Source of the DNA: Candidatus Poribacteria bacterium
GTDB lineage: Bacteria; Poribacteria; WGA-4E; PCPOR2b
Length of the DNA: 64,000 nucleotides
Assembly (NCBI GenBank): GCA_965208675.1
Contig: OZ242351.1
Location: forward strand, 3,712,001-3,776,000
Direction of reading: 5' to 3'
In this document: positions 1 to 64,000 of the stretch, piece by piece
Numbering within the stretch: the first letter of the stretch is position 1
Layout: each line of letters opens with the position of its first letter
Program-made: the position numbers and the translations under genes
The notes under the pieces: model-generated
The model's input: only the letters and a program-made list of their open reading frames with translations
Told to the model about the DNA's origin: nothing
The model's database searches: none

Positions 1-52
1 AATGTATTGAATCGGGTTGCTCAGAGCAAGGAGGCACAATAGGCAAAAGGCC

Positions 53-757
53 ATGGATCTCCAAGAAGCCAAAATACAATTAGACGATGAAGGCTTTTGC
101 GTGTTGGAACACCAGATAGATGCGCACGAAGCCGATTACCTAAACAGGCGAGTGTGCAACCTGATGGAGTCTACTCTAGGTCAAGGTACGTATCTTAGCT
201 TGGAGGGTTCATTGGACCTCATTCCGGAACTTGCGCCGCTTTGCATCCATCCCTCAATTCTTGAATTGGCGGAAGCGGCGCTAGGGGAAAATTTTATCCT
301 TGCAAATAATGTCGCTATGAAGTTGTGCAAACCCGGGGCGGGATTGGGAGGATTACACGTGGATTGGCCGTTACCTAGTATACCGAAACCTTGGCCTATT
401 TCGCCCACAGGATTGGCGGTGTTCTGGATGCTCACGGACTTTACAGCGAAGAACGGTGCGACTGCGGTAATTCCGTTTAGCCATCATACGCGGCGCGATC
501 CTACATCCAACCGTACATATCAACATGAAGTACCTGTCGTCGGGAAAAAGGGGTCGGTGTTAGTTTTTGTCAACGGAATTTGGCATCGCAGCGGCGCAAA
601 CACTACGCAGAATGAAAATCGAATGGCAGCCAGCGTCTTTTACGTACCTTCTTTTATCTACCGGCCCAGAGATGGCTGGCCGATTATGAAGCGCGATATC
701 TACGATAAATTCCCGCGGCGATTGCAAGAACTATTGGCGAGATCGGTTGAAGAATAA
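53..757 (+). CDS. Phytanoyl-CoA dioxygenase (PhyH) family Fe(II)/2-oxoglutarate oxygenase
   Basis: LDDEGFCVLE N-terminus, HxD motif (LHVD), WMLTDFT..NGAT.V.P.SH, WHRSGAN..R; start moved to ATG 53 by alignment with the paralog. Confidence 0.9.
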   Translation: MDLQEAKIQLDDEGFCVLEHQIDAHEADYLNRRVCNLMESTLGQGTYLSLEGSLDLIPELAPLCIHPSILELAEAALGENFILANNVAMKLCKPGAGLGGLHVDWPLPSIPKPWPISPTGLAVFWMLTDFTAKNGATAVIPFSHHTRRDPTSNRTYQHEVPVVGKKGSVLVFVNGIWHRSGANTTQNENRMAASVFYVPSFIYRPRDGWPIMKRDIYDKFPRRLQELLARSVEE

Positions 758-800
758 ACGGCGTTTGGAAGATTTTGAATTTCGCGGAGAGCAGAAGAGG

Positions 801-1514
801 ATGGAGCTGAAAGAAGCCAAGAGGCAGTTGGACGAGCAAGGTTATTGCATATTGGAAGATTTGCTAGATCCCGATGAAGCCGGTCATCTTGATGCACAGG
901 CGCGCGCCTTCATGGAGCATCAGAACGAGCATATCTGGGGTACGAATGGATATCTCAGTCTGGAAGGAGCGTTGAATCCCATTCCGGAGTTGGCTCCGCT
1001 GTGCACACACCCCACGATTCTTGAATTGGTGGAGATGGTACTCGGCGATAATTTTATCCTTGCGAACAACGTAGCGATGAAGTGGTGTAAACCCGGTGCA
1101 AAAGCTGGGGGACTCCATTCTGCTTGGGCGGCAAGGGAGAGATCTCATACGTTTGTGGATTATTCGATAGATCTCCAAGTCTTCTGGATGCTTACGGATT
1201 TTACGGCAGAAAATGGAGCTACAATGGTTGTGCCTTTTAGCCACCATTCGCGCCGTTCCCCGTCACAAGAACGCTATCCTCAGGAAATTCCCGTCGTTGG
1301 GAAAAAAGGCTCGGTGTTCGCATTCTACGACACACTCTGGCATCGCAGCGGCGCCAACACTAGTTATGACCAGCATCGCATGGCTGCCAACATCCTTTAT
1401 CTCCCTTGGTATATATATATCCATACGGGACAATGGCCGCCGGTGAAACGTGAGCTCTACAATCAATTTTCGCCCCGCTTGCAGGAGCTGCTTGCACGGT
1501 CGGTTGAACCATGA
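801..1514 (+). CDS. PhyH family Fe(II)/2OG enzyme, tandem paralog with HxA instead of HxD
   Basis: Highly similar to 53-757; LHSAW at the LHVDW position; WHRSGAN retained; ATG 801 aligns with the paralog start. Confidence 0.88.
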   Translation: MELKEAKRQLDEQGYCILEDLLDPDEAGHLDAQARAFMEHQNEHIWGTNGYLSLEGALNPIPELAPLCTHPTILELVEMVLGDNFILANNVAMKWCKPGAKAGGLHSAWAARERSHTFVDYSIDLQVFWMLTDFTAENGATMVVPFSHHSRRSPSQERYPQEIPVVGKKGSVFAFYDTLWHRSGANTSYDQHRMAANILYLPWYIYIHTGQWPPVKRELYNQFSPRLQELLARSVEP

Positions 1515-1760
1515 TGGCGGAGGTTTAGTCATCAGTTCTCCGATGATTTGATGCTGCGTTACACCTTTTCCGTCGTCCCTCACACTCACCAAAACCGTGC
1601 AGCCTATTTCTGCCCCCGTTTCTTTGATGATTGAATGAAATCACATTCAATTGACGTAATAGTAAACTTTGCAATTTGCAGTGCGTTATGCTACCGGTTT
1701 GGCTAACGAGACGAGCAAAAAGTACCTTAAAAGCAGGTGCCTTGGCGGTTGGAGGACATT

Positions 1761-3584
1761 GTGAACACTGACGAGACTGGCGGGTTACCGTCGTGGGATT
1801 TTTCGGACCTTTATTCAGGCATAGAAGCCTCGGAGCTAGAAGAAGACTTGACGTCGATGACCGCTCAAGCGGCGGCGTTTGAACAAGAATACAAAGGGCG
1901 AATTGCCCGATCTGATGTAACCGCTGATTTACTCCAATCGGCGTTGGCAGCCTATGAAAAACTACTGCAGGCACAGTACAAGCCAAGTGCATTTGCTAAC
2001 CTGGTGTTTTCGACAGATACTGCAGATAGCCGCCGCGGTGCACTACTACAGCGAACACGGGAGATTGGTTCAGCTGCGGCAAAGCATTTGATTTTCTTCG
2101 ATCTCGAAATTGGAAACATCCCGCAGGACACTTTCGAGGACATCATCAGTCAACCGCAGCTCGAACCATACCGTCATTATCTCCAACACCAACGTGAACT
2201 TGCAAAACACAACTTAAGCGAGGCGGAGGAAGGGATTTTAGAGGAAACCGCCAATACACGCGGCCGAGCATTCGAACGGTTATTCACCGAGATAACATCA
2301 CGTCAAACTTTCTGCCTTGGTGAAGAAAAACTGACCCAAAGCGAGCTGCTTGCACGCTTCCACGACCCCGACCGTGAAACGCGTAAGGCTGCCTCGACCG
2401 CCTTAACACATGAGCTCAAAGAGGGCGCCCACATACTGACATTTATATTTAATACGCTGCTTCACGAAAAGCAGATAATCGACCGTTTGCGCGGTTTTTC
2501 GACTGCAGAAGCAGCACGTCACCTCGACAATGAGGTAGACGAGGCGGTAGTCAATATGGTTGTGGACGTGTGCGCGGACAATTATGGAACCGTCGCCGAC
2601 TATTATCACCTCAAGCGAGAGTTGCTGGGTCTGGATGAGTTGGCCCACTACGATCGATATGCCCCTATAACCAGTAAGCGCACTAAGTTCTCATTCGAGG
2701 AAGCCAAAGACATCGTGCTCGACGCTTTTGGACGTTTCTCGCCGAAACTCACCGCGATTACCGAACCGTTTTTCAGCAGACGTTGGATTGATGCCACTCT
2801 GCGAACAGGTAAACAGGGCGGCGCATATTGTGCCGCTATCACTCCAGATTTACATCCATATATTCTCATGAATTACACCGGTGAACCACGTGACGTGATG
2901 ACGTTAGCGCACGAATTGGGGCACGGTGTTCACGATGTCCTTGCCAGCGAACAGAGCTTGCTTAACTACTACCCTGTCCTACCGCTGGCAGAGACAGCGA
3001 GTACCTTCGGTGAAATGCTGGTGTTCGACGCGCTTCAAGCTAAACTGTCTTCGCCGCATGAGCGGCTGGCTCTATTGTGCGGGAAGGTTGAAGACACTTT
3101 TGCGACCGTGTTTCGTCAAATTGCTATGTACCGCTTCGAGCGAGAAGCTCATCGCCTGCGGCGTGAACAGGGTGAGCAGCCTACCGAAGCCTACTGTGAA
3201 CTCTGGCAGCGGACGATGCAGGAAATGTTCGGCGACTCACTGACGTTGGGCGAAGAACACCGGTGGTGGTGGCTTTACATCCCGCACATTAACCAAAGTC
3301 CGTTTTACGTCTATGCCTATGCTTTCGGCGAGTTGCTGGTGCTGTCACTCTATGCGAAGTATCAACACGAGGGCGAAGCATTTGTGCCTGCCTACTTTGA
3401 ATTGTTGCGAGCTGGTGGTTCTGCGCCGCCTGCAAAATTAATCGCTGACATGGGTATTGACATCACATCTTCTGGCTTTTGGCAGGGGGGATGCAATTTG
3501 GTTCTCGAAAAAGTCGAACAAGCGAAGGAACTGGCAAAGACTATTGGCGAGAAAAATAGCAGGTATTGGGGCGAGAAACAGTGA
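1761..3584 (+). CDS. pepF: M3 family oligoendopeptidase F
   Basis: W-D-x-S-D-L-Y N-terminus, TLAHELGHGVH zinc motif, LAETASTFGE, YIPH..PFYVYAYAFG; GGAGG SD before GTG 1761. Confidence 0.92.
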   Translation: MNTDETGGLPSWDFSDLYSGIEASELEEDLTSMTAQAAAFEQEYKGRIARSDVTADLLQSALAAYEKLLQAQYKPSAFANLVFSTDTADSRRGALLQRTREIGSAAAKHLIFFDLEIGNIPQDTFEDIISQPQLEPYRHYLQHQRELAKHNLSEAEEGILEETANTRGRAFERLFTEITSRQTFCLGEEKLTQSELLARFHDPDRETRKAASTALTHELKEGAHILTFIFNTLLHEKQIIDRLRGFSTAEAARHLDNEVDEAVVNMVVDVCADNYGTVADYYHLKRELLGLDELAHYDRYAPITSKRTKFSFEEAKDIVLDAFGRFSPKLTAITEPFFSRRWIDATLRTGKQGGAYCAAITPDLHPYILMNYTGEPRDVMTLAHELGHGVHDVLASEQSLLNYYPVLPLAETASTFGEMLVFDALQAKLSSPHERLALLCGKVEDTFATVFRQIAMYRFEREAHRLRREQGEQPTEAYCELWQRTMQEMFGDSLTLGEEHRWWWLYIPHINQSPFYVYAYAFGELLVLSLYAKYQHEGEAFVPAYFELLRAGGSAPPAKLIADMGIDITSSGFWQGGCNLVLEKVEQAKELAKTIGEKNSRYWGEKQ

Positions 3585-3616
3585 TTCGCCTCTTTCAAAG
3601 TGACGATTGTAGGAAG

Positions 3617-5053
3617 ATGGAATTAAACAATCAACGGAATCGGTTTATCAACTACCTCAAATCAATCCCAATCCAATGTCTCGGCGCAGCAATCTTCTTC
3701 TGGATTTACCACAAGCTCCTAGTCTATCTGATGATGGATGGGCTCAATCTTGGCGCGGTAAAATTCGACAACCATGTTGCACCGCTCTATGCGGAACCAC
3801 AAGCCAACCTGAGTTTGTGGATATTTCCGGCGTTGATTATCCTCGCAGGGTTCCTTCTAATTTGCCGAAAAATACTACTCCGTCAAGCTACGCCGCGCAC
3901 TCGGTTTTTTGCAATTTCAATCTTGAGTTTTCTAGTCATCGGCATCAGCGTTGCGATGATTGACGGCTATCAAGAGGTGGATGGACAGCACATACCCGCC
4001 TTCCTCGAACCATACACACGGACAAGCTTGGAATACTATGGCGATGTACCGAAGGTCGACGCGGTAGGTTTCCAATCATTTCTGCGAGACTACGCGAAAC
4101 CGGAACTGTTCCAAACTTTATCGCTACATTCCCAAACTCATCCACCGGGCGGCATTCTGTTTCTATGGATGGCCAGTAAATGCTTCGGTTACAATCTACT
4201 GACCGCCGCCCTTGCGACCATCTGCTTTACGAGTATATCCGTAATTCCAATCTATTGGCTCGCGAAGGACTTATACGGTGAAGCGGTTGGACGGTACGCA
4301 ACGGTACTATTCTTGATTATGCCCAGCTTTGTTATGTTCACGACAACATCCATGGATGGTCCGTTCAGTGTATTTCCAATCGTTAGCGTCTACCTGTTTT
4401 ACAAAGCCACGTCATCCAGATCAACGCTATACGCTGTCTTAACAGGAATTTCACTCGGATTTGGGATGTTTATGACCTTTTCAACTGTTTTCATCGGCAT
4501 GTTTTTTGGTGTTGTGACACTGCTTACATTAATGATGGATCGCAAACGGTTCAAGGGTGTGTTGACATCATTGTTCATTGCCGGTGCGGTATTCGCCGCA
4601 TTCTATCTTCTGATGTTCGCAGTCTCGGGGTTCAACCTATTTGACGTGTTAATGGCTGCGATTGAAAAGGACGAGAATTTAATGGGGACAGGGTACGAAT
4701 CAATTTCGCGGTACTTTCACGTAAGCGTTGCGAACCTGTTTGCCTTTTTAATCGGCATCGGAATACCCATAACGATAGTATGGTCGAATCAGATTCCACG
4801 GATGTTTCGGCGAAGAGACATCTATGCGATTGGCTATTTTATCTCATTGCTCGTGATTGCTTTTTCAACGCTGTACACAATGGAGGTGGAACGCATCTGG
4901 ATATACATGGCACCGTTTGTCGTGATTCCAGTTGCAAAGTATCTTCGAGATCTCTGCGACGATCAACAGCGCACATCTCCATTCTATTGGGTAGCGGGGT
5001 TGTTGTGCCTTCAATTGATTCTGTTTGAAGCTACAATGTATACGTATTGGTAG
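3617..5053 (+). CDS. GT-C fold membrane glycosyltransferase (ArnT/PMT-like)
   Basis: Many TM segments, THPPG motif, SMDG and EVERIW motifs typical of GT-C enzymes. Confidence 0.7.
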   Translation: MELNNQRNRFINYLKSIPIQCLGAAIFFWIYHKLLVYLMMDGLNLGAVKFDNHVAPLYAEPQANLSLWIFPALIILAGFLLICRKILLRQATPRTRFFAISILSFLVIGISVAMIDGYQEVDGQHIPAFLEPYTRTSLEYYGDVPKVDAVGFQSFLRDYAKPELFQTLSLHSQTHPPGGILFLWMASKCFGYNLLTAALATICFTSISVIPIYWLAKDLYGEAVGRYATVLFLIMPSFVMFTTTSMDGPFSVFPIVSVYLFYKATSSRSTLYAVLTGISLGFGMFMTFSTVFIGMFFGVVTLLTLMMDRKRFKGVLTSLFIAGAVFAAFYLLMFAVSGFNLFDVLMAAIEKDENLMGTGYESISRYFHVSVANLFAFLIGIGIPITIVWSNQIPRMFRRRDIYAIGYFISLLVIAFSTLYTMEVERIWIYMAPFVVIPVAKYLRDLCDDQQRTSPFYWVAGLLCLQLILFEATMYTYW

Positions 5054-5116
5054 GACGAATTTGGGGGCTCTCCGATGTAATCGACAATATTTGCGACCAC
5101 CTTATTGACTAATACA

Positions 5117-6871
5117 TTAAACACCAGCAATACGAACTGCTTTATTCCTTCTCCGCCTCTTCTTTGACTTTTTCGAAGTCGGAGCGATCCTCGGCTTTTC
5201 ATGTTCCTGTTTGGCACCCTTTGGCAGCTGTTTCCCGTGCGCATCCGTCTTTTCCTGCGTTGTTATCCCCTTCTCCAATCGAACATGGGCTTCATATTCA
5301 GCGTAAGTCCCTATGAATTGCTTAGCAGTGCCGTTCTTAAAAACTACCAGTTTGGTGGCGAGTTTGTTCAGAAAGTAGCGATCGTGGGAGATTATCAAGA
5401 TAGTTGCGGGATACGCCGCCAAGGCTTCCTCAAGCACTTCACGAGATGGGATGTCGAGATGGTTAGTCGGCTCATCAAGAAGAAGCACATTCGCATTTTC
5501 CATGAGCAACTTAGCTAGCATAACGCGGCTCTGTTCGCCGCCGCTGAGATCGCCAACCCGCTTGAACACTGAATCACCGGAAAACAGGAATTTTCCAAGG
5601 TAATTGCGAATCTCTCCTTGGGTGTACGTTGGGCGCAACTCCCAAATCTCGTCGATTACGGTGTTTGCTGGATTCAGTCCTCCCAGTTCCTGATCGTAAT
5701 ATCCGAACTGAAGATTGTGCCCTGTCTTTAGATTTCCCGTGGTGGGCTTTTCGTGATTCAGAATCATTCGGAATAGCGTTGTCTTTCCAACACCATTCGG
5801 CCCAATGATTCCGATGACATCACCGCGGTGTGCATCAAGGTTCAAGTTTTCAAAGATTGACACTTGTCCATATCGTTTCCCCAAATTTTGACATTGCAAA
5901 ATGTCATTTCCGCCGCGCTCAGCCAGCGTGAAATTGAGGTTCATTTTTGGTGTTTTGGTATGGGGCTTTTCGATTCGCTCTAACCGATTCAACAGTTTCT
6001 GCCGCCCTTTCGCTTCGCGTGTGCGCTGCCCAGCGATGTTACGTTGAATAAACTCTTCCTCGTGAGCGATGTGCCGTTGTTGTTTTTTATACTCGCGTTC
6101 TTGAGTCAAAGTCTCGAGGTTTTTGGTTTTGAGATACTTGGTGTAATTTCCGCGGTACCACTTAATCTTGTGATTATGGAGCTCCACAATTTTCCCAACG
6201 ACGCGATCCAAAAAATAGCGGTCGTGTGAGATGACGATTGCCGCTCCTTGGTATTCAGTATTCAGGAAATATTCCAACCACTCAATCGCCTTGATGTCAA
6301 GATGGTTGGTTGGTTCATCAAGAAGGAGTAGATCGGGCGCTTCAAGCAGCAATTTAGCTAGTGCGGCTCGGCTTTTCTGGCCGCCGCTCAAAATACCGCA
6401 TCTCAAGTGAAAATCGGCTTCACAAAACCCTAGCCCGCCCAGCGTTTTGTTAATTCGGTGCTCATAGCTGTAACCGCCGATGAGTTCATGCTGTTCCTGC
6501 AGCCGGGCATATTCCTTTAATATCACCGGGTTATTCCTGTCGTCCTCCAGCCGTTCGCTTAACAAGAGTAGCTGATCTTCCAGATCTCGCTGTGTCTGAA
6601 ATACCTTGAGCATCTCCTGGCGTAACGTACAATCGGGATGTAAATCGGTCTCTTGGCTGAGGTACCCAATCCGTGTCTTTTTCCCGCGAATGACCCTGCC
6701 TCGAAAATCTGGGATTAAACCCGCTATAATTGAAATTAACGTGGTTTTACCGCTGCCGTTCGGACCAATGAGTCCGATTCGATCCCGATGTTCAATTGAT
6801 AGAGATATATCATCAAGGATGAGGTAAGGGTCATACGACTTTGTGACGTGTTCCAATCTGACTAAAGACAT
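5117..6871 (-). CDS. ABC-F family ribosome-associated ATPase
   Basis: Two ABC cassettes (GPNGSGKTT, LSGGQ, LLLDEPTNHLD; GPNGVGKTT, LSGGE) joined by a helical linker, no TM segments. Confidence 0.93.
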   Translation of the reverse strand: MSLVRLEHVTKSYDPYLILDDISLSIEHRDRIGLIGPNGSGKTTLISIIAGLIPDFRGRVIRGKKTRIGYLSQETDLHPDCTLRQEMLKVFQTQRDLEDQLLLLSERLEDDRNNPVILKEYARLQEQHELIGGYSYEHRINKTLGGLGFCEADFHLRCGILSGGQKSRAALAKLLLEAPDLLLLDEPTNHLDIKAIEWLEYFLNTEYQGAAIVISHDRYFLDRVVGKIVELHNHKIKWYRGNYTKYLKTKNLETLTQEREYKKQQRHIAHEEEFIQRNIAGQRTREAKGRQKLLNRLERIEKPHTKTPKMNLNFTLAERGGNDILQCQNLGKRYGQVSIFENLNLDAHRGDVIGIIGPNGVGKTTLFRMILNHEKPTTGNLKTGHNLQFGYYDQELGGLNPANTVIDEIWELRPTYTQGEIRNYLGKFLFSGDSVFKRVGDLSGGEQSRVMLAKLLMENANVLLLDEPTNHLDIPSREVLEEALAAYPATILIISHDRYFLNKLATKLVVFKNGTAKQFIGTYAEYEAHVRLEKGITTQEKTDAHGKQLPKGAKQEHEKPRIAPTSKKSKKRRRRNKAVRIAGV

Positions 6872-7002
6872 GATAAGCGTTTCTCTTGAAATTAGTTTTC
6901 CGCGCTTGTTGTTGCAGTCGCAACATTAGGCAGAGCGAAGATTGACTTTCTCCGAAAAACTGTGATACCATTCCGAAGTCTTGTCTCTAAAGGATGTAGA
7001 AA

Positions 7003-7956
7003 ATGTCCATCCGAAATTATCTCTATCTGACAAGTGTCCCCAATCAAGAGGCAGAGCTGGTAAACGCTGAATCCACGATATTAACGGGTCACGCCCCAAA
7101 TGCTTGTGGGATAACAATCTCAGAAAGATGTGTTGATGTCACACGCGGCGCCTATGTGAAGTCTTGCATGGAAATTCTGTTCGAGGGAGGAGATATCACA
7201 GAAGTTTGCGGACAGATAGAAACCTCAGGATTATATGCTGAAGATTTTCGTGTGTCGGTTGTCAAACGACCGCGCCGTCTGGCAGCGGACACAATGAAAA
7301 TCGCTCATATCGTTGGCGGAGTCATCGGAGGTACCGTGTGTTTGGCACGACCGCGAGTTGTGTTTTTGGTCGTAATCACGAATGAAAAAGTCTGGATGGG
7401 ACGGCTTCTGTCTGAATCGGACAGCTCGTGGTTTGTCCACCGGAAACGTCCCTACATGACATCAAGCGCGCTTCCAACAAGACTCGCAAGAGCAATCGTC
7501 AACCTGATTGCCGACCCTAGCGACCGGCTTGTTGATCCGTGCTGCGGCACAGGTACAATTGTGTTAGAAGCCGCGCGCATGGGAATGCGGGTCGTTGGGT
7601 ATGACATCAATCCCAAGATGGTCAAGGCGACGCAGGGGAATTTGGCGCATCACAATTTAGATGCCAGTGTTTTGCTCGGCGATGCGCGTCAAATTAGCGA
7701 ACCGTTTGACGCCCTAGCGACGAACCTTCCTTACGGAATTATGCTGGATCGCACCCCGATACAAGACCGGGAGATTTTGCAGAATCTCAGTAACGTAGCA
7801 CCTAAAGCTGCGTTTGTTGCAATCCAAGACCTAAGCGAACCGCTTGAAGATTTGGGGTATCGCATTCAGCAGATCGTGCACGCCCCCAAACAAAACATGG
7901 TACGGCGAATCTATATTACGGACACCGGACATACGGGTGGAAGCAGTGGAGAGTGA
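7003..7956 (+). CDS. THUMP/Trm11-like SAM-dependent RNA methyltransferase
   Basis: SALPTRLARAIVN, DPCCGTGT, TNLPYG motifs. Confidence 0.8.
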   Translation: MSIRNYLYLTSVPNQEAELVNAESTILTGHAPNACGITISERCVDVTRGAYVKSCMEILFEGGDITEVCGQIETSGLYAEDFRVSVVKRPRRLAADTMKIAHIVGGVIGGTVCLARPRVVFLVVITNEKVWMGRLLSESDSSWFVHRKRPYMTSSALPTRLARAIVNLIADPSDRLVDPCCGTGTIVLEAARMGMRVVGYDINPKMVKATQGNLAHHNLDASVLLGDARQISEPFDALATNLPYGIMLDRTPIQDREILQNLSNVAPKAAFVAIQDLSEPLEDLGYRIQQIVHAPKQNMVRRIYITDTGHTGGSSGE

Positions 7957-8083
7957 TGCGTGGAAAGTTAAGACTATCGCACTCACTGTCCGTAGGATTT
8001 ATCTATTCGCTCAGTTGACCACTCAACCCAACCTACATTAACTAGATAGCGTGTCACCGAGTAGTGGCGGCAAGACTGCGAAT

Positions 8084-8860
8084 TTAATCGCCGGCAACCC
8101 GATACATTTCCTGTATCACTTCGCAGATGTCTGGAGCATCTGTAAGGAATTGATTCACTGCAAGTTCTATAAACTCATCGGGAATACCGTGCAGCGCCTC
8201 GGCGACGGGGCCCGCAATTGCAGCGAGCGTGTCGGCATCGCCGCCCAGGGAAACGGCATTTCGTACCGCATCTTCAAAACTCTCGGACTCCAGCGCACAT
8301 GTGATTGCCTGTGGCACCGTACCCTGACAAGTCTCGTCAAAAGAATAGCCGGGACGGATTTCGTCCACGGTTCGTCTCAGGTCGTAGCCGTATTCGACAG
8401 CGATAGTTTGGCGAATGTCGGTTGTTGTCTCCCCTTGATACGCGAGCCAGATAGCGTGTGTTGTTGCCCGTGCGCCCTTCATCCCTTCCGGATGGTTGTG
8501 TGTGATGGCGGTCACGTTGTCGGCGGCATTTAGCGCAGCGTCCAGGTCGTCTCGGTTGAGGAACGCCGCTGGCGATACGCGCATTGCCGCACCGTTGCCG
8601 TAACTTTCATAGGGTTCTGGATCCCAGAAAATCCACTGACCAAAAAATCCGCCGTATCCACGGCCCGGATGCCGTCGGCACCACTCCTGCATTGTCTGCG
8701 CGGGTGGAAGGTTATGCAATAGGATATCTGCAACAGCCGCCGTGCAAACCGAATCATCGGTAAAATCGCACTGCGGGTCGAAGAAAGTAAAATCTTTGGT
8801 TTTTATTCGATTCCACTCGTAGATTGAGCCGACAATGTCACCAATAATTGCACCTAACAT
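8084..8860 (-). CDS. ADP-ribosylglycohydrolase (DraG/ARH family)
   Basis: GAIIGDIVGS, FTDDS, SYGNGAAMR, ITHNH, GGDADT motifs. Confidence 0.93.
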   Translation of the reverse strand: MLGAIIGDIVGSIYEWNRIKTKDFTFFDPQCDFTDDSVCTAAVADILLHNLPPAQTMQEWCRRHPGRGYGGFFGQWIFWDPEPYESYGNGAAMRVSPAAFLNRDDLDAALNAADNVTAITHNHPEGMKGARATTHAIWLAYQGETTTDIRQTIAVEYGYDLRRTVDEIRPGYSFDETCQGTVPQAITCALESESFEDAVRNAVSLGGDADTLAAIAGPVAEALHGIPDEFIELAVNQFLTDAPDICEVIQEMYRVAGD

Positions 8861-8887
8861 TTTTCCTCCAGATTAAATTCCGCGCCT

Positions 8888-9322
8888 TTAATTTTCCTGC
8901 TCATCGTAAAAATCAGTTTCCCCTACGTATTCATCGTCATCAAGTTCGTCTTCCTCTTCGTATTCTTCGTATTCATCGGACCCCATCAAGATATCGAGTT
9001 CTCTAGGTCCCTCAATACTCATCTTACAGATCCAACCATCTCCCTCTGGTGAACGATTGATTAAATCTGGATTATCTTCAAGGGCGACGTTCACCTCGAT
9101 AATTTCCCCCGTAACGGGGGCATACACGGGAAAAGTACCTCCGTCGGCAACTTCAATCCTGCCGAATGTATCTTCCTGCTCAAGTTCGTCGCCAACCAAC
9201 GGAAGTTCCACGAATACAATGTCGCCATAGGCCTGTTGGGCACGTTCGGTGATTCCAACAACCCCTTCTGAGTTAATGACCTCAATCCATTCATGTGTGG
9301 TCGTATATTTTACTTCACTCAC
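8888..9322 (-). CDS. Glycine cleavage H-protein homolog lacking the lipoyl-lysine, with acidic tail
   Basis: YTTTHEWI, VGIT..AQ...GDIVFVELP, YAPVTGEI.EVN, PDLIN.SP.GDGWI; the usual ESVK is replaced by EVADGG. Confidence 0.85.
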   Translation of the reverse strand: MSEVKYTTTHEWIEVINSEGVVGITERAQQAYGDIVFVELPLVGDELEQEDTFGRIEVADGGTFPVYAPVTGEIIEVNVALEDNPDLINRSPEGDGWICKMSIEGPRELDILMGSDEYEEYEEEDELDDDEYVGETDFYDEQEN

Positions 9323-9551
9323 GGTTCAGCCTCCCGAAGTTTCGTATCCCCGGTACTCCCCTCTTTTAACGGCGTAGATAACTTCAATACCTGAACGGAT
9401 GTTCTGCTTATGCTAAAATATGTCTTCATGGTAGTGTATTCAATCTGCATTCGTGCAAAGTCCTTTTGCTATTCCGTGCAAAAAACCATCGCCTGTCTTT
9501 TGAGATTACACCATTGTGAAAATGCCGCCGCGTCGAATCCCGCCTTCGCCG

Positions 9552-10322
9552 TTAATACTTGGCGGCGAACACTGCGAGTTTCCCAGGGTTTTCCCATGCG
9601 AGTTGAACGTCAGAAAAACCCGCTTCTCGGAGCAATCGGTTCTGGGTCGCTACAGAAAGCGTAATGTCGTAGTTCCATTCAGCACGATTTCCACCGGGGA
9701 GATTAGAGATCCATCGGTTGAACCAATATAAGGTCTCCTTCTCACCCTCAGGAGAATTCGACTGGTCGCCCTCAATGTACAAGCCAGCCGGCCGCAGCGC
9801 ATTTCTCACTTTTTTGTAGACGCGAACCTTCTCCTCTGGCGGCAGATGGTGCATGGTAAGGGTTGAGATAGCATAGTCATATTCGTCCTCACCCAGCGGG
9901 AAGTCGAGTAATGACCCTTGAACGAGTTTCAATTGTGCGGCAAAGCTGTCGAACTTCGACCTCAGTTGCTCAAGCATTTTGGGAGCCAAGTCAATTGCAG
10001 TTACCTTAGCATTGGGGGCTCGAGAAAAGACGAATTCGAGTTGTATACCAGTGCCGCAACCAAGATCCAGAATGTCCACTTCCGCTTGAGTCATTGGGAT
10101 TGGACGCGCAACAGCTTGGTAAAACGGGTCATCAGACTCAACACCGAACTTCTTGTCCCATATGTCGGCGGTGTCATTGAAGCATCCGTACAGTTCCTCA
10201 ATACCGTCGCACATCCACTCCGGAACGTCCTCACCAATTGGTCCCGGCGCGATACGGAGTTCTTCTTTCCTCCGCAGAAACTCCTCGTCTACTTTGTTCG
10301 CATCGTGGGTTTGATTCGTTAT
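9552..10322 (-). CDS. Class I SAM-dependent methyltransferase (probable ATA start at 10322; first ATG at 10214)
   Basis: ILDLGCGTG motif I, AIDLAPKML, TMHHL; frame stays open upstream to an ATA 7 nt after AGGAG. Confidence 0.8.
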   Translation of the reverse strand: MTNQTHDANKVDEEFLRRKEELRIAPGPIGEDVPEWMCDGIEELYGCFNDTADIWDKKFGVESDDPFYQAVARPIPMTQAEVDILDLGCGTGIQLEFVFSRAPNAKVTAIDLAPKMLEQLRSKFDSFAAQLKLVQGSLLDFPLGEDEYDYAISTLTMHHLPPEEKVRVYKKVRNALRPAGLYIEGDQSNSPEGEKETLYWFNRWISNLPGGNRAEWNYDITLSVATQNRLLREAGFSDVQLAWENPGKLAVFAAKY

Positions 10323-10390
10323 GGTAATGCTCCTTTTAGCTCATCTGGTATGTATTAATCTTGCTTTGGTTCACATTACTATAGTCATTT

Positions 10391-11503
10391 TCAGTAACTC
10401 CGACCGATTGAAAAATAATACACCGATTGTCCTCGATCGATTCGTATTTGCTCCGCGGTATTAGCTTGAGGTTTAATCTGAGGCATGTAAGCAACGTTGA
10501 TATTCATCGTTCCCAGATTCATCCCCAATCCGACGGTTAATCCTTCAACCTTCCAAAGGCGGTGATCCACTTCAGTTTCTTCTGTCTCAAGATTGAAAAT
10601 CGAACCCATCCGGTTTTCAGTATGGCGCAGATAGCCGATTCGACCTGCAATACGCCCACGATACCAAACTTCTGCGCCGAAGCCGGTGCGGATGCCGGCG
10701 TCAAAAGGGGGATTGAGATCGAACGCAACGTGCACGGTGACATCTTTATAATGCCGCTGATAGGCTGCACCAAACAGCGCATCACGGCGAATTTTATCCG
10801 GAATCGAATCGTCAGAGAAGGACAATCCGTTGCTGAGATTTCTGACCAAAATCCCGATTCGGAGTTCCTTACCAAGCTGTTGCATCGCCCCCAAGTTATA
10901 GGCGTATCCGTGTCCGATGTGTCCTCGGTACTCGGACTCATGTACTTTAGATCTAATCCACTTCGCGTCTGCGCCGATGAACAATTCGCCGATCAGGCGT
11001 CTTCCGTAACCAACTCCAATTGCTAGATTATTCGCTGGGAAATTGTTTGTGGATTTGCCAAGGTGGTTGACACGGCTAAACCGCCCTTCATATTCAAAGG
11101 TGACATCAAAACCGATGACACCACCGTTATCCATGGGTGCAATATAGTTGATGGATTGAAACCCTGACGATCGGAGGTCATACCGCCCATAATCTTCATG
11201 CCGTTCAACATCATTCAGTTTGGAAACCACCGCGACTGTGCGAGGGAATCTCGCCGCGTGGGCAACGAATCGATTGCCCTCAATTAAACTAAGCCCCGCC
11301 GGATTGCTATTTAGCGCATTTGCACCTGTAATCGAACCGACAAAGCTACCGCCCATGCCCTGATGCGGCGCTGCGGTTAATCGCCGCAGAAATACATCGG
11401 CCGCAGATTGGGCTTCGCCATTCACATCTTCCGCGGACGCTAAGTTGAACGCGCCCAAAAGGCAAAACGCCAGAAAAAATCTGTTAACCCATTGACATCT
11501 CAT
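10391..11503 (-). CDS. Outer-membrane beta-barrel protein (PorV/UPF0164/FadL-like)
   Basis: Signal peptide, GMGG...NPAGL motif, amphipathic strands, C-terminal aromatic residue. Confidence 0.65.
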   Translation of the reverse strand: MRCQWVNRFFLAFCLLGAFNLASAEDVNGEAQSAADVFLRRLTAAPHQGMGGSFVGSITGANALNSNPAGLSLIEGNRFVAHAARFPRTVAVVSKLNDVERHEDYGRYDLRSSGFQSINYIAPMDNGGVIGFDVTFEYEGRFSRVNHLGKSTNNFPANNLAIGVGYGRRLIGELFIGADAKWIRSKVHESEYRGHIGHGYAYNLGAMQQLGKELRIGILVRNLSNGLSFSDDSIPDKIRRDALFGAAYQRHYKDVTVHVAFDLNPPFDAGIRTGFGAEVWYRGRIAGRIGYLRHTENRMGSIFNLETEETEVDHRLWKVEGLTVGLGMNLGTMNINVAYMPQIKPQANTAEQIRIDRGQSVYYFSIGRSY

Positions 11504-11541
11504 GACAATAGTAAAACCGATAAATGTTTTTTACACTGCGT

Positions 11542-11679
11542 TAGGTTCGGTTTCCTAACCGAACGGGTATTTGTTCAGTCCGAAGGCGCGGTTGGAAACC
11601 GTGCCTACCGGGTAAGAGTTTTAATGTTAGACACTGTATCTAGTTGTGGTTGTGCGGTGTAGTTGGAAACGGCACCTAC
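11542..11679. repeat. Cluster of three REP-like palindromes
   Basis: TAGGTTCGGTTTCCTAACCGAAC; GGCGCGGTTGGAAACCGTGCCTAC; GGTGTAGTTGGAAACGGCACCTAC; relatives at about 23515-23583 and 48716-48743. Confidence 0.75.
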
Positions 11680-11760
11680 TGAAACATGTATAGATTTTCA
11701 GGACTATTCGAAGAGTTGTATTGTCAAAACGGCGGTTGTTTGATGGAGGTCATTATGAGA

Positions 11761-12207
11761 CTATTGCGATTCGCCCCAAAGGATGACATTTGCCACCGCA
11801 TAGTTGTCCGTATGCGCCAGCGTTACAAAGGTTTGGGAGACACCCAGCGAATCTGCGTGTTGACGTGCCCTGCCGTTAAGGATCAACTCTGGTTTACCGA
11901 GTTCACCTGTAATGACCGCCGCATCGTGCCACCACATGCCAGGCCTTAACCCGGTTCCAAGAGCCTTAAAGGCGGCCTCTTTCGCCGCAAATCTGGCGGC
12001 AAGCCTTTGATAGCGTAAATCTGTGCCCCCACAGTATTTTATTTCTTCCGGTGTGAAAATTCGCTTTTCAAAGCGGTCACCCCACCGTGAACTCGCAGAT
12101 CTTATGCGTGCGACCTCTGCGATATCAACACCAATGCCTCGAATAAATACGGGATTAGTGCTTTTTTTAATGCTTTGTAAATCGGGCGCCAAATCCTGGA
12201 CCCTCAA
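11761..12207 (-). CDS. acpS: Holo-ACP synthase
   Basis: GIGVDI, RFAAKEAAFKALGTG, GKP, TLAH motifs. Confidence 0.93.
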   Translation of the reverse strand: MRVQDLAPDLQSIKKSTNPVFIRGIGVDIAEVARIRSASSRWGDRFEKRIFTPEEIKYCGGTDLRYQRLAARFAAKEAAFKALGTGLRPGMWWHDAAVITGELGKPELILNGRARQHADSLGVSQTFVTLAHTDNYAVANVILWGESQ

Positions 12208-13064
12208 GAATTAGTTGAATCAGCGTGGCGATAGATTGCGTCTGTCATTTGAGCAACTCGACGCATGGCTTTCACATCATGGACGCGGATAACTTCTGCA
12301 CCTTGAGCAATTGCCCAAGCAACTGTAGCGGCAGTGCCTTCCAACCGGTCATTCACTGGAAGATCGAGGATATTCCCAATTAAAGATTTTTTGGAAGTAC
12401 CAATTAGGATGGGCTTGTTCAAGGATTGAAAATCACGAAGCCGGCGTAAAATCTGCAGATTATGCTCGGTAGTTTTACCAAATCCGATGCCGGGATCAAT
12501 TAGAATGCGATCCGGATGAATTCCATTTTTTTCTGCGTCTTCAATACAATCTTGGAAAAAACGGTAAATCTCCGAGATTACATTCTGGTAGGCGGGCGAG
12601 CGCTGCATTGTTCGAGGATTACCCTTCATGTGCATCAGGACTAATCCTGCTTGCATTTTGCTGACGACCGATGCCATGTCTGAATCGCCGCTTAGCGCCG
12701 TAATATCATTGACGATATGGGCTCCCGCTTGAAGCGCTCGGCGCGCGACATGCGCTTTGTAGGTGTCAATGGAAATGGGAACGGGAATTTCGCTTACGAG
12801 CGCTTCAACAACCGGCAGGATGCGCGCTAACTCTTCATCGGCGGAAATTGATAATGCGCCCGGTCGAGACGATTCGCCGCCGATATCAATGATATCCGCC
12901 CCATCCTTAACCATGGTTTTGGAATGGGCAATAGCACTATCAACCTCAAAATAACGCCCGTTCTCTGAAAAGGAATCCGGCGTTACATTCAACACGCCCA
13001 TAATGAGCGTGCGTTGCCCAAATACGAGTTGCTTTCCGCGGCAGTTCATAGGTTGCAGCGCCAA
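12204..13064 (-). CDS. folP: Dihydropteroate synthase
   Basis: MGVLNVTPDSFS, DIGGESSRPG, DPGIGFGK, RVHDV. Confidence 0.96.
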   Translation of the reverse strand: MALQPMNCRGKQLVFGQRTLIMGVLNVTPDSFSENGRYFEVDSAIAHSKTMVKDGADIIDIGGESSRPGALSISADEELARILPVVEALVSEIPVPISIDTYKAHVARRALQAGAHIVNDITALSGDSDMASVVSKMQAGLVLMHMKGNPRTMQRSPAYQNVISEIYRFFQDCIEDAEKNGIHPDRILIDPGIGFGKTTEHNLQILRRLRDFQSLNKPILIGTSKKSLIGNILDLPVNDRLEGTAATVAWAIAQGAEVIRVHDVKAMRRVAQMTDAIYRHADSTNS

Positions 13065-13066
13065 TA

Positions 13067-14938
13067 TTAGGTAGTAGAAACCTGTTGGCGAGGTCCGAGA
13101 ATTTCCTCAATCTCGTCGCCAATGAGCGTTTCCCTTTCTAACAGAGCATCCGCAAGTTTTTTCAGGCCGTCAAGGTTCGTTTCGATGAGATGCTTGGCTT
13201 GATTGTAGCACCCAGTTATGATGCTATGAACGGCTTGATCGATTTCAATGGCAGTTTTTTCGCTATAGTCTTTGTGGTGGGCGATTTCCTTGCCCAAAAA
13301 TACCTGTTCATCGCGCCTGCCGAAGGAAAGAGGTCCTAGCTCGCTCATGCCCCATTGTGTGACCATCTTACGTGCCAAATCCGTAGCTTGTTCGAAATCA
13401 TTTTGTGCGCCCGTGGTCAGTTCGCCAAAGATAAGTTCTTCAGCGACACGTCCGCCAAGCGCGGTAGTAATGCCGGCAATGAGATATTTTTTGCTGAAGT
13501 TACGGCGTTCTTCAAGCGGCAAGCCCACCGAGACACCGAGTGCTCTCCCTCGTGGAATAATGGTAGATTTATAGTGAGGGTCGTTGTCCGGAATGATATG
13601 CCGCAGCAAAGTGTGCCCCGCCTCATGATATGCCGTAACGCGTTTGTCCTCTTCGCTAATGACTAGACTACGGCGTTCAGGCCCCATCATGACTCGGTCC
13701 TTGGCTTCATCAAAACAACTCATGTCAACTGCATCTTTATCTTCCTTGGCTGCAAGCAGCGCAGCCTCGTTCACCATGTTTGCGATGTCCGCGCCTGAGA
13801 AGTATGGCGTTGCCCGCGCCAATATTTCCAAGTTTACATCCTCACCGACCTTAATGGGCGATGCAGCGTGCACTTTGAATATCTCTTCACGCCCTTTGAT
13901 ATCGGGGAGGTCGACGACAATCTGACGATCAAAACGCCCAGGACGAAGCAACGCCGGGTCTAACACATCTGGACGGTTCGTCGCAGCAATGAGAATGACT
14001 CCTTCGGACGTATCGAAGCCGTCCATTTCGACTAGCAGTTGGTTCAAGGTCTGTTCGCGCTCATCGTGTCCACCACCGATGCCAGCGCCGCGATGCCTGC
14101 CTACAGCGTCGAGTTCGTCGATAAAGATAATGCACGGCGCATTCTTTTTTCCAGTCTCGAAGAGATCTCGCACACGCGATGCACCGACACCTACGAACAT
14201 CTCAACGAAATCAGATCCGCTGATGCTATAGAATGGAACATTTGCTTCGCCAGCGACTGCACGCGCGAGCAAAGTTTTTCCTGTCCCCGGCGGTCCCATT
14301 AACAAAACGCCCATGGGGATACGCCCGCCGAGCCGCTGAAATTTCTGCGAGTCCTTGAGGAATTCGATAACTTCTGCTAGCCCGTCCTTCGCCTCATCGC
14401 ATCCTGCAACATCTGCGAATGTCCTTTTGGGTTGGTTTTCAGAGTGGAGCCGCGCGCGGCTTTTTCCGAACGATAAAGCCCGATTTCCGGTTCCCTGTAC
14501 TTGCCTCGAAAGAAAAATCATAATGCCAATAAAAAGCATAATTGGCAGTATTGATGTTAAAGAGATCATAATCCATTGCGGCATCTGCGACGGCGGTTCA
14601 ATGTTATACGGTATGCCCTGCTCCATCAATTTCTTTTCAAGTGGATACTCCGAATATATATCGCGATATATTCTGAATTCTCCTTTTGGATTTGCTTTTA
14701 ATGGTGGGTTGTTGTCTTGCATAGCCCGCTCATTCAGTTGGCCTTTAATCCACTCCTTGCCAATTGTTATTTCGTCAAAATACGTCCTGCCATCGCCGTT
14801 TTCGATGAGTTGATAGAATTCAGAGGTCTTCGGGTCATTTTTCACTTTATCATCGGGGTTGATAAGGCGCCACATGACAATGGTGACGATGGATGCCATG
14901 ATTAGCCAAACCACTATGTTTTTTGCATTCTTGTTCAC
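13067..14938 (-). CDS. ftsH: ATP-dependent zinc metalloprotease FtsH
   Basis: Two TM helices, [26 protein letters not shown]. Confidence 0.98.
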
Positions 14939-15252
14939 AACACATGAACCTTTCTTTTTAGTTCAACAGCAGAACGAGCTAAAAACAGCTTTAAATTGCA
15001 GGGCGTGACAATTCTTTTACGCCGCCATCCGATTTTAAGTCGAGGTCGGATCAGGCAATCAAAAAAGTATACCAAATCCTTTTTGAAATATCAATGGAAA
15101 TTAGAGTATCCGCGAGTACGCTACGCTGGGCAACGGATTAAGCGCAGTTGCGGTGGCATAGCCGTTGAACACACTAACTCCGTATGATTAGTTAGGACAC
15201 TGAGCCGTTAAAGAAGGTTTATGCCGTTACAACCTATCGGGACGATTCGGTG

Positions 15253-15573
15253 TTATTGGAGGACCGACTTGGGAGTGGCTTGTAGACGTGTGATTACACT
15301 TCGCTCTCGATCAATCATGTTGGGAACATGGGGGTTAATCTCGGTTTTCCAGTAGTCGCTTTCATAGACGGCACCGTAAAGTTGCTGACGCTCCTCCTCA
15401 CTCTCGAAACGGCGAATCCAGACGAACAAGTCGTCTTCTTCCTGCCCAACAAAACTCCCTAAAACCACCATCCCCTGCGAGATTTGGAACGGGATAATCT
15501 TTTCTTCCATAAACTTCACCCAATTTTCACGTTGACCGGGTTTTGTACGATACTGACGCAGTTCAAAGAACAT
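15253..15573 (-). CDS. NIPSNAP family protein
   Basis: FELRQY..KPG, FVWIRRFES..ER; AGGAG SD. Confidence 0.85.
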   Translation of the reverse strand: MFFELRQYRTKPGQRENWVKFMEEKIIPFQISQGMVVLGSFVGQEEDDLFVWIRRFESEEERQQLYGAVYESDYWKTEINPHVPNMIDRERSVITRLQATPKSVLQ

Positions 15574-16090
15574 GTCTAACTCCTTTTCACTTTCAAAATG
15601 TTAACGCTTGCGTACGATGAATCGAATGATATCATTATACATCTGCCTAATGTCCCTTTGCATCTTTTTGGATTGGGAATCATGGCACAATTCCCTCGGT
15701 CGTACCGTTAATCTAGATTTACGGCCGGAAATCCAGAGGTATGGCCGCAGTAAATTCTACCATACATCCGTCATGTGGTGTAGATGATTGGTTCGCGCCG
15801 CGTGCGAAAAACACCGACGCATAATCATGCCAATCTCCGTCTACAGGCGTTCGGCTTGCGTCCACCGCTAGAGAGATGCGCCTCCAGAGAGGAAGTGCGC
15901 GCCAGTAATGAGATGGAGTACTTTAGGAGTTTTGACTTGAAATTCTGCCGATTTTCAGATAATATTGACGAATTAAAGAGTATTTAAATTAACATCCATT
16001 TGGGTGCAGTTCACCCGCCTCCTTGCATAATGAGGCTCACAGCAGTAGGCGAAATCAAGCACTGCCGGAGATTCCTCAAGGAACAGTTGG

Positions 16091-16585
16091 ATGCCGATTT
16101 ACGAGTTTTATTGCAAAGCATGTCATACGGTCTATCAATTCTTCGCCAGAACGGTTAACACAGAGAAAAAACCGAGTTGCCCGAGATGCAAAAACAGCGA
16201 GTTAAAGCGCAACGTGTCGAAGTTCGCCACAATTTCCGTTAGGAGTGGCGAAGGCGGCGATGGCGCAGAATTGTCGCAGATGGACGAAGCAAAAATGGAG
16301 AAAGCCATGGCAATGCTTGCCAGCGAAGCGGATAACATCAACGAAGATGACCCGCGCCAAGCAGCCGACCTGATGCGAAAACTCTCCGATGCAACCGGAT
16401 TGAACATGGGATCGGGGATGGAAGAAGCCCTGAGCCGCCTTGAACAGGGAGAAGATCCCGCCAAGATTGAAGAGGAGATAGGCGATTTGCTCGGAGCAGA
16501 TGAACCGCAATTGTTAGAAACATGCAGGAAGAAGGACAGCAGCAAACCTAAGCCGAATGTCGATGAGACGCTCTATGAGCTATGA
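16091..16585 (+). CDS. FmdB-family zinc-ribbon protein
   Basis: MPIYEFYCxxC...CPxC...SKFA followed by a helical C-terminal domain. Confidence 0.85.
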   Translation: MPIYEFYCKACHTVYQFFARTVNTEKKPSCPRCKNSELKRNVSKFATISVRSGEGGDGAELSQMDEAKMEKAMAMLASEADNINEDDPRQAADLMRKLSDATGLNMGSGMEEALSRLEQGEDPAKIEEEIGDLLGADEPQLLETCRKKDSSKPKPNVDETLYEL

Positions 16586-16605
16586 GCGGAAGAACGGGGA
16601 CCGCG

Positions 16606-16634
16606 TTGACAGATCGCTCATGATTTGCTAGAAT
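16606..16634 (+). promoter_or_regulatory. Sigma70-type promoter
   Basis: TTGACA-17 nt-TAGAAT with extended TG, 84 nt upstream of the CDS at 16719. Confidence 0.75.
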
Positions 16635-16718
16635 CGGATTCCGACGTTCGACACATTGGAAACAAGAGTTGATGCCTTAAACTCACGCGAACATAATCAT
16701 ACCAAGGTGTAAAACAAA

Positions 16719-17045
16719 ATGAAGAAAATTCAGCTCCGAGAAATCTGCCATTCTAGATCCGGCGACAAAGGCGACACAGGGAACATCGGGCTCATCGTTT
16801 ATGACAAAAAACATTACGAATTGATTAAACGGGAAGTCACGGCGGAACGTGTCAAGGATTTCTTTAAGGGAAGTGTCAAAGGAGACGTGGAACGATACGA
16901 GTTGCCGCGGATGGGAGCGCTAAACTTCGTGCTCTATAATGCGCTGGATGGCGGCGCCACCCGCACGCTAACAATGGATGCCTATGGCAAGGTATTGAGT
17001 TCCGCTCTGCTGGCGCTAGAGATTCAAGTGCCCGATGACTTTTAG
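16719..17045 (+). CDS. AtuA-related small protein (acyclic terpene utilisation C-terminal-like domain)
   Basis: HSRSGDKGD..NIG, VERYELP...ALNFVL..ALDGG...L..D..GK. Confidence 0.8.
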   Translation: MKKIQLREICHSRSGDKGDTGNIGLIVYDKKHYELIKREVTAERVKDFFKGSVKGDVERYELPRMGALNFVLYNALDGGATRTLTMDAYGKVLSSALLALEIQVPDDF

Positions 17046-17304
17046 ATTTACGTTGTTCGAATTGGAAAACGTGGCGAAAACGCGAGTGGGAAAGCACTAG
17101 TAGAAACGGTGTAAATGACGGGAAGACATTTCACAGTTTTCGCAGTAAATTGAAACGAATCGGACATCGGATTGAAGTTCGGGAGGCGTTAAACGCAGTC
17201 TGGGACTGGCTCTCAATCCGTTATTTTCCGAGAATCGGATATGCTAACTGTGAAACTCCGACGATTCTCGGAGCAAGGAAAATTCAATGCTGGCACAAGT
17301 CTTC

Positions 17305-17576
17305 GTAGGGTGGGTCGATTGGTGTGGGTGAATCACGTAAATTGTTAAAAATGGGATTCGATTGATTGCATGCGTTCGTGAATTTTTAGGTGTAACGTAA
17401 CCCTACGCTATTTGTCGTTTCGATGTTTGTATTGGCGTGATTCACCGAATGGTTATTAGGGAGATTTAAAAACGTTGGGTTTCGCTACATGCATTTTGAA
17501 TTTGAAGAGGTATCGTCTTACGGGGATCAATTGGATATTGAAGCATCTTTCATTGAATCCGCTCTACCCAACCTAC
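17305..17576. repeat. REPIN/MITE-like element with GTAG-REP terminal inverted repeats
   Basis: GTAGGGTGGGT...ACCCAACCTAC ends; the right about 100 nt is shared with 18314-18416 and 21915-22017, and partly with 40680-40786 (-). Confidence 0.75.
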
Positions 17577-17747
17577 AAGGAATTGCCGCCCATTCAGATT
17601 TGAAGCGGGAACTTAGGTTGGGAGACCCAACCCCTACGAGCGTTGGTGTATCTGTGCGCTGCACTTGATTGTCGGGTTGCAATGATGAGTCAGCAGAACC
17701 TAACAGTTTGAAAAGCGTTGGGTTTGGTGTCAACTAAGTTGAAAGGA

Positions 17748-18254
17748 ATGCCAATGGGTATTAGGACATATTTTGCGTATGGTTCCAACATGTCTTTGAA
17801 GAGAATCAAAAAAAGGGTACCGTCCGCCAAGCCGATTGGAGCGGGAATACTCCGTTGTCACCGTCTTGAATTTCACAAGGAAAGTGTTGATGGATCCGGC
17901 AAGTGCGATATTGTGGTTTCATCAGCGGCTGATGTGGTATGGGGGCGTGTGTACCACATCGACGACAAAGAAAAGGCATTTCTTGATGTCGCCGAGGGAC
18001 TAAGATTCGGTTATGCTCAAAAAATCGTTACCGTCGAATCCAATGTTTGTTCCGCTGTTTGTGCAGTGACTTACTATGCTACGAAGAAGGGCACAAAACT
18101 GAAACCTTATACATGGTACAAGACGCATGTTTTGAAGGGGGCGGAGGAAGCTAGTCTTCCTGAGGACTATATCGAGCGAATAAAAGCAATTGATGCGGTA
18201 GAGGACTGCTGCAAAGAGCGGGAGGCGAGAGAGCTTGAGATATACTGCTGCTGA
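17748..18254 (+). CDS. Gamma-glutamylcyclotransferase (GGCT/AIG2-like), Cys-rich
   Basis: YFAYGSNM, VWGRVY, LD..EG, KPY.WY...VL.GA.E..LP..Y; GAAAGGA SD. Confidence 0.88.
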   Translation: MPMGIRTYFAYGSNMSLKRIKKRVPSAKPIGAGILRCHRLEFHKESVDGSGKCDIVVSSAADVVWGRVYHIDDKEKAFLDVAEGLRFGYAQKIVTVESNVCSAVCAVTYYATKKGTKLKPYTWYKTHVLKGAEEASLPEDYIERIKAIDAVEDCCKEREARELEIYCC

Positions 18255-18260
18255 ACACTT

Positions 18261-18416
18261 GTAAGGTGAGTTAAAGCATTGTAGGGATTATGTTTAGGGG
18301 TAGATTGAAAAGAGTTGGGTTTCGCTACATTCATATTGAATTTGAAGCAGTATCGCATTTCGGGGATCAATTGGATATTGAGGCGTCTTTCATTGAATCC
18401 GCTTAACCCAACCTAC
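18261..18416. repeat. REPIN/MITE-like element (same family as 17305-17576)
   Basis: Degenerate GTAAGGTGAGTT left end, AACCCAACCTAC right end; internal GTTGGGTTTCGCTACAT...GGGGATCAATTGGATATTGA shared. Confidence 0.75.
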
Positions 18417-18442
18417 AGGAACTGCTACAAGAACATGAAGAC

Positions 18443-18479
18443 TTGAAGACTATCGCCCTCACTATTCGTTCGGTTGATC
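18443..18479 (+). repeat. GATC-ended tag repeat (reference copy)
   Basis: TTGAAGACTATCGCCCTCACTATTCGTTCGGTTGATC joined to half-REP CGTCTCCCAC; about 13 related copies in the window. Confidence 0.85.
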
Positions 18480-18557
18480 CGTCTCCCACAGTGGACGTTC
18501 TTACTTGTTCATCCAATAATCGTTCTCCTCCTTACCGACGATCAGTTAGGGGAGGTC

Positions 18558-18681
18558 GTAAGTTGAGTTTCGCCGTTTACGCAACCCAACTTACATTTTC
18601 TATTCGATCGCTTGATCTAAACCCAACACACTGTTCTGAATGTAAGAAAACCCCCCAACCCCCCTTGTCAGGGGGGCTTTT
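18558..18681. repeat. REP cluster with a truncated tag
   Basis: GTAAGTTGAGTTTCG..CGCAACCCAACTTAC hairpin, tag fragment 18599-18617, and CCCCCCTTGTCAGGGGGG hairpin. Confidence 0.65.
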
Positions 18682-18723
18682 GAGTTTCTCCGAAACACCG
18701 GTATCAACATACGATTGTCCGTG

Positions 18724-21700
18724 TCATTTGGAGTTGTATTCTGCCTCTAGCTTGATATTATTAGTGGGATTGTCGACAATGATGGTGTCTTTTAGGAATG
18801 CGTCCCAAGTTTGGCCGTTTAGCTTTACACAGCGCAAGCCCTTACCGCTGGGGCCGCGGACGTGTATCAGTAACCGACTAGGTTTACGCTGGGGGCACAG
18901 TTGGACATCACCTCGAATCGTCGTCTGATTCGGGTCTGCGGAAAAATGATAGGCCACCCGTCCAAAGTGGCTCGGTGCGTTTTCCACGCCGATGGGTTCG
19001 GGTTGTGCGAGCCATTTACGCGGCGTGGCTGGGGCAATATGGAGTGTCTCCTCTTCGTCTTCAAGAAGCATCAGGTTGCGCAAGAAATGGATGTAGTTGG
19101 AGCAGGCTTCCGAATGCGGCGAATCGCCCCCGCCCTTAATCCCTCGTCTCGGCGGAGTGAACTCGGTGTACTTGACGTTGAGACTTTGTACTTCGCTCCA
19201 ATCGTGCGTGGTGGAGCCGTTGGCCAAAAAGGCGTAGAACAGATTGGATGCACGATCCGGCTCGCCGCGATGAATGTAGCCCAACGCCAGATCGACAAAG
19301 ATATAGGGCCAAACCATTAACCCGCCAGTGGTGTGTCCGAGATATTCTCGAAACCGAAAGAAAGCGTCCATAAGCGGGTCGTGCGGTCCCATCACGCGGG
19401 AAGGATGGACGAGAATTCCGCCGAAAGCGGTTTCGAAGGTGCCCTCCTTTTGCGCTTCGCCGATTGCAACATTTGTAGGGATGGTGCCCGAAAAGTCGTT
19501 AAAGCGGACAAAACTCATTTCGATGGATCGATGAAGCGCCCGCTTCAGGTCTTCCGCCTGTTCCGCGTAGAAGGAAGCGTCTTGAGCCTTGTTTAACGCC
19601 CCCGCAGCTTTAGCCAACAACCGCAAACCCAGATATGCGAACGCATTGACGTAGAAACAGTGTCCGCCGCCGCCGCCTTCGCCGGACGATGGCGGCAGTA
19701 GTCCATATTCCGGCCTCTCAGGTTGGTTCAGGCGTTGACATTCTGCTTCTCTCATCCGGATAACCCAATCTGCGCCGCGAGTGAGGGAGCGATAGTTTTG
19801 CGCCAGCCATTCGTTATCTCCGCTCAACAGCCAGTACTCAAGCGCGCACCATAGCGTTTGACCTTGTGCATCGAACTGACGAGTCCGCGTTACCCAAATG
19901 CCGTCACGGCTAGGGTCGCCCGTACCCCACTGTCCTAGCGTCCATCGGGTACGAGGGAGCTCCTCCCGCGGCGTTAGTACGGTTTGAACCAGGGCGCGGT
20001 GTTCATCGAGAAATCCGGCATATCCCATCGCAATATTTTGGTAAGCGCAGTCTCTTATGGTGTGATCCCAGTAATAGAAAGGACCGCACATCATGAGCGG
20101 CAAATCCTTCGCGCCGAGGTACGTTTGATGGAGAACTAATGTTGCAAGGTGGTGGCGATATGTGGCTTCAACGACCGGTTCCGGGGTTATGAATCGGGTT
20201 GAAGACGCAATGAAACCGTTCCAATAGGATGAAACTCGGTCCAATGCCTCTTCCCAACGAATGTTTCGGGCGCTCTTTTCTTGTTCAAGCCAGAGTGTTC
20301 GTGGTTTGGGGCCGTAGATTGCGTATTCGCCCGGGTTGCGATCAGGCGGCACATCTTCGCCATAGTCCGCCGGGTTATCGGGGTAGCGCGGTTCAAGATG
20401 CACGCGCCAACTTTCACCAGTGTCATACGGGTGATAGGGATTACCGTAAGGCGCCGGTTCCGGACGGTCGATTGCCGGGACTCGCAATAGGTATTGGCGC
20501 TCTTCACCGTGTTGCAACGTGGGCGTATAGTGTAAGCGTTGGGAAAACGCAGTGAGGTCGACACCGAACGAATCGCGCAATCCCGAAATACCATCGTTGA
20601 AATCACGGCCAACGTCCATCTCGTAGCGAAGCAGCGCACCTATCATTTCTTGCGCGTCGGCTTCCGACTTCAATTCGCGCAGGAACGCCCCGGGGCCGCC
20701 CGCGTGGTGTTCGGAATCGATGATAAATTCGCCAATAGTTCCATCAACGTCAGCCTCAATCACGTCGGGTGTGAGTTCGACATCCGTTTTGTAGGCGCGA
20801 ATCCAACTGAGCATGGCGGGCTGACGCGACTCTGGCGTCGATCGAACCGAAATTTTGATGTATCCATCCCCGTCCGTATCTTCTCCGACGAACCGCTGAA
20901 CAACGTGTTTCAACCGTTCTAATTTAAGTTTTTGCGGGTTCGGATCGCCCTCGACTGACGCGATTATCTCTCTGGGCAATGGGGTATGCAGGTCACGGAT
21001 GTCCGGTTCCATCTTATCGTAGGGTTCATCCCAATTGGGGGTAGTGATGTTCGGGACGCCGCTGTAGCCGAGGAACACTTGAAGTTGCTCGCCCTTGTCA
21101 ACCTTCATCACGTATTCGATCGGGGTGCCGTACCACCCGTTCCGGTGCCGCAGCCATATTGTGGTTCGCGGAGCATCGTGCTCCCAGGGTGCGGCGGGCG
21201 TGGTGCGGGGATCGACGCAGCCGATCGGGCGTGCGATTCGCTCGGTTGGCACGACAGGATCCATAATAACCATCGGCTTGCCGCGGTCGGAGAATAGGCC
21301 GTCTTCCGCTTTCAGGGACGGTGCGCCGTCGAGCGTCACAATTAGTTTTCCTTTTTCCGGTTCGCTGGCTGTGTTCTTGAGTGAAATAGCGTAAAGGTCG
21401 AACGGCTGCGGGTCATTTGGGACCACAATGACGGAGACGCTGTAATGCACCCCTTGATGGTCCCATTGGTTAATACAGCCCGGCATCCAGCCGCCGGGGG
21501 ATTCCTGTTTGAAATTGTCGAGGACGTAGGGGAAAACCTCTGTTCCGTCGTCCGATAACAAGCCGAAACGCAGGTCAAATTCGCTATACCGGGCTTGCAT
21601 CAAGTAACTGAATGGCAACGGAACGGTGCCGGGAATTCCAATCGTGGTTTGGTTGTTGATTGGTGCGTGGCGTCCGAGATTCGCCTCGTAGAAGGTCGTC

Positions 21701-21810
21701 TGATAATCGAGGGGTTCGTAACCAAACCGCTCTCTCTGCGCATCGTTGGGCGGCGGCGAAACACGAGTTCCCCAAGTTTCGCTAGTGTCGACTTTTTTTT
21801 CATGTTCCAT
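18724..21810 (-). CDS. Large putative glycoside hydrolase with six-hairpin (alpha/alpha)6 domain
   Basis: YYWDHTIRD, QFDAQGQTLW...EYWLLSGDNEWL, GLLP, GDSPH, LHIAPATPRKWL, APSHFG resemble GH15/63/65/78-like barrels; GAGGA SD before ATG 21810. Confidence 0.6.
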   Translation of the reverse strand: MEHEKKVDTSETWGTRVSPPPNDAQRERFGYEPLDYQTTFYEANLGRHAPINNQTTIGIPGTVPLPFSYLMQARYSEFDLRFGLLSDDGTEVFPYVLDNFKQESPGGWMPGCINQWDHQGVHYSVSVIVVPNDPQPFDLYAISLKNTASEPEKGKLIVTLDGAPSLKAEDGLFSDRGKPMVIMDPVVPTERIARPIGCVDPRTTPAAPWEHDAPRTTIWLRHRNGWYGTPIEYVMKVDKGEQLQVFLGYSGVPNITTPNWDEPYDKMEPDIRDLHTPLPREIIASVEGDPNPQKLKLERLKHVVQRFVGEDTDGDGYIKISVRSTPESRQPAMLSWIRAYKTDVELTPDVIEADVDGTIGEFIIDSEHHAGGPGAFLRELKSEADAQEMIGALLRYEMDVGRDFNDGISGLRDSFGVDLTAFSQRLHYTPTLQHGEERQYLLRVPAIDRPEPAPYGNPYHPYDTGESWRVHLEPRYPDNPADYGEDVPPDRNPGEYAIYGPKPRTLWLEQEKSARNIRWEEALDRVSSYWNGFIASSTRFITPEPVVEATYRHHLATLVLHQTYLGAKDLPLMMCGPFYYWDHTIRDCAYQNIAMGYAGFLDEHRALVQTVLTPREELPRTRWTLGQWGTGDPSRDGIWVTRTRQFDAQGQTLWCALEYWLLSGDNEWLAQNYRSLTRGADWVIRMREAECQRLNQPERPEYGLLPPSSGEGGGGGHCFYVNAFAYLGLRLLAKAAGALNKAQDASFYAEQAEDLKRALHRSIEMSFVRFNDFSGTIPTNVAIGEAQKEGTFETAFGGILVHPSRVMGPHDPLMDAFFRFREYLGHTTGGLMVWPYIFVDLALGYIHRGEPDRASNLFYAFLANGSTTHDWSEVQSLNVKYTEFTPPRRGIKGGGDSPHSEACSNYIHFLRNLMLLEDEEETLHIAPATPRKWLAQPEPIGVENAPSHFGRVAYHFSADPNQTTIRGDVQLCPQRKPSRLLIHVRGPSGKGLRCVKLNGQTWDAFLKDTIIVDNPTNNIKLEAEYNSK

Positions 21811-21878
21811 ATTTTGTCCTCGCTTGCGTGGGGGGTTGAGATTTGCTACCGATGTATTGGATTTCAATCGCAGTCACT

Positions 21879-22017
21879 AGAAAATTATCGCCCTCGCCAT
21901 TCGCTCAATATATCGTTGGGTTGCGCTACGTTCTTGTTCGAGTTGATGCAGTATCGCATAAGTGGGTTCAACTGGAGTGGGAGACATATTTAATTGAATC
22001 CGCGTTACCCAACCTAC
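21879..22017. repeat. Degenerate tag fused to a half REPIN
   Basis: AAAATTATCGCCCTCGCCATTCGCTCAATATATC followed directly by GTTGGGTTGCGCTAC...TTACCCAACCTAC. Confidence 0.7.
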
Positions 22018-22033
22018 ATTGCTACGTTACTCA

Positions 22034-23446
22034 TTACTTACCCACGGCGTTGAGCATGTCGGAGAGATTTACGAACTTGTCACGGACTTTTCCTGCTTTT
22101 TTTCCGTTCTCGGTCTCTAGGGAATCCAGTCTCTTCCAGTCTGCGAATGTCAGATAGACGATGTTTCTGGAACTCAAGAGCCGTTCGACGGCTTCCGGCT
22201 GCATATTTTCGGTTACCGGCGCGACTTTACCGTCAATATCCTCCATCATGCAGCGGACGGTCTCGGAAGAATCCGGCTTGTTGTCACCCACGAGTCCTGA
22301 AGGGCCGCGCTTCATCCAACCCACCACGTACTGTCCCGGTACGAATTTCCGGGTCTTGGGATCGATTACACGACCTCGTTCATTCGGGATAATTCCCCAT
22401 TTCTCATGAAAGGGAACACCCGGCAGCGGGACGCCGTGATATCCGACGGATCGGAAGACGGCGCCGCACGAGAGTGTTTCGTATTCATCGGTTCCGCGAG
22501 GCCGGAGGTTACCCTTGTCATCTTTATAAAGCGCATTTTTCTCAATCTTGACGCTGGCCACCTGTCCATTTTCCCCCGTAATTTCTACCGGCGAACGAAG
22601 TAGTCGAAGGAAGACCTTTTTTGGATTCGTCCCCAGCCCTTCACCGGACTTTTCTGTTAGGTATGTGACATTCTGCCGCGTCTGTTTGCTGTCGTCCAGT
22701 AGTTTTCTGGAGTCCTCATCAAGCGCAACATCTGCGGGGTCGACAACCAAGTCTACTCCGCTGAGCGCCCCGATTTCTTTTATTTCCTTCGGCGTGAAAG
22801 CTGCTTGTGCGGCGCCCCGGCGGCCGAGAATCACAATCTCCTTTACGCGGCTCTTCCGCAGGGATTCCAGAGCGTAGTCCGAAATATCAGTCTTTGCCAA
22901 CTCATCGGGCGACTTTGCGAGGACGCGCGCCACGTCCATTGCCACGTTTCCTATACCCACGACGACTACGCGCTCATGATCCAGATTAAAGTGTGCATCC
23001 ACGTAATCGGGGTGCCCGTTATACCATGCGACAAACGCTGTCGCGGTGTAGCTGCCTTCAAAAGATTCACCGGGAATATTGAGTCTTCGGTCTGTTTCAT
23101 TTCCGACTGCAAATACAATCTGATCGTAGTGCGCCGTGAGGTCCTCCGCTTGCAGATCGCGTCCGAACTGGACGTTACCGAAGAAACGAAAACGCGGATG
23201 CGCGGCAGTGCGCTCATACACCCGAATCACATTCTTGATTTTTTGGTGATCTGGTGCTACCCCAAACCGAACAAGACCATACGGGGTAGGTAGCCGGTCA
23301 AAGATGTCGACATCAACAGCAACGTCTTCTTGTTGGAGCAGCGCTTCTGCCGCATAAAAACCGGAAGGTCCCGATCCGACGATGGCGGTTCGTAGCGGTC
23401 TTCGCTCACTGCCCACAGGGTACTGATGATTTGTTGCCTCGGTCAT
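22034..23446 (-). CDS. Ferredoxin/adrenodoxin-NADP+ reductase (FprA-like)
   Basis: IVGSGPSGFY, PYGLVRFGVAPDH, GIGNVAMDVAR, GWMKRGPSG; AGGAG SD before ATG 23446. Confidence 0.92.
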   Translation of the reverse strand: MTEATNHQYPVGSERRPLRTAIVGSGPSGFYAAEALLQQEDVAVDVDIFDRLPTPYGLVRFGVAPDHQKIKNVIRVYERTAAHPRFRFFGNVQFGRDLQAEDLTAHYDQIVFAVGNETDRRLNIPGESFEGSYTATAFVAWYNGHPDYVDAHFNLDHERVVVVGIGNVAMDVARVLAKSPDELAKTDISDYALESLRKSRVKEIVILGRRGAAQAAFTPKEIKEIGALSGVDLVVDPADVALDEDSRKLLDDSKQTRQNVTYLTEKSGEGLGTNPKKVFLRLLRSPVEITGENGQVASVKIEKNALYKDDKGNLRPRGTDEYETLSCGAVFRSVGYHGVPLPGVPFHEKWGIIPNERGRVIDPKTRKFVPGQYVVGWMKRGPSGLVGDNKPDSSETVRCMMEDIDGKVAPVTENMQPEAVERLLSSRNIVYLTFADWKRLDSLETENGKKAGKVRDKFVNLSDMLNAVGK

Positions 23447-23992
23447 ACTAAAACTCCTAAAAAACAATAGCTTAATTTTATGGTCAATTCCATTCACGTT
23501 TACGCAAAATACGGTGGGTGCGGTTTCCAACTGCGCTTATAAAATTTGATAAAAACCGGTTCGGCTAGAAAACCCAACTTACTGCGGTGTGAAAAAAATA
23601 ATGGGTTCAACTATTTTAATCAACTCTCACACGCCGGTCAACGGTAATCTTAGCACGTTTGTATTGGGTTCTGTTGCGCTTTGGCAAATTGAAGCATCGC
23701 CAATCCGAGAGTTTTTGGGCAGTTACAAGACCTGCCGATACAATTTTTTGGCGAATTACACGGTCGTTTGTTGCATTGGCAGCACCAAAATGTCAACACG
23801 CTCTATTCACGAGGATGGTTTACACATTGTGCTGGAATCAATTAGGGCTTGGAAAACTAAATCGACAGATATGGAGCAGTGGTATCCATATATTACTGAG
23901 TTACGGAAACAGCGTTTTGAAGAAAAAAACTCTGTTTCAAGTTACATTCTGCGCGGCTTACACGGCTACCTTGTGTTAGAGAAGCTAACGCA

Positions 23993-24883
23993 TCAAACCT
24001 CAAATCGAAGCAATCGTTTTTGCGCGTAAGCAGGTAAGTTCCGTGTCGGCGGTTCATGCAAATAGCCGACAGGTGAACAGATTGCGGTGACACTGCCAAC
24101 CTGCTGATGGAACGGGAAATGGGAGTGACCAAAGAGCGCATGGGTGACAAGCGTTTCGTTTTGGCAGATTTCACCTAGCCCCTGACTGCCCATGAATGCA
24201 CTAAAGAAATCCCACGGGAGTTTGCCGCGATAGCGCACGCAGGCCTGAAATGGAACGTGGTGGGTGACCACAACGATACGGCGAACTGAATCCTTAATTG
24301 TATTAATCTGACTTTGCAGTTCATTTTCAAATCGTTGTGCGACTTCAAGGTCATCCGTTCCCCACTTTGCGTATTTCAAATCGTTCCATACCGCCCCAAA
24401 CAGTTGTTTTGCGGTGTATCTCCCTATCGGAATCTTATACGATTCCTTTCGAAAAGAGTAGTCGTACCATCCGATTGTCCCGCAAACCCCAACGTCGTTA
24501 ACAACAAGCGGGTCGGCAGTGAGCGGGTGGAAACCGCACTCGCGGCAAACCGTCTCGATGGCACAATATTTTTGCTGACTGGTGACATGTGGGCGTTCGG
24601 TAACCCAAATATCGTGATTGCCTGGCACGAACAACTTTGGACAAGCAAGACCTGATTCGGAGAATTCGGCAAGAATCTTGGCGAGTTCAAGCAGATTGGC
24701 AGAGAGATCGCCGGCTAGGACGAATATGTCCAATTTTGCGACTTCAGCCGCCTCAACGATATAAGGGAGTATCTGCTTATTCAGCGGGGAGGCATCGACA
24801 TGAAGATCCGAAATGAGACCGATTTTCATGGGTTTCAAAATCGGCTGATTATGATATGTAGTTGGGTTAGGTTCACCGGGCAA
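23993..24883 (-). CDS. Calcineurin-like metallophosphoesterase (start may be ATG 24829)
   Basis: SDLH, AGDL, PGNHD, THHVP, GHSH motifs. Confidence 0.9.
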   Translation of the reverse strand: MPGEPNPTTYHNQPILKPMKIGLISDLHVDASPLNKQILPYIVEAAEVAKLDIFVLAGDLSANLLELAKILAEFSESGLACPKLFVPGNHDIWVTERPHVTSQQKYCAIETVCRECGFHPLTADPLVVNDVGVCGTIGWYDYSFRKESYKIPIGRYTAKQLFGAVWNDLKYAKWGTDDLEVAQRFENELQSQINTIKDSVRRIVVVTHHVPFQACVRYRGKLPWDFFSAFMGSQGLGEICQNETLVTHALFGHSHFPFHQQVGSVTAICSPVGYLHEPPTRNLPAYAQKRLLRFEV

Positions 24884-24891
24884 GCGTAGCG

Positions 24892-26319
24892 CTACATGGA
24901 TTGAGATTCAATCTGGTCGAGTAATTCAGCGAGGAATGTGCCTAAGCCGCTATCTTCTTGAGGCTGCTGCTGTTGTGCTTGCAGGGTTTTGCGGAGCGCT
25001 TGTATTGAAACACTATCACCAATCTTGGCAATGGCATCAACCAAAGTCAGTTTAATGGTTGCATCCGTGGAGAGTCTCAGCGCGTCAATTAACACGTTTC
25101 GCGCTTTGTCTCCACCGATATTACCGAGCGCCGACGCTGCGATGTCTTTGACACTGGCATCGCCGCCCTTAAAAGCTGTGATGAGGGCATCGACAGCGGG
25201 GGCGCCGATCTGACTGAGGGTGAGGCCTGCCTGAAAACGCACCCCTGGAATTTCCTCACCATCCTCCATCACAGCGATTAAATCTGCGATAGCGGACGAG
25301 GGTTTGAGGTTTCCCAGAATGGAGAGGCAAGCACGTCGAATTTCTTGATCCGGTTCGACGACACGCTTGATATATTTTTTTGCCAACTCCACCATTCGCT
25401 CTGTATTTACTTTCTGGTGGAGTGCTACGGATCTGTGCCGAAATTGTGTACCGAATGGATCTGTAAGAACCGCCCGATTTTCCTCAAGATCGACTGTGAC
25501 TAGCCCCTGAATTTCTGCGGATTCACGTTGATGCTGAGGCAATTCATCTGCCGGAAGCTCGTCTGTACCCGCCTGCCGGAATTGCTGCAATAAATTATCC
25601 AGATGCCCCAGTGTCACGAGGCGTTCCAGTGATTTGGCGGCGGGTTTCCGCAAAGAGATTTCCGGGCTATTTTCAAGGATTTCTGTTAAGTCGTCCACCG
25701 CCTGTGCATCGCCCAGATTTCCGAGGGCAATGACCGCTGCGATTTTCACGCCGATGAGTTCGGTTGTCCGGAATTTTACTTTGGAATCGTATTTGGCGAA
25801 TTCACGCATTGCTTCCTTGTAGTCCTTAATTGTTTTGATGTTTCGCTCATCAATGACGCTTTTGATGGTATCATTAACTTTGATATTGGCTATATCAGCG
25901 GGGCTCCCCGGTTCGATTTTACTGACCTGATTCCCATTGACCGTCAAGCCGACCTTATCGCCCGTTCTTCGGACTGCCATGCGAATGTCTCTGCCGTCCG
26001 TTAACTTCAGGATAAAATTATTGTCGTCTTTCATCGCCTTTTTCTCATCGTAGTCACCGATTTCGTTGATGGATCGTTCGCCAATTACGTAGGTGATCAG
26101 TTCGCCGGGTTCTAATTTCGCCCTGGCTGCGGAACCGTTTTCCTTGACATCAATAATTACTACCCCGGTTGTTGACCACCGGTTATCGAGGTCGCTGTCC
26201 AACTGCTGGACTTCCATTTGAAGTCGATTATCGTAGTAACGATTTTCTCCTGCGCAGCCAATCGCAAACAGACAGATTAGCGTGCTTAAAAGCACGTAAA
26301 ATTGTATTTTCCGATTCAT
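24892..26319 (-). CDS. Lipoprotein with PDZ-like domains and HEAT repeats
   Basis: Lipobox FAIGC; V.ENGSAARAKL.PG and IEPGSPADIA PDZ motifs; ALGNLGD..AV HEAT repeats. Confidence 0.7.
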   Translation of the reverse strand: MNRKIQFYVLLSTLICLFAIGCAGENRYYDNRLQMEVQQLDSDLDNRWSTTGVVIIDVKENGSAARAKLEPGELITYVIGERSINEIGDYDEKKAMKDDNNFILKLTDGRDIRMAVRRTGDKVGLTVNGNQVSKIEPGSPADIANIKVNDTIKSVIDERNIKTIKDYKEAMREFAKYDSKVKFRTTELIGVKIAAVIALGNLGDAQAVDDLTEILENSPEISLRKPAAKSLERLVTLGHLDNLLQQFRQAGTDELPADELPQHQRESAEIQGLVTVDLEENRAVLTDPFGTQFRHRSVALHQKVNTERMVELAKKYIKRVVEPDQEIRRACLSILGNLKPSSAIADLIAVMEDGEEIPGVRFQAGLTLSQIGAPAVDALITAFKGGDASVKDIAASALGNIGGDKARNVLIDALRLSTDATIKLTLVDAIAKIGDSVSIQALRKTLQAQQQQPQEDSGLGTFLAELLDQIESQSM

Positions 26320-26422
26320 CGTGTTCCCTTTCCGAAAATAGAGGTATCCGCCAAAGCTCTTGGCTTGAAATCTGGAGGTTGGCGGGTTTTGCAGATAACC
26401 GCGGCGTCATGAGACAATTTGG

Positions 26423-27319
26423 CTATCTCAACTTGGCAACAACTTCTCGGCTGCCTTGTTCACCCAAAACATCCAACAGGGGCTTAACGGCTTTTTCATC
26501 TCCCAATTTTTCTAACGCTTGAATTGCGTCAACTCGCATTGCAGAACCCTTGTTTTCGACGATTTGGACTAACTCTTGTACGGCAGAGCCGCCAATTTTG
26601 CCTAATGCTTCAACTGCGAGCCGCCGTACTTCGGAAGCTTCTCTATCTTTCTTGCGTTTGGCTGACCCGGAGTTGATTACCGTCACTAGCATTGGGATGG
26701 CACGCTCATCACCAATTTCACCGAATGCTTTGACTACATTCAGGCGTGTTTCCATCCGTTTGTAATCCATCAATTCTTCTAGAATAGGCATAATTGTGTC
26801 TGGATCTTGCTTTGCGATTGACCCCATTACCAACTGCGCATCATGCCGGTCACGATTGTCTTTGGATTTAATGGCTTTTTTTAGCGCTTTGAGAAGGTCA
26901 TTCCGATCCCCTTGCGTGTAAACGAGATTGAGCGCTTCGAGCGCCGCTTCTTGCACTTCGCGCGATTGGTGCCTTAAGGTCTCGAACACGAGGATTTCTA
27001 AGTATTTGCGCTTATCGTTCTGGTAGGCGATAAACATATGCTTGCCTCGTTCTTTAATAGAGGCTTTCTTTATGGCTTGTGTTTGGTCTTCAGCATAGAA
27101 GTCCTCAGAATCGTAATGTCCGAGAAGGTAGTGCGCTTCGGCGTTATCGGGCTCTTCTACAATTGCCGTTTTAAATCGCTCAACGGCGCGCGCTTCCTTA
27201 TTCCGTTTTTCCGACTTGATGAGCTCTTTTCCTTTCGCCAGGTTTTCGTTTTGGCTGCCGCAACCAATCAAAAGAATCCCAACTGGTATGAGGCACAGCT
27301 TGAAAAGTGTTTTGATCAT
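26423..27319 (-). CDS. Lipoprotein with TPR-like N-terminus and HEAT repeats
   Basis: Lipobox LLIGC; PDNAEAHYLLG; AFGEIGDERAIPML, ALGKIGG, ALEKLGDEKAV. Confidence 0.72.
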   Translation of the reverse strand: MIKTLFKLCLIPVGILLIGCGSQNENLAKGKELIKSEKRNKEARAVERFKTAIVEEPDNAEAHYLLGHYDSEDFYAEDQTQAIKKASIKERGKHMFIAYQNDKRKYLEILVFETLRHQSREVQEAALEALNLVYTQGDRNDLLKALKKAIKSKDNRDRHDAQLVMGSIAKQDPDTIMPILEELMDYKRMETRLNVVKAFGEIGDERAIPMLVTVINSGSAKRKKDREASEVRRLAVEALGKIGGSAVQELVQIVENKGSAMRVDAIQALEKLGDEKAVKPLLDVLGEQGSREVVAKLR

Positions 27320-27448
27320 TTTAGACTCCAGGTCCGTAAAGTGAAACATTAGGTATTTCGAATTAGGGGTCAGAATTTGCCGTCAAACGACAATCCGTTA
27401 CCGACTCAAACTGGGCGGCCTTTCATAGACTCATTGCCGCGATATGTA

Positions 27449-29827
27449 TTACTGTAGGCTGACAGCGATGCCGCTATCAGTAGGTTGCCGATTTTGACCG
27501 ATTCGCAGTTGGCGTTCCGCATCCACTACGTCTCGATTGATTTTATCAATACACCGGCCGAGCTTGTCCAATAGCGCGGTGTGCCCGACCATCGCCCGGC
27601 GCATCTGTCTAAGGAGATCGATGACTAGGCGAAACGAGCGGACAAAATCGCCGTCAGCTAAGTTCACATATTGGTGAAGGTCTTCAAATTCACAACCTTG
27701 GCTCCACGCGAGGATGGCGGTACTCAATTTCGATTCCAGCTTGGGAATCTCATCGACTACGCGATGCTTCCGTTCCAAGGTTTGAACGTACTCGAATTCG
27801 CTGTCAACTTCCCGCAACATCTGTATTAATCGTTTGTCTTTCAGCTTCCGATAGTGATGAAGGTCCTTTCTCGATTCACAAACAATCGCCATGATGATTA
27901 CATTGATTTGGTCTTCAACTGCGTCTTCAAAGAATCCCCTGAAAAGCAACTGGGTAATTTGAATTTCGTAACCGTAGATTTGGGAAGCAGCACGTCCTTT
28001 GGGTAGTAGTCCGGAACCATCAATGTAGCCGAGTTTTTCGAGCACTTTCAGTCGGTTGGCAATCTGGTTTCGTTGATAATTCTTGTAATATTCCCTCCGA
28101 TCCTGGAGGTCACGTATGTGGTCGGCGGATTTCTCAATTTTTTGGTGCCGGGCGAGGCACACTTTTAGCTGAACACATTCGCAGCAGAGATTTTCACGTT
28201 TCGTGGATTCAATACTCCGAAGCTGGCGCTTAATACGTGTAAGTTTTTTCAATCGCAGTTTCTGACTTCCTCGTCCGCGTTGTTTTCGCTTTACCTCCGC
28301 GCGTTCCGTTCTCAAGCGGTGCGAACCTTCTTCAAGGCGTTCTAAGAGACGATTATAACCGCTGATTTGTTCGGTCGCATCAATGCCCTCATGAATACAC
28401 ACGGGGTGCGGCAGCCGCGTGAATGTGCGCTTTAGACCTTTCAGTTCTAACTCAATATCGCCGATTCGCTCGTAGTTCTGGAAATTACTCAGGCTTGAGG
28501 TACAGACATCATAAATTTCATCGCCGTATTTTTCATATAGGTTCAGTATACTTGAGTATGATAGATTAAACTGACTTTCGATGGGTTCAATTTTATCGGA
28601 GATGATACGCTGAATCTGATCGACATCTGCAAATCTTGGATTGACTCGCGCATAAACATAACCGACGGTATCGATTCCACGACGTCCTGCCCGCCCCGCC
28701 ATCTGGTGGTATTCGCGCGCTTTCAGATATCGAAAATTAACGCCATCGTACTTTTCTAGGCTGTCGAAGACGGCAGTGCACACCGGCATATTGATTCCGA
28801 CAGCGAACGTCTCCGTTGTAAAAAGAAGTTGAATCCGTCCAGATGCAAACAGGTGTTCAACCACCTCTTTTAGGGTCGGCAGCATACCAGCATGGTGATA
28901 TACTACGCCTTTTGAGACTAGATACCGAAACTCCTCAATGTTTTTTTCACCATGAATGTTGTACCGTGCGCAGAGCGAATCGAACACGCGAAGGATTTCA
29001 TCGCGATCTTTAGGAGACAAAAAACTGTGGTTGGCATAATATTCGGCGTTTTTCTCGCACCCTTTACGGCTAAAACAGAAAAAGAGGCAAGGGAGTTGCC
29101 CCTTCTTCTGAATATGCTGAATTAGGTCGGCGCGAATAATCTCGGGATATTTGGACGCGGCAATTTCGTCCACAGCTTGATTGTGAAATCCTGCGTATGC
29201 AATCTCCTCCTGAATTCCGCGAAGATTGCCGAAATTTCCAATTCCGTAACCCTCAAGGTAAAGGCGGTGTTGCAACGGTACTGGGCGTTCAAGATCTTCA
29301 ACAATCTCCATTTTTCCATCACGAACACTTCGCATCCATTCCGCAAATTGATGGATGTTCGGAATGGTTGCGCTCAAGCAGACAAATTTGATGTGTTGGG
29401 GTGCGAAAATGATGCTCTCTTCCCAAACCGTTCCGCGCTCAATATCATTGATATAGTGAATTTCATCGAAGATGACATATTCGATGCCATCTAAGCGGGT
29501 GATGTCATCAAAGATGGCATTCCGAAAAATTTCGGTCGTCATGAGTAACACTTGCGCCGATGCATTGAGCGTTACATCGCCTGTGACGATTCCGATGGCA
29601 TCTCCGTATTGTTGATAAAAATCGCGGTACTTCTGATTACTTAAGGCTTTAATCGGAGCAGTATAGATGACGCTGCGTCCCAGCCGAATACACTTTTCAA
29701 CAACATATTCGGCAATTACAGTTTTGCCGGCTCCCGTTGGCGCGGTGACGATGACGGAATGGTTTTGATCTACTGCATAGATGGCTTCCTCTTGAAACCG
29801 GTCTAGCTTGAGCCCTTTATAAATCAT
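27449..29827 (-). CDS. Ski2/HelY-like DExH RNA helicase
   Basis: APTGAGKT, PIKALSNQK, DEIH, SAT, HHAG, QMAGRAGRRG, C-terminal DSHCT-like GDFVR. Confidence 0.92.
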   Translation of the reverse strand: MIYKGLKLDRFQEEAIYAVDQNHSVIVTAPTGAGKTVIAEYVVEKCIRLGRSVIYTAPIKALSNQKYRDFYQQYGDAIGIVTGDVTLNASAQVLLMTTEIFRNAIFDDITRLDGIEYVIFDEIHYINDIERGTVWEESIIFAPQHIKFVCLSATIPNIHQFAEWMRSVRDGKMEIVEDLERPVPLQHRLYLEGYGIGNFGNLRGIQEEIAYAGFHNQAVDEIAASKYPEIIRADLIQHIQKKGQLPCLFFCFSRKGCEKNAEYYANHSFLSPKDRDEILRVFDSLCARYNIHGEKNIEEFRYLVSKGVVYHHAGMLPTLKEVVEHLFASGRIQLLFTTETFAVGINMPVCTAVFDSLEKYDGVNFRYLKAREYHQMAGRAGRRGIDTVGYVYARVNPRFADVDQIQRIISDKIEPIESQFNLSYSSILNLYEKYGDEIYDVCTSSLSNFQNYERIGDIELELKGLKRTFTRLPHPVCIHEGIDATEQISGYNRLLERLEEGSHRLRTERAEVKRKQRGRGSQKLRLKKLTRIKRQLRSIESTKRENLCCECVQLKVCLARHQKIEKSADHIRDLQDRREYYKNYQRNQIANRLKVLEKLGYIDGSGLLPKGRAASQIYGYEIQITQLLFRGFFEDAVEDQINVIIMAIVCESRKDLHHYRKLKDKRLIQMLREVDSEFEYVQTLERKHRVVDEIPKLESKLSTAILAWSQGCEFEDLHQYVNLADGDFVRSFRLVIDLLRQMRRAMVGHTALLDKLGRCIDKINRDVVDAERQLRIGQNRQPTDSGIAVSLQ

Positions 29828-29855
29828 CTATGATTCCCCGGTGTTGCACGCCATG

Positions 29856-29884
29856 ATTATAACTGTTTCTATGTTTTTTGTCAA
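29856..29884 (-). promoter_or_regulatory. Perfect consensus sigma70 promoter of the helicase operon
   Basis: TTGACA-17 nt-TATAAT on the minus strand, 28 nt before ATG 29827. Confidence 0.85.
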
Positions 29885-30272
29885 TTGGGAAATATGATTG
29901 TGCGTTAGGCAGTGTATGTGCTAGTCTAGCTACCTGTCGGTTTTTACCTAATTTCTGTGGGATTTCGCTTGCGGCTGAACCCAAACTGTGCTAAATTTAA
30001 GACGGTCGCATTAGGCGTAAAATTTGACATTACCTCGAAATACCTGAGCGGTATACCGTGCTGCCTTGGGAAAACGACAGATTGCCTCTTAATCCAGTGA
30101 GAATATTGACTAGTGGTGAGTGACGAATGATTTATGGGGCGTGAACTGCACAAGATAGCGCGAGGAGAGCAAACGGCTCGCCTTTATTTCATTCACAAGT
30201 GGATACCTTGAAAGCTGATTTTTTCCGTACTGCACCTGAAAACTGCTGAAGTAACGAAAGGCGGTGAAACAC

Positions 30273-30695
30273 ATGGACTTTGGCACGTGGTCACCATCAC
30301 ACACAATCCTTGTGCTCGTAATTGTCGTGGCTTTCGTTGGACAAGTCGCGGTTTTGTTCTATCGCACTGCGCAGCTTGAGAAGCGGATGGACAGGCAAAA
30401 CAACGAATTACGACGGCAAGGAGAACATCTAGAGAATCGAATTGACAAACGCATTGATGAAGTCAGAGGTGAAATCAGTGATGTGCGCTCCGAAATTTCA
30501 CATCTGAGAACCGATGTTCAATCCGAAATTGGCGATGTTCGAACTGAAATTCGCTCGGAAATTAGCGATGTGCGCTCCGAAATTGCTAATCTGAGAACCG
30601 ATGTTCAATCTGAAATCAACGATGTGCGAACTGAAATCAGCAAACTCAACCAGAACCACATTGAACACTTGAGGTACCACAACCACAGTGAATAA
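30273..30695 (+). CDS. Membrane-anchored coiled-coil protein with internal 7/11-residue repeats
   Basis: One TM helix, then EISDVRSEISHLRTDVQS / EISDVRSEIANLRTDVQS repeats (87-nt duplicated unit). Confidence 0.75.
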   Translation: MDFGTWSPSHTILVLVIVVAFVGQVAVLFYRTAQLEKRMDRQNNELRRQGEHLENRIDKRIDEVRGEISDVRSEISHLRTDVQSEIGDVRTEIRSEISDVRSEIANLRTDVQSEINDVRTEISKLNQNHIEHLRYHNHSE

Positions 30696-31354
30696 CTTGA
30701 ACGTTGATTTTATGGCTGTTTGGAGAATCACATGAGGCAAAAATTCAAAATCCGCCCGGAATAATTGAGACCATAAAAAACATTAAATTTACGACATGAG
30801 AGAAGAGAAGCGCCTGAATAACGGTTAAAGGGAAAGGACCTACACCTTCCCCGTTCCTGATGAATTGTCTGATTGGACAGAAAAATGTCACTTCCCGTAA
30901 CGTCCCGCCTTTGGAATCGTAAATCCTATCACATCCCTTCATAAAGAAATTAAGATGCACTTCCCTCCTCCTGTTTATGAGCGAAGCTAAGGTGGAACTC
31001 AGTAATTCGTGCGGCTACTCATTGAGTTGCCTAACCCTCAAATGGTATTTCCAAGATATCCGGTCAATATCTGCAAGCCCAGTTCTCGAACCTTTAACCG
31101 CGCATTTAGAGGCATGTTCAAATTTACGTTTAGACGTGCGGCAACTCACGCAGCGAGTCAATGAATACTTTGCACCGCTTCAGCGGAATTTAACACCTGA
31201 ACGCCTACCGCTAGATAATGATTAAATACGAAAAATGCACGTCTATCCAGAAGATCTTATTTTCAGTTTCTTGCACGATCTGGATGCCGGGAGGCGCTGA
31301 ATTTTGGGTGCGTTTTCCGCCGAAACCTGCAAGACTAATTGTGTATAGTTAAAT

Positions 31355-32323
31355 ATGATCAAGAAAGCCTTGTGTATCGGTGAGCTGGTCGTTGATTTTG
31401 TGTCAACAGCATCTGATAAGTCCCTTGCAGAATGCGCAGGGTTCACCAAAGCGCCGGGCGGCGCACCGGCAAATGTCGCCGTTGGGTTGTCTAGACTCGG
31501 ACTAGCGTCGGGTTTCATCGGCAAAGTTGGAGCGGATCCATTCGGAGATTCCCTGCGGAAGACACTCGAGGAAAACGGCGTGGATACATCGTGTCTCTTA
31601 TCGGGGGCTGGTTGCCGCACAACGCTGGCATTTGTTGCGACGCGTTCCGACGGGATGAAGGACATTATCTGTTATCGGAATCCAGGGGCGGATATGCTTC
31701 TCACGCCTGACGAAATTAACGAAACGTACATTCAATCGGCAGATTTGTTTCATTATGGTTCCGTCAGTTTAAGCCATCAGCCGAGCCGCAACGCTACGCT
31801 AAAGGCGATACAGTGCGCAAAGGACGCCGGTGCATTTATTTCCTACGATCCGAATCTGCGGTTGATGCTGTGGGATAGTCCGGCAGATGCCAAACGCTGG
31901 ATTTGGGAAGCCATGCAATATGCGGATGTTGCAAAACTTGCCGAGGAGGAGTGGGAATTTGTGACGGGCACATCGGATTTACAACGCGGCAGTGAACGCG
32001 TTCTAGAAGCCGGTGTGGGTTTAGTCGTCGTGACACGGGGGGAGCACGGCTGTTATTTCAACGACGGTCGGATTCAGGGATATTTGGACGGGTTTCAAGT
32101 TGATGTAGCCGACCCACTTGGTGCAGGTGATGGGTTTGTCGCAGCGATGCTAGCGAAGCTGATGCAGACATTTGGCGCGGGGCGAGCGCCGGTGCAACTC
32201 GCTGCGGTCCAACTCCGCGATATCATGACCTATGCGAATGCGGCTGGCGCATTGAGTACACAGCGGGTGGGCTGTATTCCGGCGCTGCCGACGGCATCGG
32301 AAATTGACGCGTTTTTGAGCTAG
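31355..32323 (+). CDS. PfkB family carbohydrate kinase (fructokinase-like)
   Basis: PGGAPANVA, YDPNLR, D..GAGDGF. Confidence 0.92.
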   Translation: MIKKALCIGELVVDFVSTASDKSLAECAGFTKAPGGAPANVAVGLSRLGLASGFIGKVGADPFGDSLRKTLEENGVDTSCLLSGAGCRTTLAFVATRSDGMKDIICYRNPGADMLLTPDEINETYIQSADLFHYGSVSLSHQPSRNATLKAIQCAKDAGAFISYDPNLRLMLWDSPADAKRWIWEAMQYADVAKLAEEEWEFVTGTSDLQRGSERVLEAGVGLVVVTRGEHGCYFNDGRIQGYLDGFQVDVADPLGAGDGFVAAMLAKLMQTFGAGRAPVQLAAVQLRDIMTYANAAGALSTQRVGCIPALPTASEIDAFLS

Positions 32324-32333
32324 GTTCTTGAGC

Positions 32334-32852
32334 TTACCTGCCGACCTCCCATGCTAGATGTTGCAGTTCTGGGCCGATGAGTTTCTCCCAAGCTAACTGC
32401 ACGGCTGCGGACGAACCCGGCGTCGAGATGACCACCTTCCCGCGGTACACGCCTGCAGTAGCGCGCGAGAGCATGGCTGCGGCGCCTACCTGATCGTAGC
32501 TAAACATCCGAAACAGCTCGCCAAATCCCGGCAAGGTTTTCTCGAGTTTCCGGCTCAAGACGTCAAAGGTATTATCGCGCGGGGCAATCCCGGTTCCGCC
32601 GTTGAACAAAATCACGCGCGCGTCTCCGTCCGCCAACGCATCTAGCACCGCGTTTACCTGTGTTGGTTCGTCCTTAATCAGTTGATACGCTGTTACCGTG
32701 TGCCCGTCTTCTGTCAACTGCTGACGGAGATATGCCGCATTTTTATCGGTTTCCGGGGTTCGTGTGTCACTAACAGTGACAATTGCCACGGGGATGGGAC
32801 CGTGTTCTTCAGCTAATTTTCTGTGTTCTTCAGTGCTTGTTGAAGATGCCAT
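32334..32852 (-). CDS. moaB: Molybdenum cofactor biosynthesis protein MoaB/MogA
   Basis: TVSDTR, GGTG...[20 protein letters not shown]. Confidence 0.9.
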
Positions 32853-32862
32853 TTTTTTCTCC

Positions 32863-32965
32863 GATCAATTGAGCCAATAGCGAGGGAATCATCCGACCGA
32901 ATAGGGAGGACGATATATTTTATAGCCTTCGAAGACTATCGCCCTCCCTATTCGGTCGGTTGATC
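32863..32965. repeat. Three tag copies (two tandem, one inverted) forming a hairpin
   Basis: GATCAATTGAGCCAATAGCGAGGG + AATCATCCGACCGAATAGGGAGGACGATA facing TATCGCCCTCCCTATTCGGTCGGTTGATC. Confidence 0.8.
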
Positions 32966-33712
32966 ACTCTGTGTTATAAACGGCGTCAATAGATCGATTG
33001 GGATTGGGAAGACGAGCGTCGAGTTTTTCTCGGCAGCCACTTCGATGAGGGCTTGTAAGAAGCGAAGTTGGATTCCGGTCGGATTCCTGCTCAATATTGT
33101 CGCCGCCTCTGTTAGCGCTGTGGACGATTCCAACTCGCCCGCGGCGTGCGTCAATTTCGCTCGGCGTTCTCTTTCCGCTTCCGCCTGTTTTGCCATTGCC
33201 CGTTGCATCTCCGCCGGGAGATCGACATGCTTGATTTCCATTGCGAGAACGTGAACCCCCCAGTCTTGGCTGTGTTTTCTGATTATAGCCTCCAAGTCTT
33301 GATTCAGTTTTTCCCGCTCAGACAGGAGTTCATCGAGTTCAGCGCGTCCGAGAACACTTCGAAGCGTTGTCTGTGCTAGTTGGCTGATGGCAAACCCGAA
33401 CTCTTCCACCTCAATGACTGCCTTATCTGCGTCAACGACCCGGAAAGACAGCACTGCATTCACGTTTACCGAGACGTTGTCTCGGGTGATTACGTCTTGA
33501 GGCGTGACATCTTGTACGATGGTACGCAGGCTGACTCGCTGCATCCGCTCAATCCAGAATGGAATCAGCAGAACGAATCCGGGGCCCCGCACGCCGCTTA
33601 AACGTCCGAGCCGAAAAACAACGGCCCGTTCGTACTCTTTGAGAATGCGAACGGAGGTTAGGATAAGCACCAATCCTACAACAATAGCAATACCTATTTC
33701 TATTTGCGGCAT
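32948..33712 (-). CDS. SPFH/stomatin (slipin) family membrane protein
   Basis: [46 protein letters not shown]. Confidence 0.93.
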
Positions 33713-33849
33713 TTACATCTCCTTGTGTTGAGTTTATGTATTGAAATACGGTGCCAGTGTCCAACGGACAGCAAATGCTAATCATTGGTTGCTTGCTACA
33801 ACTCTTAAGAAGGGGGATAGCACATAATCGTCCAACCTAACCTGTGCGG

Positions 33850-34809
33850 CTATTGTAATCCTTCTTCGGCTTTTCTTGCATATATTGCCCAAAGGACAAA
33901 GCTGGTTGTTTGAAGATTCGCCATTGAACTCTCAAGTTCGATAGGCGTAGCGCTGACAAAACTCCCATCTTCCTGCTGAACGTTCCGCAAATAACCGATA
34001 GCGACCTTGTCGGCATTTAGGGGATCCCCGCCGGCAACTAGTGCAAGGATGGCATAAGCTGTAATTTCAGGATCGCTCGGTTCATTCTTTCGCCTGCCGA
34101 ATCCGCCGTCCTTATTTTGCATCTGTTTTAACCATGCGAGTTGAGTGTCAATGTCGTAGACCAATGCTAATCCTTGCAACACCCATGACGTTACTAGAAT
34201 TTCGGATTTCGCACCTCGCGCCATCGACCAACCGCCGTCTAGATTAATTCGTTTTTCGAGCCAACCGGCGGCTTTCGGTATGGGGGAAAAGTTTTGTTTG
34301 AATTTGAGTCTTCTGAGACCCGCCAAGACGGCGCCTGTGTAGAGGGGGTTTCCGGGTTGGTGCATGCTGCGCCCCCAGCTCCCATCGTCGTTTTGAACCT
34401 CTTTTATCCAATTGAGACCCTTGTATTGAGCCTCTGCATCCGTCCCCGCTTTAGCCAGCGCCATTAGAATAAAAATGGTGTGTGCTGTGTTTCCGTTCCA
34501 ACTACCGTCTTCTTTCTGATGCTTTATCAGGTAGAGCACGCCTCTACGAATTACACTTGAACCCGTTCCCCAACCCTGAAACATCAACGCTTGCATAACA
34601 AGCGCTGTGACCTCAACGTCGCTTTCGCCGCCAGCAATGAGGGGCCAACCGCCATCGGCATTTTGCGCTTGTACCAGATATGACGCCGCAATTTCAGTGG
34701 TCTCAAAGATAGATCGTGCGGCAGCGGCCTCTGTCGCGTCGAGGTTCAGGAGTAGTAGCAACGAAAACAGCCAGAAGCTGAGGAAATGACAACAAAGATG
34801 TTTTTTCAT
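33850..34809 (-). CDS. Secreted prenyltransferase/squalene-cyclase-repeat protein
   Basis: Signal peptide and six Q-N-x-D-G-G/S-W/F (QW-like) repeats; no DxDD motif. Confidence 0.78.
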   Translation of the reverse strand: MKKHLCCHFLSFWLFSLLLLLNLDATEAAAARSIFETTEIAASYLVQAQNADGGWPLIAGGESDVEVTALVMQALMFQGWGTGSSVIRRGVLYLIKHQKEDGSWNGNTAHTIFILMALAKAGTDAEAQYKGLNWIKEVQNDDGSWGRSMHQPGNPLYTGAVLAGLRRLKFKQNFSPIPKAAGWLEKRINLDGGWSMARGAKSEILVTSWVLQGLALVYDIDTQLAWLKQMQNKDGGFGRRKNEPSDPEITAYAILALVAGGDPLNADKVAIGYLRNVQQEDGSFVSATPIELESSMANLQTTSFVLWAIYARKAEEGLQ

Positions 34810-34888
34810 TGGTATTTTTCGAGGAACATCAAACCAAAATCGAATATCCCAGTTCTAACTCGTAATGAGTAATGCGTAATTGATACTC

Positions 34889-35506
34889 TTATCGGCAGGA
34901 TCTCGCTTCGTTTATCGCATCCAAGTAATGTTCACGGTAGTCGATGTCTCTCAACACACGATCGGTATTGACAATGACGTAATGAATGTCGCGCGCATAC
35001 TTTCGAAACAGCGATCTGACACCACCGTTCTCCGGCGGAAGCGCGAGGATGTCGGCGGCGTAACGGCGATCGAAAATTACGGGATGTCCTCGGCGATTGT
35101 TATAGCTCGGCAGCGTAATCCCGCGGTCAGTTTCTGCGTGCGCGTCAACAACCAGATCAATTAGACCGGATGTGATGAACGGTTGATCGACGAGCGTCAG
35201 AGCGAAGGCATCCGCCGATTCGGCAATAGAGCGCACGCCGCACTGCGCAGAGGTCAGCATCCCCAACCGGTAATCGGGATTGAACACAATCTTGACCGGT
35301 TTGTTTTGAATGTGCGATCTAATCCTTTCCGCTTCATGCCCTATTACGACTACGACCTCGTCGAGTTTTGATCCCAGCAGGTTATTGATTACGGTTTCGA
35401 TAATGGTACTTCCCTCGAATGGCAGAAGTTGTTTCGGTTCGCCGATGCGAGTGGATAGCCCGGCTGCGAGGATGATGCCCGAGATTTTGGGGTTCATTTT
35501 TGTCAA
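34889..35506 (-). CDS. Molybdenum cofactor cytidylyltransferase-like nucleotidyltransferase (MocA family)
   Basis: ILAAGLSTR.G.PKQLL, LVDQP, GHPVIF, DID. Confidence 0.85.
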   Translation of the reverse strand: MTKMNPKISGIILAAGLSTRIGEPKQLLPFEGSTIIETVINNLLGSKLDEVVVVIGHEAERIRSHIQNKPVKIVFNPDYRLGMLTSAQCGVRSIAESADAFALTLVDQPFITSGLIDLVVDAHAETDRGITLPSYNNRRGHPVIFDRRYAADILALPPENGGVRSLFRKYARDIHYVIVNTDRVLRDIDYREHYLDAINEARSCR

Positions 35507-35588
35507 ACGCGTGACGTTATGCGGATTAAAGAGGTACGCACCAACGCATCCGCTGTAGGTTTAAAAACGACTCGTCCGTTTTTCAATG

Positions 35589-35617
35589 ATGATACAGGGT
35601 TTAGGCACATAAGTCAA
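35589..35617 (-). promoter_or_regulatory. Sigma70-type promoter
   Basis: TTGACT-17 nt-TATCAT on the minus strand upstream of the MocA-like gene. Confidence 0.6.
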
Positions 35618-35717
35618 TCTGATTTTTTCAACGAAAATTTTCGTTAAAGTTGCTATGACGGCTACAGTTGAAAAGTTTTAAGCGCGATTCAGAGGGTATC
35701 CGCGGCTTATTCACATC

Positions 35718-36144
35718 ATGATTAAGCTGAAGGAACTAGATCTCGACGACAACGACATATCGGATATCACTCCGCTTGCGGGATAAACGAAACTCGAAGA
35801 GGTGGATCTTGATGGGAACGGCATCGTGGACGCATCGCCTTTGGTCGGCTTGACAAGTCTCACGTACGTTATGTGAACCTTGAAGAAAACCCTCTTAATC
35901 AGACGCCGATTGAAAAGCATATTCCTGCGATTGAAGCTTATGGTGCGCGTGTTGACTTTGATTTGACGGCCTTACCTGTGGATCTTAATCATGACGGTAT
36001 GATTGATGTGAAAAACCTTGTGCATGTTGCTACTCGAATCGGGCATGCCTGTCCGAACGAAGCCGATCTCGATGGAGACGCGGTGTCGACGTTCAGGACT
36101 TAGCCTTGGTAGCGCGGGCATTCGGTGCTACGAGCGAAGAGTAA
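35718..36144 (+). pseudogene. Internalin-type LRR plus dockerin-like gene relic
   Basis: LKELDLDDNDISDITPLAG*TKLEEVDLDGNGIVDASPL (in-frame TAA); frameshift to NLEENPLN...DLNHDGMIDVKNLV; second frameshift to VDVQDLALVARAFG. Confidence 0.8.
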
Positions 36145-36317
36145 ATTTCAGGAATCACGCCTGCGAATAACATCATCTACATAGAAAACTGTACCGCAAA
36201 AGCTATTGCCCCCAAAGCGTTAGCGATAATGATAACTTACCTCACCGCGCATTTCGGCAACATCGTTGCCACATACCCGTTCGATGCTAGGGCAAAGGAC
36301 GCAGTGGAAAAGCTCTC

Positions 36318-36384
36318 GTAGGCTGGGTTGAGCGAAAGGCGAAACGCAACGATCAATCGACGGAACGGAGAGCGCTATAGTTTT
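36318..36384 (+). repeat. Complete GTAG-REP followed by a tag
   Basis: GTAGGCTGGGTTGAGCGAAAGGCGAAACGCAAC|GATCAATCGACGGAACGGAGAGCGCTATAGTTTT. Confidence 0.8.
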
Positions 36385-36399
36385 AGAGACCTACCGCTT

Positions 36400-38208
36400 T
36401 TAGGGTTTAAGATTCCACAATAGAATTGTACCGTCATCACTCCCGCTTGCGAGGGTCTGTCCATCAGGGCTAAACGCTACGCTTTCGACGCTACTTGTAT
36501 GCCCTGTGAAGTTGCGGAGTTGCCTGAACGTGCTAGCGTCCCATAGGACGATCTTATTCATATACGTACTTGCAATTCTGTTACCATCAGGACTAAAGAC
36601 GACGTTACCGAACCCCGTGGTTTCGTCTGTGAATGCGCGGACATGTCTTCCAGTGCGTGCATCCCATATACGGATAGTGTCGTACCAACTCGCGCTGGCA
36701 ATTTTTTTTCCATCAGGACTAAATGATATGTTATAGACATCGGACGTGTGCCCGGTAAGCGTACGAACGTGGCTGCCCGTGCGACCATCCGTTAGACGAA
36801 TGGTGTTATCGTGACTACCGTACGCGATAGCTTTTCCATCGGGGCTAAACACCACAGTCGTTACAATGTTCGTATGCCCTTCAAGTATTTTCAGGAGCGC
36901 CGTGGTACCGAAATCCCATAAGCGGATGGCGCCGTCGTAATCACCGCTTACGATAGTTTTCCCATCGGGGTTAAAGGCTAGGGTTCGGACATCTTCCCAA
37001 TGCTCCAATAGGGTGTGTAGGAGTTTACCTGTGCTTGCCTCAAATAAAGAAATGGCGCCGTCATAGCCCCTAAGGGGGACGCCACCACCACATGCGATAG
37101 TTTTTCCATCGGGACTGAAGGCTACGCTCTTGACAGAATTCGTATAGCCATCAAGTGTGCGAAGGTGTTTTCCGGTGTTATCATCCCATAGGCGGATGGT
37201 GTGGTCGTAACTCGCGCTTGCGATGGTCTTTCCATCGGGGCTGAACGTCACGGTTTTGACACTACCCGTATGCCCTTTGAGGGTGTGGCGTTGTCTGACC
37301 GTATTAGCATCCCATAGGATGACCTCATCCATATCGGTACTTACGATTGTGTTTCCATCAGGACTAAAGATTAGATTATCGGCGCCGACTTTATGCCCTG
37401 TAATCGTGTGAAGGTGTTTGCCTGTGTTAATATCCCATAAGCGGACGGTGTAGTCCTCATGCTCTGCTGCACTCGCGAGCGTCTGTCCATCTGGACTGAA
37501 GGCTACGCAATTCACTATACCCGTATGCCCTAAGAGAACTCGGAGCAGTCCGCCGGAGCTTGCGTCCAACAAAACGATGACGCCCTCTATGCTGTCAGTG
37601 TGTTTAGAGTAATAGTGGCCACCTTTTGCAATTGTGTTTCTATCGCGACTGAATGCTACGCTATGGATAAAAGCCGTAGACCCCGCTAGAACCGTAGATT
37701 CTGCGAGCGTGCGGAGGCGGGAGCCTGCACCAACATCCCAGTAGTGGCATGTGCCGTCCTCGCATGCGCTTGCGATGGTTTCACCGTCCGGACTAAACGC
37801 CACGTTATTGATTGTATCCGTACGCGCTACCAGCGTGCTGAAGGGTTCCTCTGTGTCAACATCCCACAAACGTATCGTTTGGTCCTCGCTACCACTTGCG
37901 ATTTTGCGGCCGTCGGGGCTAAATGCCACACTGTTGACACTATCCGAATGCCCGGTGAGGAGGGTAATTTCACGGTATGTCGCCGTGTCATAAAGCCAAA
38001 TTCCGATTGAGGTTGCAACCGCCAGACGCGTGCCGTCTGGAGAATACTGCATGGCCTCTATCTCGCCTTTGCCCAAGCGAAGTTTTGCGCCTTCGGGAAG
38101 ATTGAGACGTGTATAGTCTTCTTGGGCAAGGGTATTCGGTAAGCATAGTGTGGAAACGAAGAGTAGAGTCAATAGAGTGAATTTAATCGGCAGTAATCGG
38201 TTTTTCAA
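36400..38208 (-). CDS. Secreted WD40-repeat protein
   Basis: Signal peptide, LPEGAKLRLGKG cap, about 13 GH...V.FSPDG..IAS.S.D.TIRLWD repeats; TTG 38208 aligns with paralog starts. Confidence 0.93.
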   Translation of the reverse strand: MKNRLLPIKFTLLTLLFVSTLCLPNTLAQEDYTRLNLPEGAKLRLGKGEIEAMQYSPDGTRLAVATSIGIWLYDTATYREITLLTGHSDSVNSVAFSPDGRKIASGSEDQTIRLWDVDTEEPFSTLVARTDTINNVAFSPDGETIASACEDGTCHYWDVGAGSRLRTLAESTVLAGSTAFIHSVAFSRDRNTIAKGGHYYSKHTDSIEGVIVLLDASSGGLLRVLLGHTGIVNCVAFSPDGQTLASAAEHEDYTVRLWDINTGKHLHTITGHKVGADNLIFSPDGNTIVSTDMDEVILWDANTVRQRHTLKGHTGSVKTVTFSPDGKTIASASYDHTIRLWDDNTGKHLRTLDGYTNSVKSVAFSPDGKTIACGGGVPLRGYDGAISLFEASTGKLLHTLLEHWEDVRTLAFNPDGKTIVSGDYDGAIRLWDFGTTALLKILEGHTNIVTTVVFSPDGKAIAYGSHDNTIRLTDGRTGSHVRTLTGHTSDVYNISFSPDGKKIASASWYDTIRIWDARTGRHVRAFTDETTGFGNVVFSPDGNRIASTYMNKIVLWDASTFRQLRNFTGHTSSVESVAFSPDGQTLASGSDDGTILLWNLKP

Positions 38209-38463
38209 GGGAGAATTTCCCTTCAATTGTAGGATTTGTTAGGTATAGCGAAGTGCGGCAATTGGCTCCAAACCTAGTGAAGGCTTGAAAACTATCGCCT
38301 GCGTTGTCGGCTCAATTGATCATTCAACTCAATTTACAAAAACGGGAGACATTTTCATTATTGACCGTAAGTCAATTGGTAAGTCGTCTGTATTGTGTAT
38401 ATGAATTTGCTTATTATATATTAAGTTATACTTAAAAGCAAGAAATTATTTTGAACAGTTGCA

Positions 38464-38496
38464 GAAGCCGAGTTTTCAAGAAAAAACTCGGCTTCT
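38464..38496. repeat. Strong hairpin (REP-like or terminator)
   Basis: GAAGCCGAGTTTT-CAAGAA-AAAACTCGGCTTC, downstream of the minus-strand gene ending at 38569. Confidence 0.6.
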
Positions 38497-38568
38497 CCGG
38501 AATGCACATCATTGTACTTGAAGCACCGCAGTGTGGTTTGCGGCTGAATAGGGTGACTATTTGACGGT

Positions 38569-39459
38569 TCAATTTTGATAAAAGACGGTCCCTGAATGCT
38601 TAGCTAAATCCTCGCCGTTACCGTTTCCTGATTGTGCACCGGTTTCCTCATCGTCGGTTGGAGGTTCCTCTTCCTGAAACGCAAACCGATATTTTCTGTC
38701 CTCATCTGGATGGTCCATTAGGCAGTCAATGTAGGCGTAGGGAAGTTCGGTTTGCCGCTGAATTTCCTCGCGATTCAATCCGCTTTTTATCATACCGATT
38801 ACCTCGTCTTCAACTCGTTTACGCGCCAGGTCGTTTTTGATTTCATCTACATCCACATATTTCTGTTTTGATATTTCCTCAAAGTTTTTGCCTTCCCGCA
38901 GCATAGTTCGGGCATTTTTCGCGCTTCTTTGTTTTATAAGTATTTCTATGTCTGCTAGCATTTGCGCTTTTCTTTCTGCTTCGGCATCCTCTTCTAAGAT
39001 ATCCTGTTCGGCGTGGGAAGCGGGCGGATTGACGTTTTTGACGGCTTGACTTAGCGTTAGCTGCGCTTTCGGAACAAGCGAAACATACTCTTTTGGGCTA
39101 AGGTTTGAAATCATGGAATCTAAGTTGTCATAAGCGGCGTTTAATGCAGTCACAGACTTGGATGCGAGTTGCCGGACACTCTTTTCGCGTTCCTTTATAT
39201 AATTAGCTTGCATTAGCCCATATTGGTTAGCCCATTTTTCTGCGTTGTAACGGCTGTCGTTCGGGTTGACGGTGCAGACGGCTTCCTTCGCCCAGCGGTG
39301 GTCGGCTTTTTGATCGCCGGTTGAACGCTCCGGGTACCGAGCGACGAGCGCGTCTGCGACTTCGGCGGTGCTATAGTCCTGCGCAAACAGCACGAGCCAT
39401 TCAGCGAGTTCGGATTGGGTCTGATGGTACGGGTTTTTGAAGCTTCGCTCTATTTTCAT
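38569..39459 (-). CDS. Hypothetical helical protein with HTH-like segments, possibly of phage origin
   Basis: Long ORF with AAGGA SD; STAEVADAL, GKNFEEISK and GLNREEIQRQTEL HTH-like motifs; acidic tail. Confidence 0.6.
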   Translation of the reverse strand: MKIERSFKNPYHQTQSELAEWLVLFAQDYSTAEVADALVARYPERSTGDQKADHRWAKEAVCTVNPNDSRYNAEKWANQYGLMQANYIKEREKSVRQLASKSVTALNAAYDNLDSMISNLSPKEYVSLVPKAQLTLSQAVKNVNPPASHAEQDILEEDAEAERKAQMLADIEILIKQRSAKNARTMLREGKNFEEISKQKYVDVDEIKNDLARKRVEDEVIGMIKSGLNREEIQRQTELPYAYIDCLMDHPDEDRKYRFAFQEEEPPTDDEETGAQSGNGNGEDLAKHSGTVFYQN

Positions 39460-39791
39460 TTTTTCCTTTCGATAATTTCGTTTTGCTGTATAGGCGGTTT
39501 CGCATTTCGGGAGTTTCAACAATTCACGGTTTGACGTATGTATTTTAACATATTAGGACGAAACGATGCACGGCGCATTGCACACGATGCGAAGCCGTGG
39601 GAAATGCATATTGAAATAGGTACGGCATTGGGTGTAAGGGGACGTAGGTATCGTTAAATATGCTATGCCGACAATCCACACCCTCAAGCTCGTGCTTTGC
39701 AAAGGGGCGGACTCGAGGAATTGAAACTTTACGACTATAATCCGACACTGGACAGAGCTGTTGGTGAGTTTCGTAGCGGAAAACAACGGGT

Positions 39792-40520
39792 TCATATATC
39801 CCACAGAAGTACTGTGCCGTCATGACTTCCGCTTGCGATCGTATGCCCATCCGGTCTAAAAGCGACGCTATTGACTTGTGCAGTATGCCCCGTGAGTGTG
39901 CGGAATTGTTCGCCCGTGACTGCATCCCATAAACGGATGGGGTTGTCCCCAAAACCACTACTGCTGGCGAGAATCTTTCCATCGGGGCTAAACGCTACGT
40001 TCATGACGGGGCCTTCATGTCCTGTAAGTGAGTGAAGGTGTCTCCCCGTGATTGCATCCCATAATCGGATGGTCTTGTCATCGCTACCACTAGCGATAGT
40101 GTGTCCATCTGGACTAAACGTTGCGCTTAAGACAGTCGAAGTGTGCCCCACAAGTGTGTGAATGTGCCTGCCGGTACAAACATCCCATAAACTGAGGGTG
40201 CCATCCCCACTTCCGCTGACTAGCGTGTGTCCATCTGGACTGAATGCTACGCTATTGACACCACTCGTGTGCCTTGTGAGGAGTGCGAGTTCTTGACAGG
40301 TTTCAGCATCATACAGCCAAACACCGATAGAACTTGCAACCGCTAGACGTGTGCCATCCGGAGAATACTGGACATCAACTATCTCGCCTTTGCCCAAGTG
40401 AAGTTGTGCACCTTCGGGTAAATTGAGTTGGGTATAGTCTTCTTGGGCGGAGGTATGCAGTAAGCCTAGTGCCGAAACGAAGAGTAGAGTAAAAAAAATC
40501 GAGAGTAATGGTTTTTTCAC
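39792..40520 (-). CDS. Secreted short WD40-repeat protein (mosaic/deletion derivative)
   Basis: Signal peptide, LPEGAQLHLGKG cap, 4-5 WD40 repeats; blocks near-identical to 43099-44637. Confidence 0.92.
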   Translation of the reverse strand: MKKPLLSIFFTLLFVSALGLLHTSAQEDYTQLNLPEGAQLHLGKGEIVDVQYSPDGTRLAVASSIGVWLYDAETCQELALLTRHTSGVNSVAFSPDGHTLVSGSGDGTLSLWDVCTGRHIHTLVGHTSTVLSATFSPDGHTIASGSDDKTIRLWDAITGRHLHSLTGHEGPVMNVAFSPDGKILASSSGFGDNPIRLWDAVTGEQFRTLTGHTAQVNSVAFRPDGHTIASGSHDGTVLLWDI

Positions 40521-40653
40521 GGGGGAATTTCCCTTCGATTGTAGGATTTGTTGGGTATAGCGGGTGCGTGCAGCAATTGCCCCTGAAAACTAGTGAAGGC
40601 TTGAAAACTATAGCGCAGAATTTCTATAGCTTTCGTTAATGACTCCATTGATC

Positions 40654-40786
40654 GCTCAACCAAACCTACAAAAACTGAGCCCCGTGAGACGATACCGCTT
40701 CAAATTCAAAATGGATGTAGCAAATCCCAACGCTTTTCAATCTATCCTTAATTCATAATCCCTGCAATACTTCAACCCAACCTGCA
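40654..40786. repeat. Half-REP plus REPIN fragment
   Basis: GCTCAACCAAACCTAC, then the reverse complement of most of the element at 18261-18365. Confidence 0.7.
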
Positions 40787-40791
40787 AGTGC

Positions 40792-41322
40792 TCAGCAGCA
40801 ATATTTCTCAAGCTCTTTCGCCTCCCGTTCTTTGCAGCAGGCATCGTCGGTTTCAACAGCTTCTATTTCTGCAATTGCTTCTATACTCTTGATATAGTCT
40901 GCGGGAAGACATGCTTCCCGTGCTCCTTCCAATACATAATTCTTGTACCAAGAATACGGTTTCAAGCATGGGTCGGTCTTCTTAGGATTAGCATAGTAAG
41001 TTACAGCACGGACGGTGGAACCACAATCTAATTCGACTGTAACGCATTTTTCAAAATATTCGCATCCCAATCCCTCGTACCAATCAAGACATTTCTTATC
41101 TTCGTAATTGAATTGATACACGCGCCCCCATACCACATCGGACGCGGATGAAAGCACAATATCGCACTTGCCGGATTTATCCTTACCCGTCTTGTGAAAT
41201 TCAAGACGGTGGCAACGGAGTATTGCCCTAGCTATCGGTTGGGCAGAATCTATTCTTTTTCGAAGTCTTTCTGAGGACATGTTTGAACCATACGCAAAAT
41301 ACTTTATAGTACCCATTGGCAT
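40792..41322 (-). CDS. Gamma-glutamylcyclotransferase paralog, Cys-rich
   Basis: YFAYGSNM, VWGRVY, LDWYEG, KPYSWY; clear paralog of 17748-18254 with the same GAAAGGA-ATGCCAATGGGT start. Confidence 0.88.
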   Translation of the reverse strand: MPMGTIKYFAYGSNMSSERLRKRIDSAQPIARAILRCHRLEFHKTGKDKSGKCDIVLSSASDVVWGRVYQFNYEDKKCLDWYEGLGCEYFEKCVTVELDCGSTVRAVTYYANPKKTDPCLKPYSWYKNYVLEGAREACLPADYIKSIEAIAEIEAVETDDACCKEREAKELEKYCC

Positions 41323-41403
41323 TCCTTTCTACTTTGTTTACAATAAAACGTAGGTTTTGTCAAATAGGTTCAATCCCGTGATGAAACACGGCTTCAATCC
41401 TAA

Positions 41404-41651
41404 TAGGAGTTACGCACTTTAGTAGTGAACGACGATTATTTTTCCTTAGGAAATAGATAGATTTATGAGGTCTTTACCCTTACAATTTTTGCGCCTTTTT
41501 AAGATGAATCGTCCTCAAAGTAGTAGGCATACGCCGTATGCCGTAACTCTCGCCCCTATGCTGCTATCGGGCTTAAAAGCAATAAATGCAAATTTCCGCA
41601 CAAGGCGTATGCTTACTACTACGCCTTGAATGATCAACTTCGCAAGTCCTA
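41404..41651. mobile_element. MITE with 13-bp imperfect terminal inverted repeats
   Basis: TAGGAGTTACGCA...TTCGCAAGTCCTA, no ORF, internal REP pair GTAGTAGGCATACGCC...GGCGTATGCTTACTAC; a lone end AGGACTTACGCA at about 52388. Confidence 0.6.
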
Positions 41652-41937
41652 AACATATTAGGGCTATTTTTTGCAGGAATCGGATTTAACACGGGTAAAG
41701 CACCTAAACGAGAACGGAATGAGTAATTGCGGAGTCGTAAGAGCAAGAAAAAACCGAGAACAGATGGTCCCGGCTGGAGGTGTCGGAAATAGATATTTCT
41801 CAGCTTCCTCGTTGATTGTGAGAGTATGCCATACGGTGATTACGCGCCTGATTGGGAGCATTAACGTACTCAATCAAACAACTTTCATGAATCCGAACCG
41901 CTTCCGGTAAATTGAACACCTCGCGATTAACCAAAAG

Positions 41938-42040
41938 CGTTGGGTTACGCTACGTCATTACAGTTATGAAATAATTTAAACATTCGAATCACATACAAAA
42001 TATTGCGCGTTTTTCATAATCTTCGCTCAACCCAACCTAC
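41938..42040. repeat. Expanded GTAG-REP hairpin
   Basis: CGTTGGGTTACGCTAC...CGCTCAACCCAACCTAC with an AT-rich insert. Confidence 0.65.
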
Positions 42041-42046
42041 AAGAAA

Positions 42047-42547
42047 TTATCTTCTAAGCATTTCGGTGTGTGTTTTCCTATCTGATTCAAAGTGTCTAAC
42101 ATCAACAGTTGCTACTATATCGTTGCACAACGCATTGATATCAGGGCCTGACACTAAAAACAGATCTTTGAAGAAGCCACCAGATTCATTGTGGATATAC
42201 GTGACATATTTACTGGCACTCTCAATATCGGTTGAAACTGGTACGGTTTCCCATGACGGAGGCAAACCAAAACTTTGGGAATAGGCAACTGCTATTTCAT
42301 GGCGTCGTTCATTTCTTCGGGCGATGTGTACGATATGAATCATACGCCTTGGATTTGAATAGGCAATTTCCACATCACTCATGTTTCGTAACGTTCGATT
42401 AAGATAGCTTGTTATTTGAGTTTTGTGCGTATCCGATGCAACTTCAACCGAAACGCGAAAAGTATAATCCCTCCCCGAAGCTACCGGGTGCGCCACAGTT
42501 AATACCATAGCCAAAACGAATATCGAACCTGCAATACGTGACATCAT
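42047..42547 (-). CDS. Secreted hypothetical protein
   Basis: AGGAG SD, signal peptide, 166 aa, no family recognised. Confidence 0.7.
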   Translation of the reverse strand: MMSRIAGSIFVLAMVLTVAHPVASGRDYTFRVSVEVASDTHKTQITSYLNRTLRNMSDVEIAYSNPRRMIHIVHIARRNERRHEIAVAYSQSFGLPPSWETVPVSTDIESASKYVTYIHNESGGFFKDLFLVSGPDINALCNDIVATVDVRHFESDRKTHTEMLRR

Positions 42548-43098
42548 TTTCTCCTAATTAAGTTGGTGGCGGCGAATGGCTCCTTCCCGTGTTGCTAATG
42601 GTAAGCCCTAGAAATGCTAACAACCACTAGTAAGTTATGAGTGTAACTAGGGAGAAGCGCACGCATCCGCCATAAGTTATTAATGGGCTTATTTGCGACA
42701 AAGCCCGGTTTCTATTAACAGTTGTCGCGTGTAGCGGCGTTAATAATCGTCGTTGAAAAATTTCCCCCAAGGAGGCAATAGTTTCTTCTGGAGCCATTTC
42801 GCCTGTTCTTACACGCTCGACGACCGCAAAGCACTCATAAGGAGTTTTGGACATTTAATGCAATACCTAGCTTCTTTCAACCCTTGTTGCATGTGACGCC
42901 TGAGATCAGAACTACTTGTCGCTACGGAGCATTTCGGTAAGTCCGCGAGCGCTAGCTAGAGAAGGTTAGGTATCAGTTGCTGTCTATTGAATTTCCATCG
43001 CATTCGCTATTCGCTCCATTGATCGCCGCGCCCAACCTACAACTGTAGGCATCAGCTTCATATTTCCCATATGGGATTCATCACTGTCCACGTTCTGG

Positions 43099-44637
43099 CT
43101 AAAGCTCCCACAACAGAATTGTGCCGTCCCCGCTCCCGCTTGCGAGAGTCATTCCATCGGGACTGAAAGCTACGCTATCGACATAAGATGTATGCCCGGA
43201 GAGTGTGCGGAATTGTTCGCCCGTGACTGCATCCCATAAACGGATGGGGTTGTCCCCAAAACCACTACTGCTGGCGAGAATCTTTCCATCGGGGCTAAAC
43301 GCTACGTTCATGACGGGGCCTTCATGTCCTGTAAGTGAGTGAAGGTGTCTCCCCGTGATTGCATCCCATAATCGGATGGTCTTGTCATCGCTCCCACTGG
43401 CGATAGTGTGTCCATCTGGACTAAACGTTGCGCTTAAGACAGTCGAAGTGTGCCCCACAAGTGTGTGAATGTGCCTGCCGGTACAAACATCCCATAAACG
43501 GAGGGTGCCATCCCAACTTCCGCTGACGAGCGTGTGTCCATCTGGACTAAACTTTACGCAATTGACAGTAGATGTATGCCTTGTAAGAGTGCGGAGGTGT
43601 CTACCCGTACCAACATCCAATAGGATGGTTTTCGACGAATGCCCAGTGGCGAGCGTGTGACCGTCTGGGTGAAACGCCAGATTGTCGGCACTAGTGCGCG
43701 TTTCGAGTGTGCGGAAGTTGCTGCCCGTGCTAACATCCCATAGGATGATTTCCGCCAGACTCTGGCTAGCAAGAATCTGTCCGTCGGGGCTATAAGCAAC
43801 GCTACTGGCACTATATGTATGCCCTGTGAGTATGCGGTTGATGCCGCCCGTGTTAACATCCCATAGGATGGTTTCCCCCGGACTCTGGCTGGCGAGAATC
43901 TGTCCGTCGGGGCTAAAAGCAACGCTTCGGACACCGGATGTATGCCCTGTAATTGTTTGGATGTGGTTGCCCGTGCTAACGTCTAATAGGGAGGCACTGT
44001 GCACACTTCCAATAGCGATAGTGTTTCCATCGGGACTAAATGCCACGCTATTGACATCGCGCGAATGTCCCGTGAGAGTTCGGAGATGTTTACCCGTGCG
44101 TACATCCCATAAGCGAACGGTATGGTCGTAATTACTTGCGCTTGCGATGGTCTGTCCATCTGGACTGAACGCTACGCTCTTGACACTCGACTCATGTCCT
44201 GGGAGGGTATGGTGGCGGCTGCCTGTGCTTGCGTCCCAAAGAACAACGGTGCCGTCTTGGCTTCCGCTTGCAATTATGAATCCATCTGGATTAAATGCTA
44301 CACTATAAATAATATACCGATGCCCTCTGAACGTGCGGAGATGTCTACCCGTGTTAACATTCCAAAAACAGATGGTTCCGTCCCCACTCCCGCTTACAAT
44401 GGAGTTTCCATCTGGACTGAATGCTACGCTATTGACACCACTCGTGTGCCCTGTGAGGAGTGCGAGTTCTAGACAGGTTTCAGCATCATACAGCCAAACT
44501 CCAATAGAACTTGCAACCGCTAGACGTATGCCGTCCGGAGAATACTGTATTTCATTTATTTTGCCTTTTCCCAAGCGGAGTTTAGCACCTTCGGGCAAAC
44601 TGAATTTGGTATAGTCTAGTGCAAGTGGGTTTTCCAT
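43099..44637 (-). CDS. WD40-repeat protein without signal peptide
   Basis: LPEGAKLRLGKG cap and about 12 WD40 repeats; N-terminus only MENPLALDY. Confidence 0.93.
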   Translation of the reverse strand: MENPLALDYTKFSLPEGAKLRLGKGKINEIQYSPDGIRLAVASSIGVWLYDAETCLELALLTGHTSGVNSVAFSPDGNSIVSGSGDGTICFWNVNTGRHLRTFRGHRYIIYSVAFNPDGFIIASGSQDGTVVLWDASTGSRHHTLPGHESSVKSVAFSPDGQTIASASNYDHTVRLWDVRTGKHLRTLTGHSRDVNSVAFSPDGNTIAIGSVHSASLLDVSTGNHIQTITGHTSGVRSVAFSPDGQILASQSPGETILWDVNTGGINRILTGHTYSASSVAYSPDGQILASQSLAEIILWDVSTGSNFRTLETRTSADNLAFHPDGHTLATGHSSKTILLDVGTGRHLRTLTRHTSTVNCVKFSPDGHTLVSGSWDGTLRLWDVCTGRHIHTLVGHTSTVLSATFSPDGHTIASGSDDKTIRLWDAITGRHLHSLTGHEGPVMNVAFSPDGKILASSSGFGDNPIRLWDAVTGEQFRTLSGHTSYVDSVAFSPDGMTLASGSGDGTILLWEL

Positions 44638-44891
44638 GGGGAGAATTCCATTGGATTGTAGGTTTAGCGTGGGTGCAATACACCCCCAATACTAGTGAAG
44701 GCTTGAAAACTTTCGCACAGGATTTTCTATCGCTTCTGTTTGGTCGGTTGATCCCTTATCAAGGGGGAGGATTTTTTGGGGCTCCTCTAGCTTCCTCCTT
44801 ATCAAGGGGGAGGACTACGCGACAATAGCAGGAAACAGGGGAAACCATCGCTTTGACGTAAAACAGGATGTGAATCAAAGTCCAATTGTTC

Positions 44892-46007
44892 CTATTGCGA
44901 CTTGCCTCTGGCGGTGATGTCCCAGATGGACTCGACGGTGTCGTTTCGGAGGGCGTAGTAGCGGTTGTGGAGGTTTACGGTGGTGCAGCAGTGTGTGGGC
45001 ACGATTTCGATTTTGTCGCCGGGTTGGAGATTGACGTCCCCTTGCGCAGTCATTTTGCCGTGTTCTTCGGAAAGCCCAATCATCTCCAAGCCTGCAATCC
45101 CTGCGGGCTGCGGGATTCCGAACTCCTTAGCCAGGACTTTCAGCCCGGCATCAACAATTATGCGCGAGGGATTCGGACGACTCACTACAGCGGTCAACAC
45201 GGTCAACGAACTATCGAAGCGGTTGCCAATCCCTTCAACCTCTCCGTAAGTCGAATCCATGAAGATGTAAGAGCCCGCTTGGATTTCCGTAATGTCTGGG
45301 TGCGCGCCGGTAATTGCATAGGTGCCCGTGCCTCCGCCGCTCATAATCTTGACCGGTACGCCGTTCCGTTCGAGCACGTCTTTGGTCTCAACCAGTAGTT
45401 CGACGGATTCGTCCGTCTGTTTTTTCCGTTCAGCGAATGACGGTATGGCGACGGTATGTCCCTCATAACCCATCAACCCTTCAAATTGAAGCCCATTGGA
45501 TTTCAAAACGAGACGCGCCAAGTCGAGCGTGGGTTTCCCGGGTTGCGTGCCGCAGCGGTTCATACCGGTATCGACTTCGATGAGTATGCGCAGCGTTACG
45601 CCTTTTGCTTCCGCGGCAGCCGAAAGTTGCGCGACGTTATGCGGGTCGTCGACAGCGACCATAATCTCCGAATGACCGGCAAGGTTGACCAGCCGAGCAA
45701 TCTTCGCCGCGCCAATAATCTGATTGGCGATGAGCACATCGCGGATACCTGCGTGGACCAAGGATTCAGCTTCACCGAGTTTGGCGCAGGTTATGCCGAT
45801 TGCGCCCGCTTCGATCTGTTTATGCGCGATGATTGGGGTCTTGTGCGTTTTTGCGTGCGGGCGAAGCTCCGCATTGACGGATTTGAAGAAGTCCGCCATT
45901 TTCCGGATATTCGCCTCCATAATGTCCAAATCAATTAGCAGCGCCGGGGTGTCAATTTCCGATTTGGGGGCGCCAATGAGTGTATCGAGATGCGGTGACG
46001 ACATCAA
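44892..46007 (-). CDS. DSD1/D-threonine aldolase family PLP enzyme (alanine racemase fold)
   Basis: TPALLIDL, RPHAKTHK, MNRCG, MGYEGH, GGGTGT, SEEHG, HCCTTVNL. Confidence 0.9.
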   Translation of the reverse strand: MMSSPHLDTLIGAPKSEIDTPALLIDLDIMEANIRKMADFFKSVNAELRPHAKTHKTPIIAHKQIEAGAIGITCAKLGEAESLVHAGIRDVLIANQIIGAAKIARLVNLAGHSEIMVAVDDPHNVAQLSAAAEAKGVTLRILIEVDTGMNRCGTQPGKPTLDLARLVLKSNGLQFEGLMGYEGHTVAIPSFAERKKQTDESVELLVETKDVLERNGVPVKIMSGGGTGTYAITGAHPDITEIQAGSYIFMDSTYGEVEGIGNRFDSSLTVLTAVVSRPNPSRIIVDAGLKVLAKEFGIPQPAGIAGLEMIGLSEEHGKMTAQGDVNLQPGDKIEIVPTHCCTTVNLHNRYYALRNDTVESIWDITARGKSQ

Positions 46008-46016
46008 TTCGTCTCC

Positions 46017-47024
46017 TTAAAGCTGTTTAACGGGATTGGAGAGTACGCCGAGTTCATCGACTTCGATTTGAACGACATCGCCGGGCGCCAACGGCAACTC
46101 ATTCGGGACGATGATGCCGGTGCCGGTAGAGACTACGGTGCCGATAGGGATGGGGTTGTCTCGGCAGAGAAATTCGGTTAGTTCTTCAAATTTCCATTTA
46201 ATTTGAGACGTGTTCACGTCGCCCTCGTAGAGCAACTCGCCGCTGCGGATGATGGAGCATTTGATATTCAGATTGTAGGGGTCGTCGATTTCGGACGGTG
46301 TGACGAACATGGGACCCAACGCGCAGCAACCGTAGAATACCTTCGATGGGGGCAGGTAAAGCGGATTTTCACGTTCGATGTCCCAAGCGGAGACATCGTT
46401 ACAGATTGTATATCCGACGATTTCTCCGTCCGCGCCAAGGATATAAGCCAATTCAGGCTCAGTTGCAGTGAGTTTAGAGTCGCTCCGAATACCGATAAAG
46501 TCGTTCGGACCGGCGCATCGGGACTTTGTTCCTTTAAAGAAGATTTCCGGGCGGTTTGAGTTATAGACGCGGCTGTAAATGTCCTGTTCACTGTCATCAT
46601 CCCGCATTTCGGCGCTGCGTTTGTATGTCACACCGCAGCCCCACACCTCTGGGGGATCAATCGGCAACAAGAGGTGAGGCACGTTCAAATCCGGCGAAAC
46701 ATTGAGATCCGATAGTTTGAGCTCGTCTTTATTGCGGCTAGTTTGGTCAGGGTGAACGGATGGCGTTGAACCGCTAACGAAACGTTCTTGAATATCTGCC
46801 AGCAGAACGCCCATGCTAACTCCCTCTTGGTAAGAGAGTTTAATCAGTTCAAGGACATCCGGCGCTTCGTCGCTGGTAACATCGATAATTACTTCGTCGG
46901 GCTCCAACCGACGCGTCATCAAGCCACGGTCGCCGTCGCTGGCGATATCGGTAGCCAAGTCGCCTCGCGTTACGATGCCGACGCGTTTGCCAAGGCCAGG
47001 TTCATAGAATTGTACGAGTTTCAT
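46017..47024 (-). CDS. Fumarylacetoacetate hydrolase family (2-keto-3-deoxy-pentonate dehydratase-like)
   Basis: EVWGCGVTYKRS, RPEIFFK, EPEL, NDVSAWDIERENPLYLP.SK, STGTG. Confidence 0.88.
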   Translation of the reverse strand: MKLVQFYEPGLGKRVGIVTRGDLATDIASDGDRGLMTRRLEPDEVIIDVTSDEAPDVLELIKLSYQEGVSMGVLLADIQERFVSGSTPSVHPDQTSRNKDELKLSDLNVSPDLNVPHLLLPIDPPEVWGCGVTYKRSAEMRDDDSEQDIYSRVYNSNRPEIFFKGTKSRCAGPNDFIGIRSDSKLTATEPELAYILGADGEIVGYTICNDVSAWDIERENPLYLPPSKVFYGCCALGPMFVTPSEIDDPYNLNIKCSIIRSGELLYEGDVNTSQIKWKFEELTEFLCRDNPIPIGTVVSTGTGIIVPNELPLAPGDVVQIEVDELGVLSNPVKQL

Positions 47025-47181
47025 TTTTTCCCTTAGTTTAAATCCAATCAGCGACTGTAAGATTTCGCTTTGAAGTCGATGAATTGTAACATAATCCGGC
47101 GAATTATATCAACAACAAAAGCGGCGTGGGTTCTCGCCTGCGTATACTTTCTTTGTTGTCATTGAGGAATCGACTGACCGA

Positions 47182-47367
47182 CAATCGAGGGTGGGAAGCC
47201 TCTCCCACAAATCCGATGGTGCAGTCGAGGCTAGGAAGTCTCGCGTACGTGCCGATGAGACAATCGAGGCTGAGCAGTCTCTCCTGCTAACCGATGAAGT
47301 AATCGAGGTTGTGAAGCCTCTTCCACCAATCCGATGATGCAATCGAGGCTAGGGAGCCTCTCCTACA
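47182..47367 (-). repeat. Tandem array of five GTAG-type REP units (39-40 nt period)
   Basis: Units ATCGAGG-N7-GYCTC..c.ac-N-CCGATG start at 47182, 47222, 47261, 47300 and 47340. Confidence 0.85.
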
Positions 47368-47426
47368 GAACAAATGAGAGACGATTAGGTCGGTGCGGTA
47401 GCCGGGCGGGAGTGTGCAAAAAACGC

Positions 47427-47455
47427 TTGCTTCTTTTTTTTATCTGTTATATACT
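47427..47455 (+). promoter_or_regulatory. Probable nuo operon promoter
   Basis: TTGCTT-17 nt-TATACT upstream of nuoA. Confidence 0.55.
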
Positions 47456-47590
47456 ATCCACTTGACTTTGTGAAAAAAAGCTACAAGCTAGGGGCGAAAG
47501 TTGGTTGAACGAAAGAGTCGCGATTCGGAGATCGCTCCTACAGTGAAGCACCAAGCAAGGTGACATAACAACTGGAGTGAGGGATAAAAG

Positions 47591-48001
47591 GTGAACACCC
47601 TCTGGCCGCTGGCGGTATATTTTGCAGGTGTCATTTTCTTGGTGGGACTTGGCATGGTCGGCTTGTCCTTCCTTTTGGGGCAGCGTCACAAGGATAGAGC
47701 GACCGGTGAACCCTACGAATCGGGCATCGTGTCGCAAGGGTCGGCTCGAATCCGCCTTTCCGCCAAGTTTTACCATGTTGCAATGTTCTTCGTAGTATTC
47801 GATTTGGAAGCCGTTTTCATCTTCGCCTGGGCGGTTGCCATTCGCGATTTGGGATGGCCGGGTTATATAGAAGTCATAATTTTCATCGGTGTTCTGTTTG
47901 CGGGTCTTGTATATCTGTGGCGAATGGGTGCGCTCGACTGGGGCAGCAGACCGCGGATACAAATCCCTACCGAGATGAAAAGCGGTCTGAAAGAGAATTA
48001 A
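47591..48001 (+). CDS. nuoA: NADH-quinone oxidoreductase subunit A
   Basis: [20 protein letters not shown]. Confidence 0.96.
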
Positions 48002-48005
48002 GCTT

Positions 48006-48650
48006 ATGCGATGGTGGTTTAGCAAATCGACTGATTTACGTCAATCCCCTGAAATTCAAAGCGGGTCCCTCGAAGAGGCTGTCCACCGCAATGTGCTTTT
48101 GGCGCGTTTACAGGATTTGCTGGCTTGGGGGCGCAAGAACTCCATGTGGCCCTTTAACTTCGGTCTTTCGTGCTGTTTTGTAGAAATGGCAACTAGCATT
48201 ACGAGCAAATACGACATTGCACGGTTCGGCGCCGAAGTGATTCGCGGTACGCCGCGCGAAGCCGATGTCATGGTTATTGCCGGCACCCCGTTTATCAAAA
48301 TGGCGCCGATAATAAAGCGGCTTTACGAACAGATGATGGAACCGCGCTGGGTTATATCCATGGGTTCATGCGCCAATTCCGGCGGAATGTACGATATCTA
48401 CAGCGTGGTTCAGGGCGTTGACAAGATTTTGCCGGTTGATGTGTATGTACCGGGCTGCCCACCAAGGCCTGACGCCTTCATGGAAGGGATAGTCGAGTTG
48501 CGGGGTGCAGTTGGGTCGGAACAGCGGCCGTTGAGTTGGTTTGTTGGTCCGCAGGGTGTAGTAAAGCCGGACATGCCCGCTCGACGCGACTTGAAACGCG
48601 ATGAGCGGCGGCAAGTTGATACGCTGCGTTCCCCTAATGAAGTGCGGTAA
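48006..48650 (+). CDS. nuoB: NADH-quinone oxidoreductase subunit B
   Basis: [26 protein letters not shown]. Confidence 0.97.
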
Positions 48651-48783
48651 CTACATACGGCGCGGAATCCCGACTATAGAATTTATAGTAAAACCAAAAA
48701 TTATTTATGCGGTCGGTAGGCGCGGTTGGAATCCGCAACTGCCGTGACGTGTGTAAATATGAATGGAATAGACTATAACTGCG

Positions 48784-50526
48784 ATGAGCGATTCACCCCT
48801 CCTTATTGAAGAACTTCAAGGCAAATTCGGAACTGTTTCAGCACAAGCAACGGCTGACGGCGTGCCGCTCCTTTGGACGTCGAAAGATACAATTTGCGAT
48901 GTTCTGCGCTATCTCAAAACAGAGTTGGATAAGCCGTACCGCACGCTGTACGATCTCACGGCTATTGACGAGCGCGTCCGAACCAACCGCCAAGATCAGC
49001 CGGATAGCGACTTCACGATTGTATATCACCTCCTTTCCTATGAACGCAACGAAGACATTCGTCTCAAGGTTGCACTTCAAGATGAATACCCCTCCATCCC
49101 GACGGTGACCGATATTTGGCCCTCTGCAAATTGGTACGAACGCGAAGTTTGGGATATGTTTGGCGTCACATTTGAAGGGCATCCCCACTTGAGGCGCATT
49201 CTAATGCCTCCAACTTGGGAGGGTCATCCACTCCGCAAGGAACACCCTGCGCGCGCTACCGAGATGGGCGAGTTTGAGTTGCCGGATGAAAAACAGGACT
49301 TAGAACAAGAGGCGCTCCAATTCCGACCCGAGGATTGGGGAATGGAGCCGCAAGGGGAAAACGGGGATTTTATGTTCCTTAACCTCGGTCCCCAGCATCC
49401 GGGTACGCATGGCGTGCTCCGCTTTGCGCTTCAACTCGACGGGGAGGAGATTCTTGATGTGGTTCCTGACATCGGTTACCACCATCGAGGGGCGGAGAAG
49501 ATGGGGGAACGCCAATCTTGGCACACGTTCATCCCGTACACGGATCGGATTGACTACCTCGGCGGCGTCATGAATAACCTCGCCTATGTGTTGGCTGTGG
49601 AAAAATTGGCGGGCATTGAAGTGCCGGAAAGAGTCAAAGTTGTGCGCATAATGATGTCCGAAATATTCCGCATAGCGAGCCATCTGGTTTGGTACGGCAC
49701 GTTCGCTCAAGATATAGGTGCACTGTCACCGGTGTTCTATATGTTTAACGACCGCGAACGCATTTTTGAAATTGTTGAAGCGATTTGCGGCGGGCGGATG
49801 CATCCGAGTTGGTTTCGCATTGGAGGTGTGGCGCAAGATTTACCCAATGGTTGGGACAACCTGATTCGAGAATATTTGGACTATTTACCGCGCCGACTCG
49901 ATGAATACGACAAGATGGTGATGCGGAACCGTATCTTCAAGAAACGCACACAAGGAGTTGGCGCATATACCGTGGATGAAGCGATTGAATGGGGCGTGAC
50001 AGGGCCGGGGCTGCGAGCGTGCGGCTTTGAGTGGGATTTCCGAAAGAAGCGCCCGTATTCCGGTTACGACCAGTTCGAATTCGATATACCGACCGCCCAA
50101 GCCGGGGATTGCTATGATAGAGCTGTTGTCCGAATTGAAGAGATTCGCCAGAGTTTACGGATTATCGAACAATGTATGAACAATATGCCTTCGGGGCCGT
50201 ACAAGTCTGACCATCCACTGACAACGCCCCCGCTCAAAGAGCACACAATGGAAGATATTGAGACGCTGATTAACCATTTTCTGAATGTGAGTTGGGGTCC
50301 GGTTATCCCGGCGGGCGAAGCTTTTATCGGTATTGAGGCGACGAAAGGGAACAACGGCTACTATCTGATTAGCGATGGCAGCACTATCCCTTATCGCGTA
50401 CGGATACGCGCGCCGTCGTTTCCTCACATGCAGATGCTGCCGCTAATTAGCCGGCGTGCGATGGTTCCGGATTTATTAGCGATATTGGGTGCTATGGATT
50501 TTGTGTTAGCGGACATTGACCGTTGA
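48784..50526 (+). CDS. nuoCD: Fused NADH-quinone oxidoreductase subunit C/D
   Basis: [17 protein letters not shown] (C) fused to [14 protein letters not shown]...DFVLADIDR (D). Confidence 0.97.
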
Positions 50527-50583
50527 CGATAGAAAATTTAGAGGGCAAGATACTAACTTGCCATTCCGTATTGAGATAACGCA

Positions 50584-51051
50584 ATGCTGACAGAAGAAGA
50601 ACGGCGAGAAATCGAGGAAGAGTTTGCGCATTTTGATTATAAGCAGGCGGTAAGTGTTGATGCATTGAAGATTGTCCAAAAACATCGGGGCTGGGTGTCG
50701 GATGAAAGCATCAAGGACATCGCTGAACTTTTGGAGATGTCCCCGGCAGAGTTGGACGGCGTTGCTACATTCTACAATTTGATTTACCGCAAGCCGGTCG
50801 GAAAGCATGTGATTCTGCTCTGCGATAGCGTGAGTTGTTGGGTCATGGGGTGCGATCGGATGCGTGCGCATTTCACAAAACGCCTCGGCATTGATTTCGG
50901 AGAGACGAGTGAGGACAATGAGTTTACGCTGTTGCCGATGCAGTGCCTCGGCACCTGCGATCATGCGCCCGCGATGATGATTGATGAAACGCTTCATAGA
51001 GATTTGGATGAAGACAAGATTGACGGAATCATTGAGCGATACAAGGGATAG
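50584..51051 (+). CDS. nuoE: NADH-quinone oxidoreductase subunit E
   Basis: VATFY, CDSVSC, CLGTC. Confidence 0.96.
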   Translation: MLTEEERREIEEEFAHFDYKQAVSVDALKIVQKHRGWVSDESIKDIAELLEMSPAELDGVATFYNLIYRKPVGKHVILLCDSVSCWVMGCDRMRAHFTKRLGIDFGETSEDNEFTLLPMQCLGTCDHAPAMMIDETLHRDLDEDKIDGIIERYKG

Positions 51052-51056
51052 TCGGC

Positions 51057-52355
51057 ATGAGCGAACCTATCAGGGAAAAACCGCTTACGAAAAACATTTC
51101 ACCCGGCGAGGCGCCGTTAGATTTAAAGCAATATGAGAGCGGCGGCGGCTATCAGGCTGTCCGCAAAGCAATGACGGAGATGGCTCCAGAGGACGTTACC
51201 GGCGTTGTCAAAGAGGCGAATTTAAGGGGCCGCGGCGGCGCGGGATTCCCGACGGGCATGAAATGGAGTTTTGTTCCTATGGGGGATAGGGCGCCTAAGC
51301 GCAAGTATCTCGTTGCCAACGCCGATGAAATGGAGCCGGGAACGTTTAAAGATAGACTTCTTTTAGAAGGCGATCCGCATCAGTTCATTGAGGGGATGAT
51401 TCTCGCGGCATATGCAATCCAAGCGGACGTTGCTTACATTTTTCTACGGTGGGCTTACAAAAAGGCGGAAGCGTTATTGGGAAAAGCAATCGCTGAAGCG
51501 TACGATGCCGGATTCCTCGGTAAAAACATCCTGGGATCGGGGTACAATCTAGAGCTTTACCTACACACAAGCGCTGGCCGCTATATCTGCGGCGAGGAGA
51601 CTGCGCTCATGAATGCATTGGAGGGCAAGCGGCCGATTCCCCGTACCAAACCGCCCTTTCCACAGACCAGCGGATTGTGGGGCAAGCCGACGATTGTACA
51701 AAATGTAGAGACACTCTGCAACGTACCGCATATTGTTGCCAATGGTGCTGATTGGTATAAGGGTTTGAGTTTTAGCGGCAACGGCGGAACAAAACTCTTT
51801 GGTGCAAGCGGCAAAATTAAGCGGCCGGCGATTTGGGAACTTCCCCTTGGAACGCCGATGCGAGAGCTACTGGAGGAACATGCGGGTGGAATGCAGGATG
51901 GATTGAAGTTCCGCGGCGTGCTGCCCGGCGGCGCATCCACAGATTTCTTGGTCGAGGAGCACTTGGATTTGCCGATGGACTACGAACCCGTGATGGAAGC
52001 GGGAAGCCGTTTAGGGACGGGTACCATGGTTATTCTGGACGATAAGACGTGCCCAGTGGGTATGATTCGCAACCTTGAACTCTTCTTCACGCGTGAATCT
52101 TGCGGTTTTTGCACGCCGTGCCGCGACGGCATTCCTTGGACGCATCGTCTATTGGATGCCATCGAATCAGGGGACGGTAAGCCTGAAGATATTGATAACC
52201 TCGAGTTCATAATTAATACAATTACTCGAATGCTTGGGCGCACGTTTTGCGCTTTTGCGCCGGGCGCCGTGGAGCCTTTACAGAGCGGGTTGAAGTATTT
52301 CCGGGATGATTTTGAGCAGCATATCAGGGAGAAACGATGCCCGTATGCGTCGTAG
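51057..52355 (+). CDS. nuoF: NADH-quinone oxidoreductase subunit F
   Basis: GRGGAGFPTG, NADEMEPG, YICGEETA, CGFCTPCR. Confidence 0.97.
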   Translation: MSEPIREKPLTKNISPGEAPLDLKQYESGGGYQAVRKAMTEMAPEDVTGVVKEANLRGRGGAGFPTGMKWSFVPMGDRAPKRKYLVANADEMEPGTFKDRLLLEGDPHQFIEGMILAAYAIQADVAYIFLRWAYKKAEALLGKAIAEAYDAGFLGKNILGSGYNLELYLHTSAGRYICGEETALMNALEGKRPIPRTKPPFPQTSGLWGKPTIVQNVETLCNVPHIVANGADWYKGLSFSGNGGTKLFGASGKIKRPAIWELPLGTPMRELLEEHAGGMQDGLKFRGVLPGGASTDFLVEEHLDLPMDYEPVMEAGSRLGTGTMVILDDKTCPVGMIRNLELFFTRESCGFCTPCRDGIPWTHRLLDAIESGDGKPEDIDNLEFIINTITRMLGRTFCAFAPGAVEPLQSGLKYFRDDFEQHIREKRCPYAS

Positions 52356-52462
52356 TGACTAACACGTGATTCGCATAAAATTTTAACAGGACTTACGCAA
52401 ATTGAGCAGGAAAAGGAAATATTGGACTTAAATTGTGGTTATTTCAGTGTTTTAAACTCCCT

Positions 52463-52515
52463 AAGACTATCGCACTCACTATTCGTTCGCTTGATCCCTT
52501 ATCAGGGGGGCTTTT
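52463..52515 (+). repeat. Tag fused to a half CCCC/GGGG hairpin inside the nuo operon
   Basis: AAGACTATCGCACTCACTATTCGTTCGCTTGATC|CCTTATCAGGGGGGCTTTT. Confidence 0.8.
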
Positions 52516-52547
52516 GAACTAATTTAACAAAGATTGAAGAATCGATA

Positions 52548-55277
52548 ATGGCGACGATTTATATTGACAATAAACCTTATGATGTTGCCGATGACCAGAA
52601 CTTGCTGCAGGCGGTGCTTTCATTAGGGTTGAATCTTCCTTATTTTTGCTGGCATCCTGCATTGGGTTCGGTTGGCGCGTGCCGCCAGTGCGCCATAAAG
52701 CAGTTTCGTGATGAAGAGGATTCGCGCGGCAAGATAGTCATGGCTTGTATGACGCCGGTGAATTCCAAAAGCCTCATTCCTCCGCTCAATGAGACACGTA
52801 TTTCCGTTGATGATGAAGAGGCGGAACATTTTCGAGAGAGCGTCATCGAATGGCTGATGGTCAATCACCCGCACGATTGTCCGGTGTGCGATGAGGGCGG
52901 AAGTTGCCATCTTCAGGATATGACGGTGATGACGGGACATAATTATCGGCGTTACCGCTTCAACAAGCGTACTCACCGGAATCAATACCTCGGCCCCTTT
53001 ATCAACCATGAGATGAATCGCTGTATCGCCTGCTACCGGTGTGTCCGTTTCTATCGGGATTACGGCGGCGGGGATGACTTGTCAGTGATGGCGTCGCGCG
53101 GAGAGGTTTATTTTGGCCGCTTCGAGGACGGTGTTTTGGAAAGTGAGTTTAGCGGCAACTTGGTTGAGGTGTGCCCCACCGGCGTATTTACCGACAAAAC
53201 GTACAAGGAACACTATACGCGGAAATGGGACCTTCAGACTGCACCATCTATCTGTGTACATTGCAGCCTTGGCTGCAACACCATACCCGGCGAGCGTTAC
53301 GGCGAAATCCGGACGATTCTTAGCCGATACAACGGGGATGTCAACGGTTATTTTTTGTGTGACCGCGGGCGTTTCGGTTACGGTTTTGTGAATAGCGGCC
53401 AGCGCATCCGCCAACCCCTGATTCGCAACGATGCAGGCGGCTTGGAATCGAGCACACCGGAGGCTGTAGGCGATAAGCTCGCGAGCTTTCTGTCGAATGG
53501 AGCGAAGATGATTGGGATTGGATCGCCGCGTGCATCGCTGGAAGCTAATTTTGCATTGCGAACGCTGGTGGGCGCGGATCGATTCTACAACGGCATGTCC
53601 GCGGACGATTCCCGGCTGGTGGCAAGGGCAATCCGAATTCTTCAAGAGGGACCTGCGCGTACACCCACGCTTCGGGAAGTAGAATCTGCGGATGCCGTGT
53701 TTGTGCTCGGTGAAGATTTGACGAACACAGCACCACGGCTGGATTTGGCGGTTAAACAATCGGTGCGCCGGAAACCTATTGAGCGTGCGGCTATGCTTAG
53801 AATTCCAGAGTGGGACGATGCATCGGTGCGCGAACTTGTTCAAGATGAAAAAGGTCCGTTTTTCATTGCTACGCCAAACCCGACAAAACTAGACAATATT
53901 GCCACCCAGACTTACCGTGCAACTCCCGACGATTTGGCGCGTTTGGGGTTTGCGGTCGCTCATGCACTTGACCCTGCTGCACCGTCCGTTACGGACTTAC
54001 CTGACGAAGTCGCTCAACTCGCCGATAGCATCGCACAAGCGCTCAAGGAATCAACACGCCCACTGGTTATCTCGGGCACCAGCTGTGCAAGCGAAGCGGT
54101 CATGCAAGCCGCAGCGAATGTAGCGTGGGCGTTGTGCCAAGACGAGTGTGCCGGAGAGGTCTATTTTGTTGTACCCGAATGTAATAGTGCCGGTGTAAGA
54201 CTCATGGCGGAGCGCGGTGTCGATGCCGCAATTGAGGCTGTGCAGGCGAACCAGGCAGATACTGTCATTGTCTTGGAAAACGACCTCTACCGACGAGCGG
54301 CAGGTACATCAGTTGATACACTCCTTGATACCGCCGAGCATGTCATCGCGATCGACCATCAAACGCACCGAACGACTGAAAAGGCCGAAGCGGTGCTTCC
54401 CGCGGGGACTTTCGCGGAGTCGGATGGGACGTTCGTAAGCAGCGAGGGACGCGCACAGCGTTTTTATCAAGTGTTTGTTTCTAACGGAGACGAAAAGGAG
54501 AGTTGGCGGTGGCTGCAGGAATTGATGGGAGCCGCCGGTCAACTTGAAGCGCCAGCGTGGGAAAATCTGGATGACATCACCGCCGGGCTGGCACAAGCCT
54601 ACCCGATTTTTGAAGCCATTCCAGAAATTGCCCCGCCTGCAGGATTTCGGGTTGTAGGCCAGAAGATACCGCGCCAGTCCCCCCGGCACAGTGGGCGGAC
54701 ATCCGTACTGGCAGACGTGAATGTCAGCGAACCCAAACCGCCGGCGGATTCGGATTCACCGTTTTCCTTCTCAATGGAAGGTTACACGGGTGCACCGCCT
54801 TCTGCGCTAATCTCACGCTTCTGGTCGCCGGGCTGGAATTCGCCTCAAGCGATAAACAAATTCCAGATTGAGGTGGGCGGCCACTTGCATGGCGGCGACC
54901 CCGGGCGGCGTCTCATCGAACCTTCGAATGATGCGAAGCCCGATTACTTCAAAGATGTTCCTGCCTCGTTTAAACCGCGCGGCGGGGAATTGTTAATTAT
55001 GCCGCTTTACCACATTTTCGGATCCGATGAGTTGAGCATCCTCTCCCCCGCCGTCGCCGAGCGGTCACCGCAACCTTATCTGGCGCTTAACCCAAATGCT
55101 GCTGCTAGCCTTCAGGTACGTGATGGGGAAGTTGTTGAAATCACCTTGGGCGGCGTTGTCCAACGTTTACCTGCCAAGATATCACCGGAGTTGCCCGAAG
55201 GCACTGCCGGGTTGCCTGTCGGTTTATATGGGCTATGCGGGGTTACCCTGCCAGCGTGGAGCCGCGTTAAGAAATAA
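52548..55277 (+). CDS. nuoG: NADH-quinone oxidoreductase subunit G
   Basis: FCWH..GACRQC, HPHDCPVCDEGG.C, CIACYRC, and the N7 motif CVHCSLGC...C. Confidence 0.97.
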   Translation: MATIYIDNKPYDVADDQNLLQAVLSLGLNLPYFCWHPALGSVGACRQCAIKQFRDEEDSRGKIVMACMTPVNSKSLIPPLNETRISVDDEEAEHFRESVIEWLMVNHPHDCPVCDEGGSCHLQDMTVMTGHNYRRYRFNKRTHRNQYLGPFINHEMNRCIACYRCVRFYRDYGGGDDLSVMASRGEVYFGRFEDGVLESEFSGNLVEVCPTGVFTDKTYKEHYTRKWDLQTAPSICVHCSLGCNTIPGERYGEIRTILSRYNGDVNGYFLCDRGRFGYGFVNSGQRIRQPLIRNDAGGLESSTPEAVGDKLASFLSNGAKMIGIGSPRASLEANFALRTLVGADRFYNGMSADDSRLVARAIRILQEGPARTPTLREVESADAVFVLGEDLTNTAPRLDLAVKQSVRRKPIERAAMLRIPEWDDASVRELVQDEKGPFFIATPNPTKLDNIATQTYRATPDDLARLGFAVAHALDPAAPSVTDLPDEVAQLADSIAQALKESTRPLVISGTSCASEAVMQAAANVAWALCQDECAGEVYFVVPECNSAGVRLMAERGVDAAIEAVQANQADTVIVLENDLYRRAAGTSVDTLLDTAEHVIAIDHQTHRTTEKAEAVLPAGTFAESDGTFVSSEGRAQRFYQVFVSNGDEKESWRWLQELMGAAGQLEAPAWENLDDITAGLAQAYPIFEAIPEIAPPAGFRVVGQKIPRQSPRHSGRTSVLADVNVSEPKPPADSDSPFSFSMEGYTGAPPSALISRFWSPGWNSPQAINKFQIEVGGHLHGGDPGRRLIEPSNDAKPDYFKDVPASFKPRGGELLIMPLYHIFGSDELSILSPAVAERSPQPYLALNPNAAASLQVRDGEVVEITLGGVVQRLPAKISPELPEGTAGLPVGLYGLCGVTLPAWSRVKK

Positions 55278-55372
55278 AATTCACGATTTGAGCATCTTCA
55301 GAGGACGATAAGCGTTCATCATTTTTCAAAAACTTCCACAATCTCTTGTAGTTCTATTCTTCTATAGATGAA

Positions 55373-56338
55373 GTGCACGATATGATGCAAAGTGTTCATC
55401 CGCTCATTATCACACTTGGTGTTCTATTTGTTGTGGTGAACACTGCTGCGCTGCTTATCTGGTTAGAGCGGCGGCTGCTGGCGCTTTGGCAGGATCGGTA
55501 CGGGCCCAACCGCGTCGGACCATTCGGGCTTTTACAGGTTCTTGCGGATATGATTAAGATTTTCACGAAAGAAGATTGGGTGCCGCCGTTTGCCGATAAA
55601 CCGGTGTTTATCTTGGCGCCGGCAGTGATTGTTATAGCAGTCCTGATGTCCTTCGCTGTAATCCCATTTTCACCCGGTATCTGGGTTGTGGATCTCAATA
55701 TCGGTCTGCTGTTTTTCTTAGCGATGTCGTCAATGGGCGTTTACAGCGTGGTGTTGGCTGGTTGGGCTTCGAATAACAAATACTCCCTCCTCGGAGGTAT
55801 GCGGGCAGCGGCGCAGATGTTGAGTTACGAAGTCTTTATGGGTCTGTCGCTCATGGGCGTGGTGATGATGGCGGGTTCGTTTAATCTGCGCGAGATTGTA
55901 GAAGCGCAAAAGGGAATGTGGTTTTTCATTCCGCAGATTTTTGGACTTGTGGCCTTCATGGTTGCCGGCATTGCCGAGACGCACCGATTGCCGTTCGACT
56001 TGCCGGAGGCAGAGAGCGAATTAGTCGCGGGGTATCACTCCGAATATTCCGGGATGAAGTTTGGCATGTTTTTCGTCGGAGAGTACCTTGGCGTCACGCT
56101 CATTTCAGCGTTTATAACCACGCTATTCTTCGGGGGGTGGCTGGGGCCTAGCTTCCTCCCTCCGATTGTCTGGTTCATTCTTAAAACATTCGTCTTCATC
56201 TGTTTTTTCATATTGCTCCGCGCCTCTCTTCCACGTCCGCGCTACGATCAACTTATGGCGTACGGGTGGAAAGTGATGCTGCCACTGGCATTGGCGAATC
56301 TGATAGTCACCGGCGGGATTATTCTTGCAATTGGCTAG
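55373..56338 (+). CDS. nuoH: NADH-quinone oxidoreductase subunit H
   Basis: ERR...[28 protein letters not shown]. Confidence 0.97.
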
Positions 56339-56473
56339 AATATTTGGGCGGCAAGGATTTCAAGTTCTCAACTTGGGGTCGACTTGACAAATTTTACGGG
56401 AACGAACCGAGAATTAGGTGTAACAATTGAGGTTACACATCATGTTTAAGGTGATGTGTAGTGGGGAATTATC

Positions 56474-56989
56474 ATGATTAGCTTGCTTAGGAGTATTTGG
56501 CTTGTCTTCTTACACATGTTTCGGAAACGGGTAACAATTCAGTACCCTGATGAAAAACCGAATTTGCCGCCTCGGTGGAGAGGCCGTATTGTCCTTACGC
56601 AAGACCCTGACGGCGAGGAACGTTGTGTTGCCTGCTATCTCTGCGCAGTGGCGTGTCCTGTTGACTGCATTGCTCTTCAAGCGACGGAGGATGATAATGG
56701 CAGGCGTTATCCCGATTTTTTTCGTATTAACTTCTCGCGTTGTATTTTCTGTGGCTTCTGCGAAGATGCATGTCCTACCTATGCTATACAACTCACTCCT
56801 GATTTTGAGATGGCTGAATACAATCGGCAGAGCTTGGTTTACGAGAAGGAAGATTTGTTAATCAATGGTCCCGGCAAGTATCCCGATTACAACTTCTATC
56901 GGTTCGCCGGTATGTCGATTGGCGGGAAAGATAAGGGTGAAGCGGAGAACGAAGACCCGCCCGTGGATGTGCATAGTCTCATGCCATAG
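56474..56989 (+). CDS. nuoI: NADH-quinone oxidoreductase subunit I
   Basis: Two CxxCxxCxxxCP motifs. Confidence 0.97.
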
Positions 56990-57050
56990 TGCGCGATAAC
57001 GTGACAATTTTGGTCGTTGCGTAAAGCGCGAATTAGAGAATGGAAAACAT

Positions 57051-57563
57051 ATGACCGTTGTATTCTGGATATCCGCTGCGGTTACTGTCATCTCGACTGT
57101 TATGGTCATTACGCGGCGCAATGTGGTACATGCGCTGCTTTATTTAATCGTGTCGCTGTTGGCGATGGCAGTGATTTTTTTCTCGCTGGGGGCTCCTTTT
57201 GTTGCGGCGTTGGAAGTAATCGTTTATGCCGGCGCTATAATGGTGCTCTTTATCTTCGTGGTCATGATGTTAAACTTAGGCGCACGGGCGTCCCAGCAGG
57301 AGCGTCAATGGTTAAAACCGCGGATGATGATAGGGCCTGCAATTTTGGCAGCCATCCTAATGATTGAGTTAGGGTATGCGATTTTCGCCGGCGGTGGTAC
57401 CGAACTCATATCGGGCGGACCTGTAGGTGCGAAACAGGTGGGTATGTCCCTCTTCGAAACCTATCTGTTGGGCGTTGAACTGGCGTCTATTCTGCTGCTT
57501 GCCGGACTGGTCGGCGCATATCATCTCGGTCGGCGCGATAAAAGCGAGGAGGGAGAGTCGTAA
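57051..57563 (+). CDS. nuoJ: NADH-quinone oxidoreductase subunit J
   Basis: [18 protein letters not shown]. Confidence 0.96.
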
Positions 57564-57871
57564 TGGCGGCGGTTTCTATGGAACATGGATTAATCTTGGC
57601 GGGCGTTCTCTTTTCGTTAGGGCTGATTGGTGTCCTTGTGCGCCGAAATATTATTTTCATGCTAATGTCGATTGAGGTCATGTTAAACGCATCGGGTTTA
57701 GCGTTTGTCGTTGCTGGTTCAAGATGGGAAACGGCGGATGGGCAGGTGATGTTTATATTCATCTTGACAATGGCAGCAGCAGAAGTTGCTGTCGGTTTGG
57801 CGTTGGTTCTTCAACTGTACCGCCGATTCAAGACGCTGGATGTTGACGCAGCAAGCAAAATGCGGGGGTGA
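57563..57871 (+). CDS. nuoK: NADH-quinone oxidoreductase subunit K
   Basis: [18 protein letters not shown]. Confidence 0.96.
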
Positions 57872-57872
57872 T

Positions 57873-59780
57873 ATGCTGGAATTATTGTGGTTGATTCCTA
57901 TTTTGCCATTCATCGGTTTTCTGGTGTTGGTGTTAATCGGCGCTCGACTTTCCCGCGTCGGCGCAGCAGCTATCGGCGTGGGCTCGATAGGGATATCGGC
58001 GGTAGTATCTCTGCTGGTTGGGTTTAGCTTTATGAATTCACCGCCGCCGGGCGATGCTTTTTCACAAACGCTCTGGACCTGGATGGAGGTCGGCAGTTTT
58101 GCACCGGGGATAACCTTTCATCTGGATGCGCTCTCTCTGCTTATGACCCTCGTTGTAACGGTTGTTGGTTTCCTTATTCACCTATATTCGACCGAGTATA
58201 TGAACGGCGAGGATGGATACAGCCGGTTCTTCGCTTACATGAATCTGTTCGTCGGCTCGATGTTGACCTTGATACTCGCCGATAATCTGATACTGCTTTA
58301 TCTCGGTTGGGAGGGAGTCGGCCTTTGTAGTTACCTGCTGATTGGTTTCTGGTATAAAGACCCCGCCAATGGGCTTGCGGCTCGGAAAGCCTTCACGGTT
58401 ACCCGGGTAGGCGATACGGCGATGGCGCTCGGTCTATTTCTTCTTTTTGCCCACTTTGGAACGCTAAACTTCCACGGCGACGGTGGCATTTTGGCGATGG
58501 CAAAGTCGCAGTGGATGGAAGGTTCCGGTTTAGCTATTGCGGCGGCGGCACTGCTACTCGGCGGGGCGCTGGGCAAGTCTGGCCAACTTCCATTACAGAC
58601 GTGGCTGCCTGATGCGATGGCAGGTCCTACACCTGTGAGTGCGCTTATCCACGCAGCGACCATGGTAACCGCAGGTGTCTACCTTATCGCCCGTACGTAT
58701 GTATTATTTGAACTTGCACCACCAGTACAATTCGCCGTGGCGTTGATTGGAACGATAACGCTGTTTGTTGCAGGATGCAGCGCGCTGACGCAGCGGGATA
58801 TGAAGCGGATTTTGGCGTATTCCACCATCAGTCAAATCGGCTACATGTTCCTCGCGCTCGGGGTGGGTGCTTGGTCTGCCGCTATGTTCCACTTTATGAC
58901 ACACGCCTTTTTCAAAGCGCTCCTCTTCCTTGGCGCTGGCGTGGTGATATTGGCGCTTCATCATGAACAGGACATATTTAATATGGGGGGCTTGCGGCGT
59001 GCGCTGCCTTTAACGTCCAAGACGTTTATTGTCGGCGCCGCGGCGTTAGCCGGTTTTCCATTCATTACCGCCGGTTTCTACAGTAAGGATTTGATTCTCT
59101 GGAAGGTGTGGTCAGCGCATCAACCGTGGCTTTATATAGTGGGGCTGGGAGGGGCGCTGCTCACCGCTCTTTACTCATTCCGATTGGTATTTATCGCCTT
59201 CTTTGGCGAGGCGAAAGGCCATGTGGACAAAAAGCCGGGCGCGTGCATGAAGATTCCATTGACGATTTTGGCTGCGTTAGCAATTATCGGAGGTTTAATC
59301 GAACTACCTCATGCGTGGGGAAATTGGCAGCCGTTCTCGAAGTTCATGGAATCCGCGTTCCCATTGACTGCCTCAGTTGAGCATGGTGGACACGGCAAAG
59401 CGGCGGCGGAATTGATTCTACAGGGCATCGCTGTTGTTGTTTCAGTCGTGGGCATATCCTTGGCGTACCTGTTCTTCCTGCGCAAACGAACCTTCGTTGA
59501 GGGTGTTGCAGGCTCGTCCGTCGGCGTTGCCGTGCACCGTTTTTGGTTTGCGGGATGGGGCTTTGACTGGTTATATGACAAGGTATTCGTCCAGCCCGTG
59601 GTCTGGGCAGCGCGCATCAACAAGAATGACATCATTGATTTTATCTATCGTTTATTCGCGGGAATTATACAGATTTTCCACTTTATTTTTTGCCTCACGC
59701 AAACCGGGCGTGTACGATGGTATGCGGTTGGAATCGCGTTTGGCGCCGTCGTCATTGTGGCAATGGTTGTGTTGTCTTAA
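57873..59780 (+). CDS. nuoL: NADH-quinone oxidoreductase subunit L
   Basis: WEGVGLCSYLLIGFW, WLPDAMAGPTPVSALIHAATMV; start ATG 57873 immediately after nuoK. Confidence 0.97.
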   Translation: MLELLWLIPILPFIGFLVLVLIGARLSRVGAAAIGVGSIGISAVVSLLVGFSFMNSPPPGDAFSQTLWTWMEVGSFAPGITFHLDALSLLMTLVVTVVGFLIHLYSTEYMNGEDGYSRFFAYMNLFVGSMLTLILADNLILLYLGWEGVGLCSYLLIGFWYKDPANGLAARKAFTVTRVGDTAMALGLFLLFAHFGTLNFHGDGGILAMAKSQWMEGSGLAIAAAALLLGGALGKSGQLPLQTWLPDAMAGPTPVSALIHAATMVTAGVYLIARTYVLFELAPPVQFAVALIGTITLFVAGCSALTQRDMKRILAYSTISQIGYMFLALGVGAWSAAMFHFMTHAFFKALLFLGAGVVILALHHEQDIFNMGGLRRALPLTSKTFIVGAAALAGFPFITAGFYSKDLILWKVWSAHQPWLYIVGLGGALLTALYSFRLVFIAFFGEAKGHVDKKPGACMKIPLTILAALAIIGGLIELPHAWGNWQPFSKFMESAFPLTASVEHGGHGKAAAELILQGIAVVVSVVGISLAYLFFLRKRTFVEGVAGSSVGVAVHRFWFAGWGFDWLYDKVFVQPVVWAARINKNDIIDFIYRLFAGIIQIFHFIFCLTQTGRVRWYAVGIAFGAVVIVAMVVLS

Positions 59781-59915
59781 ATGCGCGTGGATGGTATGCG
59801 GATGAGGTAACGTAGGTTACGTTGATAGATTTGATCAGCCAACTACCTAGCATGTCTTTTATTCGGTGTTTCCCCTATTGAACCAATCTGTTGGATTCGT
59901 AATTAGCGATTACTT

Positions 59916-61514
59916 ATGATATTAACGTGGCTCATTGTCATTCCACTTATCGGCGGCGTTCTGGCGTGGATTTTGGCTCGCCAAAATTCTTCATTGCCAC
60001 GCTGGATTTGCCTGCTTGCTCTAGCAATAGACCTGGTGTTAGTTTTGGGTCTTTGGGTGCAGCATTCTGACCATGTTGCGTTATCAGGCGGTTCGGAGTG
60101 GTTGGTTGAATTAGATGTGCCGTGGATTCCCATTCACAATGGCACAATCCACTTCCATCTCGGTATGGACGGTCTGAGCCTTGTGATGATTGCGCTCACC
60201 GTTTTCTTGGGTATTGTGAGTGTGGGCGCCTCGTGGACCGAGATTAAGGAGCGCGTTGGCTTTTTCCACTTTAACCTGATGTGGATAGTGTCGGGGATTA
60301 TGGGCGTGTTCCTCGCGCTGGATCTCGTGCTCTTCTATTTCTTCTGGGAAATGATGTTGATACCGATGTATTTCTTGATTGGTATCTGGGGACACGAGAA
60401 CCGCATCTACGCAGCAGTCAAATTCTTCATTTTTACGCAGGCGAGCGGCTTATTTATGCTGTTGGCGATTGTGGGATTGTATTTCATTCACGGGAGCGCC
60501 AGCGGCACCTATACGTTTGATTATACAAAGTTGCTTGACAACTCGATATCAGCGTCTACAGCGAAGTGGTTGATGCTGGGTTTCCTCATCGCTTTCGTTG
60601 TGAAATTACCCGCCTTTCCGGTACATAGTTGGCTGCCTGATGCGCATACCGAAGCACCCACTGCCGGCAGCGTTGTACTCGCGGGGCTTCTGTTAAAGAC
60701 CGGCGCCTATGGACTGCTGCGCTTTGTGGTGCCGTTGTTTCCTGAAGCTGCCCGTGACTTTGCTCCTATAGCGATGCTGTTGGGTGTGATTGGCATTTTG
60801 TACGGCGCTATCCTCGCTTTTGCACAAACTGACCTGAAGCGGCTTGTGGCGTACACGAGCGTGAGCCATATGGGATTTGTACTTTTGGGTGTCTTCGCCT
60901 GGAATGAATTGGCGCTACAAGGTGTCGTAATACAGATGATTTGCCACGGCATCAGTACCGGCGCACTCTTTATTCTCGTTGGGGCGTTATACGAGCGGAT
61001 TCATACTCGCGACTTGAATCGTATGGGCGGGCTTTGGGCAGCAGTCCCGCGTATGAGTGCGGTGGGGATGGTCTTCGCCATGGCGTCGCTTGGGTTACCC
61101 GGATTAGGCAATTTTGTCGGTGAGTTCTTGGTGTTGATGGGAGCTTTCCAAGTCAACATTGCGATGACCGCGCTGGCAGCGGTCGGCCTTGTCTTTGCTA
61201 CGGTATATTCGCTGTGGATAATGCAGCGTGCTTTCCACGGCCCCATTCAGGAAGATTTGAAACTGCCGGATCTTTCTGCCCGCGATATGGCGATGATGTT
61301 GGCTTTAATCGTTGCAATCGTTTGGTTGGGGCTTTATCCCCAGCCGGTACTCAACACAACTAAACCTGCACTTGAAGACCTTCAGGAAAGAACATCTCAA
61401 AGCAGCACATTACTGCCAAACCGTGAGATGCATGGTATGAGGTTGGAAAAATCACTTCAGGAATCAATCCGTTTATCGAAATTCAGTGCAAGTTCTACGA
61501 TCATCACCACCTGA
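59916..61514 (+). CDS. nuoM: NADH-quinone oxidoreductase subunit M
   Basis: FFWEMML, WLPDAHTEAPT, AYTSVSHMG. Confidence 0.97.
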   Translation: MILTWLIVIPLIGGVLAWILARQNSSLPRWICLLALAIDLVLVLGLWVQHSDHVALSGGSEWLVELDVPWIPIHNGTIHFHLGMDGLSLVMIALTVFLGIVSVGASWTEIKERVGFFHFNLMWIVSGIMGVFLALDLVLFYFFWEMMLIPMYFLIGIWGHENRIYAAVKFFIFTQASGLFMLLAIVGLYFIHGSASGTYTFDYTKLLDNSISASTAKWLMLGFLIAFVVKLPAFPVHSWLPDAHTEAPTAGSVVLAGLLLKTGAYGLLRFVVPLFPEAARDFAPIAMLLGVIGILYGAILAFAQTDLKRLVAYTSVSHMGFVLLGVFAWNELALQGVVIQMICHGISTGALFILVGALYERIHTRDLNRMGGLWAAVPRMSAVGMVFAMASLGLPGLGNFVGEFLVLMGAFQVNIAMTALAAVGLVFATVYSLWIMQRAFHGPIQEDLKLPDLSARDMAMMLALIVAIVWLGLYPQPVLNTTKPALEDLQERTSQSSTLLPNREMHGMRLEKSLQESIRLSKFSASSTIITT

Positions 61515-61561
61515 ATCCCGTACCCTGTGAATTCACCTTATTTGGCTGAAAAAGGTAATTC

Positions 61562-63046
61562 GTGACGACCAAAGATCTCATTGCGATAAGTCCTCTCATT
61601 GTTTTATCGGCTGCGTCAGTCGTGGTACTGTTAGTGACTGCATTCTACCGGAATCACAAGGTAATTGCCGTATTGGCACTGATAGGGATTGCCCTAGCTT
61701 TTGCGGCACTTCCGATGGTTTCCTCCGGGGTGTCGCTGCCAATTACGGTAACACAACTTATCATCCTCGACGGTTACGCCCTGTTCTTCATGGGGCTTCT
61801 CTTTGCGGTGAGTTTTGTTGTGATTCTGATTGCCCATGGCTACCTTGAGAAACGCCAAGGCAATCACGAAGAGTTTTACATTCTTGTGCTCCTGGCGACG
61901 TTGGGTTGTGCAGTATTAGTTGCGAGCAGCCACTTTGCATCTCTCTTCTTGGGATTGGAAATCCTCAGCGTATCCCTTTATGTTTTGATTGCTTATTTGT
62001 ATACCGATGAGCGGAGTATTGAGGCGGGACTAAAATACCTGGTGCTGGCTGCAGTTTCTTCGGCGTTTCTCCTCTTTGGAATGGCGCTGGTTTATGCTGA
62101 ACTTGGGACTATGGACTTCACTCAAATGGGGTCCCGTGCTGATGCCGGCAATCATAGCATGTTGTTGCTTGCCGGTATGGGGCTGATGGTCGTCGGCATA
62201 GGGTTTAAGCTCGCAGTAGTGCCATTTCACCTATGGACACCGGATGTGTACGAGGGTGCGCCGGCGCCGGTAACGGCTTTCGTTGCCACGGCTTCCAAAG
62301 GCGCCGTGGTCGCGCTGCTCATGCGATACTTCGCTTCAGCGGACAGCTACGCCTACGGTTCATTATTCCAAGTATTTACCGTCATCGCTATCGCTTCAAT
62401 GTTTGCTGGAAACTTGATGGCGTTACTGCAGAATAATGTCAAGCGTATCTTGGCTTACTCGTCGATCGCACATTTGGGTTATGTGTTGGTAGCCTTTATT
62501 GCTTTCCGGGGAGACGAAATGATGGCGGTAACGGCGGTAACATTCTATCTGGTAGCTTACTCTGTGACTACCTTAGGCGCCTTTGGTATTATCACAGTGT
62601 TATCCCCGGGTGACAGGGAGGCAGATGCCATTGATGATTATCGAGGACTCGCTTGGCATCGGCCGTGGCTCGCCGGTATATTTACAGCGGTGCTGTTGTC
62701 TCTGGCTGGTATCCCGCTCACGGCGGGCTTTGTTGGAAAATTCTACGTTGTGGCTGCGGGTGTTGGATCCGCGTTATGGTTGTTGTTGGTGCTGCTCGTT
62801 GTGAATAGTACCATTGGACTTTACTATTACCTGCGGGTTGTTGTTGCGATGTACCGAACTCCAGAAGAAAAATCGGGTGAGGCAGCGACCGGCCTAACGG
62901 CTGCGGAATCACCTACTGCGCCTGCCTCTTTGCCGTTGATTGGCGGCGTTGTATTGGCGGGTCTCACGCTACTTATAGTCTGGCTGGGGGTGTATCCGGC
63001 GACGTTGATGCGCGTGATAAAGGCGGCGGTGGATACGCTTGTTTAA
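61562..63046 (+). CDS. nuoN: NADH-quinone oxidoreductase subunit N
   Basis: EAGLKY, PFHLWTPDVYEGAP, LAYSSIAH. Confidence 0.97.
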   Translation: MTTKDLIAISPLIVLSAASVVVLLVTAFYRNHKVIAVLALIGIALAFAALPMVSSGVSLPITVTQLIILDGYALFFMGLLFAVSFVVILIAHGYLEKRQGNHEEFYILVLLATLGCAVLVASSHFASLFLGLEILSVSLYVLIAYLYTDERSIEAGLKYLVLAAVSSAFLLFGMALVYAELGTMDFTQMGSRADAGNHSMLLLAGMGLMVVGIGFKLAVVPFHLWTPDVYEGAPAPVTAFVATASKGAVVALLMRYFASADSYAYGSLFQVFTVIAIASMFAGNLMALLQNNVKRILAYSSIAHLGYVLVAFIAFRGDEMMAVTAVTFYLVAYSVTTLGAFGIITVLSPGDREADAIDDYRGLAWHRPWLAGIFTAVLLSLAGIPLTAGFVGKFYVVAAGVGSALWLLLVLLVVNSTIGLYYYLRVVVAMYRTPEEKSGEAATGLTAAESPTAPASLPLIGGVVLAGLTLLIVWLGVYPATLMRVIKAAVDTLV

Positions 63047-63086
63047 GCGGATACGGGTTTGTACTTTATAACTTGTACGGCAGAGA

Positions 63087-63698
63087 GTGAGCGGTGTGGC
63101 AGACAATTGTGAAATAGACGAGTTAATTGAACAACTGGGTGAAGCAGATACAGAAACTCAATCTACCGCGATTTCAGGACTGGTTGAAATTGGTGAGCCG
63201 GCTATCCCTGCATTGATAGAGGCATTAGCCAATGTTCTCTGGGATGTATGCGATTGCGCTGCTGATGCATTGGCTCAAATCGGTGTCCCGGCCATCCCCG
63301 CACTAATAGAGGCACTTGCGGATGAACAAAAGAATGTGAGGCTCAATTCTGCGGATGCACTCAGCCGAATCGGTGCACCGGCGGTAAAGGCGTTAATCGA
63401 AGCGCTCAGCGATACGTACCAGCCAGTGCGAGAAAATGCGGTTCGCGCCTTGAGTTTAATTGGTAAACCTGCGAATGAAGCGGTGCCGGCATTGATTCAC
63501 GCATTGCGCGATGATGATACGGAAGTTCGCGTTTATGCAGCGGTCGCACTCGCAAATATCGGTGAGTTTGCGAAAGATGCTGTCCCCGCGTTGATTGGCG
63601 CATTACGCGATGAGTCCGAACGCGTCTGCCAGCACGCGGCTTTTGCACTGCAAAAGACCAGAAGCCCGGAAGCAGAAAAAGCGTTGAGTCAGTTGTGA
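63087..63698 (+). CDS. HEAT (PBS-lyase-like) repeat protein
   Basis: Repeated AADAL..IG.PA.PALIEAL.D....VR. Confidence 0.88.
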   Translation: MSGVADNCEIDELIEQLGEADTETQSTAISGLVEIGEPAIPALIEALANVLWDVCDCAADALAQIGVPAIPALIEALADEQKNVRLNSADALSRIGAPAVKALIEALSDTYQPVRENAVRALSLIGKPANEAVPALIHALRDDDTEVRVYAAVALANIGEFAKDAVPALIGALRDESERVCQHAAFALQKTRSPEAEKALSQL

Positions 63699-64000
63699 AA
63701 GTTGGAGGGTTTTACGTGTAAAATAGAATTCATTTGAAAAAAAAGGCTTTTTGTGGTATCCTTTTGTGAATGTATTCCAAAATGTCCTACCTATTGTTTT
63801 TACCCAGACCTGAAAATATAGACGCGACGCAGCAATTGGCGAATACCGGGAATTTTAAAATGTCAGCGGTACTGACGAATTCCGAGATTTGATTGGATAA
63901 AAAGTTAGTGGTTTGCTGAACTATTTTTCATATTATATCCTGAAATTTCGCGGCTTTTCGAGGGCCGCACAAGATTGAGAAGTTCAGATAAAAACAGAAC

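Follow-up and report, generated by a model that had tools for sequence, protein, structure and literature searches.

What is the short sequence, ending in GATC, that occurs at 13 places, most often fused to REP-like hairpins, in a 64,000-nucleotide stretch of a Poribacteria genome (the window), and how did it come to be there? An initial annotation had listed the 13 copies (hereafter tags) and explained them by 3' ends, made at cleaved hairpins, that were extended on a short dedicated template. We found all 13 at the listed positions (Table 1). An IUPAC motif with up to 3 mismatches matches 4 of them, against 0.00 expected from 100 shuffles, and with an nhmmer profile made from 8 of the window copies we retrieved 11; the two that it misses (40604-40653 and 44706-44753) are both composites in which a head remnant is followed by a second unit. 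The window has no Rfam match at the gathering score. The tags are a family of very small non-coding repeats that is mobile or recently mobile. The tag, repeatedly inserted into the loops and feet of other hairpin repeats as well as into its own copies, thus looks like a tiny mobile element, one of the smallest known.

Table 1. Tag copies in the window and the block that carries one of them.
Position	Strand	Feature	Remark
7970..8020	+	Interrupted tag (positions 1-18, 15 extra letters, 18-nt unit) fused to REP arm	Block present in G002, absent from G001 and G003
18446..18479	+	Full 34-nt tag, GAAGACTTG head remnant before it	Also in G002
18599..18617	+	19-nt 3' unit after REP arm	Left edge of ~133-nt block, missing from G002
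21881..21914	+	Degenerate full tag fused to REP GTTGGG arm	
32863..32886	-	24-nt body unit after full tag of minus-strand array	Locus varies among four congeners
32887..32920	-	Full tag, first unit of minus-strand array	
32932..32965	+	Full tag, inverted relative to 32863..32886 and 32887..32920	Site of extra G003 unit
36351..36384	-	Full tag fused to GTTGCG arm of intact REP	
38288..38321	+	Degenerate tag, TGAAGGCTTG head remnant	16 nt from end of degenerate REP arm; upstream of WD40 gene
40604..40653	+	Composite: head remnant and ATTT-CTATAGC-type unit	REP arm, 16-nt register
42991..43024	+	Divergent-head tag	REP arm at 16-nt register
44706..44753	+	Composite: head remnant and GATTTT-CTATCGC-type unit	Fused to C-rich hairpin (CCTTATCAAGGGGG)
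52365..52531	+	Tag-carrying MITE-sized block	Absent from G001, G002, G003 and contigs of three other sponge metagenome runs
52463..52496	+	Full tag within MITE	

Across the 4.9-Mb genome to which the window belongs (G000; single-contig assembly, completeness 96.4%), we counted 420 occurrences of an 18-nt core, up to 2 mismatches being allowed; a shuffled genome gave 20 per strand. These occurrences group into 297 arrays, 255 of which start with a unit of at least 30 nt (full arrays). By a crude ORF map, coding sequence makes up 84% of the genome; most full arrays (219) lie in the spacers, and tags between co-directional genes are biased towards the antisense over the sense orientation by 99 to 46. 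When we searched 176 Poribacteria genomes, high copy number was confined to two sponge-dwelling genera and 14 genomes: there were 162-180 strict matches per genome in all four genomes of genus g1 and 325-798 in all ten of genus g11. The remaining 162 comprise 156 genomes with zero strict matches and 6 with 1 to 14, and the reversed pattern, used as a control, gave 0. The two genera belong to different families, and their sister genera have next to none.

Each unit consists of a head (consensus A-A/G-A/G-A-CTATCGC; ATYT-CTATCGC in the other genus), a 17-nt segment and an invariant TTGATC tail. The 17-nt segment contains nested co-varying pairs (12:28, 13:27, 16:24 and, weakly, 17:23) that surround invariant TC/TC and TATTC letters. 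Corrected mutual information over 431 distinct tags places 16:24, 12:28 and 13:27 at the top. Among 50 distinct rows, 89.8% of cells are paired, compared with 76.5% after shuffling, and double changes occupy 57 cells, compared with 21.4 (0 of 500 shuffles as high); in the covariation test the true register scores 0.327 and slid registers 0.003-0.055. Yet the free tag hairpin, at 0 to -2.2 kcal/mol, is no more stable than shuffled sequences (the consensus folds at -0.08 kcal/mol), and despite the strong covariation the tag lacks the stable imperfect palindrome by which a REP is recognized. Covariation in a hairpin that is unstable when free suggests a single strand whose paired segment a protein holds in place. 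Since compensatory changes are spread over many subfamilies, many copies must have served as source.

The initial annotation described a fixed GATC end, a ragged opposite end and fusion to REP-like repeats. The fixed end is borne out genome-wide, with arrays ending in TTGATC (179 of 255) or TTGATT (29 of 255). The raggedness does not form a continuum: units have discrete lengths of 34 or ~30 nt (255 units), 23 nt (57) and 18 nt, with 18 units in between. Other repeats directly adjoin the TTGATC end, which is exact; the opposite end is fuzzy. In agreement with the claimed fusion, the first 12 host letters past the tag occur at least five times in the genome for 106 of the 255 arrays, compared with 24 for the last 12 letters before it; the first two letters past the tag are C/G and then C/T in 215. 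The tail makes an exact junction with the loop or 5' foot of hairpin-forming repeats and, in copies of the tag, with the foot of the paired segment. At the other junction stand 2-6 odd letters, and the target loses 2-8. A register of 16 nt to the end of CTAC, reported earlier at 8020, 38321, 40653 and 43024, is present at these four sites. Genome-wide it is one of two classes that outnumber the rest: of the 255 arrays, 31 are of the GCTCTACCC type and 35 of the GTTGGG type. There is no constant target word 5' of the tag, the commonest left-flank 4-mer being GGAG (14 of 183), and we likewise saw no target duplication or terminal inverted repeats of the tag itself.

The tag inserts on its own, replacing 2-8 target letters. 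Six host repeat families have both tagged and untagged copies, and an empty-site match was obtained for 13 of the 255 junction queries. A 38-nt unit lies inside one coding IS copy, compared with seven empty copies, and brought no flanking repeat along; a similar unit is held by the REP beside the IS200-type gene at 3 of 7 loci compared. Insertion of the tag into itself gives rise to nested arrays, with head remnants gathering to the left and bodies of 23 or 18 nt to the right. The longest unit stands first in 58 of 60 arrays, and head-like words upstream number 0.32, 0.67 and 1.00 per array for one, two and at least three units (control, 0.00-0.15). Adjacent units are of different subfamilies in 46 of 47 neighbouring pairs, so the arrays are not local duplications. 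Comparison of orthologous loci gave one extra unit, a 30-nt insertion between head and body in G003 at 32.9 kb of the window. Over the 1.28 Mb in which we compared G000 with G002, tag clusters match in length in 28 of 58 and 27 of 51 cases; of the other 54, the 19 with differences of 8-100 letters (11 at 8-70 and 8 at 8-100) include no clean gain or loss of a tag alone, and most of the inspected differences are replacements of whole spacer segments. Given this lack of clean tag-only changes, tag activity may be old in this pair.

Tag copies also travel passively in MITEs. Several families of ordinary MITEs in the tag-bearing genomes carry the tag internally; in two regions, MITEs with inverted ends and a CTAA duplication hold 2-3 tags, and a 158-nt REP-plus-tag unit is present in triplicate in a relative. 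Tags brought inside a whole MITE, 52463-52496 among them, have inherited their junctions, so for these the earlier view that junctions were made on the spot fails. The tag is not the end of a longer IS or intron; within MITEs its position is internal.

G000 encodes four Y1 genes; above cut-off, one scores as IS200 and two as RAYT. Y1 genes are also present in all five other tag-bearing genomes tested, and 14 of 18 Y1 loci in genus g11 have a tag inside the 3.3 kb fetched. This enrichment may be indirect, both tags and Y1 genes lying in repeat-rich spacers. No tag lies within 1.5 kb of the three RAYT-like genes of G000, and where a tag adjoins an IS200-type gene, it has inserted into another REP than the gene's own. 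Of 159 genomes of the order, 102 have the IS200-type gene, most of them tagless, and none was found in G002 or G003; the RAYT at 190 kb was found in one of three other g1 genomes and 2 of 10 g11 genomes. The Y1 tree has no clade with members in all four g1 genomes and none that tracks the tag distribution (two clades were tested across the order). RVT_1 has no match in G000 or G002, each with about 170 strict tag copies. G026 has a single RVT_1 match, below the family cut-off (25.1 bits), and the only one in G050 to reach the cut-off does so only when neighbouring in-frame matches are added and contains two stop codons. No TnpB was found, and the integron integrase model TIGR02249, with a cut-off of 265 bits, is matched at 41 bits at best.

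Our tentative preference, at a rough probability of 0.45, is for a REP-like micro-element that moves as a single strand by means of an HUH enzyme. A short word before a paired segment and a cut site after it are the layout of REPs and of IS200/IS605 ends; the tag would share it, and we therefore propose a RAYT- or IS200-like Y1 (HUH) tyrosine transposase, which would cut at the tail, at or immediately past TTGAT. The ATCG before the paired segment would pair with TGAT of the tail, the cleaved 3' end of the tail would be transferred to a cut hairpin in single-stranded DNA, and the opposite end would be closed untidily by repair. The Y1 genes of tag-bearing genomes favour this account, as does the lack of RVT_1 in G000 and G002, of TnpB and of an integron integrase above cut-off; the absence of a Y1 clade that tracks the tag, the distance of the RAYT-like genes of G000 from any tag, the departures from IS200/IS605 behaviour and the scant trace of recent activity speak against it. 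Were the tag instead without mobility of its own, it would be a module of mosaic spacers, spread by hitch-hiking in MITEs and REP clusters, recombination, conversion or replication template-switching among the numerous repeats, with the hairpin junctions as fork-stall points. The tag at 52463, which arrived with a whole MITE, the MITEs with 2-3 tags, the triplicated 158-nt unit and the whole-segment replacements between G000 and G002 are consistent with this account, but we consider it rather unlikely: the 38-nt unit stands alone in the coding IS copy, one unit type is found in unrelated hosts, adjacent units differ in subfamily and the compensatory changes seen from subfamily to subfamily imply that the paired segment is under selection.

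Another account, close to that of the initial annotation, is SINE-like, target-primed copying, in which a cut hairpin supplies a 3' end and a tag template of RNA or DNA directs its extension; a polymerase would recognize the paired segment near the 3' end of the template, synthesis would stop early or jump, and the end would be rejoined. The exact tail junction opposite an untidy one with odd letters and lost target letters agrees with this, as do the partial units on the tail side of the full unit (58 of 60 arrays) and a co-varying segment beside the fixed end, where a template-binding polymerase would need it. However, the absence of RVT_1 from G000 and G002 weighs against target-primed reverse transcription, matches are weak or broken in G026 and G050, all four genomes having 160-800 strict copies, unit lengths form no truncation ladder, and remnants lie on both sides of nested arrays that insertion into a resident tag explains. 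Such copying thus appears decidedly unlikely. What survives of the original mechanism is insertion that replaces a few letters in or beside a hairpin, with one junction exact and the other untidy; the reverse transcriptase and the short dedicated template do not, given the missing RVT_1, the many source copies and the discrete unit lengths. A dedicated hairpin-patching system, in which an enzyme special to the two genera would cut hairpins extruded from repeats and write a copy of a 34-nt structured template into the break, priming or ligation there defining the fixed end and repair the other, is highly doubtful; if true, the tag would represent a new class, whose elements exploit breaks at DNA structures and not a sequence target. 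A site selected by the host, bound by a nucleoid, regulatory or RNA-processing protein and owing its copy number to selection and not transposition, would suit the spacer location, the antisense bias and the invariant unpaired letters among co-varying paired ones. We regard it as very improbable, since so patchy a distribution, over two genera in separate families, is hard to square with a core function, and interrupted, nested and decayed copies, one of them inside an IS gene, also speak against it.

Among known systems, REPs, REPINs and BIMEs with their RAYTs (Bertels and Rainey 2011, PMC3116915) are short extragenic repeats with hundreds of copies, a paired segment and conserved unpaired letters, as is the tag. 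RAYT and IS200-type Y1 genes also occur in the tag-bearing genome, and the tag stands in mosaics with true REPs as BIME linker motifs do. In contrast, the paired segment of the tag is far weaker than a REP stem, no Y1 gene was found that tags flank as its own REPs, none co-occurs with the tag, and the tag inserts into REPs and is not one. The ends of IS200/IS605 transposons and their gene-less derivatives, too, lack inverted ends and target duplication, are strand-specific and have a subterminal paired segment preceded by a word able to pair with the cut site. The first five of the tag's last six letters are also the target word of ISDra2. Unlike the tag, IS200/IS605 elements insert 3' of a constant 4-5-nt word without target loss; the tag, moreover, has only one such "end" and no TnpB. 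MITEs are likewise short, non-coding and multi-copy, but the tag is three to ten times shorter and lacks the inverted ends and duplication that its carrier elements have. SINEs and LINEs have in common with the tag a fixed 3' junction, variation on the 5' side, small deletions at the target and, close to the 3' end, a stem-loop; the tag differs from them in the discrete unit lengths and the lack of a reverse transcriptase in two tag-rich genomes. The initial annotation recognized no described element, and here a close likeness does exist: the small dispersed repeats (SDR) of heterocyst-forming cyanobacteria, reportedly described by Elhai and colleagues in 2008, are said to be nested and 21-27 nt long. 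By that description, SDR and tag both measure some tens of nucleotides and are dispersed in hundreds of copies, lie inside other repeats and inside their own copies, have a structure backed by compensatory changes and occur in a narrow clade only, and neither has a known enzyme. The tag, by contrast, is hosted by another phylum, measures 34 nt with a 23-nt core and has one exact junction at the loops or feet of hairpins, where few target letters are lost.

The observation of the tag made in the initial annotation is confirmed: all 13 copies listed for the window are present at the positions it gave, and its motif matches the window four times at no more than three mismatches (0.00 expected from 100 shuffles). 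Eight window copies were used to build a profile, which finds 11 of the 13 and, in the whole-genome scan that the annotation had proposed, gives 390 matches at E <=10 in this genome (G000, in which the window spans 3,712,001-3,776,000 of one single 4.89-Mb contig), 238 of them near full length at E <0.01. At up to two mismatches, the 18-nt core occurs 420 times in the genome; after shuffling, one strand gives 20. Scanning the window with Rfam and for tRNA gave no match. Unit lengths are discrete, with 255 units of 30-34 nt, 57 of 23 nt (positions 12-34), a class of 18 nt (positions 17-34), and only 18 units of intermediate length. The TTGATC tail is found in 179 of 255 arrays (runs of tag units). 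The tag ends in GATC despite the scarcity of this word in G000, where base composition predicts 19,101 occurrences and 12,026 are present (ratio 0.63).

When 185,579 species genomes were scanned for an exact pattern, at least 102 stretches matched; among the matches listed, all 80 with titles are Candidatus Poribacteria MAGs. We then counted strict tag matches (<=1 mismatch) in 176 Poribacteria genomes. All four genomes of genus g1, G000 included, hold 162-180 matches each, and all 10 of genus g11, which belongs to a different family, hold 325-798 each. Five further genomes hold one or two each, 156 hold none, and one genome of genus g5 (G057) holds 14; a reversed-pattern control gave 0 in all 176. 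All 19 loose matches in G057, a 130-contig bin, lie on contigs C72, C83, C91 and C116, 11 of them inside 6 kb of C72, and are g11-type variants. Given their g11 type and their confinement to four contigs of a fragmented bin, these copies may be mis-binned DNA, or else possibly a transferred island, and we excluded them (14-19 copies) from the evidence. Carriage by phage was also considered, and a search of viral contigs for the tag gave 0 matches.

In 106 of 255 arrays, the genome holds the host 12-mer right after the tail at least five times; for the 12-mer just before the head, this is so in only 24 of 255. The commonest right flank is the GTTGGG arm of the GTAG-type REP (35 arrays), followed by the loop side of that REP's other arm (31 arrays, with 8, 6 and 6 further in) and C-rich hairpins of the CTCCTTGGTAAGGAGG type (26 arrays). 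The REP word CCCAACCTAC occurs 670 times in the genome at no more than one mismatch, with a tail at most 14 nt upstream in 92; counted by 10-mer at the same stringency, the GTAG-type REP (arms GTTGGGT and ACCCAAC, then CTAC) has about 670 copies in G000, some 14% of them with a tag tail just upstream. The stems there are broken: a perfect stem directly follows the tag in 28 of 255 arrays, and a nearby control gave 25 of 255. Spacers hold 219 of 255 arrays; a crude ORF map puts the coding share of the genome at 84%. Between co-directional genes, the tag lies antisense 99 times and sense 46 times. Since the cumulative GC skew is lowest at 3.27 Mb and highest at 4.79 Mb, there is no clear replication-arm pair for a strand bias.

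Within the tag, we found a segment that covaries as if paired. The three highest pairs by corrected mutual information, calculated from 431 distinct tags of all genomes in hand, are 16:24, 12:28 and 13:27; pair 17:23 ranks sixth, and the rest of the top six are adjacent head positions. The structure that we tested (7-10:30-33, 12-13:27-28 and 16-17:23-24) in an alignment of 87 copies, 50 of them distinct, has 89.8% paired cells versus 76.5% in shuffled alignments, and 57 cells changed on both sides versus 21.4, a value equalled in 0 of 500 shuffles. Covariation is 0.327, against 0.003-0.055 with the partners slid by one to three columns. Pair types include GC, CG and AU at 16:24 and CG, GC and AU at 12:28, with an invariant TC/TC and TATTC loop between the pairs. 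A search for a stable fold of free tag DNA gave 0 to -2.2 kcal/mol (z-scores +0.3 to +1.6), and the RNAalifold consensus fold of the tag is negligible (-0.08 kcal/mol). We infer that the segment is probably a single strand held by a protein.

Four lines of evidence from sequence comparison argue that the tag inserts on its own. When the left and right flanks of each array were joined and searched against G000, 13 of the 255 arrays, which lie in six host repeat families, gave matches resembling an empty site. Each time, two to eight letters of the host, located in a hairpin loop or at a hairpin foot, have given way to the tag plus one to eight odd letters at its left, with an exact junction at the tail. 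Moreover, a relative's copy of a multi-copy IS gene contains a 38-nt tag unit where seven other copies (four in G000, two in its congener G002 and one in its congener G003) have three or four other letters. The REP beside an IS200-type Y1 gene bears a unit of this kind in three other Poribacteria genomes (G050, G023 and one of two copies in G026) and lacks it in G053, G051, G000 and the other copy of G026; here, the unit replaces three letters. Finally, the tag at 32.9 kb of the window is a single unit in G000 and its congener G001, and in G003 an extra 30 nt lies between its head and body. The core idea of the initial annotation, insertion with replacement at hairpins, is thus borne out by the empty-site, IS and REP comparisons.

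The extra unit in G003 and the arrays fit nested self-insertion of the tag at the foot of its own paired segment. G000 has 297 arrays, 60 of them multi-unit; the longest unit comes first in 58 of these 60. In 46 of 47 pairs, the adjacent units come from different subfamilies, so the arrays did not arise by local duplication. Within 26 nt upstream, head-like words number 0.32, 0.67 and 1.00 per array for arrays of one, two and at least three units (n=161, 48 and 4), compared with 0.15, 0.15 and 0.00 in a control stretch further upstream. The TGAAGRCTTG sequence that had been described as an extension of the tag is a head remnant of this kind, and the upstream AAGACT words in general are better read as such remnants. 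The idea that reiterated AAGACT heptamers betray slippage was rejected, as just 4 of 213 tags carry one at period 7.

Tags are also carried along within larger units (see the table). One window copy sits in a MITE of a family of about 150 nt with inverted ends (AGGACTTACGCAA ... TTGCGTAAGTCCT) and an internal C5-loop-G5 hairpin. The 88 nt of this copy that lie 5' of the tag, used as a query, match nine places in G000 including the window copy, two of which are tagged at the same internal place. The whole block around it is absent from G001, G002 and G003 and from contigs of three other sponge metagenome runs, in which 29 to about 38 other letters connect 52364 with 52532. Further MITEs (regions 104 and 105) have inverted ends, a CTAA duplication and two or three tags each, and a 158-nt REP-plus-tag unit stands in three tandem copies in a relative, versus one untagged copy in G000. 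In a G002-G000 comparison covering 1.28 Mb, 28 of 58 and 27 of 51 tag clusters are of equal length. Of the other 54, we inspected the 19 whose lengths differ by 8-100 letters (11 by 8-70, eight by 8-100); none shows a clean tag-only change, and all are segment replacements or composite elements. One gene run of the window is rearranged or replaced among the four congeners, has REPs and tags in every spacer, and is shortened in contigs of three metagenome runs, where 42045 is joined to 47518 and 5472 letters are skipped. Metagenome contigs end at tags and so give no tag-level joints. Two further runs in G000 have same-strand tags every 1-2.7 kb with opposite-strand genes between, at least two of these genes having near-identical ends followed by REP and tags; they look like tandem paralogues carrying their spacers along.

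Coordinates of tag-associated features (window positions, or positions in the genome or fetched locus named)
Feature	Sequence	Position	Detail
Tag inside MITE	window	52463-52496	
MITE, window copy	window	52375-52531	
Block containing MITE	window	52365-52531	
Other MITE copies	G000	1031015, 4293625, 680768, 3603251, 2351053, 3582179, 502830, 2682741	88-nt query
Tandem REP-plus-tag unit	L078 (relative)	4414-4760	region 168
Counterpart of tandem unit	G000	4421230-4421509	
Rearranged gene run	window	35500-47500	minus strand
Large WD40 proteins in that run	window	36400-38226; 43099-44637	
Same-strand tag run	G000	4002006-4008793	
Same-strand tag run	G000	4381414-4392986	
IS200/IS605-type Y1 gene	G000:C1	2029831-2030328	L127 1462-1962

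As to the enzyme, the initial annotation had proposed that a 3' end at a cut hairpin is extended on one short dedicated template. Such target-primed synthesis is unsupported: a search for RVT_1 found nothing in G000 or G002, and what it matched in G026 and G050 was weak or broken. No TnpB partner was found. The REP arms look like the attC core-site consensus, and an integron reading of them was rejected, there being no integron integrase. A search for Y2/IS91 transposases gave no match anywhere, with the controls silent too. Y1 genes are present in G000 (one scored as IS200/IS605 at 69.5 bits, cut-off 55; two as RAYT at 132 and 85 bits, cut-off 80; a fourth below cut-off) and in all five other tag-bearing genomes tested. 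We consider that the tag may be a REP-like, single-strand micro-element moved by a Y1 (HUH) enzyme, a reading to which we give a probability slightly below one half (about 0.45). Its anatomy would suit such an enzyme, as the paired segment is preceded by ATCG, which could pair with TGAT of the tail, and insertion is strand-specific, with neither inverted ends nor duplication.

A tag lies within the fetched 3.3 kb at 14 of 18 g11 Y1 loci, and none lies within 1.5 kb of the RAYT-like genes of G000. One RAYT occurs in one of three other g1 genomes and two of 10 g11 genomes. Of 159 genomes of the order, 102 have a homologue of the IS200-type gene; G002 and G003 lack it. The G000 gene of this type has a second type of REP on both sides, as inverted repeats (GCCCCAGCGGGGC with GACAGGTG); this REP also adjoins the homologues in all nine loci inspected. 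The Y1 tree has no clade common to all four g1 genomes, and no Y1 gene co-occurring with the tag was found (two genes tested across the order, the Y1 family in five genomes). Since no Y1 clade tracks the tag, movement by a Y1 enzyme would be argued from anatomy and the lack of a rival enzyme rather than from a gene link.

Should the tag be mobile in its own right, it would rank among the shortest mobile DNA known. How such very short elements move is an unsolved problem that the tag makes unusually tractable: 14 genomes from two genera carry it in hundreds of copies, and many of these assemblies consist of one to a few contigs. Because the tag is present in these 14 genomes and near-absent from about 160 relatives, a comparison of gene content could name the enzyme. 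It also offers a clear structural target, namely the loop or foot of a hairpin, which may be the tag's own, and its putative covarying recognition segment could be tested with oligonucleotides. Moreover, in this uncultured sponge symbiont the tag shapes the spacers as well as the variable regions that hold WD40 genes, and short-read assemblies are broken at each copy. In the titles and abstract openings of the literature on small dispersed repeats, we found none on Poribacteria; by the same parts, Poribacteria together with REP gave just an item on marine bioactive compounds. Nested small dispersed repeats occur in cyanobacteria. These repeats, together with the REP/BIME mosaics that have RAYTs, are the nearest described elements, and we file the tag as a variant of the small-dispersed-repeat or REP-BIME kind that comes from a new phylum and whose structural target can be defined.
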